Virus record (IMG/VR): IMGVR_UViG_3300044527_000814
Span: 7,650-71,649 of that record
Length of the DNA: 64,000 bases
Source of the DNA: a virus
Strand: one strand, 5' to 3'
This document shows positions 1 to 64,000 of the stretch, one piece after another. Under the pieces are notes generated by a model. That model worked only from the letters and a program-made list of their open reading frames with translations, was not told the origin of the DNA and made no database searches. Numbering within the stretch: position 1 is the first letter of the stretch; each line of letters begins with the position of its first letter. Position numbers and translations under genes: made by a program.

Positions 1-657
1 ACGCGCGCCGCTGGTCAGCAGATCATGGCGCTGGTCATGGCGCAGCCGCAAGGCGCTCGCTCTGAAGTTGTGCGCGCGGCTCTTGAGTCGATCAAGCCGG
101 GCCTACATGCGAAGGTCGATCGCTTGGCTGGCAAGATCGCAGCCGGTGGGATCTCGACGCTCATGGCCTACGAGGAAGCGCTGCGGTTGGCGCTGGCGGA
201 CGTTTTTGTCGATTCTGTCAAGGCACTTGCCATCACCCAGCAGACCGGTCGAACCAGCGATGAAGCTCTTGCGGCGCAGCGGCTGTTTTACGGGGAGCTG
301 CACCCCGCTGGTCTCGGCGGCCTCGACGGCGGGCTCGGCAACGCAGGCCGTGATGCGGCGAACTTTGCGCTTAACCTGCTGCGCTCGGCCGCGTGCTCGG
401 AAGAGGTCAAGACCGCAATCACAGGAGCCATCACCAACTCCACGGCTCGCGCCGCGACGAGCGCAGGACTCGATGTGGCCAAGGGCGTTGCTGCTTGCAG
501 CAAGCTTCCCGGCGCGACGCCTCCTCCTCCTCCTCCTCCTCCTCCTGCACCATCACCTACGCAGCCCGAGCCCAAAGACAACACGACGATGTACATTATC
601 GGAGGCGTTGCAGTGCTCGGCATCGGTGCGGTGCTGTTCTTAGCGCTCAGGAAGTAG
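1..657 (+). CDS. 5'-truncated putative virion membrane protein (poly-Pro linker, C-terminal TM anchor)
   Basis: Frame is open from base 1. Contains AGLGG/GGLGN motifs, a P-rich linker and YIIGGVAVLGIGAVLFLALRK at the C-terminus. Confidence 0.75.
   Translation, partial: TRAAGQQIMALVMAQPQGARSEVVRAALESIKPGLHAKVDRLAGKIAAGGISTLMAYEEALRLALADVFVDSVKALAITQQTGRTSDEALAAQRLFYGELHPAGLGGLDGGLGNAGRDAANFALNLLRSAACSEEVKTAITGAITNSTARAATSAGLDVAKGVAACSKLPGATPPPPPPPPPAPSPTQPEPKDNTTMYIIGGVAVLGIGAVLFLALRK
521..546 (+). repeat. CCT trinucleotide run encoding poly-Pro linker
   Basis: Direct read: ctcctcctcctcctcctcctcctcct. Confidence 0.9.
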
Positions 658-733
658 TACAACTGGTTTTGCTGGGCAATCCAGCGCCGCAGGGCAGCTA
701 CGGCATTCGGTTCAACTCTGGAGAAACAAAAAC

Positions 734-2137
734 ATGGATGAGTACGCATTCGACGGTGACGGGCTTGGCGTCGAGACTGACAACCCGATGGAAAGCACGG
801 CATTCGACTACATTCCGTCTGGCGACAGCCCGTACGGCGAAGGTGCTCTGACTGAGACGGATGCTTCTCCGTACGCGCTTGATTACAACGGCCCTGAGAC
901 GCACGACCCCGGCATGGGACCCGGTATGGTGCAGACCGACTACGGCGCGCACCCTTGGGGCACCGGCGCGGGCGGCGGCTACCGTCCGATGTCGCAGTCT
1001 CGCACCGACGATCAGCCGCTTGGCTCGACCGAGGCGCAGCGTAGGCTGGGCGTTCAGCAGCCGTCGAACGCGGCGATCGACCCGGAGACGATCTACGACC
1101 GCCAGTCGTACGAGTACGCCTCGGGTGATACCGTCGGCGCAGGTATCTTCGATATGCCGGAGGGCGTGACCTGGAACGCCAACGACGGCGTCTTCGCCAA
1201 CAACTATGCGATGCCCGGGTACATGGCCAAGGAGCCCATGATGTACCCCGCGCCGTCTGCGATGATCGATACGCAGACTGGCCTGCCGACGATCGTGCAG
1301 CCGTCGGCCTCTGGCGTGCAGCTGTCGATGGAAGCGCCTCCGGGCACGCCCGTCTACTCGCCGTTCAGGCAGATGACTGCCATCACCAACCGCACGCCGG
1401 TTCCGCGCGTGCCCTACGCGCAGACGCCGCGAGGCATGAGCGGTCTGGGTGCCGTGCCACCCGCTCAGCCTGCCTACGCAGGCCAGAGCGCGGCAGAGGC
1501 TTTTGGAAATCAGGCGGCGATTGCGCTCGTGCGACGCGCTGCGCTGATGAAGACGCCCGGCCGCGAGCGGTTTGTCGCCAACGCCATGTCGGTGCTCGGT
1601 CCGCAGCGTTCGGCTGCTGCTGAGGCAGCGGTTCGCAAGCTGATGGCGATGGGCTACCCGTCCACGCACGTGGTCGAGCAAGTCTTTGCTCACTGCATTA
1701 TGCACGCGGTTGTGGGCGAGGTCATGCGCGTCGCTCGTACCGGCAGGCCCGTTCCTCCGGCGCAGTCGGTGGTTCGCGCGGCGACGACAGTTGCAGCGCA
1801 GGCTGGTCCCGCGCCAGATCTGGCGGACGCCGCGCAGCGCGTGGTTCCGGCGCTTGTGAACCAGCAAGCGGCGCGCGCCGAGCTTGCCGCATTCAGTAGA
1901 TCTCTTGTTCGTCCGCAGGTCCGCGCGACGCTCGGCAGCGACGGGCTTGAGGGCATGGGCAGCCTTGGTGACGGGGCGGCTCCCGAACCGGGTACGCCTA
2001 CGGCTCCGCGCGGTGAGCGCTCTGAGGGAATGAGCACCGGCGCCAAGGTCGCGATCGCTCTTGGCACGGTAACCGCGGTCGGCGCTGCCTGGACGTATCG
2101 AGACAAGATCGCGAAATGGTTTGGAGGAGACCAATGA
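734..2137 (+). CDS. putative virion protein, 467 aa, acidic N-terminus and C-terminal TM
   Basis: GGAGA upstream. Motifs GDGLG, MSGLG, LEGMG. C-terminal hydrophobic helix KVAIALGTVTAVGAAW. Confidence 0.8.
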   Translation: MDEYAFDGDGLGVETDNPMESTAFDYIPSGDSPYGEGALTETDASPYALDYNGPETHDPGMGPGMVQTDYGAHPWGTGAGGGYRPMSQSRTDDQPLGSTEAQRRLGVQQPSNAAIDPETIYDRQSYEYASGDTVGAGIFDMPEGVTWNANDGVFANNYAMPGYMAKEPMMYPAPSAMIDTQTGLPTIVQPSASGVQLSMEAPPGTPVYSPFRQMTAITNRTPVPRVPYAQTPRGMSGLGAVPPAQPAYAGQSAAEAFGNQAAIALVRRAALMKTPGRERFVANAMSVLGPQRSAAAEAAVRKLMAMGYPSTHVVEQVFAHCIMHAVVGEVMRVARTGRPVPPAQSVVRAATTVAAQAGPAPDLADAAQRVVPALVNQQAARAELAAFSRSLVRPQVRATLGSDGLEGMGSLGDGAAPEPGTPTAPRGERSEGMSTGAKVAIALGTVTAVGAAWTYRDKIAKWFGGDQ

Positions 2138-2451
2138 CACAGCCTTCAATGACCGCAGTGATGGGCCTTGAAGATCAAGCTCGTCACACGCCGCCTTCGT
2201 ACAGCCCCCAGATGACAATGTACGGTCATCAGATGGCTGGCGCTCCCGTCACGGGAATGCCGCCGGGCGCTGCGCCGTATCCGCTTTATGGGGTGCCTCA
2301 CGCACTCGGCTCGGACGAGGTCGTGCCGTTCTATCGTCGCTGGTGGTTTGCCTTTGCAAGCGGCCTCGTCGTGGGAGGCGCGGTTGGCGTTGCCGGTACG
2401 ATCTATCTCCAGCGCAAACTCGCGCCTCAGGCGCGGCGTGAGAACACATGA
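2134..2451 (+). CDS. small membrane protein
   Basis: ATG overlaps upstream stop (ATGA) after GGAGGAG. TM WWFAFASGLVVGGAVGVAGTIYL. Confidence 0.75.
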   Translation: MTQPSMTAVMGLEDQARHTPPSYSPQMTMYGHQMAGAPVTGMPPGAAPYPLYGVPHALGSDEVVPFYRRWWFAFASGLVVGGAVGVAGTIYLQRKLAPQARRENT

Positions 2452-2837
2452 GCTACCGTCCTAACAGGCTCACCATCGGCTACGAGCGCGCGAAGGTTCT
2501 GAACCCGTGGGTCTTCGCGGATCTGCGTCAGCCGCAGCGCATGCGCGGGTTCGTGTCCCCGCTCGTGTACCAGACCTCGCCGCCGACGGTGTACCACCCG
2601 AACCTGTCGGGCCTTGGCACCGAAGAGGTCGGCGCGGAGCAGCCCGTTACGCAGCTGACCGTCGAAGAGGAGCAGCGGGCGATTCGGCGGGGGACCTTCG
2701 AGCTTCAGCGGCAGTCGGCCAAGCTCGCAAAGCGCATGGCATTGCTGACTGCCGTGACAGGTTTGGTAGGCGTCGTGGTGTCGGTCGCGGGGCTTGCCAT
2801 TACTTACGCGGATCGTCGCCAGACGAACAGGAGCTAG
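2448..2837 (+). CDS. small membrane protein with MSY start and LSGLG motif
   Basis: ATGA coupling with upstream gene; C-terminal TM. Confidence 0.75.
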   Translation: MSYRPNRLTIGYERAKVLNPWVFADLRQPQRMRGFVSPLVYQTSPPTVYHPNLSGLGTEEVGAEQPVTQLTVEEEQRAIRRGTFELQRQSAKLAKRMALLTAVTGLVGVVVSVAGLAITYADRRQTNRS

Positions 2838-2840
2838 GTC

Positions 2841-3572
2841 ATGTCGTACTCGTTTGCGCTCAGTGGTGGCAGTAGCGATGGCGCCCCTCGCAGGTTTGCC
2901 GCTGGTCAGCTCGTAACTGCGCGCTTCCAGCCCCTGGGCACGACGGCTGCCAACACGAATACCGTGAAGGCGCAGCTTGAAACGCGTATGGCGTCTCTGG
3001 GCATCTTCAAGACGCCGGAGTACGTTGGATGGGGTAAAGACGACAACAACGGGCTCTTTGTCTACAGGGCCGAACTCAAGACTGGGCAGTTCACGGCTCA
3101 GCAGGTCGCTGACAAGATCAAGGCAGCGATGCCTGGCCTCGATACTGCGCTCGGGGCAAAGCGCTTGAACTTCCTGACGATCCGTCACCCGACCCCAAGC
3201 GGCGAGGTCGTGGAGATGGTCCCAGAGGCGCCGTCTATCGCCCCAGACAGCACTTCGGGTGGCGGCGCGACGACAGGCGGCGGCGGCGCGACGACAGGCG
3301 GTGGCGGCGGCGGCGCCGCGCAAGAAGAAGAGAACTTCTTCACGAGGAAGTTCGGCGGCGTGCCGGTGTGGGCGATCGGCGCTCTATTGATGACGCTTGG
3401 CGGGGGGCTTGTGCTCTTCGCGCCGCGGAAGAAGCCTGCGTCGGTGGCGAAGAACCCACGGGACAGACTGCCGCTGCGGGACCGTTCGCGAATGAGGCGC
3501 CGTGGCCAGGAATTGAGGAAGGTGCCATGGGGGACCTTGGGGTACACTGTCGTGCCAGGAAAAAAAGGCTGA
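2841..3572 (+). CDS. tail-anchored virion protein (paralogous domain family A, Gly/Thr linker, TM, basic tail after AKNP)
   Basis: AGGAG RBS. VTARFQP...YVGWG motif shared with 10224 and 10886. EENFFTRKFGGVPVW precedes the TM. Confidence 0.8.
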   Translation: MSYSFALSGGSSDGAPRRFAAGQLVTARFQPLGTTAANTNTVKAQLETRMASLGIFKTPEYVGWGKDDNNGLFVYRAELKTGQFTAQQVADKIKAAMPGLDTALGAKRLNFLTIRHPTPSGEVVEMVPEAPSIAPDSTSGGGATTGGGGATTGGGGGGAAQEEENFFTRKFGGVPVWAIGALLMTLGGGLVLFAPRKKPASVAKNPRDRLPLRDRSRMRRRGQELRKVPWGTLGYTVVPGKKG

Positions 3573-3581
3573 GGATTGATC

Positions 3582-4478
3582 ATGACCTACCATCTCGGCA
3601 CAACCGCTGCACCAAAGACGTACGGCTACTGGCGTGTCGACGATCCCGCCACAGTCGCCAAGCTTCGCGAGGCAGGAATCGAGATTTCCGAGCTACCGGG
3701 CGCGGAAGACGCTATCGCAACGCGGACACCTTCGTTCGTTCTGGTCACGGATCCAGGTGGCGACCGCATTGCAGTTACGGCGCGTTCTAGCTGGGGGGTC
3801 AGGCCTGGATTCGTTTTTTCAGGAGGCGTTGCAGCATTCAGGGCAAAACTGGCCAAGACGTCGGACGTGCCTGTCGTGCCACCGGGAACCATCGACCGCC
3901 TGTCGTTACCAACTTCTGCCGATATCCCGCCGACCATCGGTGGGCCCGCGAGAGGAGCGGTCACTGTAGGTGGTCGCAAAGTCGGAGTGCCCGTCCCTGC
4001 CGACCAGGCATCGCTTCCGAGCAGTGACCGGCTCCAGGTTCCTGCCGTTCCAGAGCTTCCGCCCATCGTATTTGACCCGTCCCTTGAGCGCGCAATCGAT
4101 CGTGCTGTAGGTCGCAAGAGCAGCAATACAGGCCTGTACATCGGGCTGGGCGTTGCAGCGGTCGCGCTGTTCGGCCTTGGCTACTTGGCGATCAATCGTC
4201 AGAAGGCGCCGAAGCCGCTGACGAGTAATCGGCGCGTGATTTACGCCCTCCCCGAGCGCAAGGCGTACCCGATCACATCGCGCGAAGACGCCATCAACGC
4301 GACGAAGCGCTTGAAGCAAGGGCGTGTGCGGAGCGAGGCAGACGCGAATCTCATCATCGCGGCGATCGAGCGCGAGCACCATGACATCTGGCGCGAGTAC
4401 CTTGAGGGGTATCCCGTGTCGCGGATCATGAGGAGCAAGCGCAAGGGGCTGGCTGCGCGGCGAAGGACACTGAAGTGA
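3582..4478 (+). CDS. membrane protein with a small domain after LTSN and a basic C-terminus
   Basis: GAGGA RBS, MTYHLG start, TM LYIGLGVAAVALFGLGYLAI. Confidence 0.75.
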   Translation: MTYHLGTTAAPKTYGYWRVDDPATVAKLREAGIEISELPGAEDAIATRTPSFVLVTDPGGDRIAVTARSSWGVRPGFVFSGGVAAFRAKLAKTSDVPVVPPGTIDRLSLPTSADIPPTIGGPARGAVTVGGRKVGVPVPADQASLPSSDRLQVPAVPELPPIVFDPSLERAIDRAVGRKSSNTGLYIGLGVAAVALFGLGYLAINRQKAPKPLTSNRRVIYALPERKAYPITSREDAINATKRLKQGRVRSEADANLIIAAIEREHHDIWREYLEGYPVSRIMRSKRKGLAARRRTLK

Positions 4479-4687
4479 CGCCGCAGGAGCAATACTGGCA
4501 TCAGCGATCGGGCGGTGGATGGCGCGAGAACGCCGAGCAGGCGATCCTCGCGAACCCGTCGTACTTCGTTTGGTGGTACACCGCGAAGAGTCTCGCCCTC
4601 GTAGCCGCTGTCGCGTGGGGCACGTATCTGCTAGGGAAAAGTCACGGACGCCGCGCGGCAATGCGTTTGAGCAAAACAGGAGACTGA
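4475..4687 (+). CDS. small membrane protein, 70 aa
   Basis: GTGA overlap with upstream stop; one hydrophobic helix. Confidence 0.65.
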   Translation: MTPQEQYWHQRSGGGWRENAEQAILANPSYFVWWYTAKSLALVAAVAWGTYLLGKSHGRRAAMRLSKTGD

Positions 4688-4689
4688 GG

Positions 4690-5781
4690 ATGAGCTACAC
4701 AAACAGGGTCGCACTTCTGGGTGGTGGGTACGGGCTGGGATCAGACGTTGCGTCTGCCTCCAGCACGAGTGGGTGCAGCACGGCGGGCGTCTCGGGCATC
4801 GACGCTCAGCTCGTCGCTGAGATGATCCGACTGAGCGAGGGTAAGCTCGTCGAGGTCCGCCACCCAAACATCAAGTTCACCTCCAACCGCGTGCACCCGT
4901 ACCTGGCGGTCGCGGCTCGGGACGCGCTGCTGAAGGCGGCGGAGAGCGGAGAAATCCGCATCAACTCCGCGCTCCGCACCGTGGTGGACCAGTACATGCT
5001 CCACAAGGGCTGCCCTGGCGCGACAGTTCCGGGCGGCTCGAACCACGAGTCAGGAAAGGCCATCAACGTGAGCAACTGGCCCGATCGCCAGGGCGCGCTC
5101 CGTGCAGCTGGTTTCTCTCAGCCACTCGGCACGAACCAGGCCTACTTTGAGGTTCCTGGCGAGGACCTGCGCAAGCTGAGCGTGAAGGCGTTCCAGAACC
5201 TCTGGAACCTCAATAACCCGACCGACCAGATCGGTGCCGATGGAGTGGCGGGTCCTGCCACGCTCCAGCGCATTGCCAAGGCGCCCGTTGCTGGGTTCGC
5301 GAACTCGACGGTCGCCCCGGTCGCGCCAGTTGAGAACATGAGCATCGCGCCGCCCGCGCCCGGGGAGACTGAGAACCCAGTCGAGCCTCGCCGTGCCGCT
5401 CCTGCCGCCGCCGGTAATACGGGCAAGACTGTACTCATCACGCTCGCGAGTGTCGGTGTGGTCGCCGTTCTCATCAAGCTCGCCAGCCGGGGCGGTCGCG
5501 GCAAGACGCCTGCGCCGCGGCTTGCGCAAAACCGGAGCCGCAGTAGCGCGCCGCGTAGGAACCCGACCACCTACGTAGTTGAGCCTGAGTGCGCACATTG
5601 TGGTGCGCCCCTGGGCGAAGGCGTCACCGGAGTGCGCGAGATGCGCGAAGGCGACAAGCTCGGAGAACGCGGTCTAAACGACGACGAGATTCCCGAGAGA
5701 TTCCAGGACGCTGCGGCACATGCCCACCCTCGCCAGGCGATCAAGCGATGGGGCACTTGCAGGGACTGCCGGGACTACTGA
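4690..5781 (+). CDS. M15-like peptidase fold (apparently degenerate) + peptidoglycan-binding domain + TM + Cys-rich tail
   Basis: INSALRT...Q and SNHESGKAINV resemble the M15 SxHxxGxAxD motif. AFQ...ADGVAGPAT resembles PG_binding_1. TM, then RRNP and CxxC...CxxC. Confidence 0.7.
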   Translation: MSYTNRVALLGGGYGLGSDVASASSTSGCSTAGVSGIDAQLVAEMIRLSEGKLVEVRHPNIKFTSNRVHPYLAVAARDALLKAAESGEIRINSALRTVVDQYMLHKGCPGATVPGGSNHESGKAINVSNWPDRQGALRAAGFSQPLGTNQAYFEVPGEDLRKLSVKAFQNLWNLNNPTDQIGADGVAGPATLQRIAKAPVAGFANSTVAPVAPVENMSIAPPAPGETENPVEPRRAAPAAAGNTGKTVLITLASVGVVAVLIKLASRGGRGKTPAPRLAQNRSRSSAPRRNPTTYVVEPECAHCGAPLGEGVTGVREMREGDKLGERGLNDDEIPERFQDAAAHAHPRQAIKRWGTCRDCRDY

Positions 5782-5843
5782 TCTCTGTAAGAAAGCCGGA
5801 CCCGAGACAGGTCCACGCGCAACAAAGATCACAGGGAGCGACG

Positions 5844-7712
5844 ATGAGCTACAGCAATCGAGGCATGGGCGCGCTGTCGGGGAAGGGGTTCTCGACTTCG
5901 AAGGGCAGTTCTACGACTGTGGCGACCACCGGCACGACGACCTCCAAGTCGACTACGACGACGCCAGCCATCAAGACCACGACGGCGACGCCCGAGGTCC
6001 GGCTTAGCACTGCGCAGTCAACGGCCATGACGCTTGGGCCGATGCAGGCGGATCAGGCTGCGATCGACGCGAAGAAGGAAGCGGCGCGCGCCAAGGCAGC
6101 CGAGATCAACCGACTGTACGGTCGCAACAACGGCGCGAAGGCGGAGTCTGGTGCGAGGATTGCGGCGGCGGCTGAGCAGGCAGCTGCCGATCGGTCAGCT
6201 GCCGCGTCTTTCGCATCTGTCTTGGCTGCTGAGTGCACAGGGATCTTGGCGCGCGACGCGTCGCTGCCGAAGTGGGAGCCGCCACCTGCGCTCATTCCCG
6301 CGGGAGCGTTTGTAGCGTACGTCGCAGCGGTCGTGAAGTGGGACGATGCTGTGGCTGGGACTCAACCTTGGGTCAAGCTGCTCAGGAGCTTGCAGAACCC
6401 AGGCCCCGATTACCAGGCGCGCATCAACCGTGCTGCGGATAGCAAAACAGCATATGGAAAAGACCCGAGAAACTATAAACCAAACCCTTCAAATCCAGAA
6501 ACAGTAATCATTGACTTGGCGCCGTGGTTCAATACCCCTGACGGAAAGCTCTGGAAAGCAATAGCGGACGCCAACGAACCTGCCGTAAAAGGAACAGTGA
6601 ACGACCCAAAGGGTCGTGTGGCCTCCGTGTCTCCCATTTGGTTTCCGAGAGACGGAGACGCCAGTTCGCGCGGTGCAGTTGTGCTCGTTGTCTCTCTTAG
6701 CAAGGAGATGAACACAGAGGCGCTCACAGCATGGATGCAAGCGCACTATTCGCGCGCGATGTACGACAACAACATGGCGAAGGGCGGAGTGGTATATCCA
6801 ATCCCAGTTCTCCTTTCTGCCAAGTCCTGGGCTGACAAGGACGTGAACGCGCAGATCGCGGACGCCGTCGAGCGCGTGCGTCGCTCGCTGGGTCAGCTGG
6901 CGACTGCTTTCAAGGTCAACTTGCAGGGTGTCACGGCGCTCAAGAAGAAGCTCGACAACTCTGCGCTGAAGCTCGGGAAGGTGGTAGGCGAGATCCAGAC
7001 GGGCATCGCGACTGCGGCTGGCGTTCAAGCGTTTGTCGCGGAGGTCAGCGGCGGCGTGCCGTCGATGGTCGCGGAGCTTGATTCGCTGCCCGCTACTGTT
7101 ACCGAAATCGCTCAACTGGAAGGAGCGCGCGCGTCGTTGGCAAATGCTGCCAAGGCTATCGATGCGCTAGAGGCGAAGATTGCGAAGGATGCGGCGTCGA
7201 TTCAGCTTGCGATCTCCCGGGGGCCTACAATCGGTCAGGAGATGACCGCCTTGAAGGCTGAATACACTCCCGCCAAGGTTATTGCCATCGCCATGCCTGA
7301 GGCCGAGGCGCTGGCCAGTCGCGCCCCCTTTGCGGAACAGGCGGAGAGGGTGCGCTGCTCTGCAATGTCGATTTTGCAGCAGCAGGCAGGCAACGCGTTC
7401 GACGCTCTTCAGCGCGCCACGGCCTCGGCGGTTCAGATTTCCGCGACGCTCGACGTGCCAAGCCTGACGGCGTCGTTGGGCGCACTGGGCGGGCTCAGTA
7501 GCGCAGTCGCGGAGCTGCGCGCGGCGGTTGCCAGGGCGAGCGCTGCGCTCGACGCCAAAGAGAAGGAGCTTGGTCTCGACTGGTACTCGCGGAACTTCTA
7601 CGGCCTCCCTGTCTGGGCGTGGGGAGCCGGGGGCGCCGCGCTACTTCTCGGCGGTGCCGTCTTCGTCCGTATGCGCAAGAAGAAGGCTGCTGCGTCAGCC
7701 GCTGCGAAGTGA
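5844..7712 (+). CDS. large Ala-rich helical/coiled-coil protein with C-terminal TM
   Basis: GGGAG RBS, MSYSNRGMG start, heptad-like C-terminal half, FYGLPVW then TM and RKKK. Confidence 0.8.
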   Translation: MSYSNRGMGALSGKGFSTSKGSSTTVATTGTTTSKSTTTTPAIKTTTATPEVRLSTAQSTAMTLGPMQADQAAIDAKKEAARAKAAEINRLYGRNNGAKAESGARIAAAAEQAAADRSAAASFASVLAAECTGILARDASLPKWEPPPALIPAGAFVAYVAAVVKWDDAVAGTQPWVKLLRSLQNPGPDYQARINRAADSKTAYGKDPRNYKPNPSNPETVIIDLAPWFNTPDGKLWKAIADANEPAVKGTVNDPKGRVASVSPIWFPRDGDASSRGAVVLVVSLSKEMNTEALTAWMQAHYSRAMYDNNMAKGGVVYPIPVLLSAKSWADKDVNAQIADAVERVRRSLGQLATAFKVNLQGVTALKKKLDNSALKLGKVVGEIQTGIATAAGVQAFVAEVSGGVPSMVAELDSLPATVTEIAQLEGARASLANAAKAIDALEAKIAKDAASIQLAISRGPTIGQEMTALKAEYTPAKVIAIAMPEAEALASRAPFAEQAERVRCSAMSILQQQAGNAFDALQRATASAVQISATLDVPSLTASLGALGGLSSAVAELRAAVARASAALDAKEKELGLDWYSRNFYGLPVWAWGAGGAALLLGGAVFVRMRKKKAAASAAAK

Positions 7713-7726
7713 TAGGGTAACCGCCG

Positions 7727-8500
7727 ATGAACCAGCCATACGACCCCAACCAGTCGTCCGCGCAGTACCAAGGCCAGCCGCAGCTGTACCCGACGGTCCC
7801 GCAGGGGGCTCAGGTCCCGTATCAGCCTGCTTTCCATCAGGGACCGTACCCGTATCCGGCGGGGACCTACCCCATGGACATCGTGAGCCCGAACACCAAC
7901 CCTATGCCGTGGGCGGGGCCGTATCACGACCCCTCGGCGATGGGCGACGACGACGAGAACTTCCTGACCAAGAAGCTCGGCCCCCTGCCAGTGTGGGGAT
8001 GGGCACTTGTCGCGGCGGGCGCGGCGGGAGTTGTTGGCCTGGCTGCCTGGAAACTCGGCTTTCTAGGCAAGCAAGAAGGCAAGGGCCTCGCTAAAAACGA
8101 CGCAAGTGACTCAGGCGACGCCGACTCCGAAGACTCCGAGGACTCGGGAGAGTGGAGTCCTTCCCGTTCGGGGTTTGTTGAGGACATGAAGGCGAAGTTC
8201 TTCAATCTGCCACACAACAAGTCTCGGTTTAGCGGCGTGAGCATCTACGTCGACGCTGAAGACGCAATGAAAAAGGGAGGCATTAAGACGCCTTCCCCGC
8301 TGATCAATATGCGCGGGCCCAAGAGCGCCACGCTCGATCAGGAGCCTGTGCTGGTGGCGCTGTGCAGGGCTGAGGGCCTTGCGTTCAAGGAAAACGAGAT
8401 GGGTCCGGGTGTTTATGGGCTCCACCCGGACGATAGCGCGCGCGGTCGCCAGTGGGAAGACTACATCGACAGACTGCGTGATGACGGCCTTCCAGTTTGA
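7727..8500 (+). CDS. membrane protein with P/Q/Y-rich leader, central TM and C-terminal domain after LAKN
   Basis: ENFLTKKLGPLPVW precedes the TM. Confidence 0.75.
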   Translation: MNQPYDPNQSSAQYQGQPQLYPTVPQGAQVPYQPAFHQGPYPYPAGTYPMDIVSPNTNPMPWAGPYHDPSAMGDDDENFLTKKLGPLPVWGWALVAAGAAGVVGLAAWKLGFLGKQEGKGLAKNDASDSGDADSEDSEDSGEWSPSRSGFVEDMKAKFFNLPHNKSRFSGVSIYVDAEDAMKKGGIKTPSPLINMRGPKSATLDQEPVLVALCRAEGLAFKENEMGPGVYGLHPDDSARGRQWEDYIDRLRDDGLPV

Positions 8501-8525
8501 CGGTCTTCCGGCATAAGGAGAACAC

Positions 8526-9482
8526 ATGGCGTACTTCGGCGATCCCTCGCAAATCAAGATCATCAACTTCATCCCCGTTCAGACGCTCGGGAGCCCGAGG
8601 ACGTCTCCGGCGCTGCTCGGCTCCTATACGAGCCTTGGGAATACTGGCGCTGGGGCCGCACCGGCCGTCACGGTGCCGAAGATCGACGTCCAGCGTGCCC
8701 TGATTGGAGCTGGTAGGCTGGCCCCTACGCTGCCGAGTGGAAGGACCGCGGCCGACGGGGACTGGGGAGACAGAAGCAGGGCGGCTATGCGCGCGTTTGC
8801 CGACTCCCTGCCGGAGCCTGCGCGACTTTCGAGCGTGGCTTGGGGATCTGCGTCCTATCGCTCGCTGAACACTCAGAACATGTCTCTCCCGAGCGTGTGG
8901 GCTTCAGCTCTTAAGCTCGGCGGGCCTGCTGCTGCCTCGGGTGGCGGCGCGACGACCGGCGGCGCGACGACCGGTGGTGGTGCGACGACCGGCGGCGCGA
9001 CGACGGGCGGCAAGGTCCAGTCGCAGAGCGGCGCGACCACGGGCGGCGCGACGACGGGCGGCAAGGTCCAGTCGCAGAGCGGCGCGACCCCGGGCGGCGG
9101 CGCGGCTACGACTGGTGGCGGCGGAGCGAACGCTGGCGGCTTCCAGAAGCCCGGCTGGGCAGATGGTGGCGGCGGAGCGAACGCTGGCGGCTTCCAGAAG
9201 CCCGGCTGGGCAGATGGTGGCGGCGCAGCAACGACTGGCGGCGGCGCAGCAACGACTGGCGGCGGCGCAGCAACGACTGGCGGCGGCGCAGCAACGACTG
9301 GCGGCGGCGCGGCTACGACTGGTGGCGGTGGTAGCCCAGCCGCAGAGGAAGAGAACTTCCTCACGCGCAAATTCGGCGGTATTCCGGTTTGGGCGATCGG
9401 CACTGGATTGCTGGTTGCGGTTGGCACGGTTGCCGTGATCGTCAGCAAGCGGTCAGCAGGCGGTCGGCGGGCTGATATCTGA
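8526..9482 (+). CDS. peptidoglycan-binding domain protein with Gly/Thr repeat stalk and C-terminal TM
   Basis: AAGGAG RBS. VQRAL...ADGDWGDRSRAAM resembles PG_binding_1. EENFLTRKFGGIPVW precedes the TM. Confidence 0.8.
   Translation: MAYFGDPSQIKIINFIPVQTLGSPRTSPALLGSYTSLGNTGAGAAPAVTVPKIDVQRALIGAGRLAPTLPSGRTAADGDWGDRSRAAMRAFADSLPEPARLSSVAWGSASYRSLNTQNMSLPSVWASALKLGGPAAASGGGATTGGATTGGGATTGGATTGGKVQSQSGATTGGATTGGKVQSQSGATPGGGAATTGGGGANAGGFQKPGWADGGGGANAGGFQKPGWADGGGAATTGGGAATTGGGAATTGGGAATTGGGAATTGGGGSPAAEEENFLTRKFGGIPVWAIGTGLLVAVGTVAVIVSKRSAGGRRADI
8941..9330 (+). repeat. nested coding tandem repeats (GGATT, GGKVQSQS x2, GGGANAGGFQKPGWAD x2, GGGAATT x5)
   Basis: Direct read of DNA and translation. 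Confidence 0.9.
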
Positions 9483-9495
9483 CAGGAAGTATTTC

Positions 9496-10215
9496 ATGAC
9501 GTACCACAACACGGTTTCGGGTCTTTCTCTGTACGGCCTTGGCATGCAGGGCGCGAAGGACGAGAGTTCTGCTGGGCAGTCGTACGCGCCGACTAATCCA
9601 ACGATGAGCGTCCGCGAACTTCAGCGCCGTCTCATGGCAGCAGGTATGGATGTTGGCAGGACGGGCGCAGACAACGTGTGGGGCGAGCGCACCGAAAGGG
9701 CTCTCGCTACGTTTGCGACTCAAAAGGGCCTTCCGCTGCCTCCGCTTGGTATGCCTGGTAAGTATATCGTCAGCGGTTCCAGCGTGACGATTCCGGCCGC
9801 AGTGGCAGCAGCGCTGCCCGCCGCATCTGGCGGCAGCAGCGGTGGCCGCAGCAGCGGTGGCCGCAGCAGCGGTGGCCGCAGCAGCGGTGGCCGCAGCAGC
9901 GGTGGCCGCAGCAGCGGTGGCGGCAGCAGCGGTGGCGGCAGCGGTGACGGTGGCGGTGACGGTGGCGGCAGCAGCGGTGGCGGTGGTGGCAGTCAGCGCA
10001 GTGGTGACAGCCCCCGCCCTGCTCCAGATGTCGTGCCGGATGCTCCGGCGCCAGTTACTGCGGACTCCGATTACGGTGGCAGGGTCAGGGAAGAAACGAG
10101 CGAGCTTCCGTGGCCGTGGATTGGTGCGGGCTTGGGCGTGCTGGCCTTGCTCGGCGTCTGGTATTGGAACGAGCGTCAGGCTTCGGACCCGCTAAACAGC
10201 GAACGAGAGTTCTAG
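9496..10215 (+). CDS. peptidoglycan-binding domain protein with Ser/Gly stalk and C-terminal TM
   Basis: VRELQRRL...GADNVWGERTERAL; LYGLG motif; TM WPWIGAGLGVLALLGVWYW. Confidence 0.8.
   Translation: MTYHNTVSGLSLYGLGMQGAKDESSAGQSYAPTNPTMSVRELQRRLMAAGMDVGRTGADNVWGERTERALATFATQKGLPLPPLGMPGKYIVSGSSVTIPAAVAAALPAASGGSSGGRSSGGRSSGGRSSGGRSSGGRSSGGGSSGGGSGDGGGDGGGSSGGGGGSQRSGDSPRPAPDVVPDAPAPVTADSDYGGRVREETSELPWPWIGAGLGVLALLGVWYWNERQASDPLNSEREF
9841..9930 (+). repeat. 15-nt tandem repeat ggtggccgcagcagc (5 exact copies + 1 variant; GGRSS)
   Basis: Direct read. Confidence 0.9.
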
Positions 10216-10223
10216 GGGCTTCT

Positions 10224-10868
10224 ATGACGTACCATCACGCGCACGACTCGGCACACACGGTTCGGCTGCACGGACTCGGCGACCTATCTGCCGGTGACAA
10301 GATCACACTCCGGTTCCGTCCCGGCGCTGGTGTCAACCAGCGCAACGCGGTGCGTATTCTTGATGAGCTTCGGACTGCGCTGCTAGGTACGAACCATTTC
10401 ACCTCGCCGACCTACCTGGGATGGGGAACCGGAGGAACGCTCGTCTACAGGGGTTCTGTTCGTTCGGCGAACTACACGCTGCGGCAGGTTGCCAATATGA
10501 TGCCTGCGATTACGCTGCGTGTTGCCACTCGTGCTGGTCTGCCGGTCACGTTCCTGAGCGCACTCGATAGCGATGGCGACGAGCGCGTGGCCGAGCAGCC
10601 GGATGCTGCACCTCCTGGTGGATCGACTCCTGGCGGCGCGACGACCGGTGGTGGTGCGACCCCTGGCGGCGCGACCCCTGGCGGCGCTGCGACTCCAGGC
10701 GATGTCCCGGCGCCGGATCAGTCTGAGCCTTCGCGCGAAGGCGGCGGTTCGGAGCAGGGCGGCGGCGCGAAGAAGAGCATCATCCCTGTGGCGTTGATTA
10801 CACTGGCCTTTGGTGGCCTGGTTATTCTTTGGGGGACTCCGGCCCGTCGTGGTCGGTCTCGCGCGTAA
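10224..10868 (+). CDS. tail-anchored protein, paralogous domain family A
   Basis: MTYH start, LHGLGD motif, ITLRFRPG...YLGWG, C-terminal TM. Confidence 0.75.
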   Translation: MTYHHAHDSAHTVRLHGLGDLSAGDKITLRFRPGAGVNQRNAVRILDELRTALLGTNHFTSPTYLGWGTGGTLVYRGSVRSANYTLRQVANMMPAITLRVATRAGLPVTFLSALDSDGDERVAEQPDAAPPGGSTPGGATTGGGATPGGATPGGAATPGDVPAPDQSEPSREGGGSEQGGGAKKSIIPVALITLAFGGLVILWGTPARRGRSRA

Positions 10869-10885
10869 GGATGAGGGTGAGCTGA

Positions 10886-12028
10886 ATGTCGTACGCCAAT
10901 CGCACTGTTCTTCGTCGCTCGGTCGGATCCTTGTCGGGCATCAACGACAAGGTGGACCGCGGTGACGAGGTCACGCTCCGGTTTCAGCCGGGTGCTGGCG
11001 TCAACGCGTCTACCGGGCAGCGTGTGATCGACGCCTTGCGCACGGGCGTGCTGGGGACGAGGCACTTCGAAACGCCTAGCGTCGCGAGTTGGGGCTCAGG
11101 CACGAACCGCGGGATGCTCGTCATCAAGGCGGAGACGAGGTCCGACAATTACACGCTCCAGCAGATCGCGAACTTCATGCCGAACATCGCGCGCAACGCG
11201 TCGGCAAGTTCGGGTCTTCCCGTTACGTTTGCCAGCGCAAAAAACGAAGACGGAGACGAAGCGTTCGCGGCGGGGTCAAGAGGCCAGTCATCCGGTGGTG
11301 GAAGCTCGGCCCTGCCCATGATGGCGCAGATCATCGACATCCGTGTTCTATCTGCCACGAATCGAGCCCTGGCTCAGGCGATGAGCACAGAGCTTGCCCG
11401 ACGAATGCGGGAAATCCAAGTAGGCAACTACGACGGCTTGCTCAACAGCATTCGCAGCCTCGCGACGCGTTCGCTTACGGATTCGGCACCGATCACTGCT
11501 GTTCGAGATGCCGTGTATTACGGCATCAGGCAGCTTGATCGCCTTTCAACCGCGACGGAGCGGGCGGTTGACAAGACGCTCCGTGACAGGCGGGACCCAG
11601 GCTCGTTTGTCGACACGCCAAAGAACCGCGAGATCATCGCCGAGAGTCAACGTGGGCTTGGCCTCGCCGACCGGATTCGAGATGGGCTGTCCGCGATCTA
11701 TCGCGCCGTAGCTCCGGCCGAAGGCGTGCGCGGGCTCGGCGATCTCTCCTCGGCGCTGTACACCATGTCTCTTGGCCTACTTTTCAGCGGCCTTACAGGT
11801 GGCGTGTCGGTTCCTGTCGCCATGCTTGTCGCGCTGACCCAACTCTTCGGACTTGTGGACGAGGTTATCGAAGCGCTCAAGGCGATGGCGAATGTCGTTG
11901 TCGAGCCGGTTCAGGAAGCTGCTGCGGACTGGCTCAGGTTCGTGCTCATCGGCGGAACGGTCGCCGCCGCGGGGTACATCGGCTGGAAGCTGTGGATCAC
12001 GAAGAGGGCCGCGAGTAGGTTCGTCTGA
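10886..12028 (+). CDS. family A domain + helical region + two C-terminal hydrophobic segments
   Basis: VTLRFQPG...VASWG closely matches 10224. VRGLGD precedes a hydrophobic hairpin. Confidence 0.8.
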   Translation: MSYANRTVLRRSVGSLSGINDKVDRGDEVTLRFQPGAGVNASTGQRVIDALRTGVLGTRHFETPSVASWGSGTNRGMLVIKAETRSDNYTLQQIANFMPNIARNASASSGLPVTFASAKNEDGDEAFAAGSRGQSSGGGSSALPMMAQIIDIRVLSATNRALAQAMSTELARRMREIQVGNYDGLLNSIRSLATRSLTDSAPITAVRDAVYYGIRQLDRLSTATERAVDKTLRDRRDPGSFVDTPKNREIIAESQRGLGLADRIRDGLSAIYRAVAPAEGVRGLGDLSSALYTMSLGLLFSGLTGGVSVPVAMLVALTQLFGLVDEVIEALKAMANVVVEPVQEAAADWLRFVLIGGTVAAAGYIGWKLWITKRAASRFV

Positions 12029-15000
12029 TGCCCAAGATCGTCGGCTACGTCGGTGATACGGCGCCGCCAGAAGAACCCTCGTTTCCGTGGCTTGGCGCCG
12101 GGGCGACGGTGTTTGGTGCGCTCGGCGTGCTGTGGGTTGCGTCCAAGCTGCCCAACTGGAGACGCTCGCTCGTAGCCAACCCGCTCAGTGAGTACCAGGA
12201 ACCAACGCTCAACAAGATCGAGTCGGCCGTCAAGAAGGCGCGCACAGGCGAGCCTCGCTACCCGGTTCCTGACAGTGTCCGCGAGGCGCTGAAGAAGCTC
12301 CCGCCCGGACGCTACACGTACGATCTTGGCGCGGGATACCCGTCTCGGACACGCAAGACGAAGCCGCGTCAGCGTGTCCGTCGCTATCGCCAGAAGACTA
12401 CGCGCCGCGGAGCGAACTACAGCGCGAGCAAGGCAGCCCAAGAGACCGACAGCCCGCATATCGTCGTCGAGACGTTCGGGAAAGAAGACGGGCCAGTCGG
12501 CGCGGAGTACGAGGCGTCTGAGTTCGTGACGCTTGCGGTTTACCGCGAGGACGGTCGGCCTGAGTTCCTAATCCATGCGGACAAGGTCGAGCAGTCTCCG
12601 CTGCCCACGGCTGAAGAGCGCAAAGCGAACCTCGCGGCGCTCAAGCAGAAACGCATCGACAGTGAGCGGCTGAAGCAGGAAGCGCTGGCCCGCAAGGCGC
12701 TGCTTCTCACCGCACGCACTGAACTGGAGATGAAGAAGATCGCGGACCGCATCGCGCTCGACGAGGCGGCACGCGAAGTGCGCGCGCGGCGCGACACGTC
12801 GAAGCGCGAGGAGCGTGTTCGCCGCATCGTCGAGAAGCAGATTTTTGGTGGCCTCGCGTCTGAGATCAAGCGCGCGCGCAAGGATACGGCCAAGCAGCTC
12901 GGCGCGTCTTTCGCGGCGGAAGAGGCCAAGCGCGCGGCGGCTCGTGCAGCGACTGAAGCTGCGGCTGCGGCTGCTGCTGCGGCAGCTGCGACTCCTGCTG
13001 CGGGCGGTGCGCCAGCAAAGCCTCCGCGGCGGGCTCCTACGGCGCAGGAGCTTAGACAGGAAGCGACCGCTGCGGGGCGCAGGGCAGCGGCGACGCCAGC
13101 GAGCGGCAACTACGTGCTGGTGGCCAAGGCTGGTGAGTTTGTCGCTGCGATCGACGCGCGCGGAAACAAGAGGCTCCTGCTCGCTGAGCCCTTTGCAGGT
13201 ACGAACGCAGACCTGGGTTCATTTGTCACAGTCACCACCCCCGGAGTGACCAGCGCGAAGTACGGGAAGACGTTCGGCGTCAAGCTCGCCAAGAAAGCAG
13301 ACAAGCCGACCCCGGCGCAGAAAAAAGCTGCCGAGAAGGAACTGAGCACCACGATTGAGAGCGAGGCCGAGCTTCCGCCTCCTCCGCAGAGGCAGCGCGC
13401 GGCGCCTGTCCCCGACGAAGAGGCAGAGGCTCCGGCGCCCACGGCGAAGCCAAAGACCTCGCGCAAGGCGCCTGCCAAGGCTGCACCGGCGAAGGTTGCG
13501 ACGGTCAAGGCCCCGCCAGCGAAGGCCAAGCCTGCCAAGGCGTCCTCCGCGAAGCCCGCTTCAGAGCCTGCGCCCGAAGCGCCGCGCACGGTTCCGCAGA
13601 AAGCAGTTCGCCAGGAACTCGTGGTGCCTGGCCTGTACTTCTACATCGACTCCGTCAACGGGCGAGCGCGCACCGTGAGTAGCGAGGGCAAGGTCGTACT
13701 GTTCTCGGAGGGCCCCTTTGAACTGGCGAAGGCGAAAGAGAACTCGCTCGTCTCCGTGAGGATGAGCACGAAGGCCTCCGTTCCGTTCATCGTGGAGAAG
13801 GCGCCGCCGAAGTCGAAGCTGACAGCTGACCAAGAAGAGCGAGTCTTCCGCATCGTCGCGGGTCAGGACGCGGGGGCGCCTGATCCCGCACCAGCGCCAG
13901 TCAAGGAAAAGCAGCGCGCGGTTAAGACCTCCGTGGTTAAGCGAAGCCGGGCACAGATCGAGGATGCCGAGTCTGTGGGAAATCAGTTCCCTTCGCTCGA
14001 CGATCCGGTGGACGAGTTTGAAGAAGAGGACGATGAGGTCGGTTCTCTCTTTGCCAAGCGTAGCGGCTCGGAGCGAGAAGGTCGTAGGCCCAAGACTAGC
14101 CGTGCAAAGGCTGCGGGTGAACCAGCAACCAAGAAGCAGGAGGGCGCCCCCGCTGCGCCTGCTGCTCAGAAGTACTTCTCGATCGGTCGCACCATGCTCC
14201 CGGGCGAGGTCGCTGCGGCTCTTTATGCAGGCATCCTTGGGCGCGAGGGCGGCATGGTCGAGGACGGCACTTCCGTCATCGCCACTGGAAGAATCGTTGG
14301 CGTTCCGAGCGTCGCGACGCAAAGGCGACGCGCTGGTGTGTTCACGGTACAGATTGAGAGCCAGGTTCTTCAAGAAGTACCCGGGCAAGAAGAGCCTGTT
14401 GTACGCGTTATCAAGAAGAAGATCGACATCCCGGTTCCGTGGATCGGTGCCGTCGGCGATGTCGAGCCCGGGGACCAGCTGAGCCTGATCGCCCAGGTCG
14501 GCAACGGCGAGCTTGTTGGGATGGCTGCCGACGTGTCTCGCCTCGGGTTCACGGCGCCTCAGCCAATCGCACCGAAGCCTGCCGTTGAGCGCCCGGAGCC
14601 CGCGCCCAAGGCAGAGCGCCCTGCGAAGGCCGCCAAGACTGCGCCGGTCCCGCAGAAGCCGCGCACGTCTCGGCCTACTGGGCCGTCTGAGGAGCAGCTT
14701 AGGATCAAGGCGATGCCGCAGGCCGAGCGCGTGCTGCGCAACCGAATCCCGGTGGACTGGGTGCGCAGGCAGATCGACTGGGCCATCCCAGAACGCTTGA
14801 AGCAGGTACGGATCAAGGCGCCTGATACCAAGCTTACGGACATGGGCGTTACCAAAACGCCTGGCCAGGGCAACAACGGTGAGTTCAGTTTCACCGGCTT
14901 CGTCAAGTCTGTGCCGACCGATGAGGGCAAGCGCACGGGCGTTGGGCTTGTCGAAGTGCAGTGGTCGTTCGTGCGCGCGACAATTCCGTTTGCGGCTTTC

Positions 15001-15654
15001 GGGTCGCGAGACGTGAAGCTCAATGACTGGGTAACAATGTCGGGCGTAGTCCAGGGTCGCGACCTGCGCGATTTCAAGCTGACCCGGCAAGCTGCGGAGC
15101 CCGAGTCCGCACCAGAACCTCAGACAACCACGTCACGAGGCGCTTCAATGAAGTCCAAGGGCAGAACCAGCAGGGGACTCAAGAAGAACTCACGGGCTTC
15201 CAAGGAAGACCCGTCACTCTTCCGGGAGTTTCGTCGCGTCATCAACATGAGTCCCGGCGAGATCGAGCGCTGGCGCAAGGACCCGCGTCATCGCGACGCG
15301 AGCCTGTCGCATATCCGCGCAGAACTACCGCTGCTTGCTCAGATGAAGCGTACGCCGATGTCCAGGTGGACACCGAAGATGTGGAACAAGGCCATGCGTG
15401 CCGTCAACTTCGTCAAGCGCCACGAGGCGCAGATGAAAGTCCAGGGCAAGCGCTACGGCACAGGGCGGCTCCACTCCACGTACAAGCGCATCATCGGCCT
15501 GCTGAACTGGGGGCGGAAAACGCCCGGCGTCAACATCAAGAGCGTTCTCGCGAAGAAGACCAGCAAGCGCCGCGTCACGCGCAACCCGGAGGCCGACTTG
15601 CACGCGATCCCCTACGCGGCGCCGAGGCTCTACGTGATGCGTTGGCCAGGTTGA
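12028..15654 (+). CDS. 1208-aa mosaic protein: N-terminal TM, K/A/P-rich linkers, C-terminal DUF3140-like domain
   Basis: TGATG coupling. FRRVINMSPGEIERW...VNFVKRH...LLNWG recalls DUF3140. Contains multiple TSR and NP motifs. Confidence 0.75.
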   Translation: MPKIVGYVGDTAPPEEPSFPWLGAGATVFGALGVLWVASKLPNWRRSLVANPLSEYQEPTLNKIESAVKKARTGEPRYPVPDSVREALKKLPPGRYTYDLGAGYPSRTRKTKPRQRVRRYRQKTTRRGANYSASKAAQETDSPHIVVETFGKEDGPVGAEYEASEFVTLAVYREDGRPEFLIHADKVEQSPLPTAEERKANLAALKQKRIDSERLKQEALARKALLLTARTELEMKKIADRIALDEAAREVRARRDTSKREERVRRIVEKQIFGGLASEIKRARKDTAKQLGASFAAEEAKRAAARAATEAAAAAAAAAAATPAAGGAPAKPPRRAPTAQELRQEATAAGRRAAATPASGNYVLVAKAGEFVAAIDARGNKRLLLAEPFAGTNADLGSFVTVTTPGVTSAKYGKTFGVKLAKKADKPTPAQKKAAEKELSTTIESEAELPPPPQRQRAAPVPDEEAEAPAPTAKPKTSRKAPAKAAPAKVATVKAPPAKAKPAKASSAKPASEPAPEAPRTVPQKAVRQELVVPGLYFYIDSVNGRARTVSSEGKVVLFSEGPFELAKAKENSLVSVRMSTKASVPFIVEKAPPKSKLTADQEERVFRIVAGQDAGAPDPAPAPVKEKQRAVKTSVVKRSRAQIEDAESVGNQFPSLDDPVDEFEEEDDEVGSLFAKRSGSEREGRRPKTSRAKAAGEPATKKQEGAPAAPAAQKYFSIGRTMLPGEVAAALYAGILGREGGMVEDGTSVIATGRIVGVPSVATQRRRAGVFTVQIESQVLQEVPGQEEPVVRVIKKKIDIPVPWIGAVGDVEPGDQLSLIAQVGNGELVGMAADVSRLGFTAPQPIAPKPAVERPEPAPKAERPAKAAKTAPVPQKPRTSRPTGPSEEQLRIKAMPQAERVLRNRIPVDWVRRQIDWAIPERLKQVRIKAPDTKLTDMGVTKTPGQGNNGEFSFTGFVKSVPTDEGKRTGVGLVEVQWSFVRATIPFAAFGSRDVKLNDWVTMSGVVQGRDLRDFKLTRQAAEPESAPEPQTTTSRGASMKSKGRTSRGLKKNSRASKEDPSLFREFRRVINMSPGEIERWRKDPRHRDASLSHIRAELPLLAQMKRTPMSRWTPKMWNKAMRAVNFVKRHEAQMKVQGKRYGTGRLHSTYKRIIGLLNWGRKTPGVNIKSVLAKKTSKRRVTRNPEADLHAIPYAAPRLYVMRWPG

Positions 15655-15667
15655 ATCGGAGGCCATC

Positions 15668-16750
15668 ATGAGCGCGAGCGTCAGATTCGTCAGTTACAAG
15701 GGCAAGAGGGGCTTCGTGGTGCGTGGCGGACCGGAGGTTCAGCCAACGCGCCAAGACAGTCACATGGGGCGCAGCTTCTACCTGGTCAGCAGGCTCGAAG
15801 CGGCGAACTGGGGCACAGTCCAGAACTACGACGGCGCTGGCATGAGCGCTGGACCGCTGCACGTCATCGCCTACCTACCTGCCAGCGGCGATCCAGGCCC
15901 TCTCTGGCGCATGGTGCGAAAAGTCTTCGACGCATCTTCTGCGCCCGCCGTCGTTTCGCTGCGCCGCAAACTCGACAGCCTCGGGTGGTCCGTAGACGAG
16001 CGTGGCGTGGTGCGCGACTCGGCAGGCAACGCAGTACCGGGCTCTACAATCCGAGAGCAGTTGTCCGCGTCCGACGGCCGTGTTCCCGAGTCCGGTCCCG
16101 TGCATGATCGCGCCAAGAATTGGGCGCTCCTCTTCCACGGCGCATTTGCCGACCCAAGCTCATACCCGGCGCAGTACGAAGGAACGGTTGACTGGCTTCT
16201 CGGCAACTTCGAAGCCGAAGCGGACGCGTACCGCAAGTATGTGCCCGGCCTCACGGGCAGCGACGCCGACGTGAAGCGGTGGGTGCGAGGCGCAACGATG
16301 GCGCAAGTCGGCCCCTACCTCGACCTGGCAATGTCCATCTATCACGCGTTCTCCGCCAACGCGCCGGGCGTTGCCAAGAGGGTGCTGAACAGCGTGCTCG
16401 CTCGGAACCTGAATGTTCGCGATTTCGCCAAGGCGCTGCCGCAGGCCCTTGAGAACTCGGGCTACAAGAACTGGGACCTACGGGCCCGCAAGACCAAAGC
16501 TGCCGTCGCTCGCAGCGGCCTGTGGCCCGAGGAAGTCGTCGAGTACGTCTACCCAGATGCACAGGCCGCGTCGATGCGCGAGTACGTCGACGAAGTAGCA
16601 GATGCCGTGTCGGAAGCAGCGACAGACGCCGCCGGTTCGATCCTCCCTGTATTATTGCTAGGTAGTGGTGCAGCGGCGGTGTTGTGGTACATGCACAAGC
16701 GTCGCGCCAGAAACCGCAGACCGGGCGGGCTCCTCAGGCGATCACGATGA
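15668..16750 (+). CDS. putative lysozyme-superfamily peptidoglycan hydrolase with C-terminal TM
   Basis: GGAGG RBS. LE...VQNYDGAGMSAG resembles the E...NxYDxxxxSxG muramidase/chitosanase-like motif. TM followed by basic tail. Confidence 0.55.
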   Translation: MSASVRFVSYKGKRGFVVRGGPEVQPTRQDSHMGRSFYLVSRLEAANWGTVQNYDGAGMSAGPLHVIAYLPASGDPGPLWRMVRKVFDASSAPAVVSLRRKLDSLGWSVDERGVVRDSAGNAVPGSTIREQLSASDGRVPESGPVHDRAKNWALLFHGAFADPSSYPAQYEGTVDWLLGNFEAEADAYRKYVPGLTGSDADVKRWVRGATMAQVGPYLDLAMSIYHAFSANAPGVAKRVLNSVLARNLNVRDFAKALPQALENSGYKNWDLRARKTKAAVARSGLWPEEVVEYVYPDAQAASMREYVDEVADAVSEAATDAAGSILPVLLLGSGAAAVLWYMHKRRARNRRPGGLLRRSR

Positions 16751-16791
16751 CAGCCATCGCATGCGACTCAGAGTAAAGGCATCGAGGCAAC

Positions 16792-17130
16792 ATGGCCCTC
16801 TATAGCGTCTGGGACTGGAACAAGAATCTCTACCGCGTCTACTCGGACGCGCTGCCGGTCTCTGTCGGCGTCGACCCGGACCCGCCGCGTCCGATGAATG
16901 TGCATCTGCTCGGTGCTGTGCCCTTCGAGGGGTGTAAGGTTCTCCCGCATGGCACGCGATTCATGGGCCTCTCGCACGTTCCGCGCGGTGAGATCGTACG
17001 GGATGCGAGCGGATTGCGAGAAGTCATGGGTCTCGGGTCAGAAGCGGGCGGGAGGACCGGGATCGGTTCTGTTGCCCTGGTCTGTGTCGGGCTTGCCGTA
17101 GGATACTTTGCAGGCAGGCTGATCTCATGA
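16792..17130 (+). CDS. small tail-anchored protein
   Basis: GAGG RBS; VMGLGS then TM. Confidence 0.7.
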   Translation: MALYSVWDWNKNLYRVYSDALPVSVGVDPDPPRPMNVHLLGAVPFEGCKVLPHGTRFMGLSHVPRGEIVRDASGLREVMGLGSEAGGRTGIGSVALVCVGLAVGYFAGRLIS

Positions 17131-17696
17131 TTCGCAACCGATCTTCGAAGAAAAAGGGCAAGAGCACCCGCGCAAGCGCGGGCGCGATGTCCCGCATGTA
17201 CGGCAAATCGTCACGCGCCAATCCGACCAGCGCCATCCGTCGCTACAAAATCTTCCATAAGAAGGATCCCCGCGGTATCGTGAAGCTTGACGGGCTGCCA
17301 CCTTTCGTCTCGAAGCTCGGGCAGTGTCTGTCCGTGATGTATGAGACGGACAAGTGGGAGGCAGACGGGGAAGACACGCGATACAAGCACTTGCACGACA
17401 GGCGGCGCGGCAGGGAAGTCTACGCGTACGAGGCGGCGTACACAGATGCCGCTGGAGCCCAAGACTTTCCTGTCGATCCACCGACCTCCGCCGAAGGCTT
17501 CGCCCGGCTTGGCAAGTGCTACGGCTTTTTTGTGAAGACCGACAGCGGAGAGATCCGCGAGTACAATCCGACGGGCACAGACCTGTTCACGTCGCCCAAG
17601 GGCAATCTGCTTGGCATCTACCACCCCACGCAAGGCTGGCTCGCCTTCATCGCGGGCGGCAAGTTGCGCGTCGAAGCGCCCGGCATCGACGGCTGA
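17127..17696 (+). CDS. hypothetical protein with basic leader ending SSRANP
   Basis: ATGA coupling; globular domain follows the basic leader. Confidence 0.75.
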   Translation: MIRNRSSKKKGKSTRASAGAMSRMYGKSSRANPTSAIRRYKIFHKKDPRGIVKLDGLPPFVSKLGQCLSVMYETDKWEADGEDTRYKHLHDRRRGREVYAYEAAYTDAAGAQDFPVDPPTSAEGFARLGKCYGFFVKTDSGEIREYNPTGTDLFTSPKGNLLGIYHPTQGWLAFIAGGKLRVEAPGIDG

Positions 17697-17819
17697 CGAG
17701 CGACAAAAGTGCCACGCATGAACTTTTTTCTTAAACCTGTAGCGCGACTGCCGTATCATTACGCTGAGGCTGGCCGGGCGCTCCACTCGTGTACGCTGCC
17801 GAGCGGGTGACTTGCGTCC

Positions 17820-18332
17820 ATGGCACTGTCCTACATCAAGAGCAACATGCGAACTGCGCTCGCGTACCGCGAGTCGCCTGGCATGCTGCGCGCCAATGGC
17901 GGTGTAGAGGCCTTGACGGTCATGAACCCGGGGCTGGTCCCCCACCTGACCTCTGCCGATGTCCGGCAGAGAAACCTGAAGGAGAATGCGATGAGCTACG
18001 ACCTTGGGGCACTTTTGCTCCAGAATAAGAAGAAGACCGGCAAGAAGAAGCCCGCCAAGAAGAAGGGCAAGGGCAAGGGCAAGCCGAGCAAGACGATGAC
18101 GAAGATGCAGCGCGCCGCGAAGAAGCGCGTTACCAAGGCGCTTCGCGCGATTGAGAAGGCCAGGACCGCAGCGAAGCGTCGCCTGAGCAAGGCGACGACC
18201 AGCAAGGGCAAGGCGAGGGCGCGCAAGACCAGCAAGAAGGTCATGCGCACGCTGAATACCCGTCTCAAGAAGGCCCGCGCTGCGTTCAAGAAGGCGTCGA
18301 AGAAGGCGAAGACCAGCAAGAAGAAGGGATGA
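17820..18332 (+). CDS. highly basic (Lys-rich) putative DNA-condensing core protein
   Basis: K/R/A-rich C-terminal two thirds. A second start (MSYD) follows AAGGAG at about 17990. Confidence 0.7.
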   Translation: MALSYIKSNMRTALAYRESPGMLRANGGVEALTVMNPGLVPHLTSADVRQRNLKENAMSYDLGALLLQNKKKTGKKKPAKKKGKGKGKPSKTMTKMQRAAKKRVTKALRAIEKARTAAKRRLSKATTSKGKARARKTSKKVMRTLNTRLKKARAAFKKASKKAKTSKKKG

Positions 18333-18338
18333 GTCATC

Positions 18339-20588
18339 ATGCCCATGATGGACAACCCGAGCGGGCCTAAAAAGAAGAAGCCTACTAAGGCTCTTCGTGC
18401 GGCCCAGGCTCGCGCAAAGAAACTGTCTAACGAGGCCAAGAGGAAGTCGAAATCCCTCAAGGCTTTGCAGAAGCGCGTGAATGAAGCGGCGAAGCGCGCC
18501 AAGAAGCTTGCTGGGAAAAAGCCCACGAGCAAAAAGGGCGCTGCCCAGCCGAAGAAGACCAGCGCTTCACGCACTTCGCGTGGCATGTACGCGCAGTACT
18601 TGCCGACGCTTCCGAGGACCTACGGGAGCAACCTCCCGGACTGGGCCAAGGAGCTTGGCTACACCGGCTCGACGGTGCCGATCGTGTCGCTCCCGACGAC
18701 GCCCCGCATGGGCTTCGACGGCAAGGGCACCGGCTTCGTAATGTACGACAAGAACGGAAACCCAGTCCTCGACAAGGATGGCAATCCCAAGTACGAGCCG
18801 ATTCCTGCGTGGCAGCGCACGTACAGCATGGAGCTGTTCGGTCAGCCTGCTTCTGAAGCGCCGAAGAAAAAGGCGACCAAGAAGTCGGCGAAGGCGCAGT
18901 TCACCGAAATCCTTGGGCGCGCTGCCGAGGCGAAGGGGAAGTGGCTGTCTTTGGTCGCGGCTGGAGCGGACCAGGCGAAGCAGGATGCCGCCAAGAAGCG
19001 CTACGAAGACCTCGAAGCGCGAGTTGTGGAGAAAGAGCTGACGACTCTTCTCTATCAAGAAGCCCTCAAGGGCAAATCCACCAACGCCATCCTCAAGTCG
19101 GCGCGCGCCGCAGCGCGCGCAAAGATGGCTGGGGGAACTCCTCCCGCGGCGGTGCAAGCGGGAGTGCAGGCAGCCGCATCGGCCCCGCCCACGCCGCAGG
19201 CTGTTCAGCAGGCTGCGCAGGCGGCGGCGCCTACCGGCGGTCCTCCTGGTGCGAAGTGGACGATGCAGCGTGGTCCCGGTGGTCGCTTCGTCAAGAGGCA
19301 GGTCACCCCGAACGGCAACTACTACGATGATCTGGACATGAACCCCATGGTCATGGCCGCACCCGAAACCGTTTACGCGTACAGCCCTGCCGTCGGTAAG
19401 GATGGACGTCGTAAGGGATTCGAACTTCTCATGTCCGAAGCCGTCCCCGACAAGAACGGCCGTCTGCCCGCTGATGCGGTGACCGTGGTAGTGAGCCCGA
19501 CGGTTCAGTACGCGGTTCTGACGAAGGTCAAGGAAGTTCAAAAGGCAGTCAAGAAGAATGGTAGCGATTTCCTGGAGAGCAACATGGCAAAGCGTGGTAT
19601 GAAGCGTAACCCCCTCGGATCGGATCTCATGGAACTCGGCCGCCCCGTTCTTGGCGCGACCGCAGGCTTCGCGGCGTCGCGCGCGGTCAACGCGCTCGCG
19701 CTGTACGGGCTGTCGAAGACCCAGATGGACCTGTCCAGCGCGGGCGCGCAGATCGGCATCCGCGCGGCAGCCACCGCCGTCGGCGTGCTCGGCACCATGA
19801 CCTTGGGCAACAAGGTGGACATGATCCGCGACAATCGCACGTCGATCGTCACGGGCATGATCCTCAACGTTGCGGAGGTCGCCGTCCGCGCTCTGACGTC
19901 GGAGAAGCTCGCAGCCCCGGACGCGAACCCGTACCTCCGCAACCTCGCCCTCGGCGCGAGCTACTACGACATGTCGCACGCTGGCGCCCCGTACTCCCCG
20001 ATGATGGGCGAGTACGTGTCGCAGTCGCTGAACGGCATGGGCGAGTACGTGTCGCAGTCGCTTAACGGCGGCATGGGCTCGTACATCGCGCAGGCCGCGG
20101 CTGGCATGGGCGAGTACGTGTCGCAGTCGCTCAACGGCGGCGACGGCCTCGGTGAGTACGTCTCCCAGTCGCTCAACGGCCTTGGCGAGTACGCCGAGGG
20201 CGTTGATCCGAGTGACCAGGAGGGCGTCGACAGCATGATCAACAGCGCGGAGGCCGTCGCGGGTCTCAGCGGGACCGAGGTCATGGCGGCGACCGCTGGT
20301 CTTGGCGCGACCGAGGTCATGGCGGCGACGGCGGGCCTTGGCAACGTCCAGGGCATGAACCGCGGCATCGTCACCCGTCGCGGCATCTACAACTTCTTCA
20401 CGCAGCCCGTCTCGGCGAGCGGCGGTCGTCTCCCCACGGTCTCCATCGAAGACGCGCCGATGCCCGTCGTCGGCATGGGTCCGGCTCGTCCGGGTGCAGT
20501 GCCCATCGATGACCAGGTCGCGACCCCCGAGGGCCGTGGCTACGCTGGCGGCATCTTCGGCCGTCACATCTTCGGGACGATGGTCTGA
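18339..20588 (+). CDS. 749-aa putative scaffold/core precursor (basic N-terminus, hydrophobic middle, repeated GEYVSQSLNG)
   Basis: Lies immediately upstream of the putative capsid gene, has strongly biased codon use and many G[LM]G motifs. Confidence 0.75.
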   Translation: MPMMDNPSGPKKKKPTKALRAAQARAKKLSNEAKRKSKSLKALQKRVNEAAKRAKKLAGKKPTSKKGAAQPKKTSASRTSRGMYAQYLPTLPRTYGSNLPDWAKELGYTGSTVPIVSLPTTPRMGFDGKGTGFVMYDKNGNPVLDKDGNPKYEPIPAWQRTYSMELFGQPASEAPKKKATKKSAKAQFTEILGRAAEAKGKWLSLVAAGADQAKQDAAKKRYEDLEARVVEKELTTLLYQEALKGKSTNAILKSARAAARAKMAGGTPPAAVQAGVQAAASAPPTPQAVQQAAQAAAPTGGPPGAKWTMQRGPGGRFVKRQVTPNGNYYDDLDMNPMVMAAPETVYAYSPAVGKDGRRKGFELLMSEAVPDKNGRLPADAVTVVVSPTVQYAVLTKVKEVQKAVKKNGSDFLESNMAKRGMKRNPLGSDLMELGRPVLGATAGFAASRAVNALALYGLSKTQMDLSSAGAQIGIRAAATAVGVLGTMTLGNKVDMIRDNRTSIVTGMILNVAEVAVRALTSEKLAAPDANPYLRNLALGASYYDMSHAGAPYSPMMGEYVSQSLNGMGEYVSQSLNGGMGSYIAQAAAGMGEYVSQSLNGGDGLGEYVSQSLNGLGEYAEGVDPSDQEGVDSMINSAEAVAGLSGTEVMAATAGLGATEVMAATAGLGNVQGMNRGIVTRRGIYNFFTQPVSASGGRLPTVSIEDAPMPVVGMGPARPGAVPIDDQVATPEGRGYAGGIFGRHIFGTMV
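20005..20190 (+). repeat. 4 copies of GEYVSQSLNG-encoding repeat
   Basis: ggcgagtacgtgtcgcagtcgctNaacggc repeated; the 4th copy has synonymous changes. Confidence 0.9.
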
Positions 20589-20609
20589 TCACCATCAGGC
20601 TATCGAGAG

Positions 20610-20645
20610 AAGGCTGGTGACTCTTTGCGGATCACCGGCCTTTTC
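20610..20645 (+). terminator. putative intrinsic terminator
   Basis: Stem aaggctggtga / tcaccggcctt followed by a short T run. Confidence 0.5.
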
Positions 20646-20659
20646 CCGAGCCAACTTCA

Positions 20660-20680
20660 CTCAGCATGTGGTATGCTGAG
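20660..20680 (+). promoter_or_regulatory. extended -10 promoter candidate (TG-g-TATGCT) inside an inverted repeat, upstream of the capsid gene
   Basis: ctcagcat-gtggt-atgctgag palindrome; TATGCT at 20672-20677. Confidence 0.4.
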
Positions 20681-20737
20681 GCTGTTCGTCAGCTCACAAA
20701 AGACCTGAGAGATCCTCAGGCAGAGAGAGAGAAAGCA

Positions 20738-22216
20738 ATGCCCAAGATCGTCGGAACCCGCGAGCGCGTTCATCAGCCGTCAAATCTGTAGGGCGGCCTC
20801 CGCGAGTAATCGCGGATGGAAAATCGGGTGAATTAAACCGTTTCGTGATCCGACTTGCTCAAGGACGTCGACATTGCATGGCTGGCCGGGATCATTGACG
20901 GGGAAGGCTGCTTCTCCATCAAGAGACCGATTCCCAAGAGGAAAACTCCTCACCGGAAAACCAGCTACCAAGTGTGGGTCGTCCTCTGCAACACCTCCGA
21001 GTCAATGGTGAGGCGAGCAGAGAGCATCCTGAAAGACCTGGGAGTCGAGCATCAGCCGATTCGCAAAGTCTGGAAGGGTCAGAGAGCTACCAGGTGGCAG
21101 TTTTGGTTGCACGTCGCTAAGAAACACGACGTGCTCAGGTTGACGGAGGCACTTCTCCCTCACCTGACGGCAAAGAAGACCGAAGCCGAGATTGTTCAGT
21201 GGTATCTCTCGAAGTCGTGTCAGGTGGCGCAGTATCGGACCACAGAACTGGATGCACTGGTTCTTGATTCGATGTCGGCTATCAAGCGAAATGGCGGGGA
21301 AGCCCCTGCGGAGGTACAGAGCGTGCTCCGCGAGGTAATCCCGAGCCAAGCCAGACTTGGGCTCCCAAAAGGAGAGAGTCTGGAAGGCGTAGAGACTAGA
21401 TCGGTGAGTCCCAACGATAATCCGATCCACGAGTGCCCGACTTCCTCAGTCCATTGAGGAAGGTGATATAGTCCGACACTCCGGGGAAACCCGGAGAGCC
21501 AGCATAAACAGCTGGCGTAACTGAATGTCTACGATTCGCTCATCCGCGTGGATGGCTCCACCAACCTCCGCCAGACTCCGCAGAACGGCTTCGGCGCGAT
21601 CTCCGCGCGCACGCAGCTCTTCAGCCGTCAGGCCTCGGACATCGCGGTGACGAACCTGGCGACGCCGGGCCAGTTCACCTCGGACCAGACCTTCGTCACG
21701 CTCGCGATCCGCGTGTGGACGTATTTCCGCGTCAACTTCGAGGCGGAGATCCAGTCGGGCCAGCGTCTCCTGAGCCCGGAGAACCTGACGGACCGCGTCG
21801 CGCGCGTCCACAAGCTCTACCACCAGTCGCAGAACCAGCTGTTCTTCGACTTCACGGCTGGCGACAAGCCGCAGATCCAGCACTTCACGGCGTACACGCC
21901 GTTCGCGGGCGGCCTTGACGGCTTCTTCGCGGACAGCCGCCTGCCCCGTGCGAACAACGGCGTTCCGACGAGCGGTGCGCTTATGCGCCTCGCCCGTCCG
22001 ATCCTCATCCCGCCTCGTCAGGGCTTCCGCGTCTTCGCGACGATCTCGCCGATCGGCGAGCAGGTCGGCGCGTCGCTCACGGAGCAGCTGAACGGCCTCC
22101 GCGACGACAACAACGGCCCGTTCCCCATCTCGGGCGCGTCGGTCCAGGGCGCGGACAACATCGAGAAGGACATCAAGTACCTTATCGATGGTATCCACTC
22201 CCGCGACGTTCTCTGA
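20738..22216 (+). CDS. putative major capsid protein (jelly-roll type), spliced join(20738..20780,21528..22216), 243 aa
   Basis: Splicing gives MPKIVGTRERVHQP-F-YDSLIRVDG in frame with ORF 21548..22216. QPxYD and TNL...GQ...F motifs, beta-rich, very strong codon bias. The fold is inferred. Confidence 0.7.
20781..21527 (+). mobile_element. group I self-splicing intron, 747 nt
   Basis: 5' exon ends in U. P1: GCCGU pairs with GCGGC (20793-20797) with a U.G wobble. P10: GUAG (20788-20791) pairs with exon CUAC. Q-like aatcccgagccaag, R gtagagacta, S gatatagtcc. Terminal G at 21527. Confidence 0.92.
20855..21457 (+). CDS. intron-encoded single-motif LAGLIDADG homing endonuclease
   Basis: WLAGIIDGEGCF motif; ...LLPHLTAKK. 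Confidence 0.9.
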   Translation: MLKDVDIAWLAGIIDGEGCFSIKRPIPKRKTPHRKTSYQVWVVLCNTSESMVRRAESILKDLGVEHQPIRKVWKGQRATRWQFWLHVAKKHDVLRLTEALLPHLTAKKTEAEIVQWYLSKSCQVAQYRTTELDALVLDSMSAIKRNGGEAPAEVQSVLREVIPSQARLGLPKGESLEGVETRSVSPNDNPIHECPTSSVH

Positions 22217-22430
22217 TGGTTCTTGCTGGCTTTAGGGTCAGCATAGCCTAGGTCTCGGGGCGAGGCAACTCGCCCCGCGATCTCTGCCTCGAACCCCCGT
22301 CCGTTAGCTGCCCCGCATGCGGGCGGGGGTTCGGTGTAGAGATCGCGGGTAGTCCGCGAACCACCTGCACAGGTTTGCTGTGCGGCATGCACACGCAAAG
22401 GAACCCCGGCGAGAAGTTGGGGAACTGATG
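22217..22430 (+). ncRNA. structured intergenic RNA candidate after the capsid gene
   Basis: Several hairpins, including cggggcgag-GCAA-ctcgccccg and a long stem 22274-22349. Confidence 0.4.
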
Positions 22431-22450
22431 CTGTGCCAAGGAGATAGCGC

Positions 22451-23338
22451 ATGTCCGACGATATTCCGCTCAATGTTCCGCCTCAGGTCGCGTCGTTTCT
22501 TCGCAACCTGAACGACAAGCAGGCTCGCCAGCAGTCGCAGTTCGAGGCGCTCGCGAAGGCGTACCGCGAACTCCGCACGCGCTCGGAAGGCGACAAGCTG
22601 GAGATTCAGCGCCTGGGCGAGTGGGTTCGTAAGGCCGCCAGCCGCATCCGCTACATCGAGGACATCCCGGGCAAGCGCGTGCCCTACACGATGAACTTCG
22701 AGGTCAGCATCCCGTCGGTCGCGAACGCCTCGAACCCGGTCGGCGCCCGCATCCGCGCCCAGCAGCAGGTCTCGATGGACGGCCCCTTTGTCGGCACGAT
22801 GCTGATGGGCGCCTTCCGCATGCAGACGTTCAGCCTGGGTCCGGTTGAAGAGTACCCCAACCTCCCGCCCCTTGGCGAAGAGGTGCTCACGCCTCTCACC
22901 GGCCGCTTCCGCCCCGTCGCCTCGACGGCCGACGCCTTCCAGGGCGCGTACATCGGCCCCGGTGCGGGCGCTGCTGCTACTGACGTCAACACGTTCCGAC
23001 CCGGCGAGATTGACTTCCTCTGGGAGTACGCCGACGAGGGCACGGACCGCGAGCGGCAGAACCAGATCCCGACCCCGAGCCGGTATCTCTTCAGCGAGAA
23101 CGACCGTCCGTTCTACCTCGCCGTGAGCGATTTCTTCGAGCGCGGCTCGACCATCGCGTTCTACCTCACGCTGCTCCGCTCGGTCGGCCTCGCCGAGGTG
23201 AACTTCAGCAGCGGCTGGAACGGCATCACCGAGTCCCCGATCGCCCCTGTCGATCGCGTGCTCCTCGCGCTCGGTGGCACCGTTACGCTGTCGATCCACG
23301 GATACAAGATCCTCCAGGCGCAGTCTCCGGCCGTCTGA
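22451..23338 (+). CDS. putative second capsid (jelly-roll) protein with N-terminal coiled coil
   Basis: AAGGAG RBS. Beta-rich with VSMDGPFV and a terminal LSIHGYKI strand. Follows the MCP. Confidence 0.55.
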   Translation: MSDDIPLNVPPQVASFLRNLNDKQARQQSQFEALAKAYRELRTRSEGDKLEIQRLGEWVRKAASRIRYIEDIPGKRVPYTMNFEVSIPSVANASNPVGARIRAQQQVSMDGPFVGTMLMGAFRMQTFSLGPVEEYPNLPPLGEEVLTPLTGRFRPVASTADAFQGAYIGPGAGAAATDVNTFRPGEIDFLWEYADEGTDRERQNQIPTPSRYLFSENDRPFYLAVSDFFERGSTIAFYLTLLRSVGLAEVNFSSGWNGITESPIAPVDRVLLALGGTVTLSIHGYKILQAQSPAV

Positions 23339-23350
23339 TAGGCTGGCCGA

Positions 23351-24016
23351 ATGGACACTCGCTCCCAGCCTGGGTCACCACTCCCACAGGGGAGCCCAGA
23401 TGCGCACGCAACCAACGTGCGCGTCACGCAGGGCTTCTTTGCCCAACTGCCGCCAAATGCGATTGCCTATTTCAATAGGCAGTACATCTCGGAGTACCCG
23501 CGACCGATTCAGGTCGGTCCGGGGACGGCGTATCCGCGCAACGTGCCGATCCTTGACCTGACAGTGCCTGTCGGCAGCGTCATCGTCATTCGCGACGGCA
23601 TCTTCACGGCGTACCAGCAGAACGGCCTCGACATCAACGACACCGTGCCTGTCGACAACAGGCGTCTGCTCACGTACGTCGCGTTCGGGCTGGAGATCAA
23701 TGGCAAGGGCCAGACCGACAGCCAGAACAACGTCTACGGCACGGGCGGCCTGCTCGCGCGCGAGGCAGCTGGCGGCAACGTCACCGTCGGTCCGGGCGCA
23801 CAAGTCCCCTCAACGGTAAAGGTCTATGGCGGCAGTATCATCTCGGGTCCGCCCGGGACGTTCGCGCTCTACGCCATGCCGCAGCAGCGCATTCGCGCGT
23901 CTGCGTGGATCGTTCGGCCGCCGCCGTTTGAGATCCGTCGGTTCGGCTTTGACATGAGCGGCTTCCTGCTCTCGAAGGTCGGATTCGAGCGCTTCAAGCT
24001 CGGGTTCAATTACTGA
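23351..24016 (+). CDS. putative minor capsid/penton-like beta protein
   Basis: Beta-strand pattern (LTVPVGSVIVI...FDMSGFL) and position in the capsid cluster. Confidence 0.5.
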   Translation: MDTRSQPGSPLPQGSPDAHATNVRVTQGFFAQLPPNAIAYFNRQYISEYPRPIQVGPGTAYPRNVPILDLTVPVGSVIVIRDGIFTAYQQNGLDINDTVPVDNRRLLTYVAFGLEINGKGQTDSQNNVYGTGGLLAREAAGGNVTVGPGAQVPSTVKVYGGSIISGPPGTFALYAMPQQRIRASAWIVRPPPFEIRRFGFDMSGFLLSKVGFERFKLGFNY

Positions 24017-24029
24017 GGAGAACGTCCAT

Positions 24030-24163
24030 TACGCAAAGAGCCCAGGAGGGTGACTGTCGGCGGGGAGTCGAGACTCGGAAATAAATCCGCATATCGACAG
24101 GGCGGCCCGGCTTTCACGTACGAGTGGCCCCTTCGGCGCTCACCCTCGTGGGCTCTTTGCGTA
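24030..24163. repeat. 24-bp inverted repeat enclosing a structured 86-nt interior
   Basis: tacgcaaagagccca-g-gagggtga pairs with tcaccctc-g-tgggctctttgcgta (1 mismatch). Confidence 0.85.
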
Positions 24164-24179
24164 GCCTCAACCTTGCGGT

Positions 24180-24188
24180 TGTCTGACA
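24180..24188. promoter_or_regulatory. TGTCNGACA palindromic operator candidate
   Basis: TGTCTGACA ends about 20 nt upstream of ORF 24208; the motif recurs elsewhere. Confidence 0.6.
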
Positions 24189-24207
24189 CTTCAGGTAGCC
24201 TCGCCGG

Positions 24208-25212
24208 ATGACACGGGGCAACCTTCTTCAAAAATCAGACATCCAAAAACAGACTCGACGGAACGTGCTGGCGCTGTCGTACAACGGCAAGGTGAAGGCA
24301 CGCGTCGCGAGGCTGCACGGGCACGACGAGAACACGTTCTTCGTCGTGAACACCAACGCGATCCCCATCCCGGACGAGATCGAAGAGCTTGCGCAGCAGG
24401 CGGGCACCACCCTCGCGGGCAGCCCAACCGAGGACTCGTTCCGCAGGCTCGTTGCCGAAGCGATCATCGCGGAGGCAATCGAGCACGCGCCGGAGCACCT
24501 CTTCGAGATCACGGGGACCGCTTTTTCCTGGCCCGACTCGACTCTAGTCTCCCTGGAGAGAGACACCCGCGAACGCGAGGAGCGCGTAGAGAGCCTGATC
24601 CGCGAAATCCGGCTGAGGCTGCGAGCCAAGCTGTCCGAGCGCATCCCTGTGTTTGACTGGGTGCCGCCCAGCATGGACTACACGACGCCATCGCAGGAAC
24701 CTGCCGCGTCCGGGGCGACAAAGGCTTCCGCGAAGTCGGCCACCGCCGAGTCGCCAGCGGCTTCGGTCGAGCCTGAGCCAGAACTCGACTTCTCGGTACG
24801 CGACGAGGCCCTCCGGCCAAGCGATGCCGTGATCTCCAAGATCCGCGAGGCCGTCAAGGCCATCCGCGAGAAGGATGTCCCGCAGCGACTCCCCGCCGGA
24901 GCGCGCAAGGTCGTCGAGGCTGCGGCGCCAGGCATTCTTATCTGGTACGGAGGCCGAGCCATTCCGTGCCCTTCCCTTGGCGATGCCCTGACCGCTGGCC
25001 GAGCGCATGCGCTGAAAAAGTCAGCGACTGCCCAGAACTCACAGGATACCGTAGTCATCGACTGGGACGGAGAGCAGCCGGTGCTCGTCAGGCGGTTCAA
25101 GCCGGGGTCCGGTGCTACCACGTACCGCTGCGAGGACTTCGTGAAGCCTACCAAGAGCGAAGCGCATGAGGAGATGCCAGAGCAGGCGTCGCCTGCTGAG
25201 GTGACGCCATGA
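24208..25212 (+). CDS. hypothetical protein
   Basis: 334-aa ORF with GC3 bias, coupled to the next gene. Confidence 0.7.
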   Translation: MTRGNLLQKSDIQKQTRRNVLALSYNGKVKARVARLHGHDENTFFVVNTNAIPIPDEIEELAQQAGTTLAGSPTEDSFRRLVAEAIIAEAIEHAPEHLFEITGTAFSWPDSTLVSLERDTREREERVESLIREIRLRLRAKLSERIPVFDWVPPSMDYTTPSQEPAASGATKASAKSATAESPAASVEPEPELDFSVRDEALRPSDAVISKIREAVKAIREKDVPQRLPAGARKVVEAAAPGILIWYGGRAIPCPSLGDALTAGRAHALKKSATAQNSQDTVVIDWDGEQPVLVRRFKPGSGATTYRCEDFVKPTKSEAHEEMPEQASPAEVTP

Positions 25213-26129
25213 CGCGTGACCCTAAGCGCAACCCGCTGGCCGCCAAGCCGCCAGAGAGCTACCACCGACTCCGAAACGAAAGCGGATTTCGTAAGGTGCT
25301 TGGCCGCGCTCCGACCCCTGAGGACTACCAAGGGATTCACACCACGGATAGCAAGGCCGTCGCTGCCGCCTACGCTATTTCCGCGTGGACCTTGCGTGGA
25401 CAAGACCCCGACGATTTCCCTGTGGTCATACGCCTCGACACGACGGGCATTGCTCCGCTACCCGATGTCGATGCAATGCTGAGCGGTAGAGACCTCTACG
25501 ACTCCATTCTCGGCGAGGTGCAGGCCGCGCTTAGTCGCGGCGAGAGCGCCGCGCAGATCGAAGAGGACTTCGAAGAGTTCACGCTGGAGCCAGAGGTGGT
25601 CGGTCTCATCGGCACCGATCCTGCTGCCGTGATCTTCGACGAAGTGCAGATGTATCCAGGCAATCCGATCTCGCTGCTCTTGGAGTACGGGACCGGCACG
25701 GACCCCGTTCAGCGCTTCGCGACCACGGGCGAAGTCCCACCGGCGGCCCTGAGCGAGGTCGTGCGACAGCGCCGGTACATGCGCGACTTCGATCTCGACC
25801 GCGTCGCTGGCATCGACGCTGTGCAGCCGTGGTGGCCCGAAATCGTGAACGAGGACGACGAAGGCGACATCGAGAAGATCCGTGATGCGGGGTGGGATGC
25901 TATTACGTTTGACGACGCCGCCAGCGGAACCATCCGACCCAAGCTGAAGACTATCCACGGGAGCCCACGAGGCGGCGAATCCGACTATCACGGCACGACT
26001 GCCGCGATGGTGCGCGCGGCTTTTCCTGGAATTCGGCTCGGTCGAGGCTACCGATGGCAACCGCTTGACAGCATCAGGGTCAAGATGCGAGGCGCAGAGG
26101 TCAACGAAGACGACGAGGAGGACGCCTGA
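25209..26129 (+). CDS. ADP-ribosyltransferase-like protein with leader MTRDPKRNP
   Basis: GIHTT...AAAYA...VVIRL and YHGT motifs. Confidence 0.45.
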   Translation: MTRDPKRNPLAAKPPESYHRLRNESGFRKVLGRAPTPEDYQGIHTTDSKAVAAAYAISAWTLRGQDPDDFPVVIRLDTTGIAPLPDVDAMLSGRDLYDSILGEVQAALSRGESAAQIEEDFEEFTLEPEVVGLIGTDPAAVIFDEVQMYPGNPISLLLEYGTGTDPVQRFATTGEVPPAALSEVVRQRRYMRDFDLDRVAGIDAVQPWWPEIVNEDDEGDIEKIRDAGWDAITFDDAASGTIRPKLKTIHGSPRGGESDYHGTTAAMVRAAFPGIRLGRGYRWQPLDSIRVKMRGAEVNEDDEEDA

Positions 26130-26764
26130 TGCCGCCGCGCAAGACGCCGGGGCAGGCGTTCATGGACTCGCTGCTGGAGATGGGGATCGACTCGCTGCGA
26201 GAGACGATCCAGACGGCGTTCTCTGCCGAGCAGATGTTCCAGCCGCAGCCTTCGCACTTGCCACGATTCAACTGCAACGCGCCCGGGTGTCAGGCAACCA
26301 CCCAGAGCGCGTGCATGAGTTGCAAGCGCCCGTACTGCGCGAGGCACTCCGAGTGGCGCCGCGCCGACGGGTTTGTGATCTGCCACCGCTGCTTCCAATT
26401 CCTGTGGGCATCCGGCAAGGAAGCTGCTCACAGGGGATCATGGGACGCCTTTCAGCGCGCGAACGGACAGTACGCACGAGGCCCGATGCCACCGCCGGTG
26501 CAACCGGGGCCGCCTCCGCCTCCGCCTCCTCCTCCTCCGCAGCAGGCAGCGCCTCGTTCGCGCGAGCAGGCTCCGTGGGAGGTGCTCGGCATCGAGCCAG
26601 ACGCCACGGAAGAGCAGATCAAGAAGGCGTACAGGTCGGTTGCAGCGCGCTGTCACCCCGATGCAGTCCCCGCGGAGGAGCGCGATGCGGCAAAAGAAGC
26701 CTTCATCCGCGCATCGACAGCCTATGACGCTATGCTATCTGCGCTGAAGGCGTCACAAAGGTAG
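26129..26764 (+). CDS. Zn-finger + C-terminal J-domain protein
   Basis: CxxC/CxxH cluster, poly-Pro linker, PWEVLG...IKKAYR...HPD. Confidence 0.85.
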   Translation: MPPRKTPGQAFMDSLLEMGIDSLRETIQTAFSAEQMFQPQPSHLPRFNCNAPGCQATTQSACMSCKRPYCARHSEWRRADGFVICHRCFQFLWASGKEAAHRGSWDAFQRANGQYARGPMPPPVQPGPPPPPPPPPPQQAAPRSREQAPWEVLGIEPDATEEQIKKAYRSVAARCHPDAVPAEERDAAKEAFIRASTAYDAMLSALKASQR

Positions 26765-26770
26765 AGACCT

Positions 26771-27436
26771 ATGCCGAAGACCTCCAATCTGCGCGCTCAA
26801 GTGCTGAACGTTCAGCGCGCTGGCGACAAGAGCTTCACGATCACGGTCTCTGTCTGGGAGGCTCCAGGCAGCCCCGATTCTTCGAGCGCGGTTCGCTTCC
26901 AGTTTCAGTCGCACAAGAATCCGGCTCTGTGGTGGCGCCTGTCCATGACATCGGCGCGCAAAGGCAGCGCCATGACCAGGGACGCCGCCAAGTACACGAA
27001 CTCGATGTACAACAAGGCGCAGCGCGCCGCGACCGACGCGATGAACGACTTCATCGTATCCGAGAGCGACAAGCGAACCGGCGCTGCCGCAGGCCGCAAG
27101 CTCAGCCCCAATCTCTCCACCATGCCACTTCGACACATCAAGCACGGCGCGGTGCCCAGCAGGGCCGAGTTCATGACGTACGCGGAGGGTCGTTTCGACG
27201 ATCCTTTCCGCTACTACATGAAGCTAGATGCGCCCGAAGCGACAACCATCGAACGAGCGGCAGACGTTGCGGATGTCATGCTGCTCGATCGAAGCGGCAT
27301 GATTGCAATTGCAAGCCTGGGAGACATGTACCAGCTGATCTGCGGCCTTTGCTTTCTTGGGCAAGAGCGCGGAAACAAGAACGCCATGCTACTCGCGGCG
27401 TCTCTTCTCGGCGCAGCGGGATTCCACTGGACCTGA
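26771..27436 (+). CDS. hypothetical protein
   Basis: 221-aa ORF in operon; internal LSPN junction. Confidence 0.65.
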   Translation: MPKTSNLRAQVLNVQRAGDKSFTITVSVWEAPGSPDSSSAVRFQFQSHKNPALWWRLSMTSARKGSAMTRDAAKYTNSMYNKAQRAATDAMNDFIVSESDKRTGAAAGRKLSPNLSTMPLRHIKHGAVPSRAEFMTYAEGRFDDPFRYYMKLDAPEATTIERAADVADVMLLDRSGMIAIASLGDMYQLICGLCFLGQERGNKNAMLLAASLLGAAGFHWT

Positions 27437-27437
27437 C

Positions 27438-28211
27438 ATGGCCAGGCCGCGAACAAGCCGAGTCCCTGAGGGGCCGCGAAGGGCTCCCCTCCGCTATGTC
27501 AGCCCAGAGGAGCAGAAGCTGTCCGGGTACGGGCGCGACGTCTGTCATCTTCTCGTCGGCATGGCGCTCAAACAGGACGTGAGCGACCTGACTGCCAAGC
27601 TTCAGGCAAAGGCTGAGCGACTTCAACGCCAGGGGATCAGCAAGGAGCGCATCGAGGCCACGATCCAAAAGGCCGAGGATGACATGGCCCCTCACCTGAA
27701 GAAGCTCACTGGCATTGACGTTCGCAGGCAGCCCAGGCTGTTTGAAAATCCCACGAAGATCCAGCTAACCAAAAACAAGTTCGCGCTGGTCGATCCCAAA
27801 GACCACGACAAGCTCAGCAAATACTCTTGGTACTGCGGGTTTCGAGGGTACGCGATGCGATCGAAGATCATGCCGGACGGCAGCCGCAAGACCGTCTCGA
27901 TGCACCGCGAGATCCTTGGCGCCAAGTCAAACGAAGAGGTCGATCACATCAACGGCAATCGACTCGACAACCGCCGCTCCAACCTGCGCGTGATCGATCG
28001 CAGCGCCAACCTTCACAATCGCGGCGCGTATGGGCCGTCCGGCGTGAAGGGCGTGTCGTGGGACAAGCGAAAGAAGGCGTGGCGCGCTGAGATCGGAAAG
28101 AACGGTAAGCGCGCGTGGCTCGGGTATCATCCGACGAAGCAGTCGGCAGAGGTCGCCTACCGAAAAGCCTCCAAGAAGCTGTACACCGGAAAGCAGAGCG
28201 CGGCCCGATGA
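27438..28211 (+). CDS. HNH endonuclease-AP2 domain protein with N-terminal RTSR...ENP leader
   Basis: MHREI...VDHINGNRLDNRRSNLR (HNH) and SGVKGVSW...WRAEI...LG (AP2). Confidence 0.9.
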   Translation: MARPRTSRVPEGPRRAPLRYVSPEEQKLSGYGRDVCHLLVGMALKQDVSDLTAKLQAKAERLQRQGISKERIEATIQKAEDDMAPHLKKLTGIDVRRQPRLFENPTKIQLTKNKFALVDPKDHDKLSKYSWYCGFRGYAMRSKIMPDGSRKTVSMHREILGAKSNEEVDHINGNRLDNRRSNLRVIDRSANLHNRGAYGPSGVKGVSWDKRKKAWRAEIGKNGKRAWLGYHPTKQSAEVAYRKASKKLYTGKQSAAR

Positions 28212-28411
28212 CCCGAGCCTCACACCCCAACGCGCAGCCTGATCAGATCTGTGTCGAACGCGATCGGATCGTGTGGCTTCTTCCGCGCGCCGCTGGTGTG
28301 ATCCGAGAGCTTCAGACCATGCGCGGCCCGAAGATGTCGGTGCCGATTGTGCCAGGAGTGGGATTGATGGTGATCCTGCCTCCGTACGACAGTCGATATT
28401 TCAAGGAGTAG
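28208..28411 (+). CDS. small hypothetical protein
   Basis: ATGA coupling; fills the gap before 28419. Confidence 0.5.
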   Translation: MTRASHPNAQPDQICVERDRIVWLLPRAAGVIRELQTMRGPKMSVPIVPGVGLMVILPPYDSRYFKE

Positions 28412-28418
28412 ACAGGTC

Positions 28419-28715
28419 ATGGCTATTTTCTACGAAGGCCCGTACATCGTGAAGGGCGCTGGCATCAGCGAAGAGCACGTCATCGGCACGCTTGATACGA
28501 CCGACAAGGAGACCCTGATCAAGGTCGCGAAGATGCTGTCACTCGGTGGCCGCGGCCGTGGCCGTGGAATCACCGTCGTCGCGTCCATCCCCGAGAAGAA
28601 CATCACGGTGATGGCCTCGAAGGGCAAGCTCATCAAAATCCCGGACATCATGAAGGAACCAAGGGGTCGAGCCGCGCGCGCTGCGGACGAGTCTGACGAC
28701 GCGGACGACGAGTGA
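28419..28715 (+). CDS. hypothetical protein
   Basis: AAGGAG upstream; biased codons. Confidence 0.7.
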   Translation: MAIFYEGPYIVKGAGISEEHVIGTLDTTDKETLIKVAKMLSLGGRGRGRGITVVASIPEKNITVMASKGKLIKIPDIMKEPRGRAARAADESDDADDE

Positions 28716-28802
28716 AGCGGGCTGGGTAGCCGCTGGCGCCGCTTCTGATGCCCGTGCTACCCTGCCTTGCACGGCGGGCGCTCTGTATTGAGAGAGGGAT
28801 CA

Positions 28803-29318
28803 ATGGAACCGAACAAATCCAGCATGGGCTATCGCGTTTTCGTTCTTCAACGCAAGGGCAAGACTTCCTTCTCCGTGAAGCGGGTCGGTCGCCTTGCGAA
28901 GGGCATGTCTACCAAGGAGGCCGCCGCGGTCCTGCGCAGCCTTGCCCCCCGCAAGACGACGACCGCGGTCGCCGTGACGAAGACCGGTAAGATCCGCATG
29001 GCCGCGCGTGCGCGGAAGGGCGGCGGTAAGAACAAGACGAGCGCTCGCCTCGTGAGCATCGCGGCGGCCATTCGCGGCAACGCAACGCTCAGCACCAAGA
29101 AGGCTCCTGCCAAGGGCAAGGGCAAGGGCAAGGGCAAGGGCACGAGCAAGAGCAAGGGCAAGACCTCGTCCGCCGCACGCCTGCGCGGCCTGCCCCGCAA
29201 CGCCACGCTCCGGCTGAGCGGCAAGGGCAAGCGCCTCTTCAAGTCCAGCAAGGCCAAGGCTGCCAAGGGCAAGTCATCGGCGAGCAAGAAGGGCAAGAAG
29301 GGCAAGTCGAAAAAATAG
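28803..29318 (+). CDS. highly basic histone/protamine-like protein
   Basis: GAGGG RBS; K/R/G/S-rich with (KG)n, IRGNATL and LPRNATL. Confidence 0.75.
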   Translation: MEPNKSSMGYRVFVLQRKGKTSFSVKRVGRLAKGMSTKEAAAVLRSLAPRKTTTAVAVTKTGKIRMAARARKGGGKNKTSARLVSIAAAIRGNATLSTKKAPAKGKGKGKGKGTSKSKGKTSSAARLRGLPRNATLRLSGKGKRLFKSSKAKAAKGKSSASKKGKKGKSKK

Positions 29319-29359
29319 CAGAAGCGCGATCGGGAAATGCGGGGCGCAGGAGTTTCACC

Positions 29360-29722
29360 ATGTCGAATTATGTCTCGGATCATGGTCTCTACGGTTACAG
29401 CATGTTTGGCGACGCGGCTTCGGATGTTGCAGTGGCGCAGGCTCAGCACGCCGCTGCGACTGGCTCCGGCTCTGGCCCGCGAGCGCGTAGCGAAGCAGAT
29501 CGAATCCGCGAAGCGGAGCGCGAGATCTCGCGCGCCGCTTCCCAGCGTCCTCCCCACCGAGACTTGGTCGAGATGCGTGCGCTCTTGAACCGATCTGGAT
29601 TCAATAGGCTTGACGGTTCCGCAAAGCGCGTATGGTACAGCTACTTCGTGCGCGTCGCTGCCACAACCACCGGACGCGTGGCGGAGTTCGCAGCGCTAAG
29701 CGCGGCAGCATCGCGCATCTGA
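29360..29722 (+). CDS. hypothetical protein
   Basis: AGGAG RBS; leader ending SMFGD. Confidence 0.65.
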   Translation: MSNYVSDHGLYGYSMFGDAASDVAVAQAQHAAATGSGSGPRARSEADRIREAEREISRAASQRPPHRDLVEMRALLNRSGFNRLDGSAKRVWYSYFVRVAATTTGRVAEFAALSAAASRI

Positions 29723-29747
29723 ACTGACTGCACACGGAGTACGCACG

Positions 29748-30182
29748 ATGTCATACCAGCCAATCATGCGCCCTTGGGTGCCGGAAATCTACACTCTTGG
29801 CAGTCGTGGGCGCTACGCTCAGTACCCGACGTTCGTGCGCACGCCGATCCCGGGCGCGGGCTTCAACCGCCGCCTGGTAATGGCTTCGCAGCCGCTCATG
29901 CTTAACGGCCTTGGCGCGCTCGGAAATCCGCTCGACCCGACGGCGCTCGTGAACACAGCAGCGGGGTTGCTCACCAACCCCAATGCGACCCTCGCCGCCA
30001 AGGGTCCCGAGCTTGTAGCAGCCGTCGATCAGCACGTGATGGGACCGCTGGTACAGTCTGTTGTCAAGCAGACGAAGCCTTACATCCTGAAGTACGTGCT
30101 GCCTGTGTACGCCGTGATCACGGTCGCGGCGGTTCTGGGTGCAGTGTACGGTTATCAGATCAAGAAGAAGCTTGGTGCGTGA
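29748..30182 (+). CDS. membrane protein with MSY leader and LNGLG motif
   Basis: GGAG RBS; C-terminal TM. Confidence 0.75.
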   Translation: MSYQPIMRPWVPEIYTLGSRGRYAQYPTFVRTPIPGAGFNRRLVMASQPLMLNGLGALGNPLDPTALVNTAAGLLTNPNATLAAKGPELVAAVDQHVMGPLVQSVVKQTKPYILKYVLPVYAVITVAAVLGAVYGYQIKKKLGA

Positions 30183-30697
30183 TGAAGCGAAACAGGACGT
30201 CTCGGAGCACGACCATGCGCAGAAACGCCGCGCGCGAAGATGAGGAGGAGGCGTACACGCCTCTCAACCAAGTACTCCATTTGCAGGCCTCTACCGCGAA
30301 GCGGTTCTGGCAAAAAATTGAAGAAGCCCAGCGCCTCCAAGGCGAGCGGACTGCCTCTCGGCTTTTACGGCCTGACAAGTCGGTCGTCGACAGCCTACAG
30401 AGGAGCGCGCGGCTACTTGCGGAAGCTACTGGCGACTACCATGCGTCCGATGCATACGCGCACGCCGCGCAATTCCTTGGATACAAGAAAAGCATGTATT
30501 CTGACGGTTGGGATTACGTCTACTCAGCCAGCCCGGACAGTAAGGTTTCCTTCGAATCGCTTGATCGGGTACGAGCGGCGTTTATGCGTGACCTTTCTTT
30601 CCTGATCGATGGCCTGATTGACTTCAAATACAAGACGGAAAGCGCGCAGCGGAGCGCAAAACTAGAAGAAGAGTTTCCGGGCGGCTGGGACCTTTAA
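30179..30697 (+). CDS. hypothetical protein with basic leader KRNRTSRSTTMRRN
   Basis: Coupled start; locally lower GC. Confidence 0.7.
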   Translation: MMKRNRTSRSTTMRRNAAREDEEEAYTPLNQVLHLQASTAKRFWQKIEEAQRLQGERTASRLLRPDKSVVDSLQRSARLLAEATGDYHASDAYAHAAQFLGYKKSMYSDGWDYVYSASPDSKVSFESLDRVRAAFMRDLSFLIDGLIDFKYKTESAQRSAKLEEEFPGGWDL

Positions 30698-30718
30698 CAA
30701 CTATCACGCGGGGCAAAC

Positions 30719-31327
30719 ATGACCATCAGCAAACGCGATCTCTTTACGATGAACGAGCGCCAGCGGGCCGCTGGCAAGAAGATGTGGAAGCAGACAGAGG
30801 CGACCGGCTCGATTGCCATGTCGTCAACCGACTACGAAATGATGTCGCTGAAGACGTGGGTCCGTTACGTCGACAGCAAAGGCGCGGAGATCGGCGTGAT
30901 CGAGTGCGAGCTGTATCATCAGCCAAACGCTGACGGTCAGGCAGTCGGCATGCTCTGCGGCATGTGCCCGAAGTGCGCGGAGTGCTTCCTCGTCAACGAG
31001 GGCAACAAGACCATGCACCTCGGCGACATCACCTACGGGCGCGCGCCCGCGTGGCTCAAGACGCACTGGTCCTACCACAAGCGTCAGCTGAACCAGATCG
31101 TCTCGGACGACGACAAGATCCCGATGGTGTCGAGTCCCGAACGCTGGGCTTGCGACTACTGCAAGTCGTGGTGCGTGAAAGTCACCGAGAACGTCGCGAG
31201 CGACCACTACAAGGGCGTCACGTTCGTGGCAAGCTCCTTCGGCGTGGATACAGTGCGGTCCACGGCGACGCCTTCCGCCCCCGACCCGGTCGCAGGCAAG
31301 GCGACGTCTGGCGATTTCGACATCTGA
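30719..31327 (+). CDS. Zn-ribbon containing hypothetical protein
   Basis: CPKC and CDYC. Confidence 0.7.
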   Translation: MTISKRDLFTMNERQRAAGKKMWKQTEATGSIAMSSTDYEMMSLKTWVRYVDSKGAEIGVIECELYHQPNADGQAVGMLCGMCPKCAECFLVNEGNKTMHLGDITYGRAPAWLKTHWSYHKRQLNQIVSDDDKIPMVSSPERWACDYCKSWCVKVTENVASDHYKGVTFVASSFGVDTVRSTATPSAPDPVAGKATSGDFDI

Positions 31328-31336
31328 GGAGTCCCG

Positions 31337-31834
31337 GTGACCTACGCAAAACACCCCGTCGCGCCTGAAGCTATCACTCCCGAAGAACAGGTCTACTCCC
31401 CGTTCTTTACGGACCAGGGGCTCAGCAACTACCGCGTGATGGGCGCGGGCCCGACCGCATACACGCAGCGGCAGGCGCCCATGCCGATGCCTGAGTACAG
31501 CTACGCACCACCCAGCTACGCATCGCATGACCCCTACGCGCCACCTCCCGGATACAAGCTTGTTCCGCTCGGCAACGCCGACGGCGACCGCAAGGGGATG
31601 ACGCGCGGACAGAAGATTGCTGCTGTCGTGGTGGTCGTTGCCATCGTCGCAGCGATCATTTTTGCCGTGAAAAACCGCAAGAAGGAGCCCGAGAAGGCGA
31701 CGCTCACGCCAACCAAAGCGATCAGCAAGCTGCCCACCTCGCGCATTGCACAGAGCCTATACAAGCGCTTGGAACGCAATGGCAGTGCGAGCAAGAGCGT
31801 GCTCGCGGCACTCGATAAGATCGCTCAGGAATAG
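31337..31834 (+). CDS. membrane protein with MTY leader
   Basis: GAGGAG RBS; TM IAAVVVVVAIVAAIIFAV. Confidence 0.75.
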   Translation: MTYAKHPVAPEAITPEEQVYSPFFTDQGLSNYRVMGAGPTAYTQRQAPMPMPEYSYAPPSYASHDPYAPPPGYKLVPLGNADGDRKGMTRGQKIAAVVVVVAIVAAIIFAVKNRKKEPEKATLTPTKAISKLPTSRIAQSLYKRLERNGSASKSVLAALDKIAQE

Positions 31835-31841
31835 GCGCGCG

Positions 31842-32108
31842 ATGCCCGTAGATCGCGCACAGACCCGGGCGAAGATGGCGTCGAGCATCGCCCTGATGCT
31901 TGAACAAGGCGTGTTCGTGGAGGACGTGCTCGAAGCACTGCGCATCGCGGTCAGTCAGGCCTCGATGAGGGCTCAGTCTGAGCCGCGACCGGCGCGTAGG
32001 GTTGAGCTGCTCAACTTCTACTCCGACGCCAACCAGATCCTTGCAGACGCTTGCAGAAGGACCGACATCGCCGGGAGATCTGCGAAGAAGATCGCCGGAG
32101 TTCGCTGA
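31842..32108 (+). CDS. hypothetical protein
   Basis: AGGA upstream; helical ORF. Confidence 0.6.
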   Translation: MPVDRAQTRAKMASSIALMLEQGVFVEDVLEALRIAVSQASMRAQSEPRPARRVELLNFYSDANQILADACRRTDIAGRSAKKIAGVR

Positions 32109-32115
32109 TCTTTGT

Positions 32116-32144
32116 TTGACATTGTCAGACAACGCGGGTAGCAT
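32116..32144 (+). promoter_or_regulatory. sigma70-type promoter TTGACA-N17-TAGCAT with TGTCAGACA in the spacer
   Basis: Direct read. ATG lies 8 nt after the -10, so the transcript is probably leaderless. Confidence 0.7.
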
Positions 32145-32152
32145 CCCGCGCA

Positions 32153-33547
32153 ATGTCTGACCATCAAACCACTGAGCAAAACGGCGACCTAACCCTATCC
32201 GAGGGAGAACTCAGAAGCTCGGAAGAAGTGCTCACTGCTCTGCGACGAGAGGCGCAGCAGGGTGTCTTCCGAGCCACCAACTATGTCGCGGAGCCTGCGC
32301 CAGGGTTCAGCACGCGCGGCGTCTGGATGTCCGCGGGCATCAACTACCGCAGCGGCTACGCGCACGTCGCGTTTGCAGACGCGCTGCTCCTGAAGCATGC
32401 GGGCGTCCCCTCGTACTTCATCCCGCACCGCGCGGAGATGATCGACTGGGACCGCATCCCCGAGGACCGCAAAGAGATCCTCGAAGAGTACCAGCGCGAC
32501 GTCGTCGGCATCGGCGAGGTCATGATCGCGGAGTGGCCGCCTCACGAGGCGATCCGCATGACCGAGGTCACGGACCGCTTCGTGATGCGCACGACGTGCG
32601 AGACAGATCGCATCAGCCAGATGGCTGTCGATATGTCGAACATCGACGCGATCACCAAGATCTGGTTCCCGTCGGAGTTCGCGCGCCAGTCCTACGTCGC
32701 GAGCGGCGTCAAAGAGGCGCGCACCCGCACGCTTCTCCCTCCCGTCATCGGCGACCACCTCGGCCTCTGGCGCCCACAGGTTGTTCCCAACGCCGCGCCC
32801 GTCGACGACAAAAACCCCTTCACGTTTGGCGCAATGGGCACGTTCCAGGCGCGCAAGGGCTTCAACCACCTCATTCGCGCCTACTACAGCGCGTTCAGCG
32901 CCGCGGACCCCGTGGTCCTGACCATCCGCACGAGCCCGTTCGGTCGATTCCGCACTGTGCAAGAGCTTCGCGCAGAGATTGAACGGCAGGTCAAGGCGCT
33001 GCGCTCAGAACTCGGCCCTGATGCAGCGAACAAGGGCTTCCCGCGCATCCGCGTGCTGATCGGCACCGAACTTACCGACAAGGAAATGATCGAGTGGCTC
33101 GGCTCACTCGATTGCTATGCGAACCCTTCGTTCGGCGAGGGAACGGGGCTCCCGCTGCTATACGCGCGCGCGTCCGGCGTGCCGATTGTCACGAACCTGT
33201 TTGGCGGCGTCGCGGAGTCGCTCGGTGGCGAGTTTGGTGCGCCTGCCATTCAGTACCTCGACAGCGACAAACACCCATACGACTCGATCGTGCCGCACAC
33301 CATGAAGGACATCCCTACCGAGATGCTGCGCATGAACTCGATCTTCGAGGCCGGGGTGAAGTGGGCCGACTACGTTCCTGAAGAAATGGGCGAAGCCATG
33401 CGCTGGCAGTTTGCGCGCGGTCGGCGCAGGAACGCGCTGGGCGCCGCTGTCACCTGCAACAAGTTCAGCGCCGAACGCCTGAAGCCGCTGTTTCTGGAGG
33501 CCCTGGGCGAGTTGGTGGACGTTAGCCGTTGGATGAAAAAGCCGTGA
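32153..33547 (+). CDS. GT-B (GT4-like) glycosyltransferase
   Basis: SGY..., RKG, DCYANPSFGEGTGLPLLYA...GVPIV. Confidence 0.9.
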   Translation: MSDHQTTEQNGDLTLSEGELRSSEEVLTALRREAQQGVFRATNYVAEPAPGFSTRGVWMSAGINYRSGYAHVAFADALLLKHAGVPSYFIPHRAEMIDWDRIPEDRKEILEEYQRDVVGIGEVMIAEWPPHEAIRMTEVTDRFVMRTTCETDRISQMAVDMSNIDAITKIWFPSEFARQSYVASGVKEARTRTLLPPVIGDHLGLWRPQVVPNAAPVDDKNPFTFGAMGTFQARKGFNHLIRAYYSAFSAADPVVLTIRTSPFGRFRTVQELRAEIERQVKALRSELGPDAANKGFPRIRVLIGTELTDKEMIEWLGSLDCYANPSFGEGTGLPLLYARASGVPIVTNLFGGVAESLGGEFGAPAIQYLDSDKHPYDSIVPHTMKDIPTEMLRMNSIFEAGVKWADYVPEEMGEAMRWQFARGRRRNALGAAVTCNKFSAERLKPLFLEALGELVDVSRWMKKP

Positions 33548-34635
33548 CTCGGTACATCGTCGCGGGGCACTTCGGCTCGACCCTGAGCTACGCCACGATT
33601 TCAAAAGAGATCTCCAAAGCGCTCGCTCGCTGGAACATGCTGGCTGGCACCATCAACTTTGACGACAGCTACCGCGACTTTGAGCCGGTGCGATTGAAGG
33701 AAAGCGACATGGCGAGCGCGCGCTTGCTGTGCGTCAGCCTGCCCAGTCACCACATCGAGCAGCTTGCTCAGCACTTCGGGGCTGCGCGCTGCGTGCTCTA
33801 CATGTCCCCGAACACCGACACGCTGAGCGCCGAAGCAAAGCGCGTCTCATGGGCCTTCGGTGGCCTCATCACACCGTCGCAGTTCTGCGAAGACACGCTC
33901 CTGAGGGCGACCGGCAGGCTGAGCGAGCGCGTTCCGCTCGGCGTGGGGTCGCCGTTCCTCGTCGCGCACAAGTCGAACGCGCGGCGACTCGCGGCTCGCC
34001 TCGATGATCCCCCGAAGATCTTGCACATGTCGACCGACGGCTTTCTTCCTGGGCGCAAGGGCACGGAAGCCCTTATCGACGGCATCTACTTCGCGCGCCC
34101 ATCGCTTCCGCAAGGGACGAAGTTCACGTTTCACCTGCTGCCGAAGATTCAGTTCGACGTGCGCGTGCTTGTCGCGGAGCGCGGTCTCGATGACATCATC
34201 CAGGTGGTCGCCGGAAACTCTCGCGGCGTGACTGACGACGAGCTTGTGTCACTGATCTCCGAGCACGACATTGTGGTTCAGCCGTCTCGGTGCGAGGGCT
34301 ACGGGATCACGCAGCTTCTGCCGCTCGCGATGGGCACGCCGCTCGTCACGACGTTCTCGACCGGCATGACCGAGTTCCTGTACCACTTCCGGGGGTGCTG
34401 GATGCCGGTGCGGCATGACGCGATGGCCTTGCTCAGTGGCGAGGACGGCATGTCGCCGAAGATTGCTCCCGGTGAACTGGCGGAGGTGCTCACTCTCGCG
34501 GCAAGCCGCACGATGCGAGAGAGCGCGCTTCACTACCAGTCGCTAGTCACAGACCAGAGCAGGTTCTCGTGGCAGTGGTCTGAATGCGCAGACCGCTGGA
34601 TCGACGCAATGGAAACGTCATTCAGTCACAGGTAG
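33544..34635 (+). CDS. GT-B (GT4-like) glycosyltransferase
   Basis: RKG and DIVVQPSRCEGYG...AMGTPLV. Confidence 0.88.
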   Translation: MTRYIVAGHFGSTLSYATISKEISKALARWNMLAGTINFDDSYRDFEPVRLKESDMASARLLCVSLPSHHIEQLAQHFGAARCVLYMSPNTDTLSAEAKRVSWAFGGLITPSQFCEDTLLRATGRLSERVPLGVGSPFLVAHKSNARRLAARLDDPPKILHMSTDGFLPGRKGTEALIDGIYFARPSLPQGTKFTFHLLPKIQFDVRVLVAERGLDDIIQVVAGNSRGVTDDELVSLISEHDIVVQPSRCEGYGITQLLPLAMGTPLVTTFSTGMTEFLYHFRGCWMPVRHDAMALLSGEDGMSPKIAPGELAEVLTLAASRTMRESALHYQSLVTDQSRFSWQWSECADRWIDAMETSFSHR

Positions 34636-34639
34636 GAAC

Positions 34640-34921
34640 ATGAGCGACAACAAAGACTTTTCGATGGACGCTGCACTGAAGACTCTTGGTACGGGCCCTG
34701 CGCTCATCAAGATGCGCCAGAAGACCTCCACCCCGCTGTCGCTGGGCGCTGACAGCAAGCCGACGATCGTGGAGGAGCACATCACGCTTCAGGCGACGTC
34801 GTGGCGCGAATTCGGCGGATCGCCTGGGCTCTGGAAGCTCACACTGGTCGACGGCATGGACGTCGTGATCCTTGCGAGCGACATCTTCGCGATCTTCACG
34901 AAGTCGTCGGGAGTTCACTGA
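34640..34921 (+). CDS. hypothetical protein
   Basis: AGGA RBS; in operon. Confidence 0.65.
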   Translation: MSDNKDFSMDAALKTLGTGPALIKMRQKTSTPLSLGADSKPTIVEEHITLQATSWREFGGSPGLWKLTLVDGMDVVILASDIFAIFTKSSGVH

Positions 34922-34922
34922 C

Positions 34923-35090
34923 ATGATGAGCGCGCGGATCACGTTCCGGCTGGCCAAGGACCTGTTCGAGGCCATCGAGAAGGAAGCCGTTCAGCGTGGC
35001 ATCGTGACTCCGCGCGGCAAGCCGAACGTCAGCAGCGCGATCACGTACATCTTGCGCGAGTGGTTCAAGACGAGGCCCAAGCAGGACTGA
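34923..35090 (+). CDS. ribbon-helix-helix DNA-binding protein
   Basis: RITFRL-helix-NVSSAITYILREW. Confidence 0.7.
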   Translation: MMSARITFRLAKDLFEAIEKEAVQRGIVTPRGKPNVSSAITYILREWFKTRPKQD

Positions 35091-35111
35091 AGTCCCGCTC
35101 GGGCCTCGATG

Positions 35112-35801
35112 TCACGCGCTCAGTGCCGGTACGGGCGTCTCGATGTCGTTGACGCGCCACTCGCCCCAGCCGACGTCTACGATCTTGTAGGTTCCCTGCG
35201 CGTTTTGCAGGATGTTCTCGTCGTGGAAGTCGGTCCAGTCGAAGCCGCAAGTGCGTAGCTCTGCTGCGCCAGCCGCGACGTCACGAAGGATCGACATGGC
35301 GCGGGTGACGCCAGTGTGCTCCAGCTGACCCTGGAGCATCGTGCGCCACCGAGCGACCATCGTGCGTTCGTTGTTCACCCAGAGATCGAGGCTCTCGTCC
35401 TCGTACAGCTCGAACATCACCTTCATGATGTCCATGTCGCGCTTCTTGAGCGGCATCAGCTTCTCGCGCGTAACCGCGAACCACGGCTTGTAGTCCCAGG
35501 GGTTCGACCCGTCCCCGCGCGTGCTATCCGGCAGCGACCACACATCGTAGATCTTCACGACGTGCCGCATCGAGCGCCCACGGATGCGTGCGCTGACCAT
35601 GGCCTCGTCGTAGTCGTGCGTGAGCTTGAGAACCCGATCCCCGATGTCGTAGGCGGCACCGTGGGCTCCAGTTCCAAGGAGCTGTCCGCCCCTCGCCTCC
35701 GGCCACGGATTGGTCAACCCCTTCTGAACCAGCCCCTTCCGATGCCGGATGATTACTTCTTCTGTTGGTAGGTGAACTTGATAGTCATTGCTGTCCCGCA
35801 T
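35112..35801 (-). CDS. protein kinase-like (Ser/Thr/RIO-type fold)
   Basis: LGTGAHGAAY, VLKLT, DFHDENI, KIVDVG. Start uncertain. Confidence 0.85.
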   Translation of the reverse strand: MRDSNDYQVHLPTEEVIIRHRKGLVQKGLTNPWPEARGGQLLGTGAHGAAYDIGDRVLKLTHDYDEAMVSARIRGRSMRHVVKIYDVWSLPDSTRGDGSNPWDYKPWFAVTREKLMPLKKRDMDIMKVMFELYEDESLDLWVNNERTMVARWRTMLQGQLEHTGVTRAMSILRDVAAGAAELRTCGFDWTDFHDENILQNAQGTYKIVDVGWGEWRVNDIETPVPALSA

Positions 35802-35845
35802 GGCCGCAATGGTACAACAGATCGAAGTCTGTTACCATCGAAACC

Positions 35846-36217
35846 ATGACCTACATGCCCGTTCGACCGTACCGTGCTGATGTAATGGGACCCGCCCTTT
35901 ACGGGCTCTCCGGCGACTGCGGCTGCGGCAGCTCCCACGAGAGGCGCCCGAGCGCGCCGCTCTCTGGCGGCTGCGGCTGCGGCGGCTCTCGCTCCGCGCT
36001 GGGAACCACTCCGCTCACCAACTACCTGTGCTCTGAGACACAGGTCGCCAAGTCGCTCACCAAAGAGGGCAACGAGGCCGCTCTGATCATCGGCATCGGC
36101 GCAGGGGCGGCAGGCGGACTGCTGGGCAGCGTGATCAAGGCGCCGGTGCTCGGCCTGATCGCAGGAACGCTGCTGGGGTACGTCATCTACCAGACGCAGC
36201 GCATGCCGGACGCGTGA
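35846..36217 (+). CDS. membrane protein with MTY leader, LYGLSG and two CGCG motifs
   Basis: C-terminal Gly-zipper TM pair. Confidence 0.7.
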   Translation: MTYMPVRPYRADVMGPALYGLSGDCGCGSSHERRPSAPLSGGCGCGGSRSALGTTPLTNYLCSETQVAKSLTKEGNEAALIIGIGAGAAGGLLGSVIKAPVLGLIAGTLLGYVIYQTQRMPDA

Positions 36218-36245
36218 TCATCGAGCAGACCAGCAGGAGCTAAGC

Positions 36246-37610
36246 ATGTACCGATACTACCTCGTCGAAAACAGCCCACGCGCCAGGATCGAGAAAGTCG
36301 AGAATCAGCTTCCTCGGGTCAAGTGGGATACTGCCTGGGTCGTGGCGGACCTCGTCGGAGGCGACAAGGCAGCGATCAAAGACGCGTGGTCGCGGGAAGC
36401 TCTCGGCGAAGCGACGGGCCTGCAGCCGCGGGACTTTTTCCCCGACGACGACAAGGTCCACAAGAACGAGAAGCTAATTCGCTGGGTCGCCGAGAAAATC
36501 AGCCCGGCAGCGTACGAGTTCCAAGAGGGTCGCAAGACGGGTAGGCAGCTTAGCGAATTTTACAACAGCCTCCAAACGGCGCTCCCGCAGATCGCGTACT
36601 GGGCCGAGAAGACGAAGCCAGACCTGTTTCGAATGTCTGCGTCGCAGGCCATCTCCCTCGCCAGCGACATGGTGGAAGACGACTTCCCTGTTCCGCAGGG
36701 CGAGGTCATCTACCGGTTTCCCGACGGCTGGACGGTGCAAGAGCTGAAAACGCCCGAGCAGGTCTACGCCGAGGGCGAGGTCATGCAGCACTGCATGCGG
36801 GAGTCGGCGCACGGGCTGGATTTTTGCGAACGAATTGACCTCGGAGCAATTCGCCTCTTTAGCCTGCGCAACCCGCAAGGTCGTCCTGGCGTGTCGATGG
36901 AGTACGATACCAACGAGAACGCGTTCATTCAGATTTTTGCCAAGCAAAACGTGTCTCTGGGATCGTCACTACAGCAACTCCGAGATGAGGAGGTTGAGGA
37001 CGAAGACGGTACGCGACGCAAGCGCTACAAAGACCCTGAGGGGCTGTGGCGGGGAATTCAAAAATACAAGCCGTACATTCGGCAGTTCATCATCGACATG
37101 TTCGATGCTGACGCGAGTGGATTAGTGATGGCAGACGTACCTCTGCCAGCTGGGATCACGAGCGTGAGCGGCCACCTAGCCCTCACACGCTATAACCATC
37201 CGCTGCCCGCGGGGGTCACCAGCACGGATGGCGACCTCATTCTCACCCGATACAAGTACCCGCTGCCTGCGGGGCTCACGAGCGTGGGCAGCAACCTCTC
37301 CCTCAACGAATACAACCACACTTTGCCTCCAGGGCTCGCGAGCGTGGGGCGCGGACTTTCGCTCGGAGGCTACAACCACCCGCTACCAGCTGGTTTGAAG
37401 AACGTTGGGGGCAACCTCAACCTTGGAGATTACAAGCACCCGCTGCCTCCCGTTCTACGCGTAGGAGGCAAAATTATTGGCGCCAAGAACTACCCCTACA
37501 AAATCTCCCGCCGCCGCCCCGCGCTGAAGCCCAACCGTCGCCGCACATCGCGCCCCAGCAAGTCGCGCCGCAAGACGTCACGCAGCAAGCGCAAGACCAG
37601 CAGGAGCTAA
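36246..37610 (+). CDS. PcfJ-like domain + 22-aa LRR-like repeats + TSR tail (copy 1)
   Basis: EGEVMQHC...LFSLRN...IQIF (PcfJ-like); YNHPLPAGLxSVGG repeats. Confidence 0.8.
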   Translation: MYRYYLVENSPRARIEKVENQLPRVKWDTAWVVADLVGGDKAAIKDAWSREALGEATGLQPRDFFPDDDKVHKNEKLIRWVAEKISPAAYEFQEGRKTGRQLSEFYNSLQTALPQIAYWAEKTKPDLFRMSASQAISLASDMVEDDFPVPQGEVIYRFPDGWTVQELKTPEQVYAEGEVMQHCMRESAHGLDFCERIDLGAIRLFSLRNPQGRPGVSMEYDTNENAFIQIFAKQNVSLGSSLQQLRDEEVEDEDGTRRKRYKDPEGLWRGIQKYKPYIRQFIIDMFDADASGLVMADVPLPAGITSVSGHLALTRYNHPLPAGVTSTDGDLILTRYKYPLPAGLTSVGSNLSLNEYNHTLPPGLASVGRGLSLGGYNHPLPAGLKNVGGNLNLGDYKHPLPPVLRVGGKIIGAKNYPYKISRRRPALKPNRRRTSRPSKSRRKTSRSKRKTSRS

Positions 37611-37612
37611 GC

Positions 37613-39106
37613 ATGTACCGCTACTACCTCGTCGAAAACAGCCCGCGCGACAGGATCAAGAAAGTCGAGGAGCAGCTTCCCGCAGTCAAGTGGGCGACTG
37701 CCTGGGTCGTGGCGGACACCGTCGGCGGCGACAGGGCGGCGATCTTCGACGCGTGGATGCGCGAGGCGCGTGGTAAAGAGACGGGCCTGCACCCGCGGGA
37801 CTTCTTCCCCGACGACGACAAGGTCCACAAGAACGAGAAGCTAATTCGCTGGGTCGCCGAGAAGATCAGCCCGGAAGCGTACGAGGTCAGCGAGCGTCGC
37901 AAGACGTTTGAGCAGTTCCTCGGGTCTTGCGCGAAACTCGAAGGGGCGCTCCCGCAGATCGCGTACTGGGTCGAAAAGACGAAGCCAAACCTGTTCCAGC
38001 TGTCTGCGCTGCAAGCGATCGGACTCGCCAGCGAGATGGAGGTGGAAGACGACTTCCCTGTCCCGCAGGGCGAGGTCATCTACCGGTTCCCTGACGGCTG
38101 GACGGTGCAAGAGCTGAAAACGCCCGAGCAGGTCTACGCCGAGGGCGAGGTCATGCAGCACTGCATGCGGGAGTCGGCGGACGGACCCCGGTTTTGCAAA
38201 CAAATCAGCCGAGGAGATACCCGTCTCTTTAGCCTGCGGAACCCGCAGGGGCGCCCCGGCGTGTCAATACAGTACGACACCGAGAAAAAGCGCTTTGTTC
38301 AGATATTTGCCAAGCAGAACGTGTCTCTGGGATCGTCCCTACAGCAACTTCGCCACGAGGAGCGCGAGGACGAGGACGGCACGCGCCGCAAGCGGCACAA
38401 AGACCCTGAAGGGCTGTGGAGAGGGATTCAAAAATACAAGCCGTACATTCGACGATTCATCATTGACAAGTTCGATGCTGACGCGAGCGGATTAGTGATG
38501 GCAGACGCGCCTCTGCCTGATGGGCTCAAGAGCGTAAAGGGCTCCCTCTACCTCCGCGATTACAACCACCCGCTGCCTGCTGGCCTCAAGAGCGTAAATG
38601 GCGCCCTCTACCTCCTCGACTACAACCACCCGTTGCCTGCTGGGCTCAAGAGCGTGGGCGGCTACCTCTTGCTCGGCGGCTACAGCCACCCGCTGCCCGC
38701 TGGGCTCACAAGCGTGGGTAGTGACATCTCTCTCACCAACTACGACCACCCGCTGCCCGCTGGGCTCACAAGCGTGGGGGGCAGCCTCTGGCTCGGCGGC
38801 TACAACCACCCGTTGCCCGATGGGCTCAAGATCGTGGCGGGCAACCTCAGCCTCGACGACTACCACTACCCGCTGCCCGCTGGGCTCACAAGCGTGGGGG
38901 GCAGCCTCTGGCTCGGCGGCCGCCTGTACAACCACCCGTTGCCTGCTGGGCTACGCGTGAAAGGCGCAGTCGTTGGTGCCGAACGCTACCCCTACGAGAT
39001 CCCCGGCCGCCGCCCCGCGCTGAAGCCCAACCGTCGCCGCACATCGCGCCCCAGCAAGTCGCGCCGCAAGACGTCACGCAGCAAGCGCAAGACCAGCCGG
39101 TCCTAA
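37613..39106 (+). CDS. PcfJ-like domain + 22-aa LRR-like repeats + TSR tail (copy 2)
   Basis: Tandem paralog of 36246 with more repeat units and an identical C-terminal tail. Confidence 0.8.
   Translation: MYRYYLVENSPRDRIKKVEEQLPAVKWATAWVVADTVGGDRAAIFDAWMREARGKETGLHPRDFFPDDDKVHKNEKLIRWVAEKISPEAYEVSERRKTFEQFLGSCAKLEGALPQIAYWVEKTKPNLFQLSALQAIGLASEMEVEDDFPVPQGEVIYRFPDGWTVQELKTPEQVYAEGEVMQHCMRESADGPRFCKQISRGDTRLFSLRNPQGRPGVSIQYDTEKKRFVQIFAKQNVSLGSSLQQLRHEEREDEDGTRRKRHKDPEGLWRGIQKYKPYIRRFIIDKFDADASGLVMADAPLPDGLKSVKGSLYLRDYNHPLPAGLKSVNGALYLLDYNHPLPAGLKSVGGYLLLGGYSHPLPAGLTSVGSDISLTNYDHPLPAGLTSVGGSLWLGGYNHPLPDGLKIVAGNLSLDDYHYPLPAGLTSVGGSLWLGGRLYNHPLPAGLRVKGAVVGAERYPYEIPGRRPALKPNRRRTSRPSKSRRKTSRSKRKTSRS
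38510..38950 (+). repeat. 66-nt coding repeat array (about 7 units)
   Basis: tacaaccacccgYtgccYgctgggctca...agcgtgg repeated, with variable middle codons. Confidence 0.85.
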
Positions 39107-39834
39107 CCGGCCCGCCGCCTCTTCATCCAGAAGTAACCAGCGGCCGTCACCACGCCAAAGGCCGCGACAGCGGGAAGCCAGGTCGGCGAGGACCGTGCGG
39201 CTTCTCGAAAGCCGCGCGCCGCAGACCGAGCGACTTCCTCAACTTCTTCCATCGCTCGCTCCCAGTCGATTGGCATACCCTGCCAACCTTCTCGATCAAA
39301 GAGCGCCTTCACCTTAGCGAACGGGTTCACCTTTGCGCCGTTTGGCAAACTCGCAGCGTAGTGAAGGTGAGGGCAACTTCCGCGCGCGCTCCCCGTGTCA
39401 GAGCAGAGGCCGATCACTTGGCCTGCGCGCACTTGCTGCCCCGGACGAACACGCACATCCCGCATGTGCGCGAAATAATGCGCGTGGCCATCCTCACCAT
39501 CGATCCACACGTAGTTGCCGCCGCGGTCGCTAGTCCCTGCGCCGGGCAGCTCCCTGCCTTGATAGCGCCAAGACATCTTGACGACGCCATCGACTGGGCT
39601 GACCACTGGGGTTCCGTCGGCGCACGTGATGTCCAGGGCCCGATGCGGCTGACCACCCCGGTCCTCGTTGAAGGCGTCGTAAAGGATCGGCCGCTCTGAC
39701 GGCCACTGCCTGCCTGCGGCCCTGTATCCGCCAGGGTTGGTTGGGCAAGGCGTACCCGACGATCGCATTACGCGCCGTGTCGCTTGGAACCCGGGCGGAA
39801 CCATGAGCGGGAAAACCTTCGGCGCGTAGCTCAT
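39103..39834 (-). CDS. M23 peptidase with C-terminal TM
   Basis: HRALD, YFAHM, HLH; MSY start. Confidence 0.9.
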   Translation of the reverse strand: MSYAPKVFPLMVPPGFQATRRVMRSSGTPCPTNPGGYRAAGRQWPSERPILYDAFNEDRGGQPHRALDITCADGTPVVSPVDGVVKMSWRYQGRELPGAGTSDRGGNYVWIDGEDGHAHYFAHMRDVRVRPGQQVRAGQVIGLCSDTGSARGSCPHLHYAASLPNGAKVNPFAKVKALFDREGWQGMPIDWERAMEEVEEVARSAARGFREAARSSPTWLPAVAAFGVVTAAGYFWMKRRRAG

Positions 39835-39872
39835 GGAGCGATACTAGCCGAAGGGCATCCCCAAACAAGCGG

Positions 39873-40193
39873 CTACCGGCGACGAAGCACCTCGACCTGC
39901 GTCGTCAGTCGGTCGCTGATCTGACTCGCCGTCTCCGCCTTCGCGCTCTCGCGAACGCGCTCGAACTCGTCGCCGATCTCCCTGAGAAGCTCAGACGCGT
40001 CCTTGTAGCTGAACGCGTTGACGTAGGGGATGGTGTCGATCTGACGCTCCCCAGTCTCAGAGTACGTGATGCGCGCGGATCCGACCTTGTAGCTGTAGCG
40101 TGGTACGGGCAGGGGCAGTACGTGTATGTCCACATACGCTTGGCCTCGAACTCGACGCTCCATGAACTGATACTTTAGGTTTTTGTCCGTCAT
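39873..40193 (-). CDS. hypothetical protein
   Basis: AAGGAAG RBS upstream. Confidence 0.65.
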   Translation of the reverse strand: MTDKNLKYQFMERRVRGQAYVDIHVLPLPVPRYSYKVGSARITYSETGERQIDTIPYVNAFSYKDASELLREIGDEFERVRESAKAETASQISDRLTTQVEVLRRR

Positions 40194-40296
40194 GATTCTT
40201 CCTTTGCATGGTTCTGCCTGTGTTCACGGGAGAGACCGCGTCACGGCACGCAACTCTGCCATGGCTACGCAGCTCACGCGAGCAAGCAAAGGCAGG

Positions 40297-40911
40297 CTAC
40301 GTCTTCTGCGCAACAGGGAGCTGGTTGCCCCAACTGACCCAGCCAGGTCGCTCGGATCGAGCGAAAAGCTCCAGGTATGGGCCTTTCGACCGGGACTCGA
40401 TCACCGAATACGCAGCGTCAGGCTTGCGGCTGTGAACCCGCCTACCATTCTGCCTCTCGACTGGAGAGAAGAAGACCGAGGGGATGTCTCTTCGGTCCGT
40501 GTAGACATCCGGGTGCTGCCCTCGACCACGGACGCCGAACAGCATCATCTCATGCGCGCCGCGCGCGTACTGCCCGATCCCGTAGTGGAGGTCACGCGAC
40601 GCGGCTTCCTTGACCTTGACCCACTGGAAGGTGCGCTTGTAGGCGAACCCCAGCTCGCCCATAAGCCATAGGCCGTCAGGCAGGAAGTTGTCTGTCACCC
40701 ACAGGTACAAGTGGGCGTTCTCGTGAGGATTGAAAGGCGAGGAAAGCACCACGTCGAGAATCTTCGGCGTGGGCAGGAGAGGGTAGTGACGCTGCGCGCC
40801 ACGAACGCTCTTGCCGCCTCCGCGCTCCATCCATGGCGGATCTATAAGGGTGGTCCTGAAGAGTGGGGCAGAGTTCATTGACTCGACCACCGGGCCGAAC
40901 CCGGCAGGCAC
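40297..40911 (-). CDS. MT-A70 family adenine methyltransferase
   Basis: IDPPW, LYLWVT, HSRKP, YLELFAR...GW..WGNQ. Start may be 40878. Confidence 0.92.
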   Translation of the reverse strand: MPAGFGPVVESMNSAPLFRTTLIDPPWMERGGGKSVRGAQRHYPLLPTPKILDVVLSSPFNPHENAHLYLWVTDNFLPDGLWLMGELGFAYKRTFQWVKVKEAASRDLHYGIGQYARGAHEMMLFGVRGRGQHPDVYTDRRDIPSVFFSPVERQNGRRVHSRKPDAAYSVIESRSKGPYLELFARSERPGWVSWGNQLPVAQKT

Positions 40912-40935
40912 CTCTCGATGCCCGCCGGGTTCGAC

Positions 40936-41412
40936 TCAGATCACCACGCTGTCTCCGTCAGGGAGCATGCCCTCGGAGATGCCGTTGACATCGCCATGGT
41001 CAGGCTTCTTCTGAGCGCGACGACCAGCGGGACGCCCCCTCTTGACGGCTTTCTTTTCAGGTCCGCGCGTGACGATCTTCAGCACGCCCAGAACGATCGC
41101 ATACTCGATGCGCTGATCCGGCGACGTGTTGCTCCAATCGACGAGCGCGCAGCTTTTCTTGGTGGATGGGTCTGTCGTGTCGCCATGAGAGAAGCCCTTG
41201 TTTTGCAGGAAGCCCGTGTACCGCTCGTGAAGCCACGCGGGCATCACGTCCGGGTTACGGGTTGCAAACGAGACGAGGTCTTCCACGGCATCGAAGATGA
41301 CGCCTTCTGCCGGGCCATAGATCAGGAGCGGTTGCCGGTTGGCCACGGTCGCCAAGGTAGAGATCATCTGCCAGACCGACTCCGCAAGCGATGCGCTATT
41401 CCATTCGTTCAT
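40936..41412 (-). CDS. RyR-domain-like protein
   Basis: HERY...KGFSHG...KKSCALVDWSN...DQR resembles the phage RyR motif. Confidence 0.55.
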   Translation of the reverse strand: MNEWNSASLAESVWQMISTLATVANRQPLLIYGPAEGVIFDAVEDLVSFATRNPDVMPAWLHERYTGFLQNKGFSHGDTTDPSTKKSCALVDWSNTSPDQRIEYAIVLGVLKIVTRGPEKKAVKRGRPAGRRAQKKPDHGDVNGISEGMLPDGDSVVI

Positions 41413-41439
41413 GTTGATGGTTCTTTCTTTGAGTGGAGA

Positions 41440-41946
41440 TCAGTCGTTGGTCGCGAGCGAGTACTTCGTGCCCCGGGTCTTGCCGCGACGAATGAGCTTG
41501 TTCTGCTGGTAGAGGCGCGTCACAACGCGGCGAATCGCATCAGGTCGGGCCTTGACGCCGCTGGTGATGGCTTCGACGCGCGACTCCGGCGACGACTGGA
41601 GGAACGCGATCACCTTCGCCTCCAGCTCCGAGTCATCGAAGCTGCTGACGGTCACCTTGTGAGCCTTGCGCGACGAGCCTTTCTTGCCCGCCTTGGCCTT
41701 CTTGCCCGATGCGGCGCTCGCACCAGCGAGAGGGCCGCCTCCTGTGGGCAGGCGACCGGCCGGGGCGCTTGCCGCCAGGTCTGCCGTCGTAGCACGCAGG
41801 TGCTCTTGCAAAGCCTGCCGCACCAGCGCCTCGATCGACGCAACAAAGCTACCCGACGTCTCGTTCAGCTTCTTGGCGAGATCAAACGACGGCTTCTTCG
41901 CGGGCTTTGCAGTTGCGCTCCGCCCCTTAGAGTTCTTCTTGTTCAT
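41440..41946 (-). CDS. winged-helix DNA-binding protein
   Basis: C-terminal HTH with RRGKTRGTKY wing; AGGAG RBS. Confidence 0.7.
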   Translation of the reverse strand: MNKKNSKGRSATAKPAKKPSFDLAKKLNETSGSFVASIEALVRQALQEHLRATTADLAASAPAGRLPTGGGPLAGASAASGKKAKAGKKGSSRKAHKVTVSSFDDSELEAKVIAFLQSSPESRVEAITSGVKARPDAIRRVVTRLYQQNKLIRRGKTRGTKYSLATND

Positions 41947-42069
41947 GTACGTCTCCTACAGTACGCGCCGCTACGCAGCGCGCCTTCGAGTGGTTGTTGA
42001 GATTGCCGAAACTGCTGGTGGCAACGGAGATTGCCAGCCAATTTTCTATAACACCGAATGCTCTTGCGT

Positions 42070-42261
42070 CTAGTGCCTGCCGAGCAAAAGCGATGTCCTG
42101 CATTGAGATAGTTCCGTCAGCGCGTCCAAAAGCTCACTGCTCATAAAAACGGCAAGCCCGGTCATAAACAGCGTCATCACGAGCATGCCGATCATCGCGA
42201 CCATCACAAAGATGGCCGTGCCCGATGGCTGAGCTGCGGTTTGCTGACTTGTTTCATTCAT
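42070..42261 (-). CDS. small membrane protein
   Basis: GAGGA RBS; one TM. Confidence 0.55.
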   Translation of the reverse strand: MNETSQQTAAQPSGTAIFVMVAMIGMLVMTLFMTGLAVFMSSELLDALTELSQCRTSLLLGRH

Positions 42262-42297
42262 GGTGTCCTCTTTGATGAAGCTCTGGGTTCTCGCAGA

Positions 42298-42573
42298 TCA
42301 CTCTGGATCGAGCGAATCCATGAGAAAAATCGGCGTGTGAGGGCCGACCCACGCGCCTGTGACGTTGAAGTCGAGGTACTCGTACGCCTCTTCCAAGCTC
42401 ATGCCGTCCCGGTTCATGAGCACATCGGCCGCCTTCGTGTAGGAGTAACAGGCAAGGGTCGGCTGGCCGCAGCGGACCGCAGGGCCGATGAAAGCCTCCT
42501 CAAAGCCGTCCGCGAGCAGTGCATCTTCGTTGTGGTCGGCCATGATGGCCGCAATTTCGTCGCGCGTCGGCAT
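42298..42573 (-). CDS. phage hypothetical protein
   Basis: ADGFEEAFIG...EEAYEYLDFNVTGAWVG..TP is a pattern I recall from many phages. Confidence 0.75.
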   Translation of the reverse strand: MPTRDEIAAIMADHNEDALLADGFEEAFIGPAVRCGQPTLACYSYTKAADVLMNRDGMSLEEAYEYLDFNVTGAWVGPHTPIFLMDSLDPE

Positions 42574-43439
42574 CAGTAAGGCCCCACTCCACCGTCAGGC
42601 TGCCATTCGACCGGGATCGTCCTGCCGTCACCCCATGTACGCGCGGGCTGGGTCTTCAGCCCGAGCACCGGGACGGCGTAGGCGAGCACGACTTCCTGCC
42701 AAAGCGCTTGCCCAGGGTCGCTTCGGCGCGTGGCCGAGGACTGACGGTGCGCCCAGATGAACTCGATGGGCATCCCTTCGGTGCGCCCCTTTTCAACTGC
42801 GTATCGAACCGCGTCGCGTGCCGCATTGATGAGCCGCGAAGACGGCATCACACAGCCGGGAGAGACAAGCCCTGGGTAGACGCCTTCGCACTCGATGCCG
42901 AGCGACTCCTCGTTCGCCGAGTTCGCTTGGTACACGTACCACTTGAGCGGGTTGGGTTGCACCGCGTGACCGCACTGGATGTCGGCGCCCTTGCCGTCGA
43001 AGGCAATGAGGTGGCAAGCGACGTTCAGGCTGCGATTGTGAAGGGCAGCGTGCCGATCTCCAAGCGCCGCGGTCACTTGCTGGCTCGAAACGCCGTACCA
43101 GACGCCTGTTTGGTGCATCATGATGCCGCGCACGACCGAAGGATCGCGCACGACGACCTTGCCGCCCGACATCTTGAACTTGCTGGTGTCGGCAGGCGGG
43201 TTCGTCTGCTTCGACGTGAGGTCTACAATCTTCGTCGGGTCTTGCATAAGTGCCTCCACCACGGCAGGGGGCACTTCCGGTGCCCACGGTAGCTGCGAGT
43301 CCTTCGCATAGGCTTGCAGGCCGGTCCACGTCTCGTCGCCGAGCACGCCATCCGCGCCGTAGCGCGGCAAGGGATACCCCGCGGCCATGAGCCGCTGCTG
43401 AAGGTCTTTGACTTGAGATCCTCGGTCTCCGTATCTCAT
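42573..43439 (-). CDS. endolysin: PG-binding domain + N-acetylmuramoyl-L-alanine amidase
   Basis: GSQVKDLQQRL...ADGVLGDET; MMHQT, SLGIE, AHRQS...DPG. Confidence 0.88.
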   Translation of the reverse strand: MRYGDRGSQVKDLQQRLMAAGYPLPRYGADGVLGDETWTGLQAYAKDSQLPWAPEVPPAVVEALMQDPTKIVDLTSKQTNPPADTSKFKMSGGKVVVRDPSVVRGIMMHQTGVWYGVSSQQVTAALGDRHAALHNRSLNVACHLIAFDGKGADIQCGHAVQPNPLKWYVYQANSANEESLGIECEGVYPGLVSPGCVMPSSRLINAARDAVRYAVEKGRTEGMPIEFIWAHRQSSATRRSDPGQALWQEVVLAYAVPVLGLKTQPARTWGDGRTIPVEWQPDGGVGPY

Positions 43440-43684
43440 ACGCCCTCGTCGCTCCTGCTTCCGGGCAGGTAGTCCTGGAGCACTTCCTTTGCGTCGTCGC
43501 GTGCTTCGAGCATGGCGCGCATGTCGTGCCCGTTGTTAGGTTGAATGCCTACCCAGCGGAGCACCCCAAAGAGCGCCCGCCGTGCATCTGCCCGTTGATT
43601 TCGCAGCTGATCGATTTGATCGCGCAGCCGTTCTTCAACGCCCTTCCCCTTGCTCTCTCGCGACTCCGTTTTCACCGCGCGCAT
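43436..43684 (-). CDS. hypothetical protein
   Basis: Coupled to both neighbours. Confidence 0.6.
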   Translation of the reverse strand: MRAVKTESRESKGKGVEERLRDQIDQLRNQRADARRALFGVLRWVGIQPNNGHDMRAMLEARDDAKEVLQDYLPGSRSDEGV

Positions 43685-43845
43685 CAGTCCTTCCCGCCTT
43701 CCTTGTCTTTCGGCCCAAACACGAGGTTCAGCACGAAATCCAGTATCGACCCCACGACCGACCAGAAGAGGAACACTGGAAACAGCAGCACATCCGGCGC
43801 GAAGATGGCCATGATCAAGATGACCAGTCCTACCGCGTCGATCAT
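43684..43845 (-). CDS. small membrane protein (paralog of 44683..44829)
   Basis: GLVIL...APDVLLFP. Confidence 0.6.
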   Translation of the reverse strand: MIDAVGLVILIMAIFAPDVLLFPVFLFWSVVGSILDFVLNLVFGPKDKEGGKD

Positions 43846-44267
43846 CGTGAAGCTGCCTGCCCGATAGCTTCGGCAGCCTGGTCTACGGCCACCTGCCAGT
43901 CGTGCCCGCCGGTCCACGACGCGTCGCGCGACAAGAGGAGAGCCCGGATCGCCGTCCGCAGCGAACCGATCTCTTTCCGCAGTCGCGTAACCTCAAGCTC
44001 GTGGTCGTCTTTCTCGGCCGTAAGCTCAAAGACCTCGCGCAGGAGCTGCCGGTTCTTCACGACGATCTCGCGGACGCACATGTACCGCGTGAGCAGGCCG
44101 ATGTACGAGCACGAGGTCTCCTTGCCGGTACTGCGGCATCGGTGCCGCGCCGCGTCCTCGCCGCGCGAGACGTAGACGACCTCGCCCACGTAGTCCGTGC
44201 CGTCAGACGGCACGATGATGTCCCCCACCTGGAAGTGGGCGACGTCCTCCATGATACCTACTTGCAT
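43842..44267 (-). CDS. hypothetical protein
   Basis: AAGGAGG RBS. Confidence 0.65.
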   Translation of the reverse strand: MQVGIMEDVAHFQVGDIIVPSDGTDYVGEVVYVSRGEDAARHRCRSTGKETSCSYIGLLTRYMCVREIVVKNRQLLREVFELTAEKDDHELEVTRLRKEIGSLRTAIRALLLSRDASWTGGHDWQVAVDQAAEAIGQAASR

Positions 44268-44494
44268 TGAGAGCCTCCTTTGCGTTCTTTTATGTCAGAG
44301 CAGAAGCGCAGCCTATAATACAGGCCGCCTTGCGTGTCTATATGTCAGCGCAGTAGCGCAGCGAATGGGCCCTCGCCTGATTTACCGTCGCCCCCAGGAC
44401 CCGAGCACGCGACCGACGACGGTCTCCGACACGGCGTTGGCTACGTGCTTCATCATCCTTCCCAGATCGACTCCCGATTTATGGCTCATCCTCC

Positions 44495-44686
44495 TCACAC
44501 GCAGGGCTCGGGCCAGACGACAATATCATAGGGGTACGGGCTCTCAGTGCCGTGAGTCTTGCGCTGCTCGACCCGCGCGGCCTCGGTGAGACGCATCGCG
44601 AGGTAGGCTTCCATCTGCGAGGTGTACGGTCCACGTCGCGCGATGCCGCCGCCGGAGGCGTACCAGTGAACGTCTGCGGGTCTCAT
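44495..44686 (-). CDS. small hypothetical protein
   Basis: ATGA coupling with 44683..44829. Confidence 0.5.
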   Translation of the reverse strand: MRPADVHWYASGGGIARRGPYTSQMEAYLAMRLTEAARVEQRKTHGTESPYPYDIVVWPEPCV

Positions 44687-44829
44687 TTCTGGTCGCCCCC
44701 TTTCCCGGTCAAAATATCCCAGATCGCTCCAAAAACTGCCGCCACGAGGATGAAGGGCAGCAGCAGCACCTCTGGCGCAGCGAGCGCGAGCGCGAGGATG
44801 ACGAGCCCAGCCGTGGAGACGGTGATCAC
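44683..44829 (-). CDS. 48-aa membrane protein (absent from ORF track)
   Basis: Hand translation MITVSTAGLVILALALAAPEVLLLPFILVAAVFGAIWDILTGKGGDQK; coupled at both ends. Confidence 0.6.
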   Translation of the reverse strand: MITVSTAGLVILALALAAPEVLLLPFILVAAVFGAIWDILTGKGGDQK

Positions 44830-45191
44830 TTCTCCCCTCCATCCACTGCCGAGGCTCGTTCAAGCCCGACCGCTGCCGTCAGCCGCTTGGGGAACTTTTC
44901 GGCCCCATGAAAAGCCTTGGACGCGCGCTCATACTCCTCGCGGAAAGCATCTACAGCTTTCGAGGCTTCGATGCCAACTTCCACGCAGATCATCGCTGCG
45001 CCATAGACGCACGCTCGCGCTGCGCGGGGGTTGTACTTGCCCAAAAGTCCCTGCTGCGCTGCGATGTAGACGCGGGACTTGATACGCTCGGCGTCCGTCT
45101 GCTCAAACTCCTGTCCGGGGTCGGACTTCGGCACCGTGACGCCGATCGGCTCCGCAACGAAGCCGACTTTATATTTTTTCCGTTTCGTCAT
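44826..45191 (-). CDS. hypothetical protein
   Basis: GGAGG RBS; MTKRKK start. Confidence 0.6.
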   Translation of the reverse strand: MTKRKKYKVGFVAEPIGVTVPKSDPGQEFEQTDAERIKSRVYIAAQQGLLGKYNPRAARACVYGAAMICVEVGIEASKAVDAFREEYERASKAFHGAEKFPKRLTAAVGLERASAVDGGEK

Positions 45192-45406
45192 TCGTCTTCC
45201 TCCGTGTCGCGCAACTCCGCGCGCCCGTCGTCCACGCACACCTCCAACGGAGCGCCGCACGCGCAGGTGCCCGTATCGCCCTCCTGCCACGTCGAGTAGC
45301 GGCCGGGATGCCGAGGAGGATAGGGCGGCATTTCCGCGCAGGGATCGCCGCACCTCGGGCAGTCGAGGAGATCGCTCTGGGCGTCATCAGTCTGCGGTGC
45401 CGTCAT
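45188..45406 (-). CDS. small Zn-ribbon protein
   Basis: CPRC...CAC. Confidence 0.55.
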   Translation of the reverse strand: MTAPQTDDAQSDLLDCPRCGDPCAEMPPYPPRHPGRYSTWQEGDTGTCACGAPLEVCVDDGRAELRDTEEDE

Positions 45407-45794
45407 CACGCCTTCTTCGGGGCGACCTCGAACACGTCGAAGTCGCGCCCGCCAAGGTTCCACTCGTCGATGACGCGCAGGATGCCACCGCTCTCTTCGA
45501 TCAACTCTCGCACCTGCTCTGCGTTCGGCTCCTTGGGCATGTCGCCATCAGGCCACAACGCGCTCGCGTTGAGAGCTACGTCGACCTTATAGACGATCTG
45601 AAAACGCTTCGCGCGCTCCCGCTCCTCTTGCGCGCGCCGCTTCATCGCAAGCAACTGCTCGACCTCGGCGCGTGCCTTGTCGCGTTGCTGCTCATAGTGC
45701 CGCACACCAGGACAATGTGGTGGTAGCACTTTCGGCATACCCAGTCGCTCTCCGCTTCGCATGCGTCGCACTTGACCTTCGCCGCCTCGCTCAT
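45406..45794 (-). pseudogene. frameshifted gene (Zn-finger N-terminus + coiled coil)
   Basis: Strong RBS and ATG at 45794 (MSEAAKVKCDAC...CRKC). The coding-like continuation VRHYEQQRD is in another frame from about 45710. Confidence 0.45.
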
Positions 45795-46546
45795 GACCCC
45801 TCCTCCTTGTCGGCAATCATCGCCTCCGCCCTCTCGTCAAGACGGTATTGCAGCATCTTCAACTCGACACGCGCGTGATCTCGCTCGCTCTGAGCGACGA
45901 TCGCCTTTTGGCGAATTCGCTCGGCGTCACCCCGCGCCTCGTCGCGCTCCCGCAGGGCATCCACGAGTAGCCCTTCCAGCGACTTGATGTGCGCTGCCTC
46001 GCCTGCGAGTTTGTGGCTAAGCTCGTCGCGCTCCCGCAAGACCTTGCCGTAGGAGCGGTCCTTCTCGGCATGGCGGTCCCAGCCGAGACGCGCTTGCTTC
46101 AGTGCCTCGTCGCGCTGTGACTCGACTCGCCGCAGGTCCCCCTCAAGCTGGGCGAGGGTTTCCGAAGCATCCGGCCGCGAGTTCGGGTAGTCCTGCGCCG
46201 CGACCAAGAACTTCAGCTTCTCGACGGCCGGGTGCGGGAGTTCGTGCGGATCGCGCGACGGATCGGGCAAGTCCCTGATGGCAGACACAAGCTCCGCGTA
46301 GAGTTCCCGGAAGTGCTCGGCGCGCTCGTACTCGACCTCCCGCCGCTCCAGAGCCTCGCGGAGTTCGCGGGCCAGCCGCGCCCCGTGACCGCCGAGGTAG
46401 TCCGGGGGCATGGCTCGAAGCTTCCCCTCAGCCTCGCGCAGCCTCGCCTCCGAGGCGTCGAGCGCCAAGGTCAGCGACTCGACAAGAGCATGGCTGGTGT
46501 CCGCGCGCTCGCCCCCTTTGATCGTAGCCCCCTTCTTCTCGCTCAT
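45791..46546 (-). CDS. coiled-coil protein (ERDEAR-type repeats)
   Basis: GGAGG RBS; repeated ERD/QRD heptads. Confidence 0.7.
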   Translation of the reverse strand: MSEKKGATIKGGERADTSHALVESLTLALDASEARLREAEGKLRAMPPDYLGGHGARLARELREALERREVEYERAEHFRELYAELVSAIRDLPDPSRDPHELPHPAVEKLKFLVAAQDYPNSRPDASETLAQLEGDLRRVESQRDEALKQARLGWDRHAEKDRSYGKVLRERDELSHKLAGEAAHIKSLEGLLVDALRERDEARGDAERIRQKAIVAQSERDHARVELKMLQYRLDERAEAMIADKEEGS

Positions 46547-46571
46547 GACCCCCTCCTCCGGCTGAAATCGT

Positions 46572-46580
46572 TGTCAGACA
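46572..46580. promoter_or_regulatory. TGTCNGACA operator candidate
   Basis: TGTCAGACA in a divergent intergenic region. Confidence 0.6.
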
Positions 46581-46680
46581 TTCCGTTTGTGATAAGAACT
46601 ATTATCCGACTCTAGGGAGCCGTCAAGGGCGCTGCATCGATTTCTTCAACTTTGGGGGTGGAGGGGGGTCTCCGAGGCGA

Positions 46681-47262
46681 TTGAACATCGGCGTCGAGGT
46701 CGATACAATAAAGGACATGGGCTTCCTACGGACTTCCTTCGTTGGCACTCTGGTCCTCTGCGGTCTGATGGTCGCAGCGGGGATCGTCCTCGCCGTGGTC
46801 GGGGGGATGCAGCAGTCCTCCCTGTCCCTGTTCGGCGTGGAGGTGACGACGACGAGTGCGGGTCTGGCTGCCATCGTCACAGGGGCTGCCCTCTGCGGAC
46901 TCGCCGTGCGGCGACACCTCGACAGCTTCGACAAGATCCCTGCGAAAGACCGCGGAGCCGATCTGCGTTCGCGAAGGCGAAAGTTCGCCATCACGATCAC
47001 GGTCGCCCTCGGGGCCGTGCCCGTAGTCCTCGGCCTGAGCACCGTGACCATGATGGGCGGGTCCACAGGGGACACAAGCGCACTGCCCGGTCAGGGGCAC
47101 CTTGCTACGGTAGACGACGGCGGCGTACCGAATCTGACAGGCGACGGGGGGATGCTCAGTCGATTCGCGCAGATGGTGCAAGCTCCCGCGCGACATCGGC
47201 CAGACGGGGGCACGCCGGATGGCGGGGTCGAGCCCGACGCACAGACAATGGTGCCGCGCTGA
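46681..47262 (+). CDS. multi-TM membrane protein with DGG-rich tail
   Basis: Three hydrophobic segments. Start may be 46717. Confidence 0.6.
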   Translation: MNIGVEVDTIKDMGFLRTSFVGTLVLCGLMVAAGIVLAVVGGMQQSSLSLFGVEVTTTSAGLAAIVTGAALCGLAVRRHLDSFDKIPAKDRGADLRSRRRKFAITITVALGAVPVVLGLSTVTMMGGSTGDTSALPGQGHLATVDDGGVPNLTGDGGMLSRFAQMVQAPARHRPDGGTPDGGVEPDAQTMVPR

Positions 47263-47316
47263 GCGTTCGTGTTGGGCTCCGAGCGCTGAACCTCAGCGCG
47301 AGGTCTTCCGTGGCGC

Positions 47317-47862
47317 CTACTTCCGCTTCGAAGACTTACTTCGCGACATCTTGCGTCTCGGAGCCACTCGCCTGTTCGCGACAAGCTCTGGCGGCGAGAA
47401 GTCGTCGGGCCAGGTTGTGTTCTCGTCCCACTCGGCGCCCGTTAGGTCAGCGCCCGTCAGGTCTGCACCATACAGTGACGCGTTCTGAAGCTTCGCGTGC
47501 GACAGGTTGGCACCGGTCATGGTCGCCCCGACCATGTAAGCCTCACGAAGATCTGCGTGAGACAAGTCCGCTCTAGTCAGGTTCGCATCACCAAGAACCG
47601 ATGCGTTAAGCTTCGCGTACACCAGAACTGCACCGTCCAGATTCACTTTTTGTAAATTCGCTCCGTTCAGCCACGCGCCAGCCAGACACGCGGATCTCAG
47701 GTTCGACCCGTGCAGCTTCGCTCCACGCAGGTCAGCGCCGCGCAGATCCACTCCAGCCAAGTTCAGGTCGTTCAGCGCGGCGCCCTCCAAACGCGCGGGA
47801 CGGCCTAGTTGCCACGCAGTCCGAATCTCTTGCAATGCCTCGTTCTGACTCAGCCGTCCCAT
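47317..47862 (-). CDS. pentapeptide repeat protein with basic tail after LVAN
   Basis: A(D/N)LxG repeats; tail NRRVAPRRKMSRSKSSKRK. Confidence 0.9.
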   Translation of the reverse strand: MGRLSQNEALQEIRTAWQLGRPARLEGAALNDLNLAGVDLRGADLRGAKLHGSNLRSACLAGAWLNGANLQKVNLDGAVLVYAKLNASVLGDANLTRADLSHADLREAYMVGATMTGANLSHAKLQNASLYGADLTGADLTGAEWDENTTWPDDFSPPELVANRRVAPRRKMSRSKSSKRK

Positions 47863-47972
47863 CGCAGTGCTCCGTTCTATTGTGTGCGGTCACCCATCAA
47901 GCATCCCGCGGACGAGTGTAACAGGCTGCCACAGGTGCAGGCAGGTGTCACGCAAACCTGGCGCCGAATACT

Positions 47973-48001
47973 TTGACACCGCTTCGATTGTCCGACATCA
48001 T
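47973..48001 (+). promoter_or_regulatory. promoter candidate TTGACA-N17-CATCAT overlapped by TGTCCGACA (47989-47997)
   Basis: Direct read. Confidence 0.5.
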
Positions 48002-48046
48002 CGCGCACGTACCGGCGCTCACGCGCCTCCGCACAAGAAGGGGTCG

Positions 48047-48562
48047 ATGATGGGACACAAGCAGAACCTGCGAACAATGAAGGCAGCACACTGGAAGCTG
48101 CTCTCCCTGATCCAACGGGAGAAGTACGCCGAGGCGCGCGAGCAGCTGAAGAAGATCGTCGGCGCCTCGATGCAGCTGACGAGCGACCTGCATGCGCTGG
48201 AGCTTCGCTCGAACGTCGACAAGTACTACAAGCAGTCGGGCCTGCTCAACGCGCCGCCCAAGCCCAAAGCCTCCACGACCCCCAAGCGGCGGCCTCGTCT
48301 GCCTCTCACTGCGCGCGACAAGGAAGTCATCGCTGACCTGACCAAGCAGGGGCGCTCGCTTCGCGAGATCAGCACACGGACCAAGCGCAGCCCGAGCACC
48401 GTGTGGGACTACCAGCAGACCCTCAAGCAGACCGCGAGCGTCGACCGCGCAGAGCGGGCATGGCTGACGCCCGAGGAGCGCGCGACGTTCTGGATGCAGA
48501 AGCTGGGGATCAAGCCCCCTGCGCCCAGTGCCGCGACGACTGCGAAGGCTGCGGCGAACTGA
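48047..48562 (+). CDS. HTH protein (copy A)
   Basis: LT...I..L..QGRSLREIS...RSPSTVWDY. Confidence 0.8.
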   Translation: MMGHKQNLRTMKAAHWKLLSLIQREKYAEAREQLKKIVGASMQLTSDLHALELRSNVDKYYKQSGLLNAPPKPKASTTPKRRPRLPLTARDKEVIADLTKQGRSLREISTRTKRSPSTVWDYQQTLKQTASVDRAERAWLTPEERATFWMQKLGIKPPAPSAATTAKAAAN

Positions 48563-48569
48563 CGACTGC

Positions 48570-48696
48570 TCACTGCTCCGGTGCGTTTGCGGCGCGCGAA
48601 CCAGAGCGCAGTCCGCGCAGCAAGCGCATCCCGAGCGTGATAGATGCAGAAGCGGCGATAGAAGACGTCAGCAAGACCCCGCGTCGCGGAGACTGG
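48570..48696 (-). pseudogene. 3' remnant of the 84-aa membrane gene
   Basis: ...ASITLGMRLLRGLRSGSRAANAPEQ matches the end of 50221..50475. Confidence 0.7.
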
Positions 48697-49563
48697 TCAT
48701 CGCCTACTCGTCTTCCTACCGCGCGGCGTCCTGCGCACAGGGCGGCGGCTGGTGCGCCGCGGGTTCTTGTACATGTTCGGTTCCTGTGGATCGTACGCGC
48801 CGACGTTCTCGGTTGCGTGCTTGATCTGCCGCGGGTTGAATGCAGCCCAACTGCGACGCATGACCTCCTCGCCCGCATCAGCGTCCCAGTAACTGGCCGT
48901 AAAAAATATCCCGTCATACCCAGCCGCAGTAATTACAGGGAATGACGCCGACCCAGGCGCCTCATTGATGGCATCCTGTAACAAAGCGACGCGGTTTCGG
49001 CTGCTGTCTTGGAATCCTTGCCACCCCGAGCCGAGGATCTTTTTTGCAAGACGCGCCTGCGACGTGCCCGGGCGCAGTTCGGCGGTGGCATCCAGCGGAC
49101 GCTGGATCGACAGGTACACCGGAATGACGCGCTGGAACATGCGCGCCTTCGCGTCTTCCATTGCGGCTTTCTCCGCGTACTCGCCAGCCATTTCCACGGC
49201 CCTTCGGTCCGACTTGTACTTTCGCGGTGCGGACTGGGCTTTGCGAGACAGATCGCGCCAGCCAGCGTGCCCGAGCTTCATTGCTTCGGCGTCCATGGCC
49301 GCATTTGCGGCATCCACAGCCTTGTCATGAAATGAATCCGGATAGATCTCGAACGCGTGCTGCTTTGCGTGACCAAGATCTTCCGCGAACTGAATACCAA
49401 GAGGCATTTGTTGCCTGAAGTCCGGATACACTACGTTCTCGAACGCCGAGAACATTGGAGCCATAGTTCCGTGGTACACCACCAACGGCTCCCCGCTGGC
49501 GTCTACTACCTTGCTATGCCCAAACCATCTCCGAAATGCTGGATTGTCTGGCGGGCTCGGCAT
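48697..49563 (-). CDS. ADP-ribosyltransferase-like (polyvalent-protein ART type) with KNPRRTSRR tail
   Basis: AFRRWFG.SKVVD..GEPLVVYHGT, PVYLSIQRP, GYDGI, FNPRQIK...N.G; AGGAG RBS. Confidence 0.8.
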   Translation of the reverse strand: MPSPPDNPAFRRWFGHSKVVDASGEPLVVYHGTMAPMFSAFENVVYPDFRQQMPLGIQFAEDLGHAKQHAFEIYPDSFHDKAVDAANAAMDAEAMKLGHAGWRDLSRKAQSAPRKYKSDRRAVEMAGEYAEKAAMEDAKARMFQRVIPVYLSIQRPLDATAELRPGTSQARLAKKILGSGWQGFQDSSRNRVALLQDAINEAPGSASFPVITAAGYDGIFFTASYWDADAGEEVMRRSWAAFNPRQIKHATENVGAYDPQEPNMYKNPRRTSRRPVRRTPRGRKTSRR

Positions 49564-49634
49564 GTGTATTCTCCTGGAAGGCGCTCGTGGCGGCACTCGC
49601 CGCGCGCTGAACGTACCACAAACAGAAGGGGCCG

Positions 49635-50213
49635 ATGATGGGACACAAGCAGAGCCTGCGAACAATGAAGGCGGCGCACTGGAAGCTGATCTCCCTCGTC
49701 CGCCGCGAGAAGTACGCCGAAGCGCGCGAGCAGTTGAAGAAGATAGTCGGCGTCTCGATGCAGCTGACGAGCGACCTTCATGCCCTGGAACTTCGCTCGA
49801 ACGTCGACAAGTACTTCAAGGAGTCGAGGCTGCTCGGCGCTCCCGCCGAAACGAAGCGACCTTCGCGTGCGAAGGCGAAGCGGCCGTCCAAGGCCAAGCG
49901 ACCGGAAGCCGACTCGGCGACCACGGCCACCAACAAGCCGAAGCGCCGCTCGCCTCTCACGACGCGGGAGCAGGAGATCATCGCTGGCCTGACCAAGCAG
50001 GGGCGCTCGGTCCGAGAGATCAGTGCGGTGACCAAACGCAGCCCGAGCAGCGTGTGGGACTACCAGCAGCGCCTCAAAGAGACTGAGCGCACCGCACGCG
50101 CAGAGCGGGCATGGCTGACGCCCGAAGAGCGCGCCAAGTTCTGGATCGAGAAGCTGGGCATCGCCCCTCCGTGGCCCATCTCTACGCCGTCGCCCCAGGT
50201 CGCGTCGAGCTGA
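49635..50213 (+). CDS. HTH protein (copy B)
   Basis: Paralog of 48047. Confidence 0.8.
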   Translation: MMGHKQSLRTMKAAHWKLISLVRREKYAEAREQLKKIVGVSMQLTSDLHALELRSNVDKYFKESRLLGAPAETKRPSRAKAKRPSKAKRPEADSATTATNKPKRRSPLTTREQEIIAGLTKQGRSVREISAVTKRSPSSVWDYQQRLKETERTARAERAWLTPEERAKFWIEKLGIAPPWPISTPSPQVASS

Positions 50214-50220
50214 CGACTGC

Positions 50221-50475
50221 TCACTGCTCCGGTGCGTTTGCGGCGCGTGAACCAGAGCGCAAGGCGCGCAGCAAGAGCATCCCGAGCGTAATAGATGCAG
50301 ACGCTGCGACCGAAGCCGTCAGTAAGCCCCTGCCGCGAAGGCCAGCGAGATACAGGCCGGGAGCGATCAGCAGTGACCTCGCCGCCGTCAAGCCCAGGGT
50401 GCGCGGAAGGCCGCCGGGCTGACCGTGTACGAGCGCTTCGATCGCGTAGTCGGAGGGCGGCGAGCCTTCTTCCAT
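50221..50475 (-). CDS. small membrane protein
   Basis: Hydrophobic 84-aa ORF; its 3' half is duplicated at 48570. Confidence 0.6.
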   Translation of the reverse strand: MEEGSPPSDYAIEALVHGQPGGLPRTLGLTAARSLLIAPGLYLAGLRGRGLLTASVAASASITLGMLLLRALRSGSRAANAPEQ

Positions 50476-50534
50476 GCGCGGCAGCGTAGCAGATCATCAA
50501 GATGCTTGCCTGGCTACCGGTCTGCGGGGTAGAT

Positions 50535-50543
50535 TGTCGGACA
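50535..50543. promoter_or_regulatory. TGTCNGACA operator candidate next to a -10-like TAGATT
   Basis: TTGCCT(50506)-N18-TAGATT(50530), overlapping TGTCGGACA. Confidence 0.55.
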
Positions 50544-50571
50544 TCCGGGACGCCCGCCCATTCAGAGGAAC

Positions 50572-51291
50572 ATGACGAACATCCAATCGATCGTAGAGCG
50601 ACTTGTCGAATTGAACACGGACCATCACGCACGTATGCGCGCAGACTACGAGCAGAGAGCCTCTTCCGGCGACCGTAGTGTGGTCAGCGCAGACCAGCAA
50701 AGCAGGAACCACATCATCGCCGCCATGCGCGGAGCGGCAAAGCGATTTGGCTCTCCTGAACGCAGGCAGAATCTGCTGGAGCTTGGAGCAGGATACGCTG
50801 GCGACCGCGATTACTTGATCTCGGAACTCAGCTGCGAATACACTGGAGTGGAAGTGGTCCCGCATGTTGCGGCTGCGTCTGGAGGGCTCGGCGTGCTGAA
50901 CATGGCAATCGAAGCGGCCCCCGGCGCATGGAACGGCAAATTTGACTGGGTGTATTCACGGCACGTCATGGAGCACGTCCCTGACCTGGACGTGGCCATC
51001 GCCGCCGTCGCGCGCATCTTGTCGCCGCATGGCGTAGTCGGCGCGGTGACGCCGCACTACTTCCCGGACCCGGAACCTGCTCATGTGACTCAGCTGCGCA
51101 TCAACGAGTGGTGCGCCGCGTATCGCAGGCATGGGCTGGTTCCTGTCTACGCGTCACAGGAGCACCACGCATGCGCCGAGGCGCACCTGGTCTTGCTGCG
51201 CAAAGAGTTTCTTGAAAGGCTGGCTGCCCAATGCTCTGACATGTCGGAGAAACTGGCGATTGAGTCCGCCATCAAGAGTCAAGATGCCTGA
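50572..51291 (+). CDS. class I SAM methyltransferase
   Basis: LLELGAG, YTGVE, FDWVYSRHVMEHV. Confidence 0.88.
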   Translation: MTNIQSIVERLVELNTDHHARMRADYEQRASSGDRSVVSADQQSRNHIIAAMRGAAKRFGSPERRQNLLELGAGYAGDRDYLISELSCEYTGVEVVPHVAAASGGLGVLNMAIEAAPGAWNGKFDWVYSRHVMEHVPDLDVAIAAVARILSPHGVVGAVTPHYFPDPEPAHVTQLRINEWCAAYRRHGLVPVYASQEHHACAEAHLVLLRKEFLERLAAQCSDMSEKLAIESAIKSQDA

Positions 51292-51790
51292 CGACTGGAG
51301 CCATAAGGCCTGGATGTCCGTTCGAGACGCGGACATCCTTGAGCGAGTAGTCTTCCGCGTTGCTCGGGAGCGCGGATCGATCGATGTATTCGAGTGGGGT
51401 TCTGGGAAAAGCACGAAGTACTTCTCCAGCGAACTCGCCGCTGCTAAGGTCCCTTTTAGCTGGTCCGCAGTCGAGCACGACCCGTCATGGGCCGCTTCGG
51501 TGCGAGAAGGGTTGCACGACCAGGCGAACGTACTGCTGGTTCCGCTCGGAGACCAGTACCCGCTTTCGATACGTGGCCGAAGTCCAAGTTTAGTCATTGT
51601 AGATGGTCGGCTTCGCAGGAGGTGTCTTATCGAAGCCTCGCGGCTATCCAGCGTAATCGTTCTCCATGACGCGCAGCGGGAGTATTACCACTGCGCGTTC
51701 AGTCTGTTCGCGTATCAAGGTCGCGTCGGAGATATGCTTTGGATTGGATGTCAAGACGCTTCCATGTACGAGCGCGCTCATGGCCGCTGA
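51284..51790 (+). CDS. SAM methyltransferase (glycan O-methyltransferase-like)
   Basis: VFEWGSGKST, AVEHDPSW, VIVDGRLR, VLHDAQR. Confidence 0.8.
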   Translation: MPDDWSHKAWMSVRDADILERVVFRVARERGSIDVFEWGSGKSTKYFSSELAAAKVPFSWSAVEHDPSWAASVREGLHDQANVLLVPLGDQYPLSIRGRSPSLVIVDGRLRRRCLIEASRLSSVIVLHDAQREYYHCAFSLFAYQGRVGDMLWIGCQDASMYERAHGR

Positions 51791-51806
51791 GGGTTCGCGC
51801 TGTCAG

Positions 51807-52454
51807 TTACGCGCGCCAGGCTGGATCAAACGGCTGCCTCCAAAAATCTTTCTGATTCGCTCGGATCGGATGATAAGCGGGAACGGACATGTCAATCTTC
51901 ACGATGCTGGGCTCGTGAAAGAAGACGCGAAGACCTCGTTTCCACACCGCGCGCGATACTGAACATCCAGGTGCGAACTGATCGCCGCCCGCTCGCAGCC
52001 TCGACTCCATATCCGCGAAGACATCTCGCAACACCGCAGTCGACATCAAAACTCCACCAGCAAAATGACACTCCGGGAACTCGCGCACCATAAATCCATC
52101 TAAGCGCCTACAGTTAACGCTGTCCTCAAGCAGTCCGTTTGTAACTGAAAGCCATCCCGCACCAAATTTAGGATGCTTCGTCGCTCTCCACTTGCAGGCA
52201 TTGTGCAAGACGTGTCGGTTTACTACCACATCGTCCTCAAGCCGAAGCATGTAGTCGTAAAGAGGGTCGTCGCAAATTTGTCTGAGCACGCGAAGGTAAA
52301 AGTCGTCGCGATGCTCAGACTTGGGCTGACACATCACAGAATACTTCCCTGCGAGGTCAGACGCGTCGAGCGAGCGAAGCGTTTTGATCAGATCGGATTT
52401 GTCCCTGCCGTGCCACGTATGCACCCAGGGGAACACGCGCGCCGCGTCGAGCAT
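51807..52454 (-). CDS. GT-A-like glycosyltransferase
   Basis: YMLRLEDDV...AGGVLMS. Confidence 0.6.
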   Translation of the reverse strand: MLDAARVFPWVHTWHGRDKSDLIKTLRSLDASDLAGKYSVMCQPKSEHRDDFYLRVLRQICDDPLYDYMLRLEDDVVVNRHVLHNACKWRATKHPKFGAGWLSVTNGLLEDSVNCRRLDGFMVREFPECHFAGGVLMSTAVLRDVFADMESRLRAGGDQFAPGCSVSRAVWKRGLRVFFHEPSIVKIDMSVPAYHPIRANQKDFWRQPFDPAWRA

Positions 52455-52455
52455 A

Positions 52456-52638
52456 TTAGTACCCCCCGCTCTTGAACCACCCCGACCCCTTCAGCGTGAA
52501 GCTGGTGGCCGGGATGGTACGTGCGGCCTCGCCGCCGCACGACTTGTCGTCGCAACGGTCGATGGGCTGCTCAGTGATGCGCTGCTCAGCCTCGAAGTGT
52601 TTGCCGCACTTCCGGCACGCGTACTCGTAGACTGGCAT
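52456..52638 (-). CDS. FmdB-like zinc ribbon protein
   Basis: MPVYEYACRKCG...FTLKGSGW. Confidence 0.9.
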   Translation of the reverse strand: MPVYEYACRKCGKHFEAEQRITEQPIDRCDDKSCGGEAARTIPATSFTLKGSGWFKSGGY

Positions 52639-52640
52639 GG

Positions 52641-53096
52641 CTAGTTCAAGTCGCGGATGTCGACCACCTCGACATCCTCGTCGGTGTCAGTCGCGTGATC
52701 GTGGGTCTCGTCCGAGTGCTCTTCGCCGCAATCGACGCACGCGCCGCGCATTGGCTCGTCGCTCAGCGCCCACCGTTCTTCACGGAAGTGGTTCTCGCTG
52801 CCAGCGATGGGGTCCAGCTTGACGAACTTCAACGCCGTTCGCCGCGACACGGCCATGGTCTGACCGAGCTTCACTGGGTTCGTCCCCGCCCGTTGCTGCT
52901 CGATGATGTAGTCGGCGATATGGTTGAGCAGGCCCGCTGCTGGCTCCATGAGAAACAACGGCACGCCGCGGATCTCCAGGTCTGGGCAGCCATACTTGTC
53001 CATGCCGTGGGTATGAATCCACCCCATCTCGGCGACGCCAGTGCTGACGATGTGAATCTCAATCGGATATTCGATGTCGTTTTTGTTGTTGGACAT
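52641..53096 (-). CDS. hypothetical protein (HTHG...PDLE, DUF4261/4262-like)
   Basis: WIHTHGMDKYGCPDLEI. Confidence 0.65.
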   Translation of the reverse strand: MSNNKNDIEYPIEIHIVSTGVAEMGWIHTHGMDKYGCPDLEIRGVPLFLMEPAAGLLNHIADYIIEQQRAGTNPVKLGQTMAVSRRTALKFVKLDPIAGSENHFREERWALSDEPMRGACVDCGEEHSDETHDHATDTDEDVEVVDIRDLN

Positions 53097-53641
53097 GTCT
53101 TTTCTTTCTTCAGCGTCGGCGACGGCGGTCGCGACGACGACGATGTCCTGCCGGGGGCGCAGGAGGCTGAAATGGCAAATCGACCGCCCTGACGGCACCC
53201 TGACGCGACAGCATCGGCCGGAACGGGAGGTCGATCGAGGTGACAGCGCTCTGGGGCGGTGAGAAGGATGGCAGGGAAACCGGAGGCAGGGGCCGCAGGG
53301 GACGGTAGTTGCCTGCGTATCCGGTGTGCCGCACCGTAGCCGTTGGGCCCATCGCCTGCGCCTGCGCAGAAGCGCTCGTACGCGAAAACTGAGCCACTTG
53401 CGTCGGGCGCGGCCCCATCGTGTCCGCAGAGCGCTGGGCGATCGGCGCAAGCGCAGTACGAGGAGCCATCTGGCCAGCGGCAGTCGTCGACCGGATCGGG
53501 GCCACTTGAGCAGGACGCACGAGGCGCGGAACCTGAGCAGAGGCCCGACTGAATGGAACGGCACCAAGCGGGCGATGGTAGGACACTGTGGAACTCCTTC
53601 GGCGAGGACCGCAAAGGCCTACCATGCCACGACTTGCAAGT

Positions 53642-53959
53642 CTACGGCTGCCCGGCCCGAGCGCTGCGGGCAAGAGCGATGCGATAGAGCACGAGATAGC
53701 CGACGAGGTCGAGCACAGCATCTTCGCCCGCCGCGCTGCCTCTTGCGATGCGCGACAGCTTGTCGTCGATACGCACGAGAATCTGCGCACTCGCGTCCAT
53801 GTCTCGGCTGAACACGCGCACTGGATTAAGGGCAGAGTCGCCGTACGCGATGTTCTTCTCAACCAGCATCTCAGCAATCGCCATGCACTGCGCGAGAATC
53901 TCTGGCCCGTTTGGGCACTCCAGGGCGCGTCGCTGTAGCTGCTCGAACGAAACGGTCAC
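53642..53959 (-). CDS. nucleotide-modification-associated (Nmad1/DUF1599-like) protein
   Basis: KNIAYGDS...VRIDDKLSRI...ED...DLVGY. Confidence 0.8.
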   Translation of the reverse strand: MTVSFEQLQRRALECPNGPEILAQCMAIAEMLVEKNIAYGDSALNPVRVFSRDMDASAQILVRIDDKLSRIARGSAAGEDAVLDLVGYLVLYRIALARSARAGQP

Positions 53960-54126
53960 TTGGCCTCGCGATCTTTTTCGCGGAGCGACTTGATGATCAG
54001 CAGCCTGACCCACGATGATGCCGACAGCCCGTCGGCGGCTGCCTCCGCCTTGATGCGCGCTGACATCTCGTCATCGACCGCGAACGACAAGAACTTGCCT
54101 TTCACTTTCTTCTGATCTTCTTCCAT
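53956..54126 (-). CDS. 56-aa ribbon-helix-helix protein (absent from ORF track)
   Basis: Hand translation MEEDQKKVKGKFLSFAVDDEMSARIKAEAAADGLSASSWVRLLIIKSLREKDREAK. Confidence 0.7.
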   Translation of the reverse strand: MEEDQKKVKGKFLSFAVDDEMSARIKAEAAADGLSASSWVRLLIIKSLREKDREAK

Positions 54127-54737
54127 CAGTATGCCTCGTTTGCTGGAATCAATCCGTTGATGGGGACAGCTCTTGGGCGGGCAGGGGTTGTATCCCGCGG
54201 CCCAAGGAAAACGTTGTGGGTGCGCCCGCAGCTGATGCGTGCAAGAGGGCTGCGCGCCGCGTCAACGGCGCTGCCCCAGTGGATCGCGCGGTTCTGACAC
54301 GGGTCGCAGAGCATCCCCGGTTGCCATTGGCGACGGCACGGGGCGAGGAGCCGCCCGTCGCCCACGGCGTCCACCAGCTGAACAATGGGGGCAGGCGCCG
54401 TCTCGCGCGTTACGAGGGCCGTGCGTGCACGGTTTGCGTTGGCTGGCATTCCCTCACGCACCACAGCTGAGTAGGCACGCGCAAGCTCAACGAACCCCTT
54501 GTTCCGCCACGCCGGAAGCTCCTTACGTTTGTGGAGCACGGCGATGATCGCAGGATGGTCGGGCACGAGGCTGTACCCCGCCTCGCCTACCAGCACTTTG
54601 ATCATGACGAGCCTGGTCTCCTCGTCCCAGACGTTGGCTCGTGCCAGCGGCACAGCAGCCAGCCCCAGTGACAAGGCAGCCAGACACGCACAGATGATTG
54701 ATCGCTTCTTCATTCGCACCTCCAAACCAGGGCCCAT
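54126..54737 (-). CDS. secreted protein, possibly SleB-like cell-wall hydrolase
   Basis: Signal peptide MKKRSII...ARA; LVGEAG; C-terminal HNVF. Confidence 0.5.
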   Translation of the reverse strand: MGPGLEVRMKKRSIICACLAALSLGLAAVPLARANVWDEETRLVMIKVLVGEAGYSLVPDHPAIIAVLHKRKELPAWRNKGFVELARAYSAVVREGMPANANRARTALVTRETAPAPIVQLVDAVGDGRLLAPCRRQWQPGMLCDPCQNRAIHWGSAVDAARSPLARISCGRTHNVFLGPRDTTPARPRAVPINGLIPANEAY

Positions 54738-55037
54738 CTAACCCATCAACATCAGGGTAGGCAAGCCTAGCGTCGGACATTTTGATGGTGCCCACTGTAT
54801 AGCGACCCCTTTTCTCAATGTCAAGGGGCCGATGCTGATGGCGAAGTTTCGGCGCTCCTGCTGGCTGGACGGTCAAGGCGGCCTGTGTCACGGTCCCGGG
54901 GCCTGCGGAGGCGTGTGAGAGCGCGCCCAGGCAGGGCCCCCGCCTGGTCGTCGTCTCACTGTCCTTCCTCCCCCGGACGAGACGGCGACCAGGGGGCCCA
55001 CCTACGCTAGAATGGGCGGAAATAGGACCGGTGCACG

Positions 55038-55571
55038 ATGCCTGCGATGCGAATAAACCCTCTGCTTCCTGGACACCGACCAGCACTGTTTCCGGCAACC
55101 ATTTCCGCGTATCACGGCTCATGGCGCAAGTTCGACAGGCCAACGGCGTTCGTGGAGTCGCGTGGTATGGACTTCGGACCAGGCTTCTACTTGGCCCTGA
55201 GCCCGCGCGATGCCGCCAGCTACGGAAGCTTCTTGTATCGCGTCGTCGCCCGACTGGAAAACCCGATCATCATCGGAGATCACGTTGACGATGAGCTGGT
55301 CGACTGGTTCCAGCGCAGTCTGGGCATCGCAGACCACGACTTGGAGGAGCACGACAATCCTATCGCCGCCGCGTTCTTCTTCGCAGACACACTTGCCGAC
55401 GTCGGGCGGCTAAAGCCGTCCGCGCTTGTAACCGCGCTAAAAAAACTTGGGTATGACGGTGTCTACGTTGAGTCGGAGGCTGCCGAAGCTCACAACGGCG
55501 TTGCGGTCGACGGAGATTTGGCAATCTTGTGGGACCCTGCGCAGATCTTGGCGTGGGAGCGTCTGACGTAA
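55038..55571 (+). CDS. ADP-ribosyltransferase-like protein, starts MRINP
   Basis: AYHGS, FGPGFYLA...AASYG, LENP, GYDGV. Confidence 0.75.
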   Translation: MPAMRINPLLPGHRPALFPATISAYHGSWRKFDRPTAFVESRGMDFGPGFYLALSPRDAASYGSFLYRVVARLENPIIIGDHVDDELVDWFQRSLGIADHDLEEHDNPIAAAFFFADTLADVGRLKPSALVTALKKLGYDGVYVESEAAEAHNGVAVDGDLAILWDPAQILAWERLT

Positions 55572-55602
55572 GCGGTCCACCGAGCTAGCCGGGCTTCTTT
55601 AG

Positions 55603-55675
55603 CGCTCCAGGCAGGAGTCGAACCTGCGACCAACGGCTTAGGAAGCCGCTGCTCTATCCTCTGAGCTACTGGAGC
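55603..55675 (-). tRNA. trnR: tRNA-Arg(CCT)
   Basis: Cloverleaf GCTCCAG-TA-GCTC..GAGC-A-GCGGC-TTCCTAA-GCCGT-TGGTC-GCAGG-TTCGACT-CCTGC-CTGGAGC-G. No encoded CCA. Confidence 0.95.
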
Positions 55676-56026
55676 CTAGCCTTCGCGCGTGAGCTTCATC
55701 GCGTAGGCAAAATTCTCGGCCACGTACCTGGGGGCCATGAGCGCAGAGATGCCACACGGAACGGCGAGCCGCTCCATAAGCATCTTGCACTCGGCGCATA
55801 GCGGTAGGCCGTCCGACATGATCACGATCTGAGCGTTCCGATCAAGCGGCAGACGCTTCCAGAGCAGAGCAGCCCTGCGCTCAAACCTGTTGACTGTGTG
55901 CCAGGGGTCGAACGTGCAGATGAGCACCTTGCCCGAGGTGCGCGGCGTCTCATCGCTCTCTTCGTCGTCCACGTTGCCCCCGGCTGGTTGCCATCGAGTG
56001 GCAACGCCTGTAGAGCGTGATAACAT
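55676..56026 (-). CDS. hypothetical protein
   Basis: 116-aa ORF whose stop abuts the tRNA 5' end. Confidence 0.5.
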   Translation of the reverse strand: MLSRSTGVATRWQPAGGNVDDEESDETPRTSGKVLICTFDPWHTVNRFERRAALLWKRLPLDRNAQIVIMSDGLPLCAECKMLMERLAVPCGISALMAPRYVAENFAYAMKLTREG

Positions 56027-56049
56027 GAACGACGAAGCGTGTTCCTGCC

Positions 56050-57135
56050 ATGACTGATCACATCAAAGTGGGGGGCGTCGGGTTGGTTCCAGCAACCAAC
56101 CTAGACGCCCTGCGCCGCTTCGGGCGGAACGACCCTGCGCGCCTGAAGATGCATCTGGAGTCGCTGGCCGCCTTCTTGGAGCAGCAGTCGAACCACACGA
56201 AGCGCGCGTACGCTTTTGCGCTGAAGCAGTTCTTCACGCTTCACGAGTGGACCTGCCCAGAGGACGTGAACGTCGCCCACGTCGCCGCCTGGAAGAAGCG
56301 CATGAAGACCGAGGGCAAGAGCGACGCGACCATCCAGGCGCGGCTTGCGGCCCTCACGAGCTACTTCAACTTCTTGATGCTCCCACATGGCGCCACCACC
56401 GAGCCGCTGGTTCGCGCCAACCCGGCGATGGCGATCACACGCGACGACGTGCGTGTGACGCCCTTCGGCCGGTCGCACATCCTCGACTGGGACAAGTTCA
56501 AGCGCATTCTCGACGCCCTCACCGGCGACGATGCGCGAACTGCCCGCGACCGCGCCATCTTGATCTTCTTCGCCTACACCGGACGCCGACGCTCCGAGGT
56601 CGCCAACCTGCGCATCGGAGACCTGCATCTTGAAGGGCAGGAGCGCTGGTACAAGGCCATGGTGAAGGGCCACAAGGAGCAGAAGTTCGAGCTGCCCGCG
56701 ATCGTCTACGAAGCGCTTGTGACCTACTGGAAGGCCGCGGGTCGATGGGGGAAGCTGCGACCGGAGCACGGCGTGTTCAGCGAGGCGAAGCCGAACATCA
56801 AACGCCGCATGCTCGGCATCGGTAAGAACGACCCCCTGAACGACGAGACGCTGCGACGCATCCTGATTGAGGCCGCGCATCGCGCCGGGATCGACAAGGA
56901 CCCCGACGTCCACCCGCACGCGATCCGTCACATGGTCGCGCGCGACATGCTCCGCGCAAAAGTCCCGCTCCAGGACATCCAGGATGCACTCGGACACGCG
57001 TCTCCGGCGACGACGCAGATCTATACAAAGCAGATCGGCGGCCAGCGCAGCGCACACGAAGACGCTCTGATCAGCGTTCGCGGCGGGGCCACGCCGACCA
57101 CGCCACAAGACCTCCAATCAGCACCCACGGAATGA
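56050..57135 (+). CDS. tyrosine recombinase (Xer/integrase family)
   Basis: RDRAIL...TGRRRSE, K, HAIRH, LGH...TTQIY. Confidence 0.95.
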   Translation: MTDHIKVGGVGLVPATNLDALRRFGRNDPARLKMHLESLAAFLEQQSNHTKRAYAFALKQFFTLHEWTCPEDVNVAHVAAWKKRMKTEGKSDATIQARLAALTSYFNFLMLPHGATTEPLVRANPAMAITRDDVRVTPFGRSHILDWDKFKRILDALTGDDARTARDRAILIFFAYTGRRRSEVANLRIGDLHLEGQERWYKAMVKGHKEQKFELPAIVYEALVTYWKAAGRWGKLRPEHGVFSEAKPNIKRRMLGIGKNDPLNDETLRRILIEAAHRAGIDKDPDVHPHAIRHMVARDMLRAKVPLQDIQDALGHASPATTQIYTKQIGGQRSAHEDALISVRGGATPTTPQDLQSAPTE

Positions 57136-57634
57136 CGGACGTGGACCCGGCGTTCGGCTTCGGGGCCTTTGATTTTGCGATTAGCTCCCGGATGAGCCCC
57201 TCAGAGTTTTTTAAGAGAGCTTTCAGTCCGTAGTGCAAAGGCTTCGGCATCTGGTCGAACTCGACCCACTTGTACTTGTCGTTCTCCCAGTTCATCTCAG
57301 GCTCGAACTCGGTCGGCACGACACCGATGAAGTTGTAGTACCGAAAGGTGCCCGACTCGTACACGTACGCCGGGTGCATCTCAACCGGCCCGAAGTAGTC
57401 AAGCTCTTCTTGAATCTCGCGACGCGTTGACTTCTCGGGGTCTTCGCCGCGGTCGATGGCACCCCCGGCTGTGCCCCATGTCAACGGCTCCATGACGTTG
57501 CGTGACCTCCGCAGCACGAGCAGGCGACCCGTGTCTCGGGCGAGGAGCAGCGCACCGGCGGCGCGCTTGCCCCAGAACACACGCCCGCCGCTGGTGAACG
57601 CCCCCTCGCGGTCTTCGGGATCATTCGGGATCAT
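57071..57634 (-). CDS. NUDIX hydrolase with hydrophobic C-terminus after KPN
   Basis: GGAIDRGEDPEKSTRREIQEEL Nudix box. Confidence 0.9.
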   Translation of the reverse strand: MIPNDPEDREGAFTSGGRVFWGKRAAGALLLARDTGRLLVLRRSRNVMEPLTWGTAGGAIDRGEDPEKSTRREIQEELDYFGPVEMHPAYVYESGTFRYYNFIGVVPTEFEPEMNWENDKYKWVEFDQMPKPLHYGLKALLKNSEGLIRELIAKSKAPKPNAGSTSVIPWVLIGGLVAWSAWPRRER

Positions 57635-58248
57635 GGCGACTTTCTCCAGTTTACAGACACCCACAGCGCAACCACGGCCAGGATTGACCACGGGAGAACC
57701 GATCCACCCAAATCACCACTGGCCTTTTGCGGCAATCTAGGAGACCCCCGTAGGTCATCCATCAAAGCGGCAGCCCACGCGCGATAGCCAGCGCGCGTGA
57801 AGTGCACGCCATCGGGCGCGTGCCCACCGAAGGTGTACAAGCGGCTGTCGATCCACTGCACGCCCATCTGCGGCAGAAAGCTACCCTGCCACGGCGCGAT
57901 ACGGTCTGCGCGCGCATCGATCTGCGGGTTCTTCGCGCTGGGCGGGCCGATCCAAACGATCGACCGCGCTCCTGATGCACGAATAGCGTCAACTACGGCG
58001 CGCAGTTGCTCAACGTATGCCTGTTGCCCCTGTGCTGCGTCATTGGTGCCCAGGATGACGATGACCATGTCGGGATGGGCCTCTGCGATGCGCGCCTTCC
58101 ACTCAGATTCGTTTCGGTAGCGCCCGGTGCTCCAGCCGACATTCGAAATGCGACCGGCTGGCTCCCACCCAAGGGCCTGCCCGCTCTCGAAGAGGAACGG
58201 ACCAAGCGTGGCGGAGTGAGAATCGCCGACGATGAAGACGCGTGCCAT
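57631..58248 (-). CDS. SGNH/GDSL hydrolase with C-terminal TM
   Basis: GDS, LGTND, DGVH. Confidence 0.9.
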   Translation of the reverse strand: MARVFIVGDSHSATLGPFLFESGQALGWEPAGRISNVGWSTGRYRNESEWKARIAEAHPDMVIVILGTNDAAQGQQAYVEQLRAVVDAIRASGARSIVWIGPPSAKNPQIDARADRIAPWQGSFLPQMGVQWIDSRLYTFGGHAPDGVHFTRAGYRAWAAALMDDLRGSPRLPQKASGDLGGSVLPWSILAVVALWVSVNWRKSP

Positions 58249-58348
58249 GCGCTTGCAGCCTACACGAGCACCGCGCAATGCGCACGCCGGGCGCTGAAAG
58301 TGTCGTGCGGTTCTTGAGGAAACGTCCGACAAGTGTTAGAGGTGGAGC

Positions 58349-59191
58349 ATGCACTTTCGACATCAGCAAGACGAAATCATGTTCGGCAAACTGAAGGCGT
58401 ATCTCGTTCAATCGATGCAGGGCGCCCCCGAGCACGTACTGAACAACGCGCTGCGCGTGCTCGGGCGTATCGAGTCCATGGCGTTCTACGAGGGCGTACG
58501 ACAGGGTTCCGTCGCCCGCGCCCTCGAAGACAGGCTGCATCCAGAACTTGACCGTCACCCCATCGCGCAGCACGCGCGCGTCTACAACGCCGGATTCACG
58601 CCGCTGGCAGAGGCCGAGCGTGCCTACATCGAGCGCTTCGTGGTCGACAAGGCAGACGCGGACTCCTTCCTGCCCTCGTGCATGGAGGCTGAGCCCCTGC
58701 TTGTGCCGCCCATGACGCTGAGCGAAGCCCTCGCGCGCCCCGAGCAGGCCTTTGGCCTCGCCGCACCGCTGCAACCCACGCCGAGCGCGCCGCCCGCGGT
58801 CAGCGCCCCGGGGCTCGACGTACTCGCATCGCTCATCGGAGACGAGCACCAGATGCTCGCGGAACTGATCCGAAACGCCGACTCGAACGGCATCATCGAG
58901 TTCTCCGCCATCGAGTCAGACGGGTCTTCCCTCGCCGCTGAGCAGCCCAGCTTCATCGAGAAGTGCCGAGACGTCTTGCAGGGCCGCATGGGGACCGGCT
59001 GGAACCCAGATAGCTGGAAGGACGTCGTTTTCGCGGTGCGAGACGACCTGAAGGCCGACCCCTACATGATCGATCTCAGCCTGTCTACCGATGTAGGCAA
59101 GAACATGCTGCGCTCGATCGGGCTGTTTGAGATCGCCGACTCGATTCTGGACGCGTCGCAGATCCAGGCGATGCTACACTCCAGCACATGA
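58349..59191 (+). CDS. hypothetical protein
   Basis: GAGG/GGAG RBS; 280 aa. Confidence 0.7.
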   Translation: MHFRHQQDEIMFGKLKAYLVQSMQGAPEHVLNNALRVLGRIESMAFYEGVRQGSVARALEDRLHPELDRHPIAQHARVYNAGFTPLAEAERAYIERFVVDKADADSFLPSCMEAEPLLVPPMTLSEALARPEQAFGLAAPLQPTPSAPPAVSAPGLDVLASLIGDEHQMLAELIRNADSNGIIEFSAIESDGSSLAAEQPSFIEKCRDVLQGRMGTGWNPDSWKDVVFAVRDDLKADPYMIDLSLSTDVGKNMLRSIGLFEIADSILDASQIQAMLHSST

Positions 59192-59658
59192 TGCGAACCC
59201 GACCTATCGACCAGTTCCTGTTCATGGCGCTTGCGCCGCTCATCCTGCTTGGCTGTCACACCGAGACGCCGAGCGAAGTCAATCAGCCATGGTTCTGGGC
59301 ACAGGGCGTCGTCGCTGCCGCGGCGCACATCGGCCACACGGTCGATATCGCCAACGCCGACGGCTTCGAGGCGGCCTACGAGCTGGCACCAACCCCTGAC
59401 GCCAAAGAGGAGGTCGAGCGCAAGCACGACGCGATCAACCAGCGCGTGCGTTTGCTGCGTGACATGACGTTCAACGCCTCCGCTGCCATCGAGGCTCTTC
59501 GCTCCGATCAGAACGAACGCCCATGGGTCGAGTGGCTGAAGGTTGCCGTGCCCATCATTGACGACATCGTCGAAGCAGCCGAGCTGCTAGGCGTTGAAGT
59601 GCCTCAGTGGGTCTCATCTACCTTGAAAATGGCCAAGACCGCATGGAGGCTTCCGTGA
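59188..59658 (+). CDS. putative lipoprotein
   Basis: Lipobox LLGC after a hydrophobic stretch. Confidence 0.65.
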   Translation: MMRTRPIDQFLFMALAPLILLGCHTETPSEVNQPWFWAQGVVAAAAHIGHTVDIANADGFEAAYELAPTPDAKEEVERKHDAINQRVRLLRDMTFNASAAIEALRSDQNERPWVEWLKVAVPIIDDIVEAAELLGVEVPQWVSSTLKMAKTAWRLP

Positions 59659-59918
59659 AGATCATCGAAATCATCTTGCGAGTCATCGAGCTTGCCCTTG
59701 ACGCGATTTCTGTCGCGACCCGCGGCGACGACGACACGCAAAACATCGTCCGCATCTTTAGGTCTACACACAAGGGCCTTGCCGACGCGCTGTCCGGCAC
59801 CGAAAGCGTCGAGGACATCTTCAAGAAGCCGCTGTCGGAGATCTGGGGCGGAGACCGGAACGCTCCGACGATCTATGAGGTTCGCAAGGCAGTCGTGAAG
59901 GCACGCGCGAGCGAGTAG
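59655..59918 (+). CDS. hypothetical protein
   Basis: GGAGG RBS + GTG, coupled. Confidence 0.55.
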   Translation: MKIIEIILRVIELALDAISVATRGDDDTQNIVRIFRSTHKGLADALSGTESVEDIFKKPLSEIWGGDRNAPTIYEVRKAVVKARASE

Positions 59919-59921
59919 GAC

Positions 59922-60596
59922 ATGAGCAATCACTCCGTGACAAAGCAGGAAGCCAGCGCGGCATGGGTTCAACTCGGGCGACCGAAGGTCAACCTTGAGC
60001 AGCTACGCCTTGGCATGGAGATCGAGCAGGAGCACACGGGCAGCCTGTACCGAGCCGCCGAGATCGCTCTCGACCACCTAGAGGAACTCGGCGACTACTA
60101 CACACGCCTCATCAAGATGGAGGAGAGGGCGCGCGCAGGGCTGCCTCCAAACCCTGTGCGAGCTAACCCGCAACAGATGACCTCCACCCAGGCATTCAAT
60201 AAGCTCTTCGTCGTACTTGACGAGCGGTTCCCCGACTTCGGCACCTTGACGCTGATCGAGGACGACGAGGCGCATGATGGCGGCAGGCACTACGCCTACT
60301 GCGCACACGATGGGAGCGAGATCGAGATCGCGTTCGCAAGCCACGCGAACGACCATCTTCGCCCTGAGCACATGGAAGCGATGATGGCCCACGAGATGGG
60401 CCACGCGCTCGACTACCGATACGGGAAAGACTTCTTGGAGGACGAGCTTGGCGTGGAGTTGTCCGGCGACGCCGAGCTACGCGCCGACCAGATCGCAGAG
60501 GAAGTCTTCGGGTTTCAGATCAGCTATGACCCGGACTACCGCTACGTGCAGACCAAGAACAGGGGCGTATACCCGAGGCCAAAGGGGCTGAAGTAG
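59922..60596 (+). CDS. DUF5661-like domain + PNP/ANP linker + HExxH zincin-like domain
   Basis: GMEIEQEHT...IALDHLEE..DYYTRL; AHEMGH...E..AD. Confidence 0.7.
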   Translation: MSNHSVTKQEASAAWVQLGRPKVNLEQLRLGMEIEQEHTGSLYRAAEIALDHLEELGDYYTRLIKMEERARAGLPPNPVRANPQQMTSTQAFNKLFVVLDERFPDFGTLTLIEDDEAHDGGRHYAYCAHDGSEIEIAFASHANDHLRPEHMEAMMAHEMGHALDYRYGKDFLEDELGVELSGDAELRADQIAEEVFGFQISYDPDYRYVQTKNRGVYPRPKGLK

Positions 60597-61057
60597 AGCA
60601 CCCCGTACACGGTGTAGGTCGCGCCAGGGTTACGGCGAATGGCGTATTTCTTCGGAAACCTGACGGTGGCCTTCGAGCCACCAGCGGCGCGCTTCTGAGC
60701 GACCCACTTGCGTGCCTTGGCTTTGGGGATCTTGGCAGCAATGCGCGCCGGACGGCACAGAGGGTATCCGCCGTCTCGCTTGCTCCTCCCACACGCCGCA
60801 TACCCACCACCCTTCAGTGGACGAGCAAGATCGACCCACTTCTCCGCGTACCACTTGGCGAGCGGCTTGCTGCCCTTCTTGCCCCGGAACTTGCCACCCT
60901 CTCGCTTGTACTGCTGAACCAGCTGACCGCTGGTGTACGCGTTCCATCGCGTGGTCTTGGCGCGCAGGCGCTCCTTGATGCGGCACCACAGCTTTGCGTT
61001 GACGACGTGCGCCGGAGCCTTGCACGCGCGCGACGTGCGCTTACCGCGTGACGCCAC
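60542..61057 (-). CDS. basic DUF5872-like protein with RTSR leader and RRNP
   Basis: SGQLVQQYKREGG...KWYAEKWVD...YPLCRP. Confidence 0.7.
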   Translation of the reverse strand: MASRGKRTSRACKAPAHVVNAKLWCRIKERLRAKTTRWNAYTSGQLVQQYKREGGKFRGKKGSKPLAKWYAEKWVDLARPLKGGGYAACGRSKRDGGYPLCRPARIAAKIPKAKARKWVAQKRAAGGSKATVRFPKKYAIRRNPGATYTVYGVLYFSPFGLGYTPLFLVCT

Positions 61058-61448
61058 GGAGGGACTCCTGGAGCCGTGCGATCACCCTGTCGCCAACCTC
61101 GCGCGCCTCTTCGGCCGCCTCGAAGTGCTTTCCGCCAAGAAGTCGGTTCCCACCTGGAATCCGCGCAAGAAGCTCGCTGATATCCAACGCATAGGTAACC
61201 GCCGCGCGCAGCCTGCCCTCGTTCAAAGCTTCGCGCGCCTTCTCGGTGGCCTCTTCAAGAGACGGCTCTCCGGTGTGAGCATACTGCCCGTACCCAAACA
61301 TCTGCGGGTTCTCGTGCATCGACCCCACGGTCTGCACGGCGCCCCGCGCGTATCTCATGACACGCGAACCGCTCACTACGCGCTGTTTCTGCTTCACTGC
61401 GCGCACAGCGCTCCGGGACGTCTTCCTCGCCAGAACCTTCTTGCCCAT
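61041..61448 (-). CDS. protein with basic RKTSR leader ending MHENP
   Basis: Basic leader followed by an acidic helical domain. Confidence 0.65.
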   Translation of the reverse strand: MGKKVLARKTSRSAVRAVKQKQRVVSGSRVMRYARGAVQTVGSMHENPQMFGYGQYAHTGEPSLEEATEKAREALNEGRLRAAVTYALDISELLARIPGGNRLLGGKHFEAAEEAREVGDRVIARLQESLRGVTR

Positions 61449-61501
61449 GGCGTGAGACACTAGCACAAGCGGCGCCCGCGTGTGATAACTTCGCCAACGA
61501 C

Positions 61502-62017
61502 ATGGCCACCAAACCCTACGCCGACTACGACCCAATCTACACAAATCTCTACCAGGGGTCGTACCCCAAACTCAACGCAGAGTTGCTCAAGAAGTTCGAC
61601 ATCGTGGTGTACTGCGCGATGGAGCAGCAGCCAACGGACGCTGCCATCAAGGCCGCGCTGAAACCACTCGACCCTGGGACGCGGAAAGACAAGCAGGTCA
61701 TCAAGTTCCCTATGGACGACGATCCGTACCAGCCGATCGAAGCGCCGCTGAACAGGCAGCTTATCGCACAGGCACTTCAGCTTGCCTCGGCGCTGCGAGC
61801 TGGCAGGACAGTCCTGATTACTTGCATGATGGGCATGAACCGGAGCGGTCTTTTGTCCGCGATGACACTCATGGCGGCAAGCGGATGCAGCGGGAAAGCT
61901 GCACTCGACACGATTCGCACCGGCAGGCGCCCGATGGACGACGGCACCCGCGCGCTCTTCAACCCTATGTTCGCGCGGTTTGTTGAAACCCGAGACCCAA
62001 GAAAGATTTTTCCCTAA
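61502..62017 (+). CDS. dual-specificity protein phosphatase
   Basis: NLYQGS, PMDD, CMMGMNRS (CX5R). Confidence 0.9.
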   Translation: MATKPYADYDPIYTNLYQGSYPKLNAELLKKFDIVVYCAMEQQPTDAAIKAALKPLDPGTRKDKQVIKFPMDDDPYQPIEAPLNRQLIAQALQLASALRAGRTVLITCMMGMNRSGLLSAMTLMAASGCSGKAALDTIRTGRRPMDDGTRALFNPMFARFVETRDPRKIFP

Positions 62018-62682
62018 ATGATTTCCGCGACATACTCGCGTATCTGAGAGCAGACCTCACTATAGATCTGCGATACCCGGGCAACGCTGACGCCGATCTC
62101 TGCTGCGACCTCGGTCAGCGTTTTTCCACGCAGAACCACTGAGTCGGCAACCTGCTGCTCGCGCGGCTCCATCTTTCCGACCGCAGCTTCGATCAGACAA
62201 ACAAGCTCCCGCGCGGACGCCTCGTCTTCCTGCTCGCCCATGACTGGCGAGAAGAAGTACTCGTCCTTGGCGAAAGCAAGGTGCCTGAGCCGTGCCGGAA
62301 GAGGCTCGTCTTCGGTGTTTTCCGCGCTGCGCTGTGAGGCTACGGCATCCAGCTCCGTGCGAGACCGAACATCAAGCCGACGAATCGCGTCGAGCATCCT
62401 GTAGCGGATGCGCCGCGCTACCCAGCTGAACTCGGAACTGCCGTACCCTTCGTAGGTAGCAACCGCCTCCAGCACAGCCACTCGACCCTCGGCGGCGAGG
62501 TCGTCGGCATCAAGACAGTGACCGAGAGCAGCCTGCGGGTACATCGTGCTCGCGATGCGCTGCACAAGCAGCTCGTACTTCGCAAGGACCGCCGGGGCCC
62601 CTGCGTTCGACCACGCATGCGAGCCGCTCAGGCGGCTCACTTCACGTGGATCGGTTTCGGAGGTTAAGGGCAATGCCAGCAC
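62014..62682 (-). CDS. sigma-70 family (FliA/SigF-like) sigma factor
   Basis: DDL..EG...LEA, RIRYRMLDAIR, TLTEVAAEIGVSVARVSQI. Start uncertain. Confidence 0.88.
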   Translation of the reverse strand: MLALPLTSETDPREVSRLSGSHAWSNAGAPAVLAKYELLVQRIASTMYPQAALGHCLDADDLAAEGRVAVLEAVATYEGYGSSEFSWVARRIRYRMLDAIRRLDVRSRTELDAVASQRSAENTEDEPLPARLRHLAFAKDEYFFSPVMGEQEDEASARELVCLIEAAVGKMEPREQQVADSVVLRGKTLTEVAAEIGVSVARVSQIYSEVCSQIREYVAEII

Positions 62683-63409
62683 CCAGTACGACCAAAGCGA
62701 CTGCGAATAACGCGTAGAGCGGGAGGTCTACCTCAAGCTCTTCCGGCTCAAAGCCAAAGTCCGTGACGTCATCGGATAGCGCCGACCACGTGGGCTTGGT
62801 CAGATCCATGGCTGAGCCAGGCTTGATCGCCAGCGTCAGGTTTCGGTTCACGATCAAGCCACCGGACTCAAGCCACGGCTTCGGGTCAATGGTCAGCGTT
62901 CCGTACCCTCGCCCAGCGTTGGTGCCAAGGTACGGCGAAGATCCGTCAGCAGCTGCGCGGCGAAGCTCCAGGTGAAGATGCGGCGCCATGACCCTGCGCC
63001 GAGCTGGGTCAGATGGGTCGTCTGCGCGCCATTGTGCCGGGGTCTGACCCGACGGGGGCGAGAACTTGCCGTTGCTCGTGTTGCCGATGCGACCGACCAT
63101 CGTGCCTGCGGATACGCGCTGCCCCGGAGACACCACGACGCTCGACATGTGCCCATAGAGGGCCCACGTGCCGTTTCCATGGTTGATGACAACGGCGTTA
63201 CCGTAGCCGCGAAGACCTTGTGCCGGTCTCAAGTCTTGGCTGACTGTCTCGACCACCCCACCCTGAACAGCAATGACCGGCGCGTTATTGCCTGCGTTCA
63301 GGTCCATACCTGCGTGAACCGTAGGCCTGCCTGACGTGCGACCCGGTCGGGTACGCATGTTCGACAGCATCTTGCCTCGATTGACTTGGATGGGCGGAGC
63401 GTAAGACAT
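62642..63409 (-). CDS. M23 peptidase with C-terminal TM
   Basis: HAGMD, GYGN, YGHM, HLHLE; MSY start. Confidence 0.9.
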   Translation of the reverse strand: MSYAPPIQVNRGKMLSNMRTRPGRTSGRPTVHAGMDLNAGNNAPVIAVQGGVVETVSQDLRPAQGLRGYGNAVVINHGNGTWALYGHMSSVVVSPGQRVSAGTMVGRIGNTSNGKFSPPSGQTPAQWRADDPSDPARRRVMAPHLHLELRRAAADGSSPYLGTNAGRGYGTLTIDPKPWLESGGLIVNRNLTLAIKPGSAMDLTKPTWSALSDDVTDFGFEPEELEVDLPLYALFAVALVVLGAGIALNLRNRST

Positions 63410-63421
63410 CTTGGGCCTCTC

Positions 63422-63808
63422 TCAGACCCCGGTTCCGAAGAGAATCTGCTGCGGCACCTGATGGCGGCCGAGAATATTCCTCTTCACCCCGTCGGCGCAG
63501 ATATGGCGGATCTCGTCCCAGGTCAGGAACATGGGCTGCTGCGCGGCGCAGCGGCGACACGGAGACAACACGGAGACGCCCTGCTGAATCGGGGCGATTC
63601 CATGTACCTTCTGGCCGTATACGACCGCAAGGATCTCCGGCCACTCCAAGATCATCTTCGACTGCCACCCACAGGTCTGGCAGCCGAACACGCACTCCAC
63701 GCCATGCGACGCGATGCGCGTACCGACATCGCCCATCTCGTCGGCGCCAAGGCCGGACATCATGTCTTCAGAACTGTCGGAGTACTCGGAAAAGACTTTG
63801 ATGCTCAT
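63422..63808 (-). CDS. Zn-binding protein with leader ending MSGLG
   Basis: AAGGAG RBS; CQTC and CRRC. Confidence 0.7.
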   Translation of the reverse strand: MSIKVFSEYSDSSEDMMSGLGADEMGDVGTRIASHGVECVFGCQTCGWQSKMILEWPEILAVVYGQKVHGIAPIQQGVSVLSPCRRCAAQQPMFLTWDEIRHICADGVKRNILGRHQVPQQILFGTGV

Positions 63809-64000
63809 GGTTGCTCCTTTGGGTCGGAGTTTATCGCGCATGGCCCAGGGACAGTCAACCTGCCCGAAGCCACCCGGGCTCAGCCTTCCTTGATCTGAAC
63901 GCTCGACGATGGGCCTGTTAGGGTCGGCCCGCTGCCGATGGGGATCACGTGCGCGCCGTGCCAGTTTCGCAGGCTGAGGCACTCGCGGGCCTCGCGTACA

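What the first reader, a model, noticed from the sequence alone, without database searches (positions are those of the whole stretch)
1..24016. Unusually large tailless, membrane-containing virus architecture
Seen: at least 24 kb of co-directional genes, about 15 membrane-anchored proteins, basic core-like proteins and three adjacent 220-300-aa beta-rich proteins, with no HK97 capsid, portal, terminase or tail. Established: characterised PRD1-like and sphaerolipovirus-like prokaryotic viruses have genomes of roughly 10-35 kb. Inference: this is a >64-kb member with jumbo-phage-like accessory content, possibly a new lineage.
Basis: inference. Interest (0 to 1): 0.8.

Follow-up and report, generated by a model that had tools for sequence, protein, structure and literature searches.

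The report
Large dark virus with jelly-roll proteins
This is half of the genome of an uncharacterised large freshwater bacterial virus that has no recognisable tailed-phage genes but carries many membrane proteins, very basic proteins and two highly conserved proteins predicted to fold like small virus coat proteins, so it may represent a new kind of big tailless virus.

Summary
The window is the last 64 kb of a 71.6-kb viral contig, rated 51% complete. From the start of the window to about 26.8 kb it holds one co-directional block of genes with almost no Pfam or PHROGs matches. The block has 13-15 membrane-anchored proteins and Lys-rich basic proteins. It also has three adjacent 221-295-aa genes, the first interrupted by a 747-nt group I intron with a LAGLIDADG gene (joint confirmed by intron-less homologues).

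- AlphaFold models of two of the three (pLDDT 63-69) are single beta-sandwiches. Their best matches are jelly-roll capsid proteins, with the SPV1 coat protein top or near top, but the scores are weak (Z 6.2-8.8). The "vertical" orientation cannot be told.
- Three 90-100% complete relatives (160, 171 and 298 kb) share the block. They lack six terminase families, the portal and HK97 capsid families tested, and also FtsK and A32 packaging ATPases.

So this is not a PRD1-like or sphaerolipovirus-like member. The best reading (about 0.5) is a new lineage of large membrane-containing viruses, probably of Planctomycetota and related bacteria, with an SPV1-like build: a jelly-roll shell, a membrane and a protein-condensed genome. 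A very divergent tailed phage remains possible (about 0.2).

The parts
25..657 (+). 210-aa protein with a C-terminal membrane anchor
   Evidence: KD maximum 2.45 at residue 190 of 210. Only weak sub-threshold Pfam matches, PRIMA1 and DUF3185 at E about 0.004.
734..2137 (+). 467-aa acidic core protein (pI 4.9), conserved in G001-G003
   Evidence: 33-53% identity to orthologues. Pfam, PHROGs, a PDB profile search and the ESM Atlas gave nothing.
2116..4478 (+). Four small membrane-anchored proteins (w2116-2451, w2448-2837, w2841-3572, w3582-4478); three start MSY or MTY
   Evidence: No Pfam or PHROGs hit for the two that were scanned.
4690..5781 (+). 363-aa protein with an MSY...GLG N-terminus and one membrane segment; possible cell-wall peptidase
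   Evidence: Weak PHROGs endolysin hit, E 0.0044. The SNHESGKAINV motif seen resembles the VanY/M15 motif; that resemblance is recalled, not tested.
5844..7712 (+). 622-aa protein with an MSY...GMG N-terminus, a Ser/Thr-rich region, a helical region and a C-terminal anchor
7727..8500 (+). 257-aa core protein with one membrane segment
   Evidence: Orthologues in G001-G003 at 36-42% identity.
8526..12028 (+). Four leader-motif, membrane-anchored proteins: w8526-9482, w9496-10215 (PG_binding_1 and SSGGR repeats), w10224-10868, w10886-12028
12028..15654 (+). 1208-aa Ala/Pro/Lys-rich protein that starts MPKIVG, has an N-terminal hydrophobic segment, and is not conserved as a whole in relatives
15668..17130 (+). 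360-aa and 112-aa C-terminally anchored proteins; the 112-aa one is a core gene
17127..17696 (+). 189-aa basic core protein
   Evidence: pI 9.7. Found in 14 of 16 related loci.
17991..20588 (+). Lys-rich 113-aa ORF (pI 12.0) plus a 749-aa basic protein, separated by an in-frame stop. They are one ORF in relatives. Candidate DNA-condensing or core protein.
   Evidence: The gene always lies directly upstream of the jelly-roll genes.
20600..20641 (+). GC-rich hairpin followed by Ts after the 749-aa gene; terminator-like
   Evidence: Sequence read. A chance-level Rfam hit aligned the hairpin. Not otherwise tested.
20738..20780 (+). Exon 1 of jelly-roll protein 1 (MPKIVGTRERVHQP)
20781..21527 (+). 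747-nt group I intron (55% GC) carrying a LAGLIDADG endonuclease ORF at w20855-21457
   Evidence: The 5' exon ends in T and the intron ends in G. Rfam Intron_gpI scored 30.1 bits, E 1.5e-5, below the gathering score of 50. LAGLIDADG_1 E 5e-4; phrog_5046 E 8e-11.
21528..22216 (+). Exon 2 of jelly-roll protein 1 (243 aa when spliced); the most conserved gene of the lineage
   Evidence: 60-74% identity to G001-G003. 247 homologues. Model. SPV1 coat protein is the top structural match at Z 6.2.
22451..23338 (+). Jelly-roll protein 2 (295 aa): a long N-terminal helix followed by a beta-sandwich
   Evidence: 207 homologues. Model pLDDT 68.5. Foldseek top match SPV1 6oj0_A at E 2.8e-4, with SH1 and HHIV-2 coat proteins in the top 12. 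VIA Z up to 8.8.
23351..24016 (+). 221-aa conserved protein, not modelled; candidate vertex or third shell protein
   Evidence: Present in 12 of 16 related loci, directly after protein 2. No PDB profile hit.
24208..26764 (+). Continuation of the conserved block: 334-aa acidic protein, 306-aa acidic protein, and a DnaJ-domain protein
42573..43439 (-). Amidase_2 plus PG_binding_1 endolysin
55602..57135 (.). tRNA-Arg(CCT) on the - strand beside a tyrosine integrase on the + strand

Best explanation
The window is about half of the genome of a temperate or lytic virus from lake water. It belongs to a widespread, wholly unannotated lineage with genomes of roughly 140-300 kb, probably infecting Planctomycetota and related bacteria.

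Window 1-26.8 kb, plus 5 kb upstream, is its particle-building module. I infer the following:
- Two small, very conserved jelly-roll proteins (the spliced 243-aa gene and w22451), perhaps with w23351 at the vertices, form an outer protein shell.
- A dozen or more tail-anchored membrane proteins sit in a virus membrane beneath the shell. Several carry cell-wall-binding or cell-wall-cutting domains and serve entry.
- The Lys-rich proteins encoded just upstream condense the DNA into a core. This would explain why no packaging motor of any known kind is encoded.
- A conserved transglutaminase-fold cysteine enzyme and a short N-terminal M-S/T-Y...G-L/M-G motif on many of these proteins suggest leader-directed sorting or maturation cleavage.

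Shown: the gene content, the conservation, the splice joint, the motif enrichment and the absence of known hallmark families. Inferred: the shell, the membrane, the core and the cleavage.
For: Virus and size:
- IMG/VR virus record, 51% complete. Relative G001 is 159,872 bp with a 127-bp terminal repeat. G002 is 171 kb and G003 is 298 kb.
- Endolysin, integrase and homing endonucleases lie in the flanks.

Conserved module:
- The order basic 749-aa gene, protein 1, protein 2, w23351 homologue holds in 12 of 16 related loci. Protein 1 is in 16 of 16 and protein 2 in 14 of 16; the loci that miss a gene mostly end too early.
- The same order is seen in 3 of the 4 sister-lineage loci printed. Fifteen loci were analysed and 115 found.

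Fold:
- Both models are single beta-sandwiches.
- Model 1: Foldseek PDB top match SPV1 at E 2.8e-4, prob 0.98, with SH1 and HHIV-2 coat proteins at ranks 10 and 12. 58 BFVD matches at E <= 0.001; most of the named ones among the 50 rows shown are capsid proteins.
- Model 2: SPV1 is the top match in both VIA searches, Z 6.2, rmsd 3.2 over 125 residues.

No motor:
- 0 of 4 records matched FtsK_SpoIIIE, Pox_A32, Terminase_6N, Terminase_6C, TerL_ATPase, Terminase_3, GpA_ATPase, TerL_nuclease, Phage_portal or Phage_capsid. Controls matched.
- No canonical Walker A motif lies in any credible ORF of the 71.6-kb contig.

Membrane and entry:
- 13-15 anchored proteins, and a PG_binding_1 domain on one.

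Protease and motif:
- C...H...D alignment at 60-69% identity. 2 of the 120 listed homologues carry Transglut_core PF01841.
- ORFs that start M[SAT]Y: 10 observed against 1.0 expected in G000; 14 against 2.1 in G002.

Analogue:
- SPV1 has a jelly-roll shell, a membrane and a nucleoprotein core, and none of its nine ORFs with an assigned function is a packaging enzyme (PMC8459092, whole text).
Against: - Model confidence is only moderate: pLDDT 68.5 and 62.6, each with a 30-35-residue stretch below 50.
- VIA Z values of 6.2-8.8 fall within what the tool reports as typical for models with no true match. For model 1 the top rows are a virus protrusion domain, PNGase and a peptidase, and cement proteins of tailed phages also appear.
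- Foldseek TM-scores are 0.2-0.3.
- No sequence-profile link to any solved capsid protein or to P23-77 VP16/VP17.
- ESM Atlas clusters nearest to protein 2 are labelled mostly Uroviricota, from automatic taxonomy.
- Only one portal family and one HK97 capsid family were searched. The PHROGs scan of 146 further G001 ORFs showed only the top 25 of 97 matched families, so weaker structural hits could be hidden.
- No particle, lipid or protein data exist.
Confidence: 0.5

Rival explanations
1. It is a very divergent tailed (Caudoviricetes) large phage. Its capsid, portal, terminase and tail genes escape Pfam and PHROGs. The jelly-roll proteins are decoration or cement proteins or fibre domains. 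The membrane proteins serve lysis or superinfection exclusion.
For:
- Automatic taxonomy of related protein clusters says Uroviricota.
- The jelly-roll matches include cement and turret proteins of tailed viruses: Pam1 Z 8.0, KHP40 Z 7.5, GP4 Z 7.0, HFTV1 Z 6.8.
- Several core proteins of 467-1121 aa have no assigned fold.
- Only 25 of the 97 PHROGs families matched in G001 were visible.
Against: - Six terminase families, Phage_portal and Phage_capsid gave 0 of 4 records even at E 0.1 in six-frame searches, while the controls matched.
- 20 of the largest G001 proteins scanned singly by Pfam, and 10 by PHROGs, gave no structural family.
- The only P-loop ORFs are helicases, a MoxR AAA protein and a protein beside the primase.
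- The one 'minor head protein' hit is an M23 peptidase domain.
- The two jelly-roll genes are the most conserved genes of the lineage, which is unusual for decoration proteins.
- A run of 13-15 anchored proteins is not a usual feature of a tailed-phage structural module (this last point is my own knowledge).
Confidence: 0.2
2. It is a virus with a different, non-icosahedral or enveloped build. A protein-condensed genome is wrapped by a membrane rich in anchored proteins. The jelly-roll proteins act as matrix, spike or fusion components rather than as a closed shell.
For: - No packaging enzyme was found.
- Lys-rich proteins and many anchored proteins.
- The jelly-roll fold is generic and also found in non-capsid proteins.
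- A genome of 160-300 kb would need a very large shell if built from 243-295-aa single jelly-roll subunits (inference).
Against: - The SPV1, SH1, HHIV-2 and P23-77 coat proteins recur in the match lists of both models.
- The gene order small protein then large protein, with sizes of 243 and 295 aa, parallels P23-77 VP16 and VP17 at 173 and 291 aa.
- Very high conservation fits a lattice-forming protein.
Confidence: 0.15
3. It is not a virus but an integrative plasmid-like element, and the conserved block encodes a cell-envelope or secretion structure.
For: - Integrase, ParB-like and PcfJ-like genes.
- No viral hallmark gene recognised by sequence.
- Contigs are binned into bacterial MAGs.
Against: - No conjugation-type ATPase or FtsK-like coupling protein.
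- An Amidase_2 endolysin.
- Homing endonucleases and a group I intron sit in and around the most conserved genes, as in phages.
- IMG/VR holds 11 related contigs as viral.
- The capsid-like folds.
Confidence: 0.07

Closest known systems
Portogloboviridae (Sulfolobus polyhedral virus 1)
   Same: - The SPV1 coat protein is the best or near-best structural match of both models.
- SPV1 combines a single jelly-roll shell, subcapsomer and membrane proteins, a lipid layer and a protein-coated DNA core. None of its nine ORFs with an assigned function is a packaging enzyme (PMC8459092).
- This matches the gene inventory here: jelly-roll genes, many membrane proteins, basic proteins and no motor.
   Different: - SPV1 has a 20-kb circular genome and infects a hyperthermophilic archaeon; this lineage has genomes of at least 72-298 kb and bacterial hosts with peptidoglycan.
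- No sequence similarity was detected.
- Two distinct large-shell candidates here, against one hexamer protein plus a penton protein in SPV1.
- The match scores are weak.
Sphaerolipoviridae, Simuloviridae and Matshushitaviridae (SH1, HHIV-2, HCIV-1, P23-77)
   Same: - Two adjacent coat-protein-sized genes, the small one before the large one (243 and 295 aa here; 173 and 291 aa in P23-77).
- Their coat proteins appear in the match lists: SH1 and HHIV-2 at Foldseek E 0.007; VP17 and HCIV-1 at Z 6.8.
- Membrane-rich structural module; cell-wall enzymes encoded.
   Different: - No FtsK/HerA-type ATPase next to the coat genes or anywhere else.
- No profile similarity to VP16 or VP17.
- Genome 4-15 times larger. 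Known members are 16-19 kb, about 30 kb and 17 kb (abstracts listed).
Tectiviridae and other PRD1-like double jelly-roll viruses
   Same: Tailless membrane-containing concept; membrane-associated cell-wall enzymes (from my own knowledge of PRD1, not tested here).
   Different: The candidates model as single sandwiches of 243-295 aa, not double jelly rolls. No A32/FtsK-type ATPase.
Jumbo tailed phages
   Same: Genome size, accessory content (helicases, SNF2 with an intein, thymidylate synthase, methyltransferases, sigma factor) and homing endonucleases.
   Different: No terminase, portal or HK97 capsid family detected. A 2026 review of jumbo phages has no occurrence of 'tailless', 'non-tailed' or 'jelly' (term search only).

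Membership tests
Sphaerolipovirus-like viruses (Helvetiavirae/Singelaviria: Sphaerolipoviridae, Simuloviridae, Matshushitaviridae) | Two major capsid proteins, each a single vertical jelly roll | tested here: inconclusive
   Both models are single beta-sandwiches with weak matches to SH1, HHIV-2, HCIV-1 and P23-77 coat proteins: Foldseek E 0.007-0.05 and Z 4.8-6.8. Orientation in a shell cannot be read from a monomer.
Sphaerolipovirus-like viruses | FtsK/HerA-superfamily packaging ATPase, encoded beside the coat genes | tested here: not met
   FtsK_SpoIIIE and Pox_A32 matched 0 of 4 records. No Walker A ORF in the block or in the contig. P-loop ORFs beside the module in the sister lineage are DnaB, DnaG and a DinG-like helicase.
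Sphaerolipovirus-like viruses | Sequence or profile similarity to known coat proteins | tested here: not met
   hhalign of A1 against VP17 and of A2 against VP16 gave probabilities of 0.4 and 0.9%. PDB profile searches were empty. Only P23-77 was compared directly.
Sphaerolipovirus-like viruses | Internal lipid membrane | not testable with these tools
   13-15 anchored proteins in the block are consistent with one, but no lipid data exist.
Portogloboviridae | Single jelly-roll hexamer and penton proteins related to VP4 and VP10 | tested here: inconclusive
   SPV1 chains are the top match for model 2 (Z 6.2) and the Foldseek top match for model 1 (E 2.8e-4; Z 7.7). These values are within the tool's background range.
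Portogloboviridae | Nucleoprotein core and no packaging enzyme | tested here: inconclusive
   No packaging enzyme was found. Lys-rich proteins are encoded upstream. Homology to SPV1 VP1 was not tested.
Tectiviridae / PRD1-like (Bamfordvirae) | [quoted passage not shown] | tested here: not met
   For the two proteins modelled, one sandwich each in 243 and 295 aa. Other proteins of the block were not modelled.
Caudoviricetes | Large terminase subunit | tested here: not met
   Six Pfam families in six-frame searches matched 0 of 4 records at E 0.1, and the controls matched. A fold-level search of the core proteins was not possible.
Caudoviricetes | Portal protein and HK97-fold capsid protein | tested here: inconclusive
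   Only PF04860 and PF05065 were searched, with 0 of 4 records matching. 30 block or large proteins scanned by PHROGs gave none. The folds of the core proteins are unknown.
Group I intron with homing endonuclease | Exon ends in U, intron ends in G, catalytic core present, and intron-less alleles define the joint | tested here: met
   Joint and end bases. The core match to Rfam RF00028 is 30.1 bits, E 1.5e-5, which is below the gathering score of 50, so that one point is weak. An RNA-library contig carries the joint.

The most novel reading that the evidence does not exclude
A deep, previously unrecognised group of giant (up to about 300 kb) membrane-containing viruses of Planctomycetota and related bacteria. 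They would build a jelly-roll shell and a membrane around a protein-condensed genome with no packaging motor at all. They would sort or mature their virion proteins through a shared N-terminal MSY...GLG leader and a transglutaminase-fold protease. That would make them a bacterial counterpart of SPV1 at ten times the genome size, and the first non-tailed 'jumbo' bacterial viruses.
Probability: 0.3. Interest if true: 0.9.

Novelty: new variant of a known kind. Interest (0 to 1): 0.78.

Why it matters
All large bacterial viruses characterised so far are tailed. Known membrane-containing jelly-roll viruses of bacteria and archaea are small: 17-30 kb in the records and abstracts seen here. A common freshwater lineage of 140-300 kb with jelly-roll coat candidates and no packaging motor would do three things:
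- extend the size range of that architecture by an order of magnitude;
- pose a concrete question of how so much DNA is enclosed without a motor;
- show that current virus-classification markers mislabel a whole lineage.

Hundreds of homologues of three of its core genes were found, and none carries a functional name. The lineage also offers testable parts: a splice joint in a coat gene, a leader motif and a candidate protease.

Tried and rejected
- DNA search of the phage collection with w18339-24016: no match.
- Single-protein scans of IMG/VR with the two jelly-roll proteins, and later with two distant relatives: nothing. The alignment-based scans worked.
- PDB profile searches with seven alignments (A1, A2, A4-A8): no significant hit.
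- hhalign of protein 1 against protein 2: no significant similarity. Only a short shared N-x-P-T...RP motif was aligned.
- Complex prediction of protein 2 with protein 1: no verdict (score 0.24, mark 0.32). This is neither support nor evidence against.
- ESM Atlas: only unnamed clusters for protein 2, no usable hit for the 467-aa protein, and no stored models.
- Names of 10 distant clusters of protein 1: all unnamed or 'hypothetical'.
- The PHROGs 'minor head protein' hit (phrog_1067) was followed up. It is a roughly 100-residue M23 peptidase domain that also matches 10 of the 14 control bacterial genomes.
- The 1078-1121-aa P-loop protein was considered as a packaging enzyme. It lies beside the AEP primase and the helicase, and has only a P-loop-level PDB hit at E 0.0045. 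I read it as a replication protein, not proven.
- RNA evidence for expression: two metatranscriptome runs cover only parts of exon 2 and exon 1. MCP2 had no RNA cover, which says nothing.
- Five literature searches found no description of such a lineage.

Full report
**Where the window lies.** The window is bases 7650-71649 of a single 71,649-bp contig held as a virus record. The contig has no terminal repeats. Its estimated completeness is 51%. GC content is 60-66% throughout.

**Checking the observation.**
- An ORF chain on the + strand with high third-position GC runs from contig position about 1.9 kb to w26764, and with few interruptions to w39106.
- Twenty proteins between w734 and w25212 were scanned against Pfam and PHROGs. 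The only matches were:
  - PG_binding_1 on w9496-10215 (E 1.3e-4, just under the cut-off), with PHROGs endolysin families on the same domain;
  - a weak endolysin hit on w4519-5781;
  - LAGLIDADG (Pfam) and phrog_5046, a family annotated as HNH endonuclease, on w20855-21457;
  - a few chance-level hits.
- Eight of the nine ORFs scanned in the 7.6 kb upstream of the window had no family. The ninth had only a chance-level hit at E 0.0099.
- With a 19-residue hydropathy window, 13 of 24 block proteins reach 1.6 or more, mostly close to the C-terminus, and two more reach 1.54-1.55.
- w17991-18332 is 41% Lys+Arg with pI 12.0. The N-terminus of the following 749-aa protein is also Lys-rich.

**The spliced gene.**
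- The ORF at w21548-22216 has 247 homologues, most of them about 20 residues longer at the N-terminus.
- Seven fetched homologues all begin MPKIVGTRERVHQPFYDSLIRVDG.
- In the window, MPKIVGTRERVHQP is encoded at w20738-20780 and FYDSLIRVDG begins at w21528. The 747 bases between them follow a T and end in G, have 55% GC, and contain the LAGLIDADG ORF.
- Rfam's group I intron model matches w21240-21496 at 30.1 bits (E 1.5e-5). This is below its gathering score of 50, but the conserved core segments align.
- The same endonuclease sits at the same place in two relatives, L011 and L013. A different insertion lies between the two jelly-roll genes in four others.
- In a metatranscriptome run, one contig is identical to the window in 156 of 157 bases of exon 2 and carries the last eight bases of exon 1 directly before w21528. 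A DNA run holds a diverged intron-less allele. The RNA contig therefore fits splicing but does not prove it.

**Relatives and genome size.**
- The 295-aa protein has 207 homologues at E <= 0.01. The 120 listed are 49-100% identical and none has a functional name. They lie on contigs of up to 114 kb.
- Alignment-based scans found protein 1 on 11 IMG/VR contigs of 9-298 kb. They also found it on 5 contigs of MAGs labelled Lentisphaeraceae, Planctomycetota, Phycisphaeraceae, Deltaproteobacteria and Acidobacteriota.
- Three relatives are rated 90-100% complete: G001 at 159,872 bp with a 127-bp terminal repeat, G002 at 171 kb and G003 at 298 kb.
- G001 is syntenic with the contig. The block corresponds to G001 44.7-72 kb and the end of the window to G001 about 158 kb. 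The missing half is therefore mainly the replication region.
- Genes shared by all four genomes are:
  - a 775-865-aa coiled-coil protein;
  - a roughly 185-aa transglutaminase-fold protein (60-69% identity);
  - the 467-aa acidic protein;
  - w7727, w16792 and w17127;
  - the 749-904-aa basic protein;
  - protein 1 (60-74% identity), protein 2 (53-64% identity) and w23351;
  - the DnaJ protein.

  w24208 has homologues in G001 and G002 only.
- A profile search of 1.84 billion representatives found 98 clusters of protein 1 at E <= 0.001. Ten of these were looked up and all were unnamed or 'hypothetical'.
- A sister lineage, 30-35% identical in protein 1, gave 115 loci in JGI metagenomes on contigs of up to 143 kb. 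In the four loci printed, the order basic protein, protein 1, protein 2 is the same, and three of the four also have a detectable homologue of w23351.
- Eighteen of the 21 listed public runs that hold the stretch are lake-water or freshwater metagenomes.

**Folds.**
- Protein 2 (alignment of 38 sequences) gave a model with pLDDT 68.5: a helix at residues 11-65 followed by a beta-sandwich at residues 73-291.
  - Foldseek against the PDB gave one match at E <= 0.001, the SPV1 capsid (E 2.8e-4, prob 0.98). Birnavirus and picornavirus capsid proteins and the SH1 and HHIV-2 coat proteins follow.
  - VIA over 48,161 chains gave a best Z of 8.8 and a flat list of jelly rolls of many kinds, with SPV1 at 7.7 and P23-77 VP17 and HCIV-1 at 6.8.
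  - BFVD gave 58 matches at E <= 0.001. Most of the named ones among the 50 shown are capsid proteins, many from CRESS-DNA viruses, with TM-scores of 0.3 or below.
- Protein 1 (the homologue P0121, 97% identical, alignment of 35 sequences) gave pLDDT 62.6.
  - SPV1 is the top VIA match in both libraries: Z 6.2, rmsd 3.2 over 125 residues.
  - Foldseek gave nothing at E <= 0.001, with HHIV-2 chains at E about 0.05.
- The tool states that Z values of 7-8 are common for models with no true match. The safe conclusion is 'single jelly-roll-like sandwiches whose nearest solved neighbours are mostly virus coat proteins'. Membership in any family does not follow from these scores.

**Hallmark genes.**
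- Six-frame searches of G000-G003 found none of the following at E 0.1 (E 0.01 for FtsK): FtsK_SpoIIIE, Pox_A32, Terminase_6N, Terminase_6C, TerL_ATPase, Terminase_3, GpA_ATPase, TerL_nuclease, Phage_portal and Phage_capsid. Every family matched in some of the 14 control genomes.
- The largest G001 proteins are an AEP primase, DEAD and UvrD helicases, an SNF2 helicase with an intein, a MoxR AAA protein with its DUF2201 partner, a HATPase protein, thymidylate synthase, a PAPS reductase and a transposase. Seven large proteins have no family.
- 146 further G001 ORFs were scanned against PHROGs in one call. Of the 97 families matched, the 25 shown are partition, integration, methylation, nuclease and lysis functions.
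- The contig itself has no canonical Walker A motif in a credible ORF.
- In the sister lineage the P-loop genes beside the module are DnaB, DnaG and a DinG-like helicase.

**Other features of the block.**
- Many of its proteins begin M-S/T-Y and carry G-L/M-G within the next 2-20 residues. ORFs that start M[SAT]Y number 10, 7, 14 and 13 in G000-G003, against 1.0, 1.9, 2.1 and 3.6 expected.
- The conserved roughly 185-aa protein aligns with an invariant Cys, His and Asp in the order typical of the transglutaminase core. Two of its 120 listed homologues carry PF01841.
- I propose that the motif is a leader or cleavage signal and that this protein is the processing enzyme. This is inference only.

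**Comparison with known viruses.**
- P23-77 (17,036 bp) encodes ATPase, VP15, VP16 (173 aa) and VP17 (291 aa) in that order. The small-then-large order and the sizes are similar here, but the ATPase is missing and profile comparison finds nothing.
- SPV1 combines a jelly-roll shell, subcapsomer and membrane proteins and a nucleoprotein core. None of its nine ORFs with an assigned function is a packaging enzyme (PMC8459092, read in full). That is the closest architectural analogue to the inventory here, at a tenth of the genome size and in an archaeon.
- Five full-text searches found no description of a comparable bacterial lineage. A 2026 review of jumbo phages contains none of the words tailless, non-tailed or jelly (term search only). 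Supplementary files could not be consulted.

**Verdict.**
- The reading 'large tailless membrane-containing virus, possibly a new lineage' is the best available explanation at about 0.5.
- 'PRD1-like or sphaerolipovirus-like member' fails the ATPase and sequence tests.
- A very divergent tailed phage (0.2), a different enveloped build (0.15) and a non-viral element (0.07) remain possible.
- The decisive work is fold prediction of all core proteins and a look at particles.

Noticed in passing
w2448, w2841, w3582, w4690, w5844, w8526, w9496, w10224, w10886, w17991; also w39834(-) and w63409(-): A recurrent N-terminal motif, M-[ST]-Y followed within about 20 residues by G-[LM]-G. It is strongly enriched in all four genomes (10 ORFs observed against 1.0 expected in the contig). 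It also sits on two M23 peptidases outside the block.
   Followed up: partly
w12028 and w20738; L119:14499, 15309, 17798: The 1208-aa protein and the spliced jelly-roll protein share the N-terminus MPKIVG. In one sister-lineage locus, several separate ORFs start MAKLTNV or MPKIENV like their jelly-roll protein.
   Followed up: no
w18330-18340: An in-frame stop separates the Lys-rich 113-aa ORF from the 749-aa ORF. In G001-G003 the orthologue is one ORF that starts MAYN. This could be read-through, a real split or a sequencing error.
   Followed up: no
contig 5597-6211 (L001), upstream of the window: A roughly 185-aa protein with a Cys-His-Asp pattern, 60-69% identical across the lineage, with 316 homologues. 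Two of the 120 listed homologues carry Transglut_core.
   Followed up: partly
w55602-57135: A complete tRNA-Arg(CCT) gene lies 375 bp from a tyrosine integrase gene. The integrase is on the 5' side of the tRNA. This is a likely attachment region and was not analysed.
   Followed up: no
w19950-20200 (within the 749-aa protein) and w9800-9950: Short peptide repeats: GEYVSQSLNG about five times in the 749-aa protein, and SSGGR about five times in the PG-binding protein.
   Followed up: no
L024:7265-10486 (G001): The SNF2-family helicase is interrupted by an intein with a LAGLIDADG domain. G001 also has a PAPS reductase gene inserted between the two jelly-roll genes.
   Followed up: no
w62014-62682(-), w40297-40911(-), w32153-34635: The virus encodes a sigma-70 family factor, an MT-A70 methyltransferase and two GT4 glycosyltransferases.
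   Followed up: no
L055-L134: A sister lineage with 30-35% identity in protein 1 keeps the same gene order. It is common in JGI metagenomes (115 loci) on contigs of up to 143 kb.
   Followed up: partly
window:20600-23400 in public runs: The stretch occurs at 43-100% of sampled words in 18 DNA runs, 16 labelled lake-water metagenome and 2 plain metagenome, from 2020-2024. A diverged intron-less allele is present in one DNA run.
   Followed up: partly

Follow-up and report, generated by a model that had tools for sequence, protein, structure and literature searches.

Why does an uncultivated bacterial virus attach one short basic peptide to proteins that are otherwise unrelated, and what does the peptide do there? 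The question arises from IMG/VR record IMGVR_UViG_3300044527_000814, which is about 51% complete; the window analysed here is a stretch of 64,000 nt (positions 7,650–71,649 of the record) with a GC content of about 0.63. The original prediction was that a portable basic tag, joined to its carriers at Asn or Asn-Pro, loads effectors into the particle. The tails that it quoted are all present at the genes concerned, and what stands of its interpretation is a portable, family-specific, selected tag on unrelated domains and at either terminus.

A Thr-Ser Motif Selected in Proteins

Our gene calls gave 88 proteins (19,844 aa), and chance expectation was taken from 300 shuffles of this set. There are 20 matches to [RK]TS[RK], in 10 of the 88 proteins, whereas the shuffled sets held 1.3 on average and never more than 6, which bears out the predicted TS tag on unrelated domains. 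Variants of the central pair were near expectation in the called proteins ([RK]ST[RK] 1, [RK]SS[RK] 4, [RK]TT[RK] 2), and an unbiased k-mer scan returned RTSR and KTSR as the top 4-mers not of low complexity. The motif favors protein ends: of 58 motifs, 32 are no more than 30 aa from one, a zone that holds 24% of residues. A basic residue precedes it in 37 of the 58, so that it reads R/K-R/K-x-S, the classical consensus of basophilic kinases. The GT4s, methyltransferases, integrase and sigma factor of the window have zero matches, as had been claimed for these untagged proteins.

High-GC DNA rich in Arg, Ser and Thr codons could yield such words by off-frame or non-coding translation, or by chance of composition, and frames outside the called genes are indeed rich in [RK][ST][ST][RK]. 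In those frames, however, TS and ST are equally common (39 each) and SS is commoner (65), so the preference for TS is confined to the coding frame. The Ser codons of the motif are both TCN and AGY and its twelve-base words are not identical, which argues for selection at the level of the protein. Orthologue tails are conserved despite different codons, and controls of the same GC lack an excess. An artefact is thus refuted, its probability being close to nil; the tag is real, under protein-level selection and T-S-specific.

Of 13 related metagenome loci, 8 were tested for the motif. Seven of them hold 4–14 copies vs. 0.2–0.5 expected, and locus L014 has none vs. 0.1 expected. There are 9 copies vs. 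0.5 in L015 and 12 vs. 0.5 in G001:C25; G003, a complete but distant relative, shows a smaller excess (9 vs. 2.3). Every well-called related locus shows it. The controls, of similar GC, were 200 kb of a bacterial MAG (2 vs. 2.1 expected) and phage phiC31 (1 vs. 0.5), neither with an excess; the motif is specific to this virus group.

Proteins Bearing the Tag

The carriers are mutually unrelated, among them an ART-PolyVal, two PcfJ-like, an HNH/AP2 and a DUF5872 protein. The tag may be N- or C-terminal, is retained in orthologues at 36–56% identity, and lies outside the parts of the ART-PolyVal, Pentapeptide and DUF5872 proteins that their Pfam models cover.

Among C-terminal examples, PcfJ-like protein 1 (36246..37610, + strand) has the tail ...ALKPN-RRRTSRPSKSRRKTSRSKRKTSRS (about nt 37536–37607), and its paralogue, PcfJ-like protein 2 (37613..39106, +), has an identical 29-aa C-terminal end (about nt 39032–39103); orthologues in G001:C25 and G003 retain (K/R)PN and, after it, a TS-rich tail. 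The ART-PolyVal ADP-ribosyltransferase-like protein (48697..49665, −) ends in ...MYKNP-RRTSRRPVRRTPRGRKTSRR (about nt 48700–48759). Its Pfam model stops at aa 290 of 322, before the tail, which is kept in six of six homologues at 36–56% identity. The tail of the pentapeptide-repeat protein (47317..47862, −), ...PPELVAN-RRVAPRRKMSRSKSSKRK, is basic as had been noted, but has KMSRSK and no TS motif.

At the N-terminus, starting the HNH/AP2 endonuclease-like gene at 27438 (27438..28211, +) gives MARPRTSR, one further motif beyond the 20; our own call began later, at 27561. Its orthologue in L013 has the N-terminus (V)MAKTSRKTSRRNP, and ...PRLFENP occurs internally. A 172-aa protein (30179..30697, +) bears the tag MMKRNRTSRSTTMRRN ahead of an acidic domain, and its L013 orthologue starts with MIMARKRRTSRGMRRN. 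The DUF5872 protein (60542..61057, −) begins (V/M)ASRGKRTSR and has ...AIRRNP late, ahead of a hydrophobic C-terminus; the C25 orthologue begins VPRAKKTSR, and a partial homologue from a pelagiphage is without such a tag. A 135-aa protein (61041..61448, −) begins MGKKVLARKTSRS... and has ...SMHENP at aa 44–48; ...RRKTSRG is found in its C25 orthologue.

Core-like and Membrane Proteins

The same motif recurs, here or in orthologues, in further proteins, some of them histone-like or core-like, all on the + strand. In a 1208-aa protein (12028..15654), ...RRSLVANP comes after an N-terminal TM helix; the protein also has Lys/Ala/Pro-rich linkers, five [RK]TS[RK] at aa 476, 689, 879, 1046 and 1177 and a conserved C-terminal ...KKTSKRRVTRNP. 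Alignment of five orthologues places the motifs of this family in unconserved linkers, where their positions turn over. The basic N-terminal head of a 189-aa protein (17127..17696) ends ...GKSSRANP, and orthologues have RTSR or KTSR within it. A Lys-rich, histone-H1-like protein of 170 aa (17820..18332) has two KTSK motifs; its orthologues have 2–6 copies and C-termini of the form ...KTSRRGR or ...RTSRKGR. Another histone-like, Lys-rich protein (28803..29318; 171 aa) lacks the TS motif here, but its orthologues end in ...AKKTSR or ...KRRTSRN.

In a 749-aa core-like protein (18339..20588) a variable basic N-terminus precedes RTSR-G (aa 78–82), and conserved KRGMKRNP-LGSDL (N424-P425) is found together with GEYVSQSLNG repeats. 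All 12 sequences of this family have R81, G82, N424 and P425, and 8 of them keep TS. Fusion of this protein to the H1-like protein, with long R/K-S/T arrays such as RRRTSKRTSRRRRSGRRRTSRR and SRRRRSRRTS[VM]RRN, is seen in distant relatives. Three 'MSY/MTY' membrane proteins (2841..5781, +: 2841–3572, 3582–4478 and 4690–5781) have a TM helix, a basic stretch, then ...VAKNP, ...LTSN-RR or ...LAQN-RSR...RRNP, and a further C-terminal domain.

The multi-copy motif of the H1-like protein, the Lys/Ala/Pro linkers of the 1208-aa protein and the distant arrays point to binding of DNA or a core. The best explanation, which we hold tentatively and at somewhat under even confidence, is that the tag, (K/R)(K/R)-T-S-(R/K), is a short linear motif particular to this lineage, set in a disordered protamine-like module that would bind DNA or the core and is possibly phospho-switched. 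One such module would be the building block of the R/K-S/T arrays in the core-like and the H1-like proteins of this virus group and, in one to three copies, would be appended to either end of otherwise unrelated proteins. By binding viral DNA or the nucleoprotein core, it would let tagged proteins co-condense with the genome, or be retained at a membrane, on the side that faces the DNA, and so be carried along. Attachment to viral DNA is probable; switching by phosphorylation is something the tag may do.

These arrays also bear on two other readings. Against [RK]TS[RK] being itself a cleavage site, many proteins have it at their extreme C-terminus, where they end ...KTSR, ...RTSRS or ...KTSKR; the tandem arrays of core-like proteins, the 2–6 copies in the H1-like protein and the turnover of motif positions between orthologues of the 1208-aa family are likewise evidence against it. 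Type IV secretion substrates bear positively charged C-terminal signals, and the tails might similarly be a translocation or ejection signal read by a membrane conduit. Their charge and C-terminal placement would suit such a role, as would the many membrane proteins encoded in the window and a vocabulary of PcfJ and polyvalent-protein domains common to conjugative elements. Yet tags are also N-terminal, internal and in tandem arrays of core-like proteins, and neither type IV secretion components nor P-loop ATPases were found in the window of this half-complete record; we regard a translocation signal as very unlikely.

The Proposed Asparagine Junction

In the reading closest to the original prediction, particles would take up effectors through the basic tag, and a viral protease with a consensus of roughly hydrophobic-x-x-Asn, followed by Pro or Arg, would free them by cutting after the Asn; the protease might also cut tandem units into protamine-like peptides. 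The ART-PolyVal, PcfJ-like and pentapeptide proteins among the carriers would suit such cargo, and ARTs of the T4 Alt type are described as packaged and injected (PMC5512222). Asn borders many tags: (K/R)PN, KNP, VAN or QQNP precedes C-terminal ones, and MRRN, RRNP or RANP ends N-terminal ones. TS and [VM]RRN together form one tandem unit in L035. Some Asn-Pro sites are invariant in orthologues, such as N424-P425 of the 749-aa protein (12 of 12 homologues) and K-N-P-R of the ART-PolyVal protein (6 of 6). The pattern [LIVM]..NP is enriched 2.1- to 3.6-fold in four family sets (z 3.0–4.5) and in neither control (MAG 1.25 and phiC31 0.8 times expectation), and [RK]NP is 3–5 times expectation.

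The claim of a junction thus survives for conserved single sites and for [LIVM]xxNP, but plain NP (59 vs. 33.8 expected) is in comparable excess in phiC31 (31 vs. 18.6). At basic/non-basic boundaries, where enrichment would be looked for, Asn makes up just 2.3% of residues vs. 1.5% overall, a 1.5-fold rise, and around the tags its frequency is at background. IRRNP of the DUF5872 protein, MRINP and MIPN, offered as junctions, are not at tag boundaries, and the definition was loose. In the NUDIX protein (57071..57691, −), recognized by a regular expression for the Nudix box in the translated ORF, the catalytic domain leads at ...KAPKPN into a C-terminal TM anchor and has no basic tail, so that some junctions lead elsewhere than to a tag. 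Where a helix comes next, Asn-Pro could also be a common N-cap.

Only two protease candidates were found, a weak transglutaminase-like gene outside the window and a zincin-like protein with DUF5661 and an HExxH motif (HEMGH; 59922..60596, +; Peptidase_M91 E 0.013, below cut-off). The latter adjoins two tagged genes, which favors proteolytic release, but searches identified no Asn-specific protease. Cargo loading with cleavage after Asn is, on balance, unlikely. Under the protamine-like explanation, the Asn or Asn-Pro beside many tags would mark the edge of the module, as a helix cap or perhaps a processing site.

Candidate Modifying Enzymes

Pure DNA binding leaves the strict preference for T-S over S-T, S-S and T-T unexplained. 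Under the protamine-like explanation the Thr-Ser pair would be an enzyme recognition site, and the likeliest enzymes, toggling binding, would be a kinase-like protein and a dual-specificity phosphatase. The former (35112..35801, −) has a Gly-rich loop, Lys, Glu, D-x-H-x-x-N and D-x-G. G43, G45, K59, D191, N196 and D209 are invariant in its family and all catalytic residues are present. The family profile matched 1321 PDB kinase sequences (best E 7.9e-9), and Pfam Pkinase was matched by 12 of 32 members; a Pfam scan of the window's own protein gave no match. The gene is present in five of five related virus records and in G001. The phosphatase (61502..62017, +) has the CX5R motif CMMGMNRS and scores 41.2 bits against DSPc (cut-off 33.5); it occurs in four of the five related records, in two above the cut-off. 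Both genes had been overlooked in the earlier account of this DNA.

The kinase-like protein is a candidate writer, and the phosphatase a candidate eraser, of a Thr/Ser phospho-switch. Conservation of the first, together with the presence of the second, makes such a switch at least as likely as proteolytic release. The basophilic-kinase consensus formed by most copies of the motif also favors it, and baculovirus P6.9 offers a precedent. Homologues of the kinase lie mostly within giant multi-domain proteins, one member of the family matching Kinase-PolyVal, and both enzymes may therefore be host-directed effectors rather than modifiers of the tag.

Another enzyme might act on Thr-Ser: the GT4s by O-glycosylation, or ART-like proteins by ADP-ribosylation of the flanking Arg or of Ser. 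The strict T-S order suggests enzyme recognition, and the window has two GT4 genes (32228–34635), one with a weak GT4-conflict match, and two ART-PolyVal-like genes. Nothing ties either group to the tags, however; GT4 substrates are mostly sugars and lipids, and one ART is itself tagged. Modification of this kind seems improbable.

Relation to Other Systems

Capsid folds were looked for and none was established; the record is about 51% complete. In phage T4, the capsid targeting sequence of the internal proteins and Alt is N-terminal only and is cut after Glu by the prohead protease gp21. Like it, the present tag is short, terminal and portable, recurring on unrelated proteins of which one is an ADP-ribosyltransferase; the T4 sequence is thought to bring proteins into the particle for delivery with DNA, which is proposed here, and has a consensus site at the tag boundary, where cleavage here is hypothetical. 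In contrast, the present tag is a basic T-S motif found at both ends, internally and in arrays, and T4-like head, portal and terminase genes were searched for without success in this half-complete record.

Encapsulin cargo-loading peptides are likewise short terminal peptides common to unrelated cargo enzymes. They attach to the shell protein and are hydrophobic or rich in Gly, whereas the tags described here are poly-basic and look like DNA binders. Among virion and export proteins, asparagine peptide lyases cleave themselves at Asn-Pro, as in reovirus mu1 and FlhB/YscU (NPTH), without a separate protease, at sites in specific folds that activate the Asn. The likeness lies in an Asn, often before Pro, at which cleavage here is hypothetical; unlike theirs, it is within or beside disordered basic segments.

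Phospho-control of protamine-like core proteins is known from other viruses, examples being hepatitis B core, through its C-terminal domain, and adenovirus VII/mu. In baculoviruses the basic core protein P6.9 must be dephosphorylated at specific sites for the genome to be encapsidated (PMC5899202). Arg/Ser/Thr-rich basic segments and virus-encoded phosphoryl-transfer enzymes are shared with this type, and condensation is proposed here. The differences are a strict four- to five-residue motif of fixed T-S order and a module on at least 10 different proteins, including enzymes, rather than one dedicated core protein. The host, moreover, is bacterial, and the enzymes of baculoviruses are not related to the kinase-like and DSP-type ones described here.

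Polyvalent proteins, which phages and conjugative elements encode, are predicted to accompany invading DNA and in some cases to be processed (PMC5512222). The ART-PolyVal, PcfJ-like and pentapeptide carriers are of the kind predicted to travel in this way; the term PcfJ has no occurrence in the main text of that paper. ART-PolyVal, zincin-like peptidases and the one family member matching Kinase-PolyVal are common ground; polyvalent proteins have their domains fused in one giant polypeptide, whereas here they are separate proteins, each with a basic tag.

Gene content of the record

The virus record is a single sequence of 71,649 bp, of which the window covers bases 7650-71649. It is about 51% complete by CheckV and has no terminal repeats. 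At a GC content of about 0.63 the window holds 394 open reading frames of at least 60 aa, many of them spurious because of the high GC, and a gene call based on codon bias was therefore built. The resulting 88 genes (19,844 aa) are the basis of all protein counts; they come from our own caller, not a standard program, and the N-terminal tags described below hinge on the start codon chosen.

The families recognized with Pfam are two GT4 glycosyltransferases, a tyrosine integrase, an ART-PolyVal protein and a second, weak ART-like protein, a pentapeptide protein, two weak PcfJ-like proteins, an HNH/AP2 protein, DUF5872, two M23 peptidases, an amidase, MT-A70, a SAM methyltransferase, a sigma factor, a GDSL/SGNH hydrolase, a dual-specificity phosphatase and DUF5661 with an HExxH motif. 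Most large proteins of the window received no Pfam family. A PHROGs scan of ten proteins gave no named family and two weak unnamed matches, and a search of the ESM Atlas returned unnamed viral clusters only. The ART-PolyVal protein (48697-49665, minus strand) belongs to its family, with 58.8 bits against a cut-off of 31.2 for PF18760; the model stops at residue 290 of 322, which leaves the C-terminal tail outside it. The PcfJ-like pair (36246-37610 and 37613-39106) scored 17.7 and 20.7 bits against PF14284, below the gathering cut-off of 25, and the label denotes resemblance, not family membership. The ART gene is flanked by two paralogous HTH proteins on the plus strand (48047-48562 and 49635-50213) with the shared start MMGHKQ(N/S)LRTMKAAHWKL.

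A basic T-S motif in unrelated proteins

The original prediction held that unrelated proteins of this virus carry a basic tag, often containing [RK]TS[RK], and this was borne out. The motif occurs 20 times in 10 of the 88 called proteins; 300 shuffles gave 1.3 copies on average and never more than 6. Moving the start of the HNH/AP2 gene to 27438 adds one more copy, MARPRTSR. Neighbouring patterns are at the expected level, with one copy of [RK]ST[RK], four of the SS form and two of the TT form. The GT4s, methyltransferases, recombinase and sigma factor had been predicted to lack the tag, and no [RK]TS[RK] was found in these proteins of the window, where the integrase stands for the recombinase.

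When the window's record was pooled with three relatives (148 proteins), the middle dipeptide of [RK]xx[RK] was TS in 58 instances vs. 3.0 expected; the next, GK, reached 15. An extra basic residue precedes the motif in 37 of the 58, and 32 lie no more than 30 residues from a terminus, a zone that holds 24% of residues. An unbiased k-mer scan placed RTSR and KTSR at the top, Gly/Thr low-complexity words set aside, with RTSR present as 8 copies in 7 proteins vs. 0.39 expected.

A repeat at the DNA level is ruled out by the coding of the motif: its twelve-base words differ, and its Ser codons are of both the TCN and AGY types. In frames outside the called genes TS and ST are equal at 39 each, with SS commoner at 65, and the preference for T-S is therefore found only in the reading frame. 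These off-frame counts, together with two controls of the same GC, exclude that the motif is a product of GC content or of misread frames: a MAG, sampled as ten 20-kb pieces of other contigs (60,180 aa), gave 2 vs. 2.1 motifs, and the annotated genes of phage phiC31 gave 1 vs. 0.5. Two known kinds of signal were also rejected by eye. No hydrophobic core follows the basic stretch, as a Tat or sortase-type sorting signal would have, and x-S/T seldom follows Asn, as it would in an N-glycosylation sequon. The (K/R)(K/R)TS(R/K) sequence is a selected, lineage-specific and portable module.

Placement and conservation of the tag

C-terminal tags are found on both PcfJ-like proteins (...LKPN-RRRTSRPSKSRRKTSRSKRKTSRS) and on the ART protein (...MYKNP-RRTSRRPVRRTPRGRKTSRR), and in relatives many small proteins end in ...AKKTSR, ...RRTSRS, ...RRRTSRH, ...KRKTSKR or ...KRRTSRN. 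N-terminal tags are carried by the proteins starting at 30179, 60542, 61041 and 27438 and by a 749-aa protein (18339-20588). Internal copies lie in the Lys/Ala/Pro-rich linkers of a membrane-anchored 1208-aa protein (12028-15654) and in a histone-H1-like protein of 170 aa (17820-18332, plus strand). The tags lie outside the domains as modelled in Pfam: for ART-PolyVal, Pentapeptide and DUF5872 alike, the model stops before the tag or starts after it.

The manner of conservation differs among families. The basic N-terminus of the 749-aa family is variable in length and sequence and ends in R/K-T-S-R-G, where R81 and G82 are invariant and T-S is present in 8 of the 12 sequences. Other features of this protein are repeats of GEYVSQSLNG and of TEVMAATAGLG and an invariant C-terminus, ...TPEGRGYAGGIFGRHIFGTMV. 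A search with the ART protein returned only six proteins (36-56% identity), all with the tail in the form ...MYKNPR-(R/K)TSRR, one of them with a different N-terminal fusion. For DUF5872, tblastn gave three partial phage matches, and the tag was absent from the one examined. The linkers that hold the motifs of the 1208-aa family cannot be aligned; motif positions turn over, with one to six motifs per protein throughout. Short linear motifs in disordered regions typically turn over in this way.

Distant relatives have the H1-like and 749-aa proteins as a single fusion protein of 850-921 aa with long arrays, e.g., RRRTSKRTSRRRRSGRRRTSRR, KKSSKKSSKKSSRK and SRRHSRKSSRR. One array (locus L035) is built of the tandem unit SRRRRSRRTS[VM]RRN, in which RTS[VM]RRN occurs four times. 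The tag is thus a small piece of the material that makes up the group's core-like basic proteins. Distant relatives (L036, 5990-7675) also have several small paralogues whose end, ...GYAGG(I/L)(F/Y)ARHLF(A/S)GM, is the same motif as at the C-terminus of the 749-aa protein.

Related viruses

Relatives were gathered with two queries, the 749-aa protein, which has 12 metagenomic homologues, and the most conserved protein (22451-23338), which has 207 (E <= 0.001) on contigs of up to 114 kb. Related loci were found in metagenomes (13), in a MAG labelled uncultured Lentisphaeraceae (one) and on viral contigs of 9 to 298 kb (11). Scans of viral contigs with the 749-aa protein, A1 and A2 gave no relatives, and tblastn of the 749-aa protein against a phage collection gave no match.

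Five of the 13 metagenome loci (L002, L004, L008, L009, L011) were left outside the motif count as short or apparent near-duplicates of counted loci. In the closer relatives the counts against shuffle means were 14 vs. 0.5 (L003), 4 vs. 0.2 (L005), 10 vs. 0.4 (L006), 7 vs. 0.2 (L007), 11 vs. 0.3 (L010), 10 vs. 0.4 (L012), 14 vs. 0.4 (L013), 0 vs. 0.1 (L014), 9 vs. 0.5 (L015) and 12 vs. 0.5 (G001:C25). Distant relatives, with about 50% identity in the conserved protein, gave 11 vs. 0.8 (L036), 14 vs. 0.4 (L037), 2 vs. 0.3 (L042), 4 vs. 0.4 (L043) and 5 vs. 0.3 (L044); in L041 TS stood at 4 vs. 0.4 and SS at 11 vs. 0.9. The zero counts of L034 and L035 are not valid: gene calling failed on the former, and on the latter it skipped the basic part of the core protein. 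The complete relative G003 (161.5 kb) had a weaker excess, 9 vs. 2.3.

In the Lentisphaeraceae-labelled MAG, at least two contigs, of 31 and 33 kb, belong to a near relative with proteins 92-96% identical (L015, G001:C25, G001:C28); the integrase on the second contig is 96% identical. These contigs hint at a host or are a binning artefact. Other relatives (G002-G007) are complete at 150-171 kb, and two of these have direct terminal repeats; one relative reaches 298 kb.

Terminase_6N was matched in none of four records, three of which are at least 90% complete, and the searches gave no sign of the HK97-fold head, portal, terminase and prohead serine protease of a T4-type capsid-targeting system. 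The contig has no Walker A motif, which means little since the record is about half complete and proteins with this motif are present in G003, a complete relative. The most conserved genes, which also have the highest GC3 (21548, 22451 and 23417), are all three without a family. AlphaFold modelled the 22451 protein from 36 sequences as a beta-sandwich behind a long helix at pLDDT 67.3. This model had no PDB match at E <= 0.001 and one low-TM match in BFVD, and a capsid fold is therefore not claimed. These large bacterial viruses, without a terminase match, form a group that is widespread and uncharacterised.

The Asn junction

The original prediction also placed an Asn, often Asn-Pro, where tag and domain meet. 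Asn is present at many tag edges: it precedes C-terminal tails in (K/R)PN, KNP, VAN or QQNP and follows N-terminal heads in MRRN, RRNP, RANP or KRNP, and a basic stretch with xxN(P) lies behind the TM helices of 2841, 3582, 4690, 7727 and 12028. This list of junctions was chosen by eye, in the prediction and here alike. In the NUDIX protein ...KPN is joined to a TM anchor, not to a tag.

Some of the sites are conserved: N424-P425 is present in 12 of 12 members of the 749-aa family, and K-N-P-R in all six of the ART family. In four family sets [LIVM]..NP is enriched 2.1- to 3.6-fold (z 3.0-4.5), compared to 1.25-fold in the MAG and 0.8-fold in phiC31, and [RK]NP is enriched 3- to 5-fold. Plain NP, however, at 59 vs. 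33.8 expected, is equally in excess in phiC31 (31 vs. 18.6), so that the lineage specificity suggested by the MAG control is rejected; the excess is absent from distant relatives. Enrichment at boundaries was modest. At sharp basic/non-basic boundaries Asn accounts for 28 of 1195 residues (2.3%) vs. 1.5% of all residues. Within 10 residues of the motif it is at background (3.0% vs. 2.9%; 1.9% in other basic-rich windows), and this zone is depleted of Gln, Asp, Glu and His. Helices are commonly capped by an Asn-Pro at their start. The Asn junction is a weaker case than T-S.

A kinase-like protein and a phosphatase

The window's own copy of a kinase-like protein (35112-35801, minus strand) has no Pfam family, and phmmer of this protein alone against PDB gave no significant match. 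Its family is more informative. There are 432 homologues (E <= 0.001), and the alignment of 32 stand-alone members (A5) has invariant G43, G45, K59, D191, N196 and D209, with E66 in at least 90%. These correspond to the glycines of a Gly-rich loop, the catalytic Lys with the alpha-C Glu, D-x-H-x-x-N (D-x-x-x-x-N in the general form) and D-x-G, the motifs of a eukaryotic-like protein kinase. The family profile matched 1321 PDB kinase sequences, the best at E 7.9e-9; Pfam Pkinase was found on 12 of the 32 members and Kinase-PolyVal on one. The protein is present at 72% identity in the MAG relative, and five of five related virus records have it with E values of about 1e-73 or lower. Its strongest homologues are mostly proteins of 1000-2500 aa with four to six matched domain stretches.

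The dual-specificity phosphatase (61502-62017) scored 41.2 bits with DSPc (cut-off 33.5) and has the CX5R loop CMMGMNRS. It was found in four of five related records, above the cut-off in two. The lineage therefore keeps a protein-kinase-like gene and a Cys-phosphatase. Both could be effectors directed at the host rather than modifiers of the tag. As candidate proteases there are only the HExxH protein (59922-60596) and, upstream of the window, a weak match of transglutaminase type.

Possible functions of the tag

From the composition around the 58 motifs and the arrays in the relatives' core-like proteins, the module is protamine-like or RS-like, i.e., disordered and dominated by Arg/Lys, with Ser/Thr interspersed and often in tandem. 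It shares composition and arrays with such modules; nucleic-acid binding and its tuning by phosphorylation are predicted here. A tentative reading, to which we give somewhat less than an even chance, is that the tag would bind the genome or a nucleoprotein core, with the tagged proteins travelling with the DNA, and that the fixed T-S would be read by an enzyme, for which the kinase-like protein and the phosphatase would be the simplest candidates. The basic core protein P6.9 of baculovirus must be dephosphorylated for encapsidation (PMC5899202), which offers a parallel for a genome-binding tag under phospho-control.

The tag was originally interpreted as a signal that loads cargo into the virion, from which an Asn-specific protease frees it. 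The tag itself is portable, lineage-specific and selected; the Asn-specific protease is a hypothetical element. [RK]TS[RK] itself is unlikely to be a protease site, since motifs lie at extreme C-termini, occur as tandem copies and turn over in position. Cargo loading overlaps with genome binding and is a plausible role of the tag on the ART, PcfJ-like and pentapeptide proteins; T4 Alt and the polyvalent proteins are parallels (PMC5512222).

The two proposals can be joined, in a form that we consider improbable. The T-S units would be bounded by Asn since they are cut there; large bacterial viruses (150-300 kb) would load many unrelated enzymes onto the genome by a common protamine-like tag, with their own kinase and phosphatase controlling it, and Asn-specific processing would free the cargo and perhaps also 14-residue DNA-condensing peptides from the tandem arrays. 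If true, such a system would correspond, in a bacterial virus, to the core of adenovirus or baculovirus, joined with a cargo tag of the T4 kind.

Three elements are already known separately, namely basic, Ser/Thr-rich tails that bind nucleic acids, core proteins under phospho-control, and portable tags for packaging. The literature searched gave no account of a strict T-S motif over at least ten unrelated proteins in a bacterial-virus lineage that keeps a kinase and a phosphatase, and a search on motif strings found no viral motif among the papers listed. Such a motif, accompanied by a viral kinase and phosphatase that are both conserved, would be one of few cases in which a bacterial virus regulates virion assembly by phosphorylation. 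Should the tag bind the genome and bring enzymes into the particle, it would provide a simple, transferable rule for which proteins of an uncultivated virus lineage reach the host, and a compact peptide with which foreign proteins could be loaded onto DNA. Whatever its mechanism, the motif marks this virus group sharply at the level of sequence.

Other observations

A Met-(Ser/Thr/Ala)-Tyr start is found in 15 of the 88 called proteins (MSY 9, MTY 5, MAY 1), compared to 2 of 113 in the control MAG, and MSY is the second most enriched tripeptide. The genes are those in 2448-10868, 29748-30182, 31337-31834, 35846-36217, 39103-39834 (minus strand) and 62642-63409 (minus strand) and two upstream of the window; two M23 peptidases are among the products. 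A TM helix was read in all 15: a crude scan placed one near the C-terminus in 12, and by eye the other three (3582, 4690 and 31337) have a helix with a further domain behind it. Such a start may serve membrane proteins as a second signal, at the N-terminus. Gly/Thr/Ser low-complexity arrays (GGATTGG..., SSGGR...) occur in 2841-3572, 8526-9482, 9496-10215 and 10224-10868, and several MSY membrane proteins have a conserved pre-anchor motif, EENF(F/L)T(R/K)KFGG(I/V)PVWA, behind them. The two GT4s might glycosylate these arrays.

A highly conserved structural candidate is encoded by a split gene (20738-22216, plus strand). Exon 1 (MPKIVGTRERVHQP) ends near 20779 and exon 2 begins near 21530, and the insert of about 750 nt holds an ORF of LAGLIDADG type, with LAGIIDGEG at 20882, and at 21240-21496 a group I intron match that stays below the gathering score of 50 (RF00028, 30.1 bits, E 2e-5). 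The gap is also present in L015, and the gene is uninterrupted in L003 and L013. In the window and its relatives this protein and the 1208-aa protein have in common the N-terminal heptapeptide MPKIVG(Y/T).
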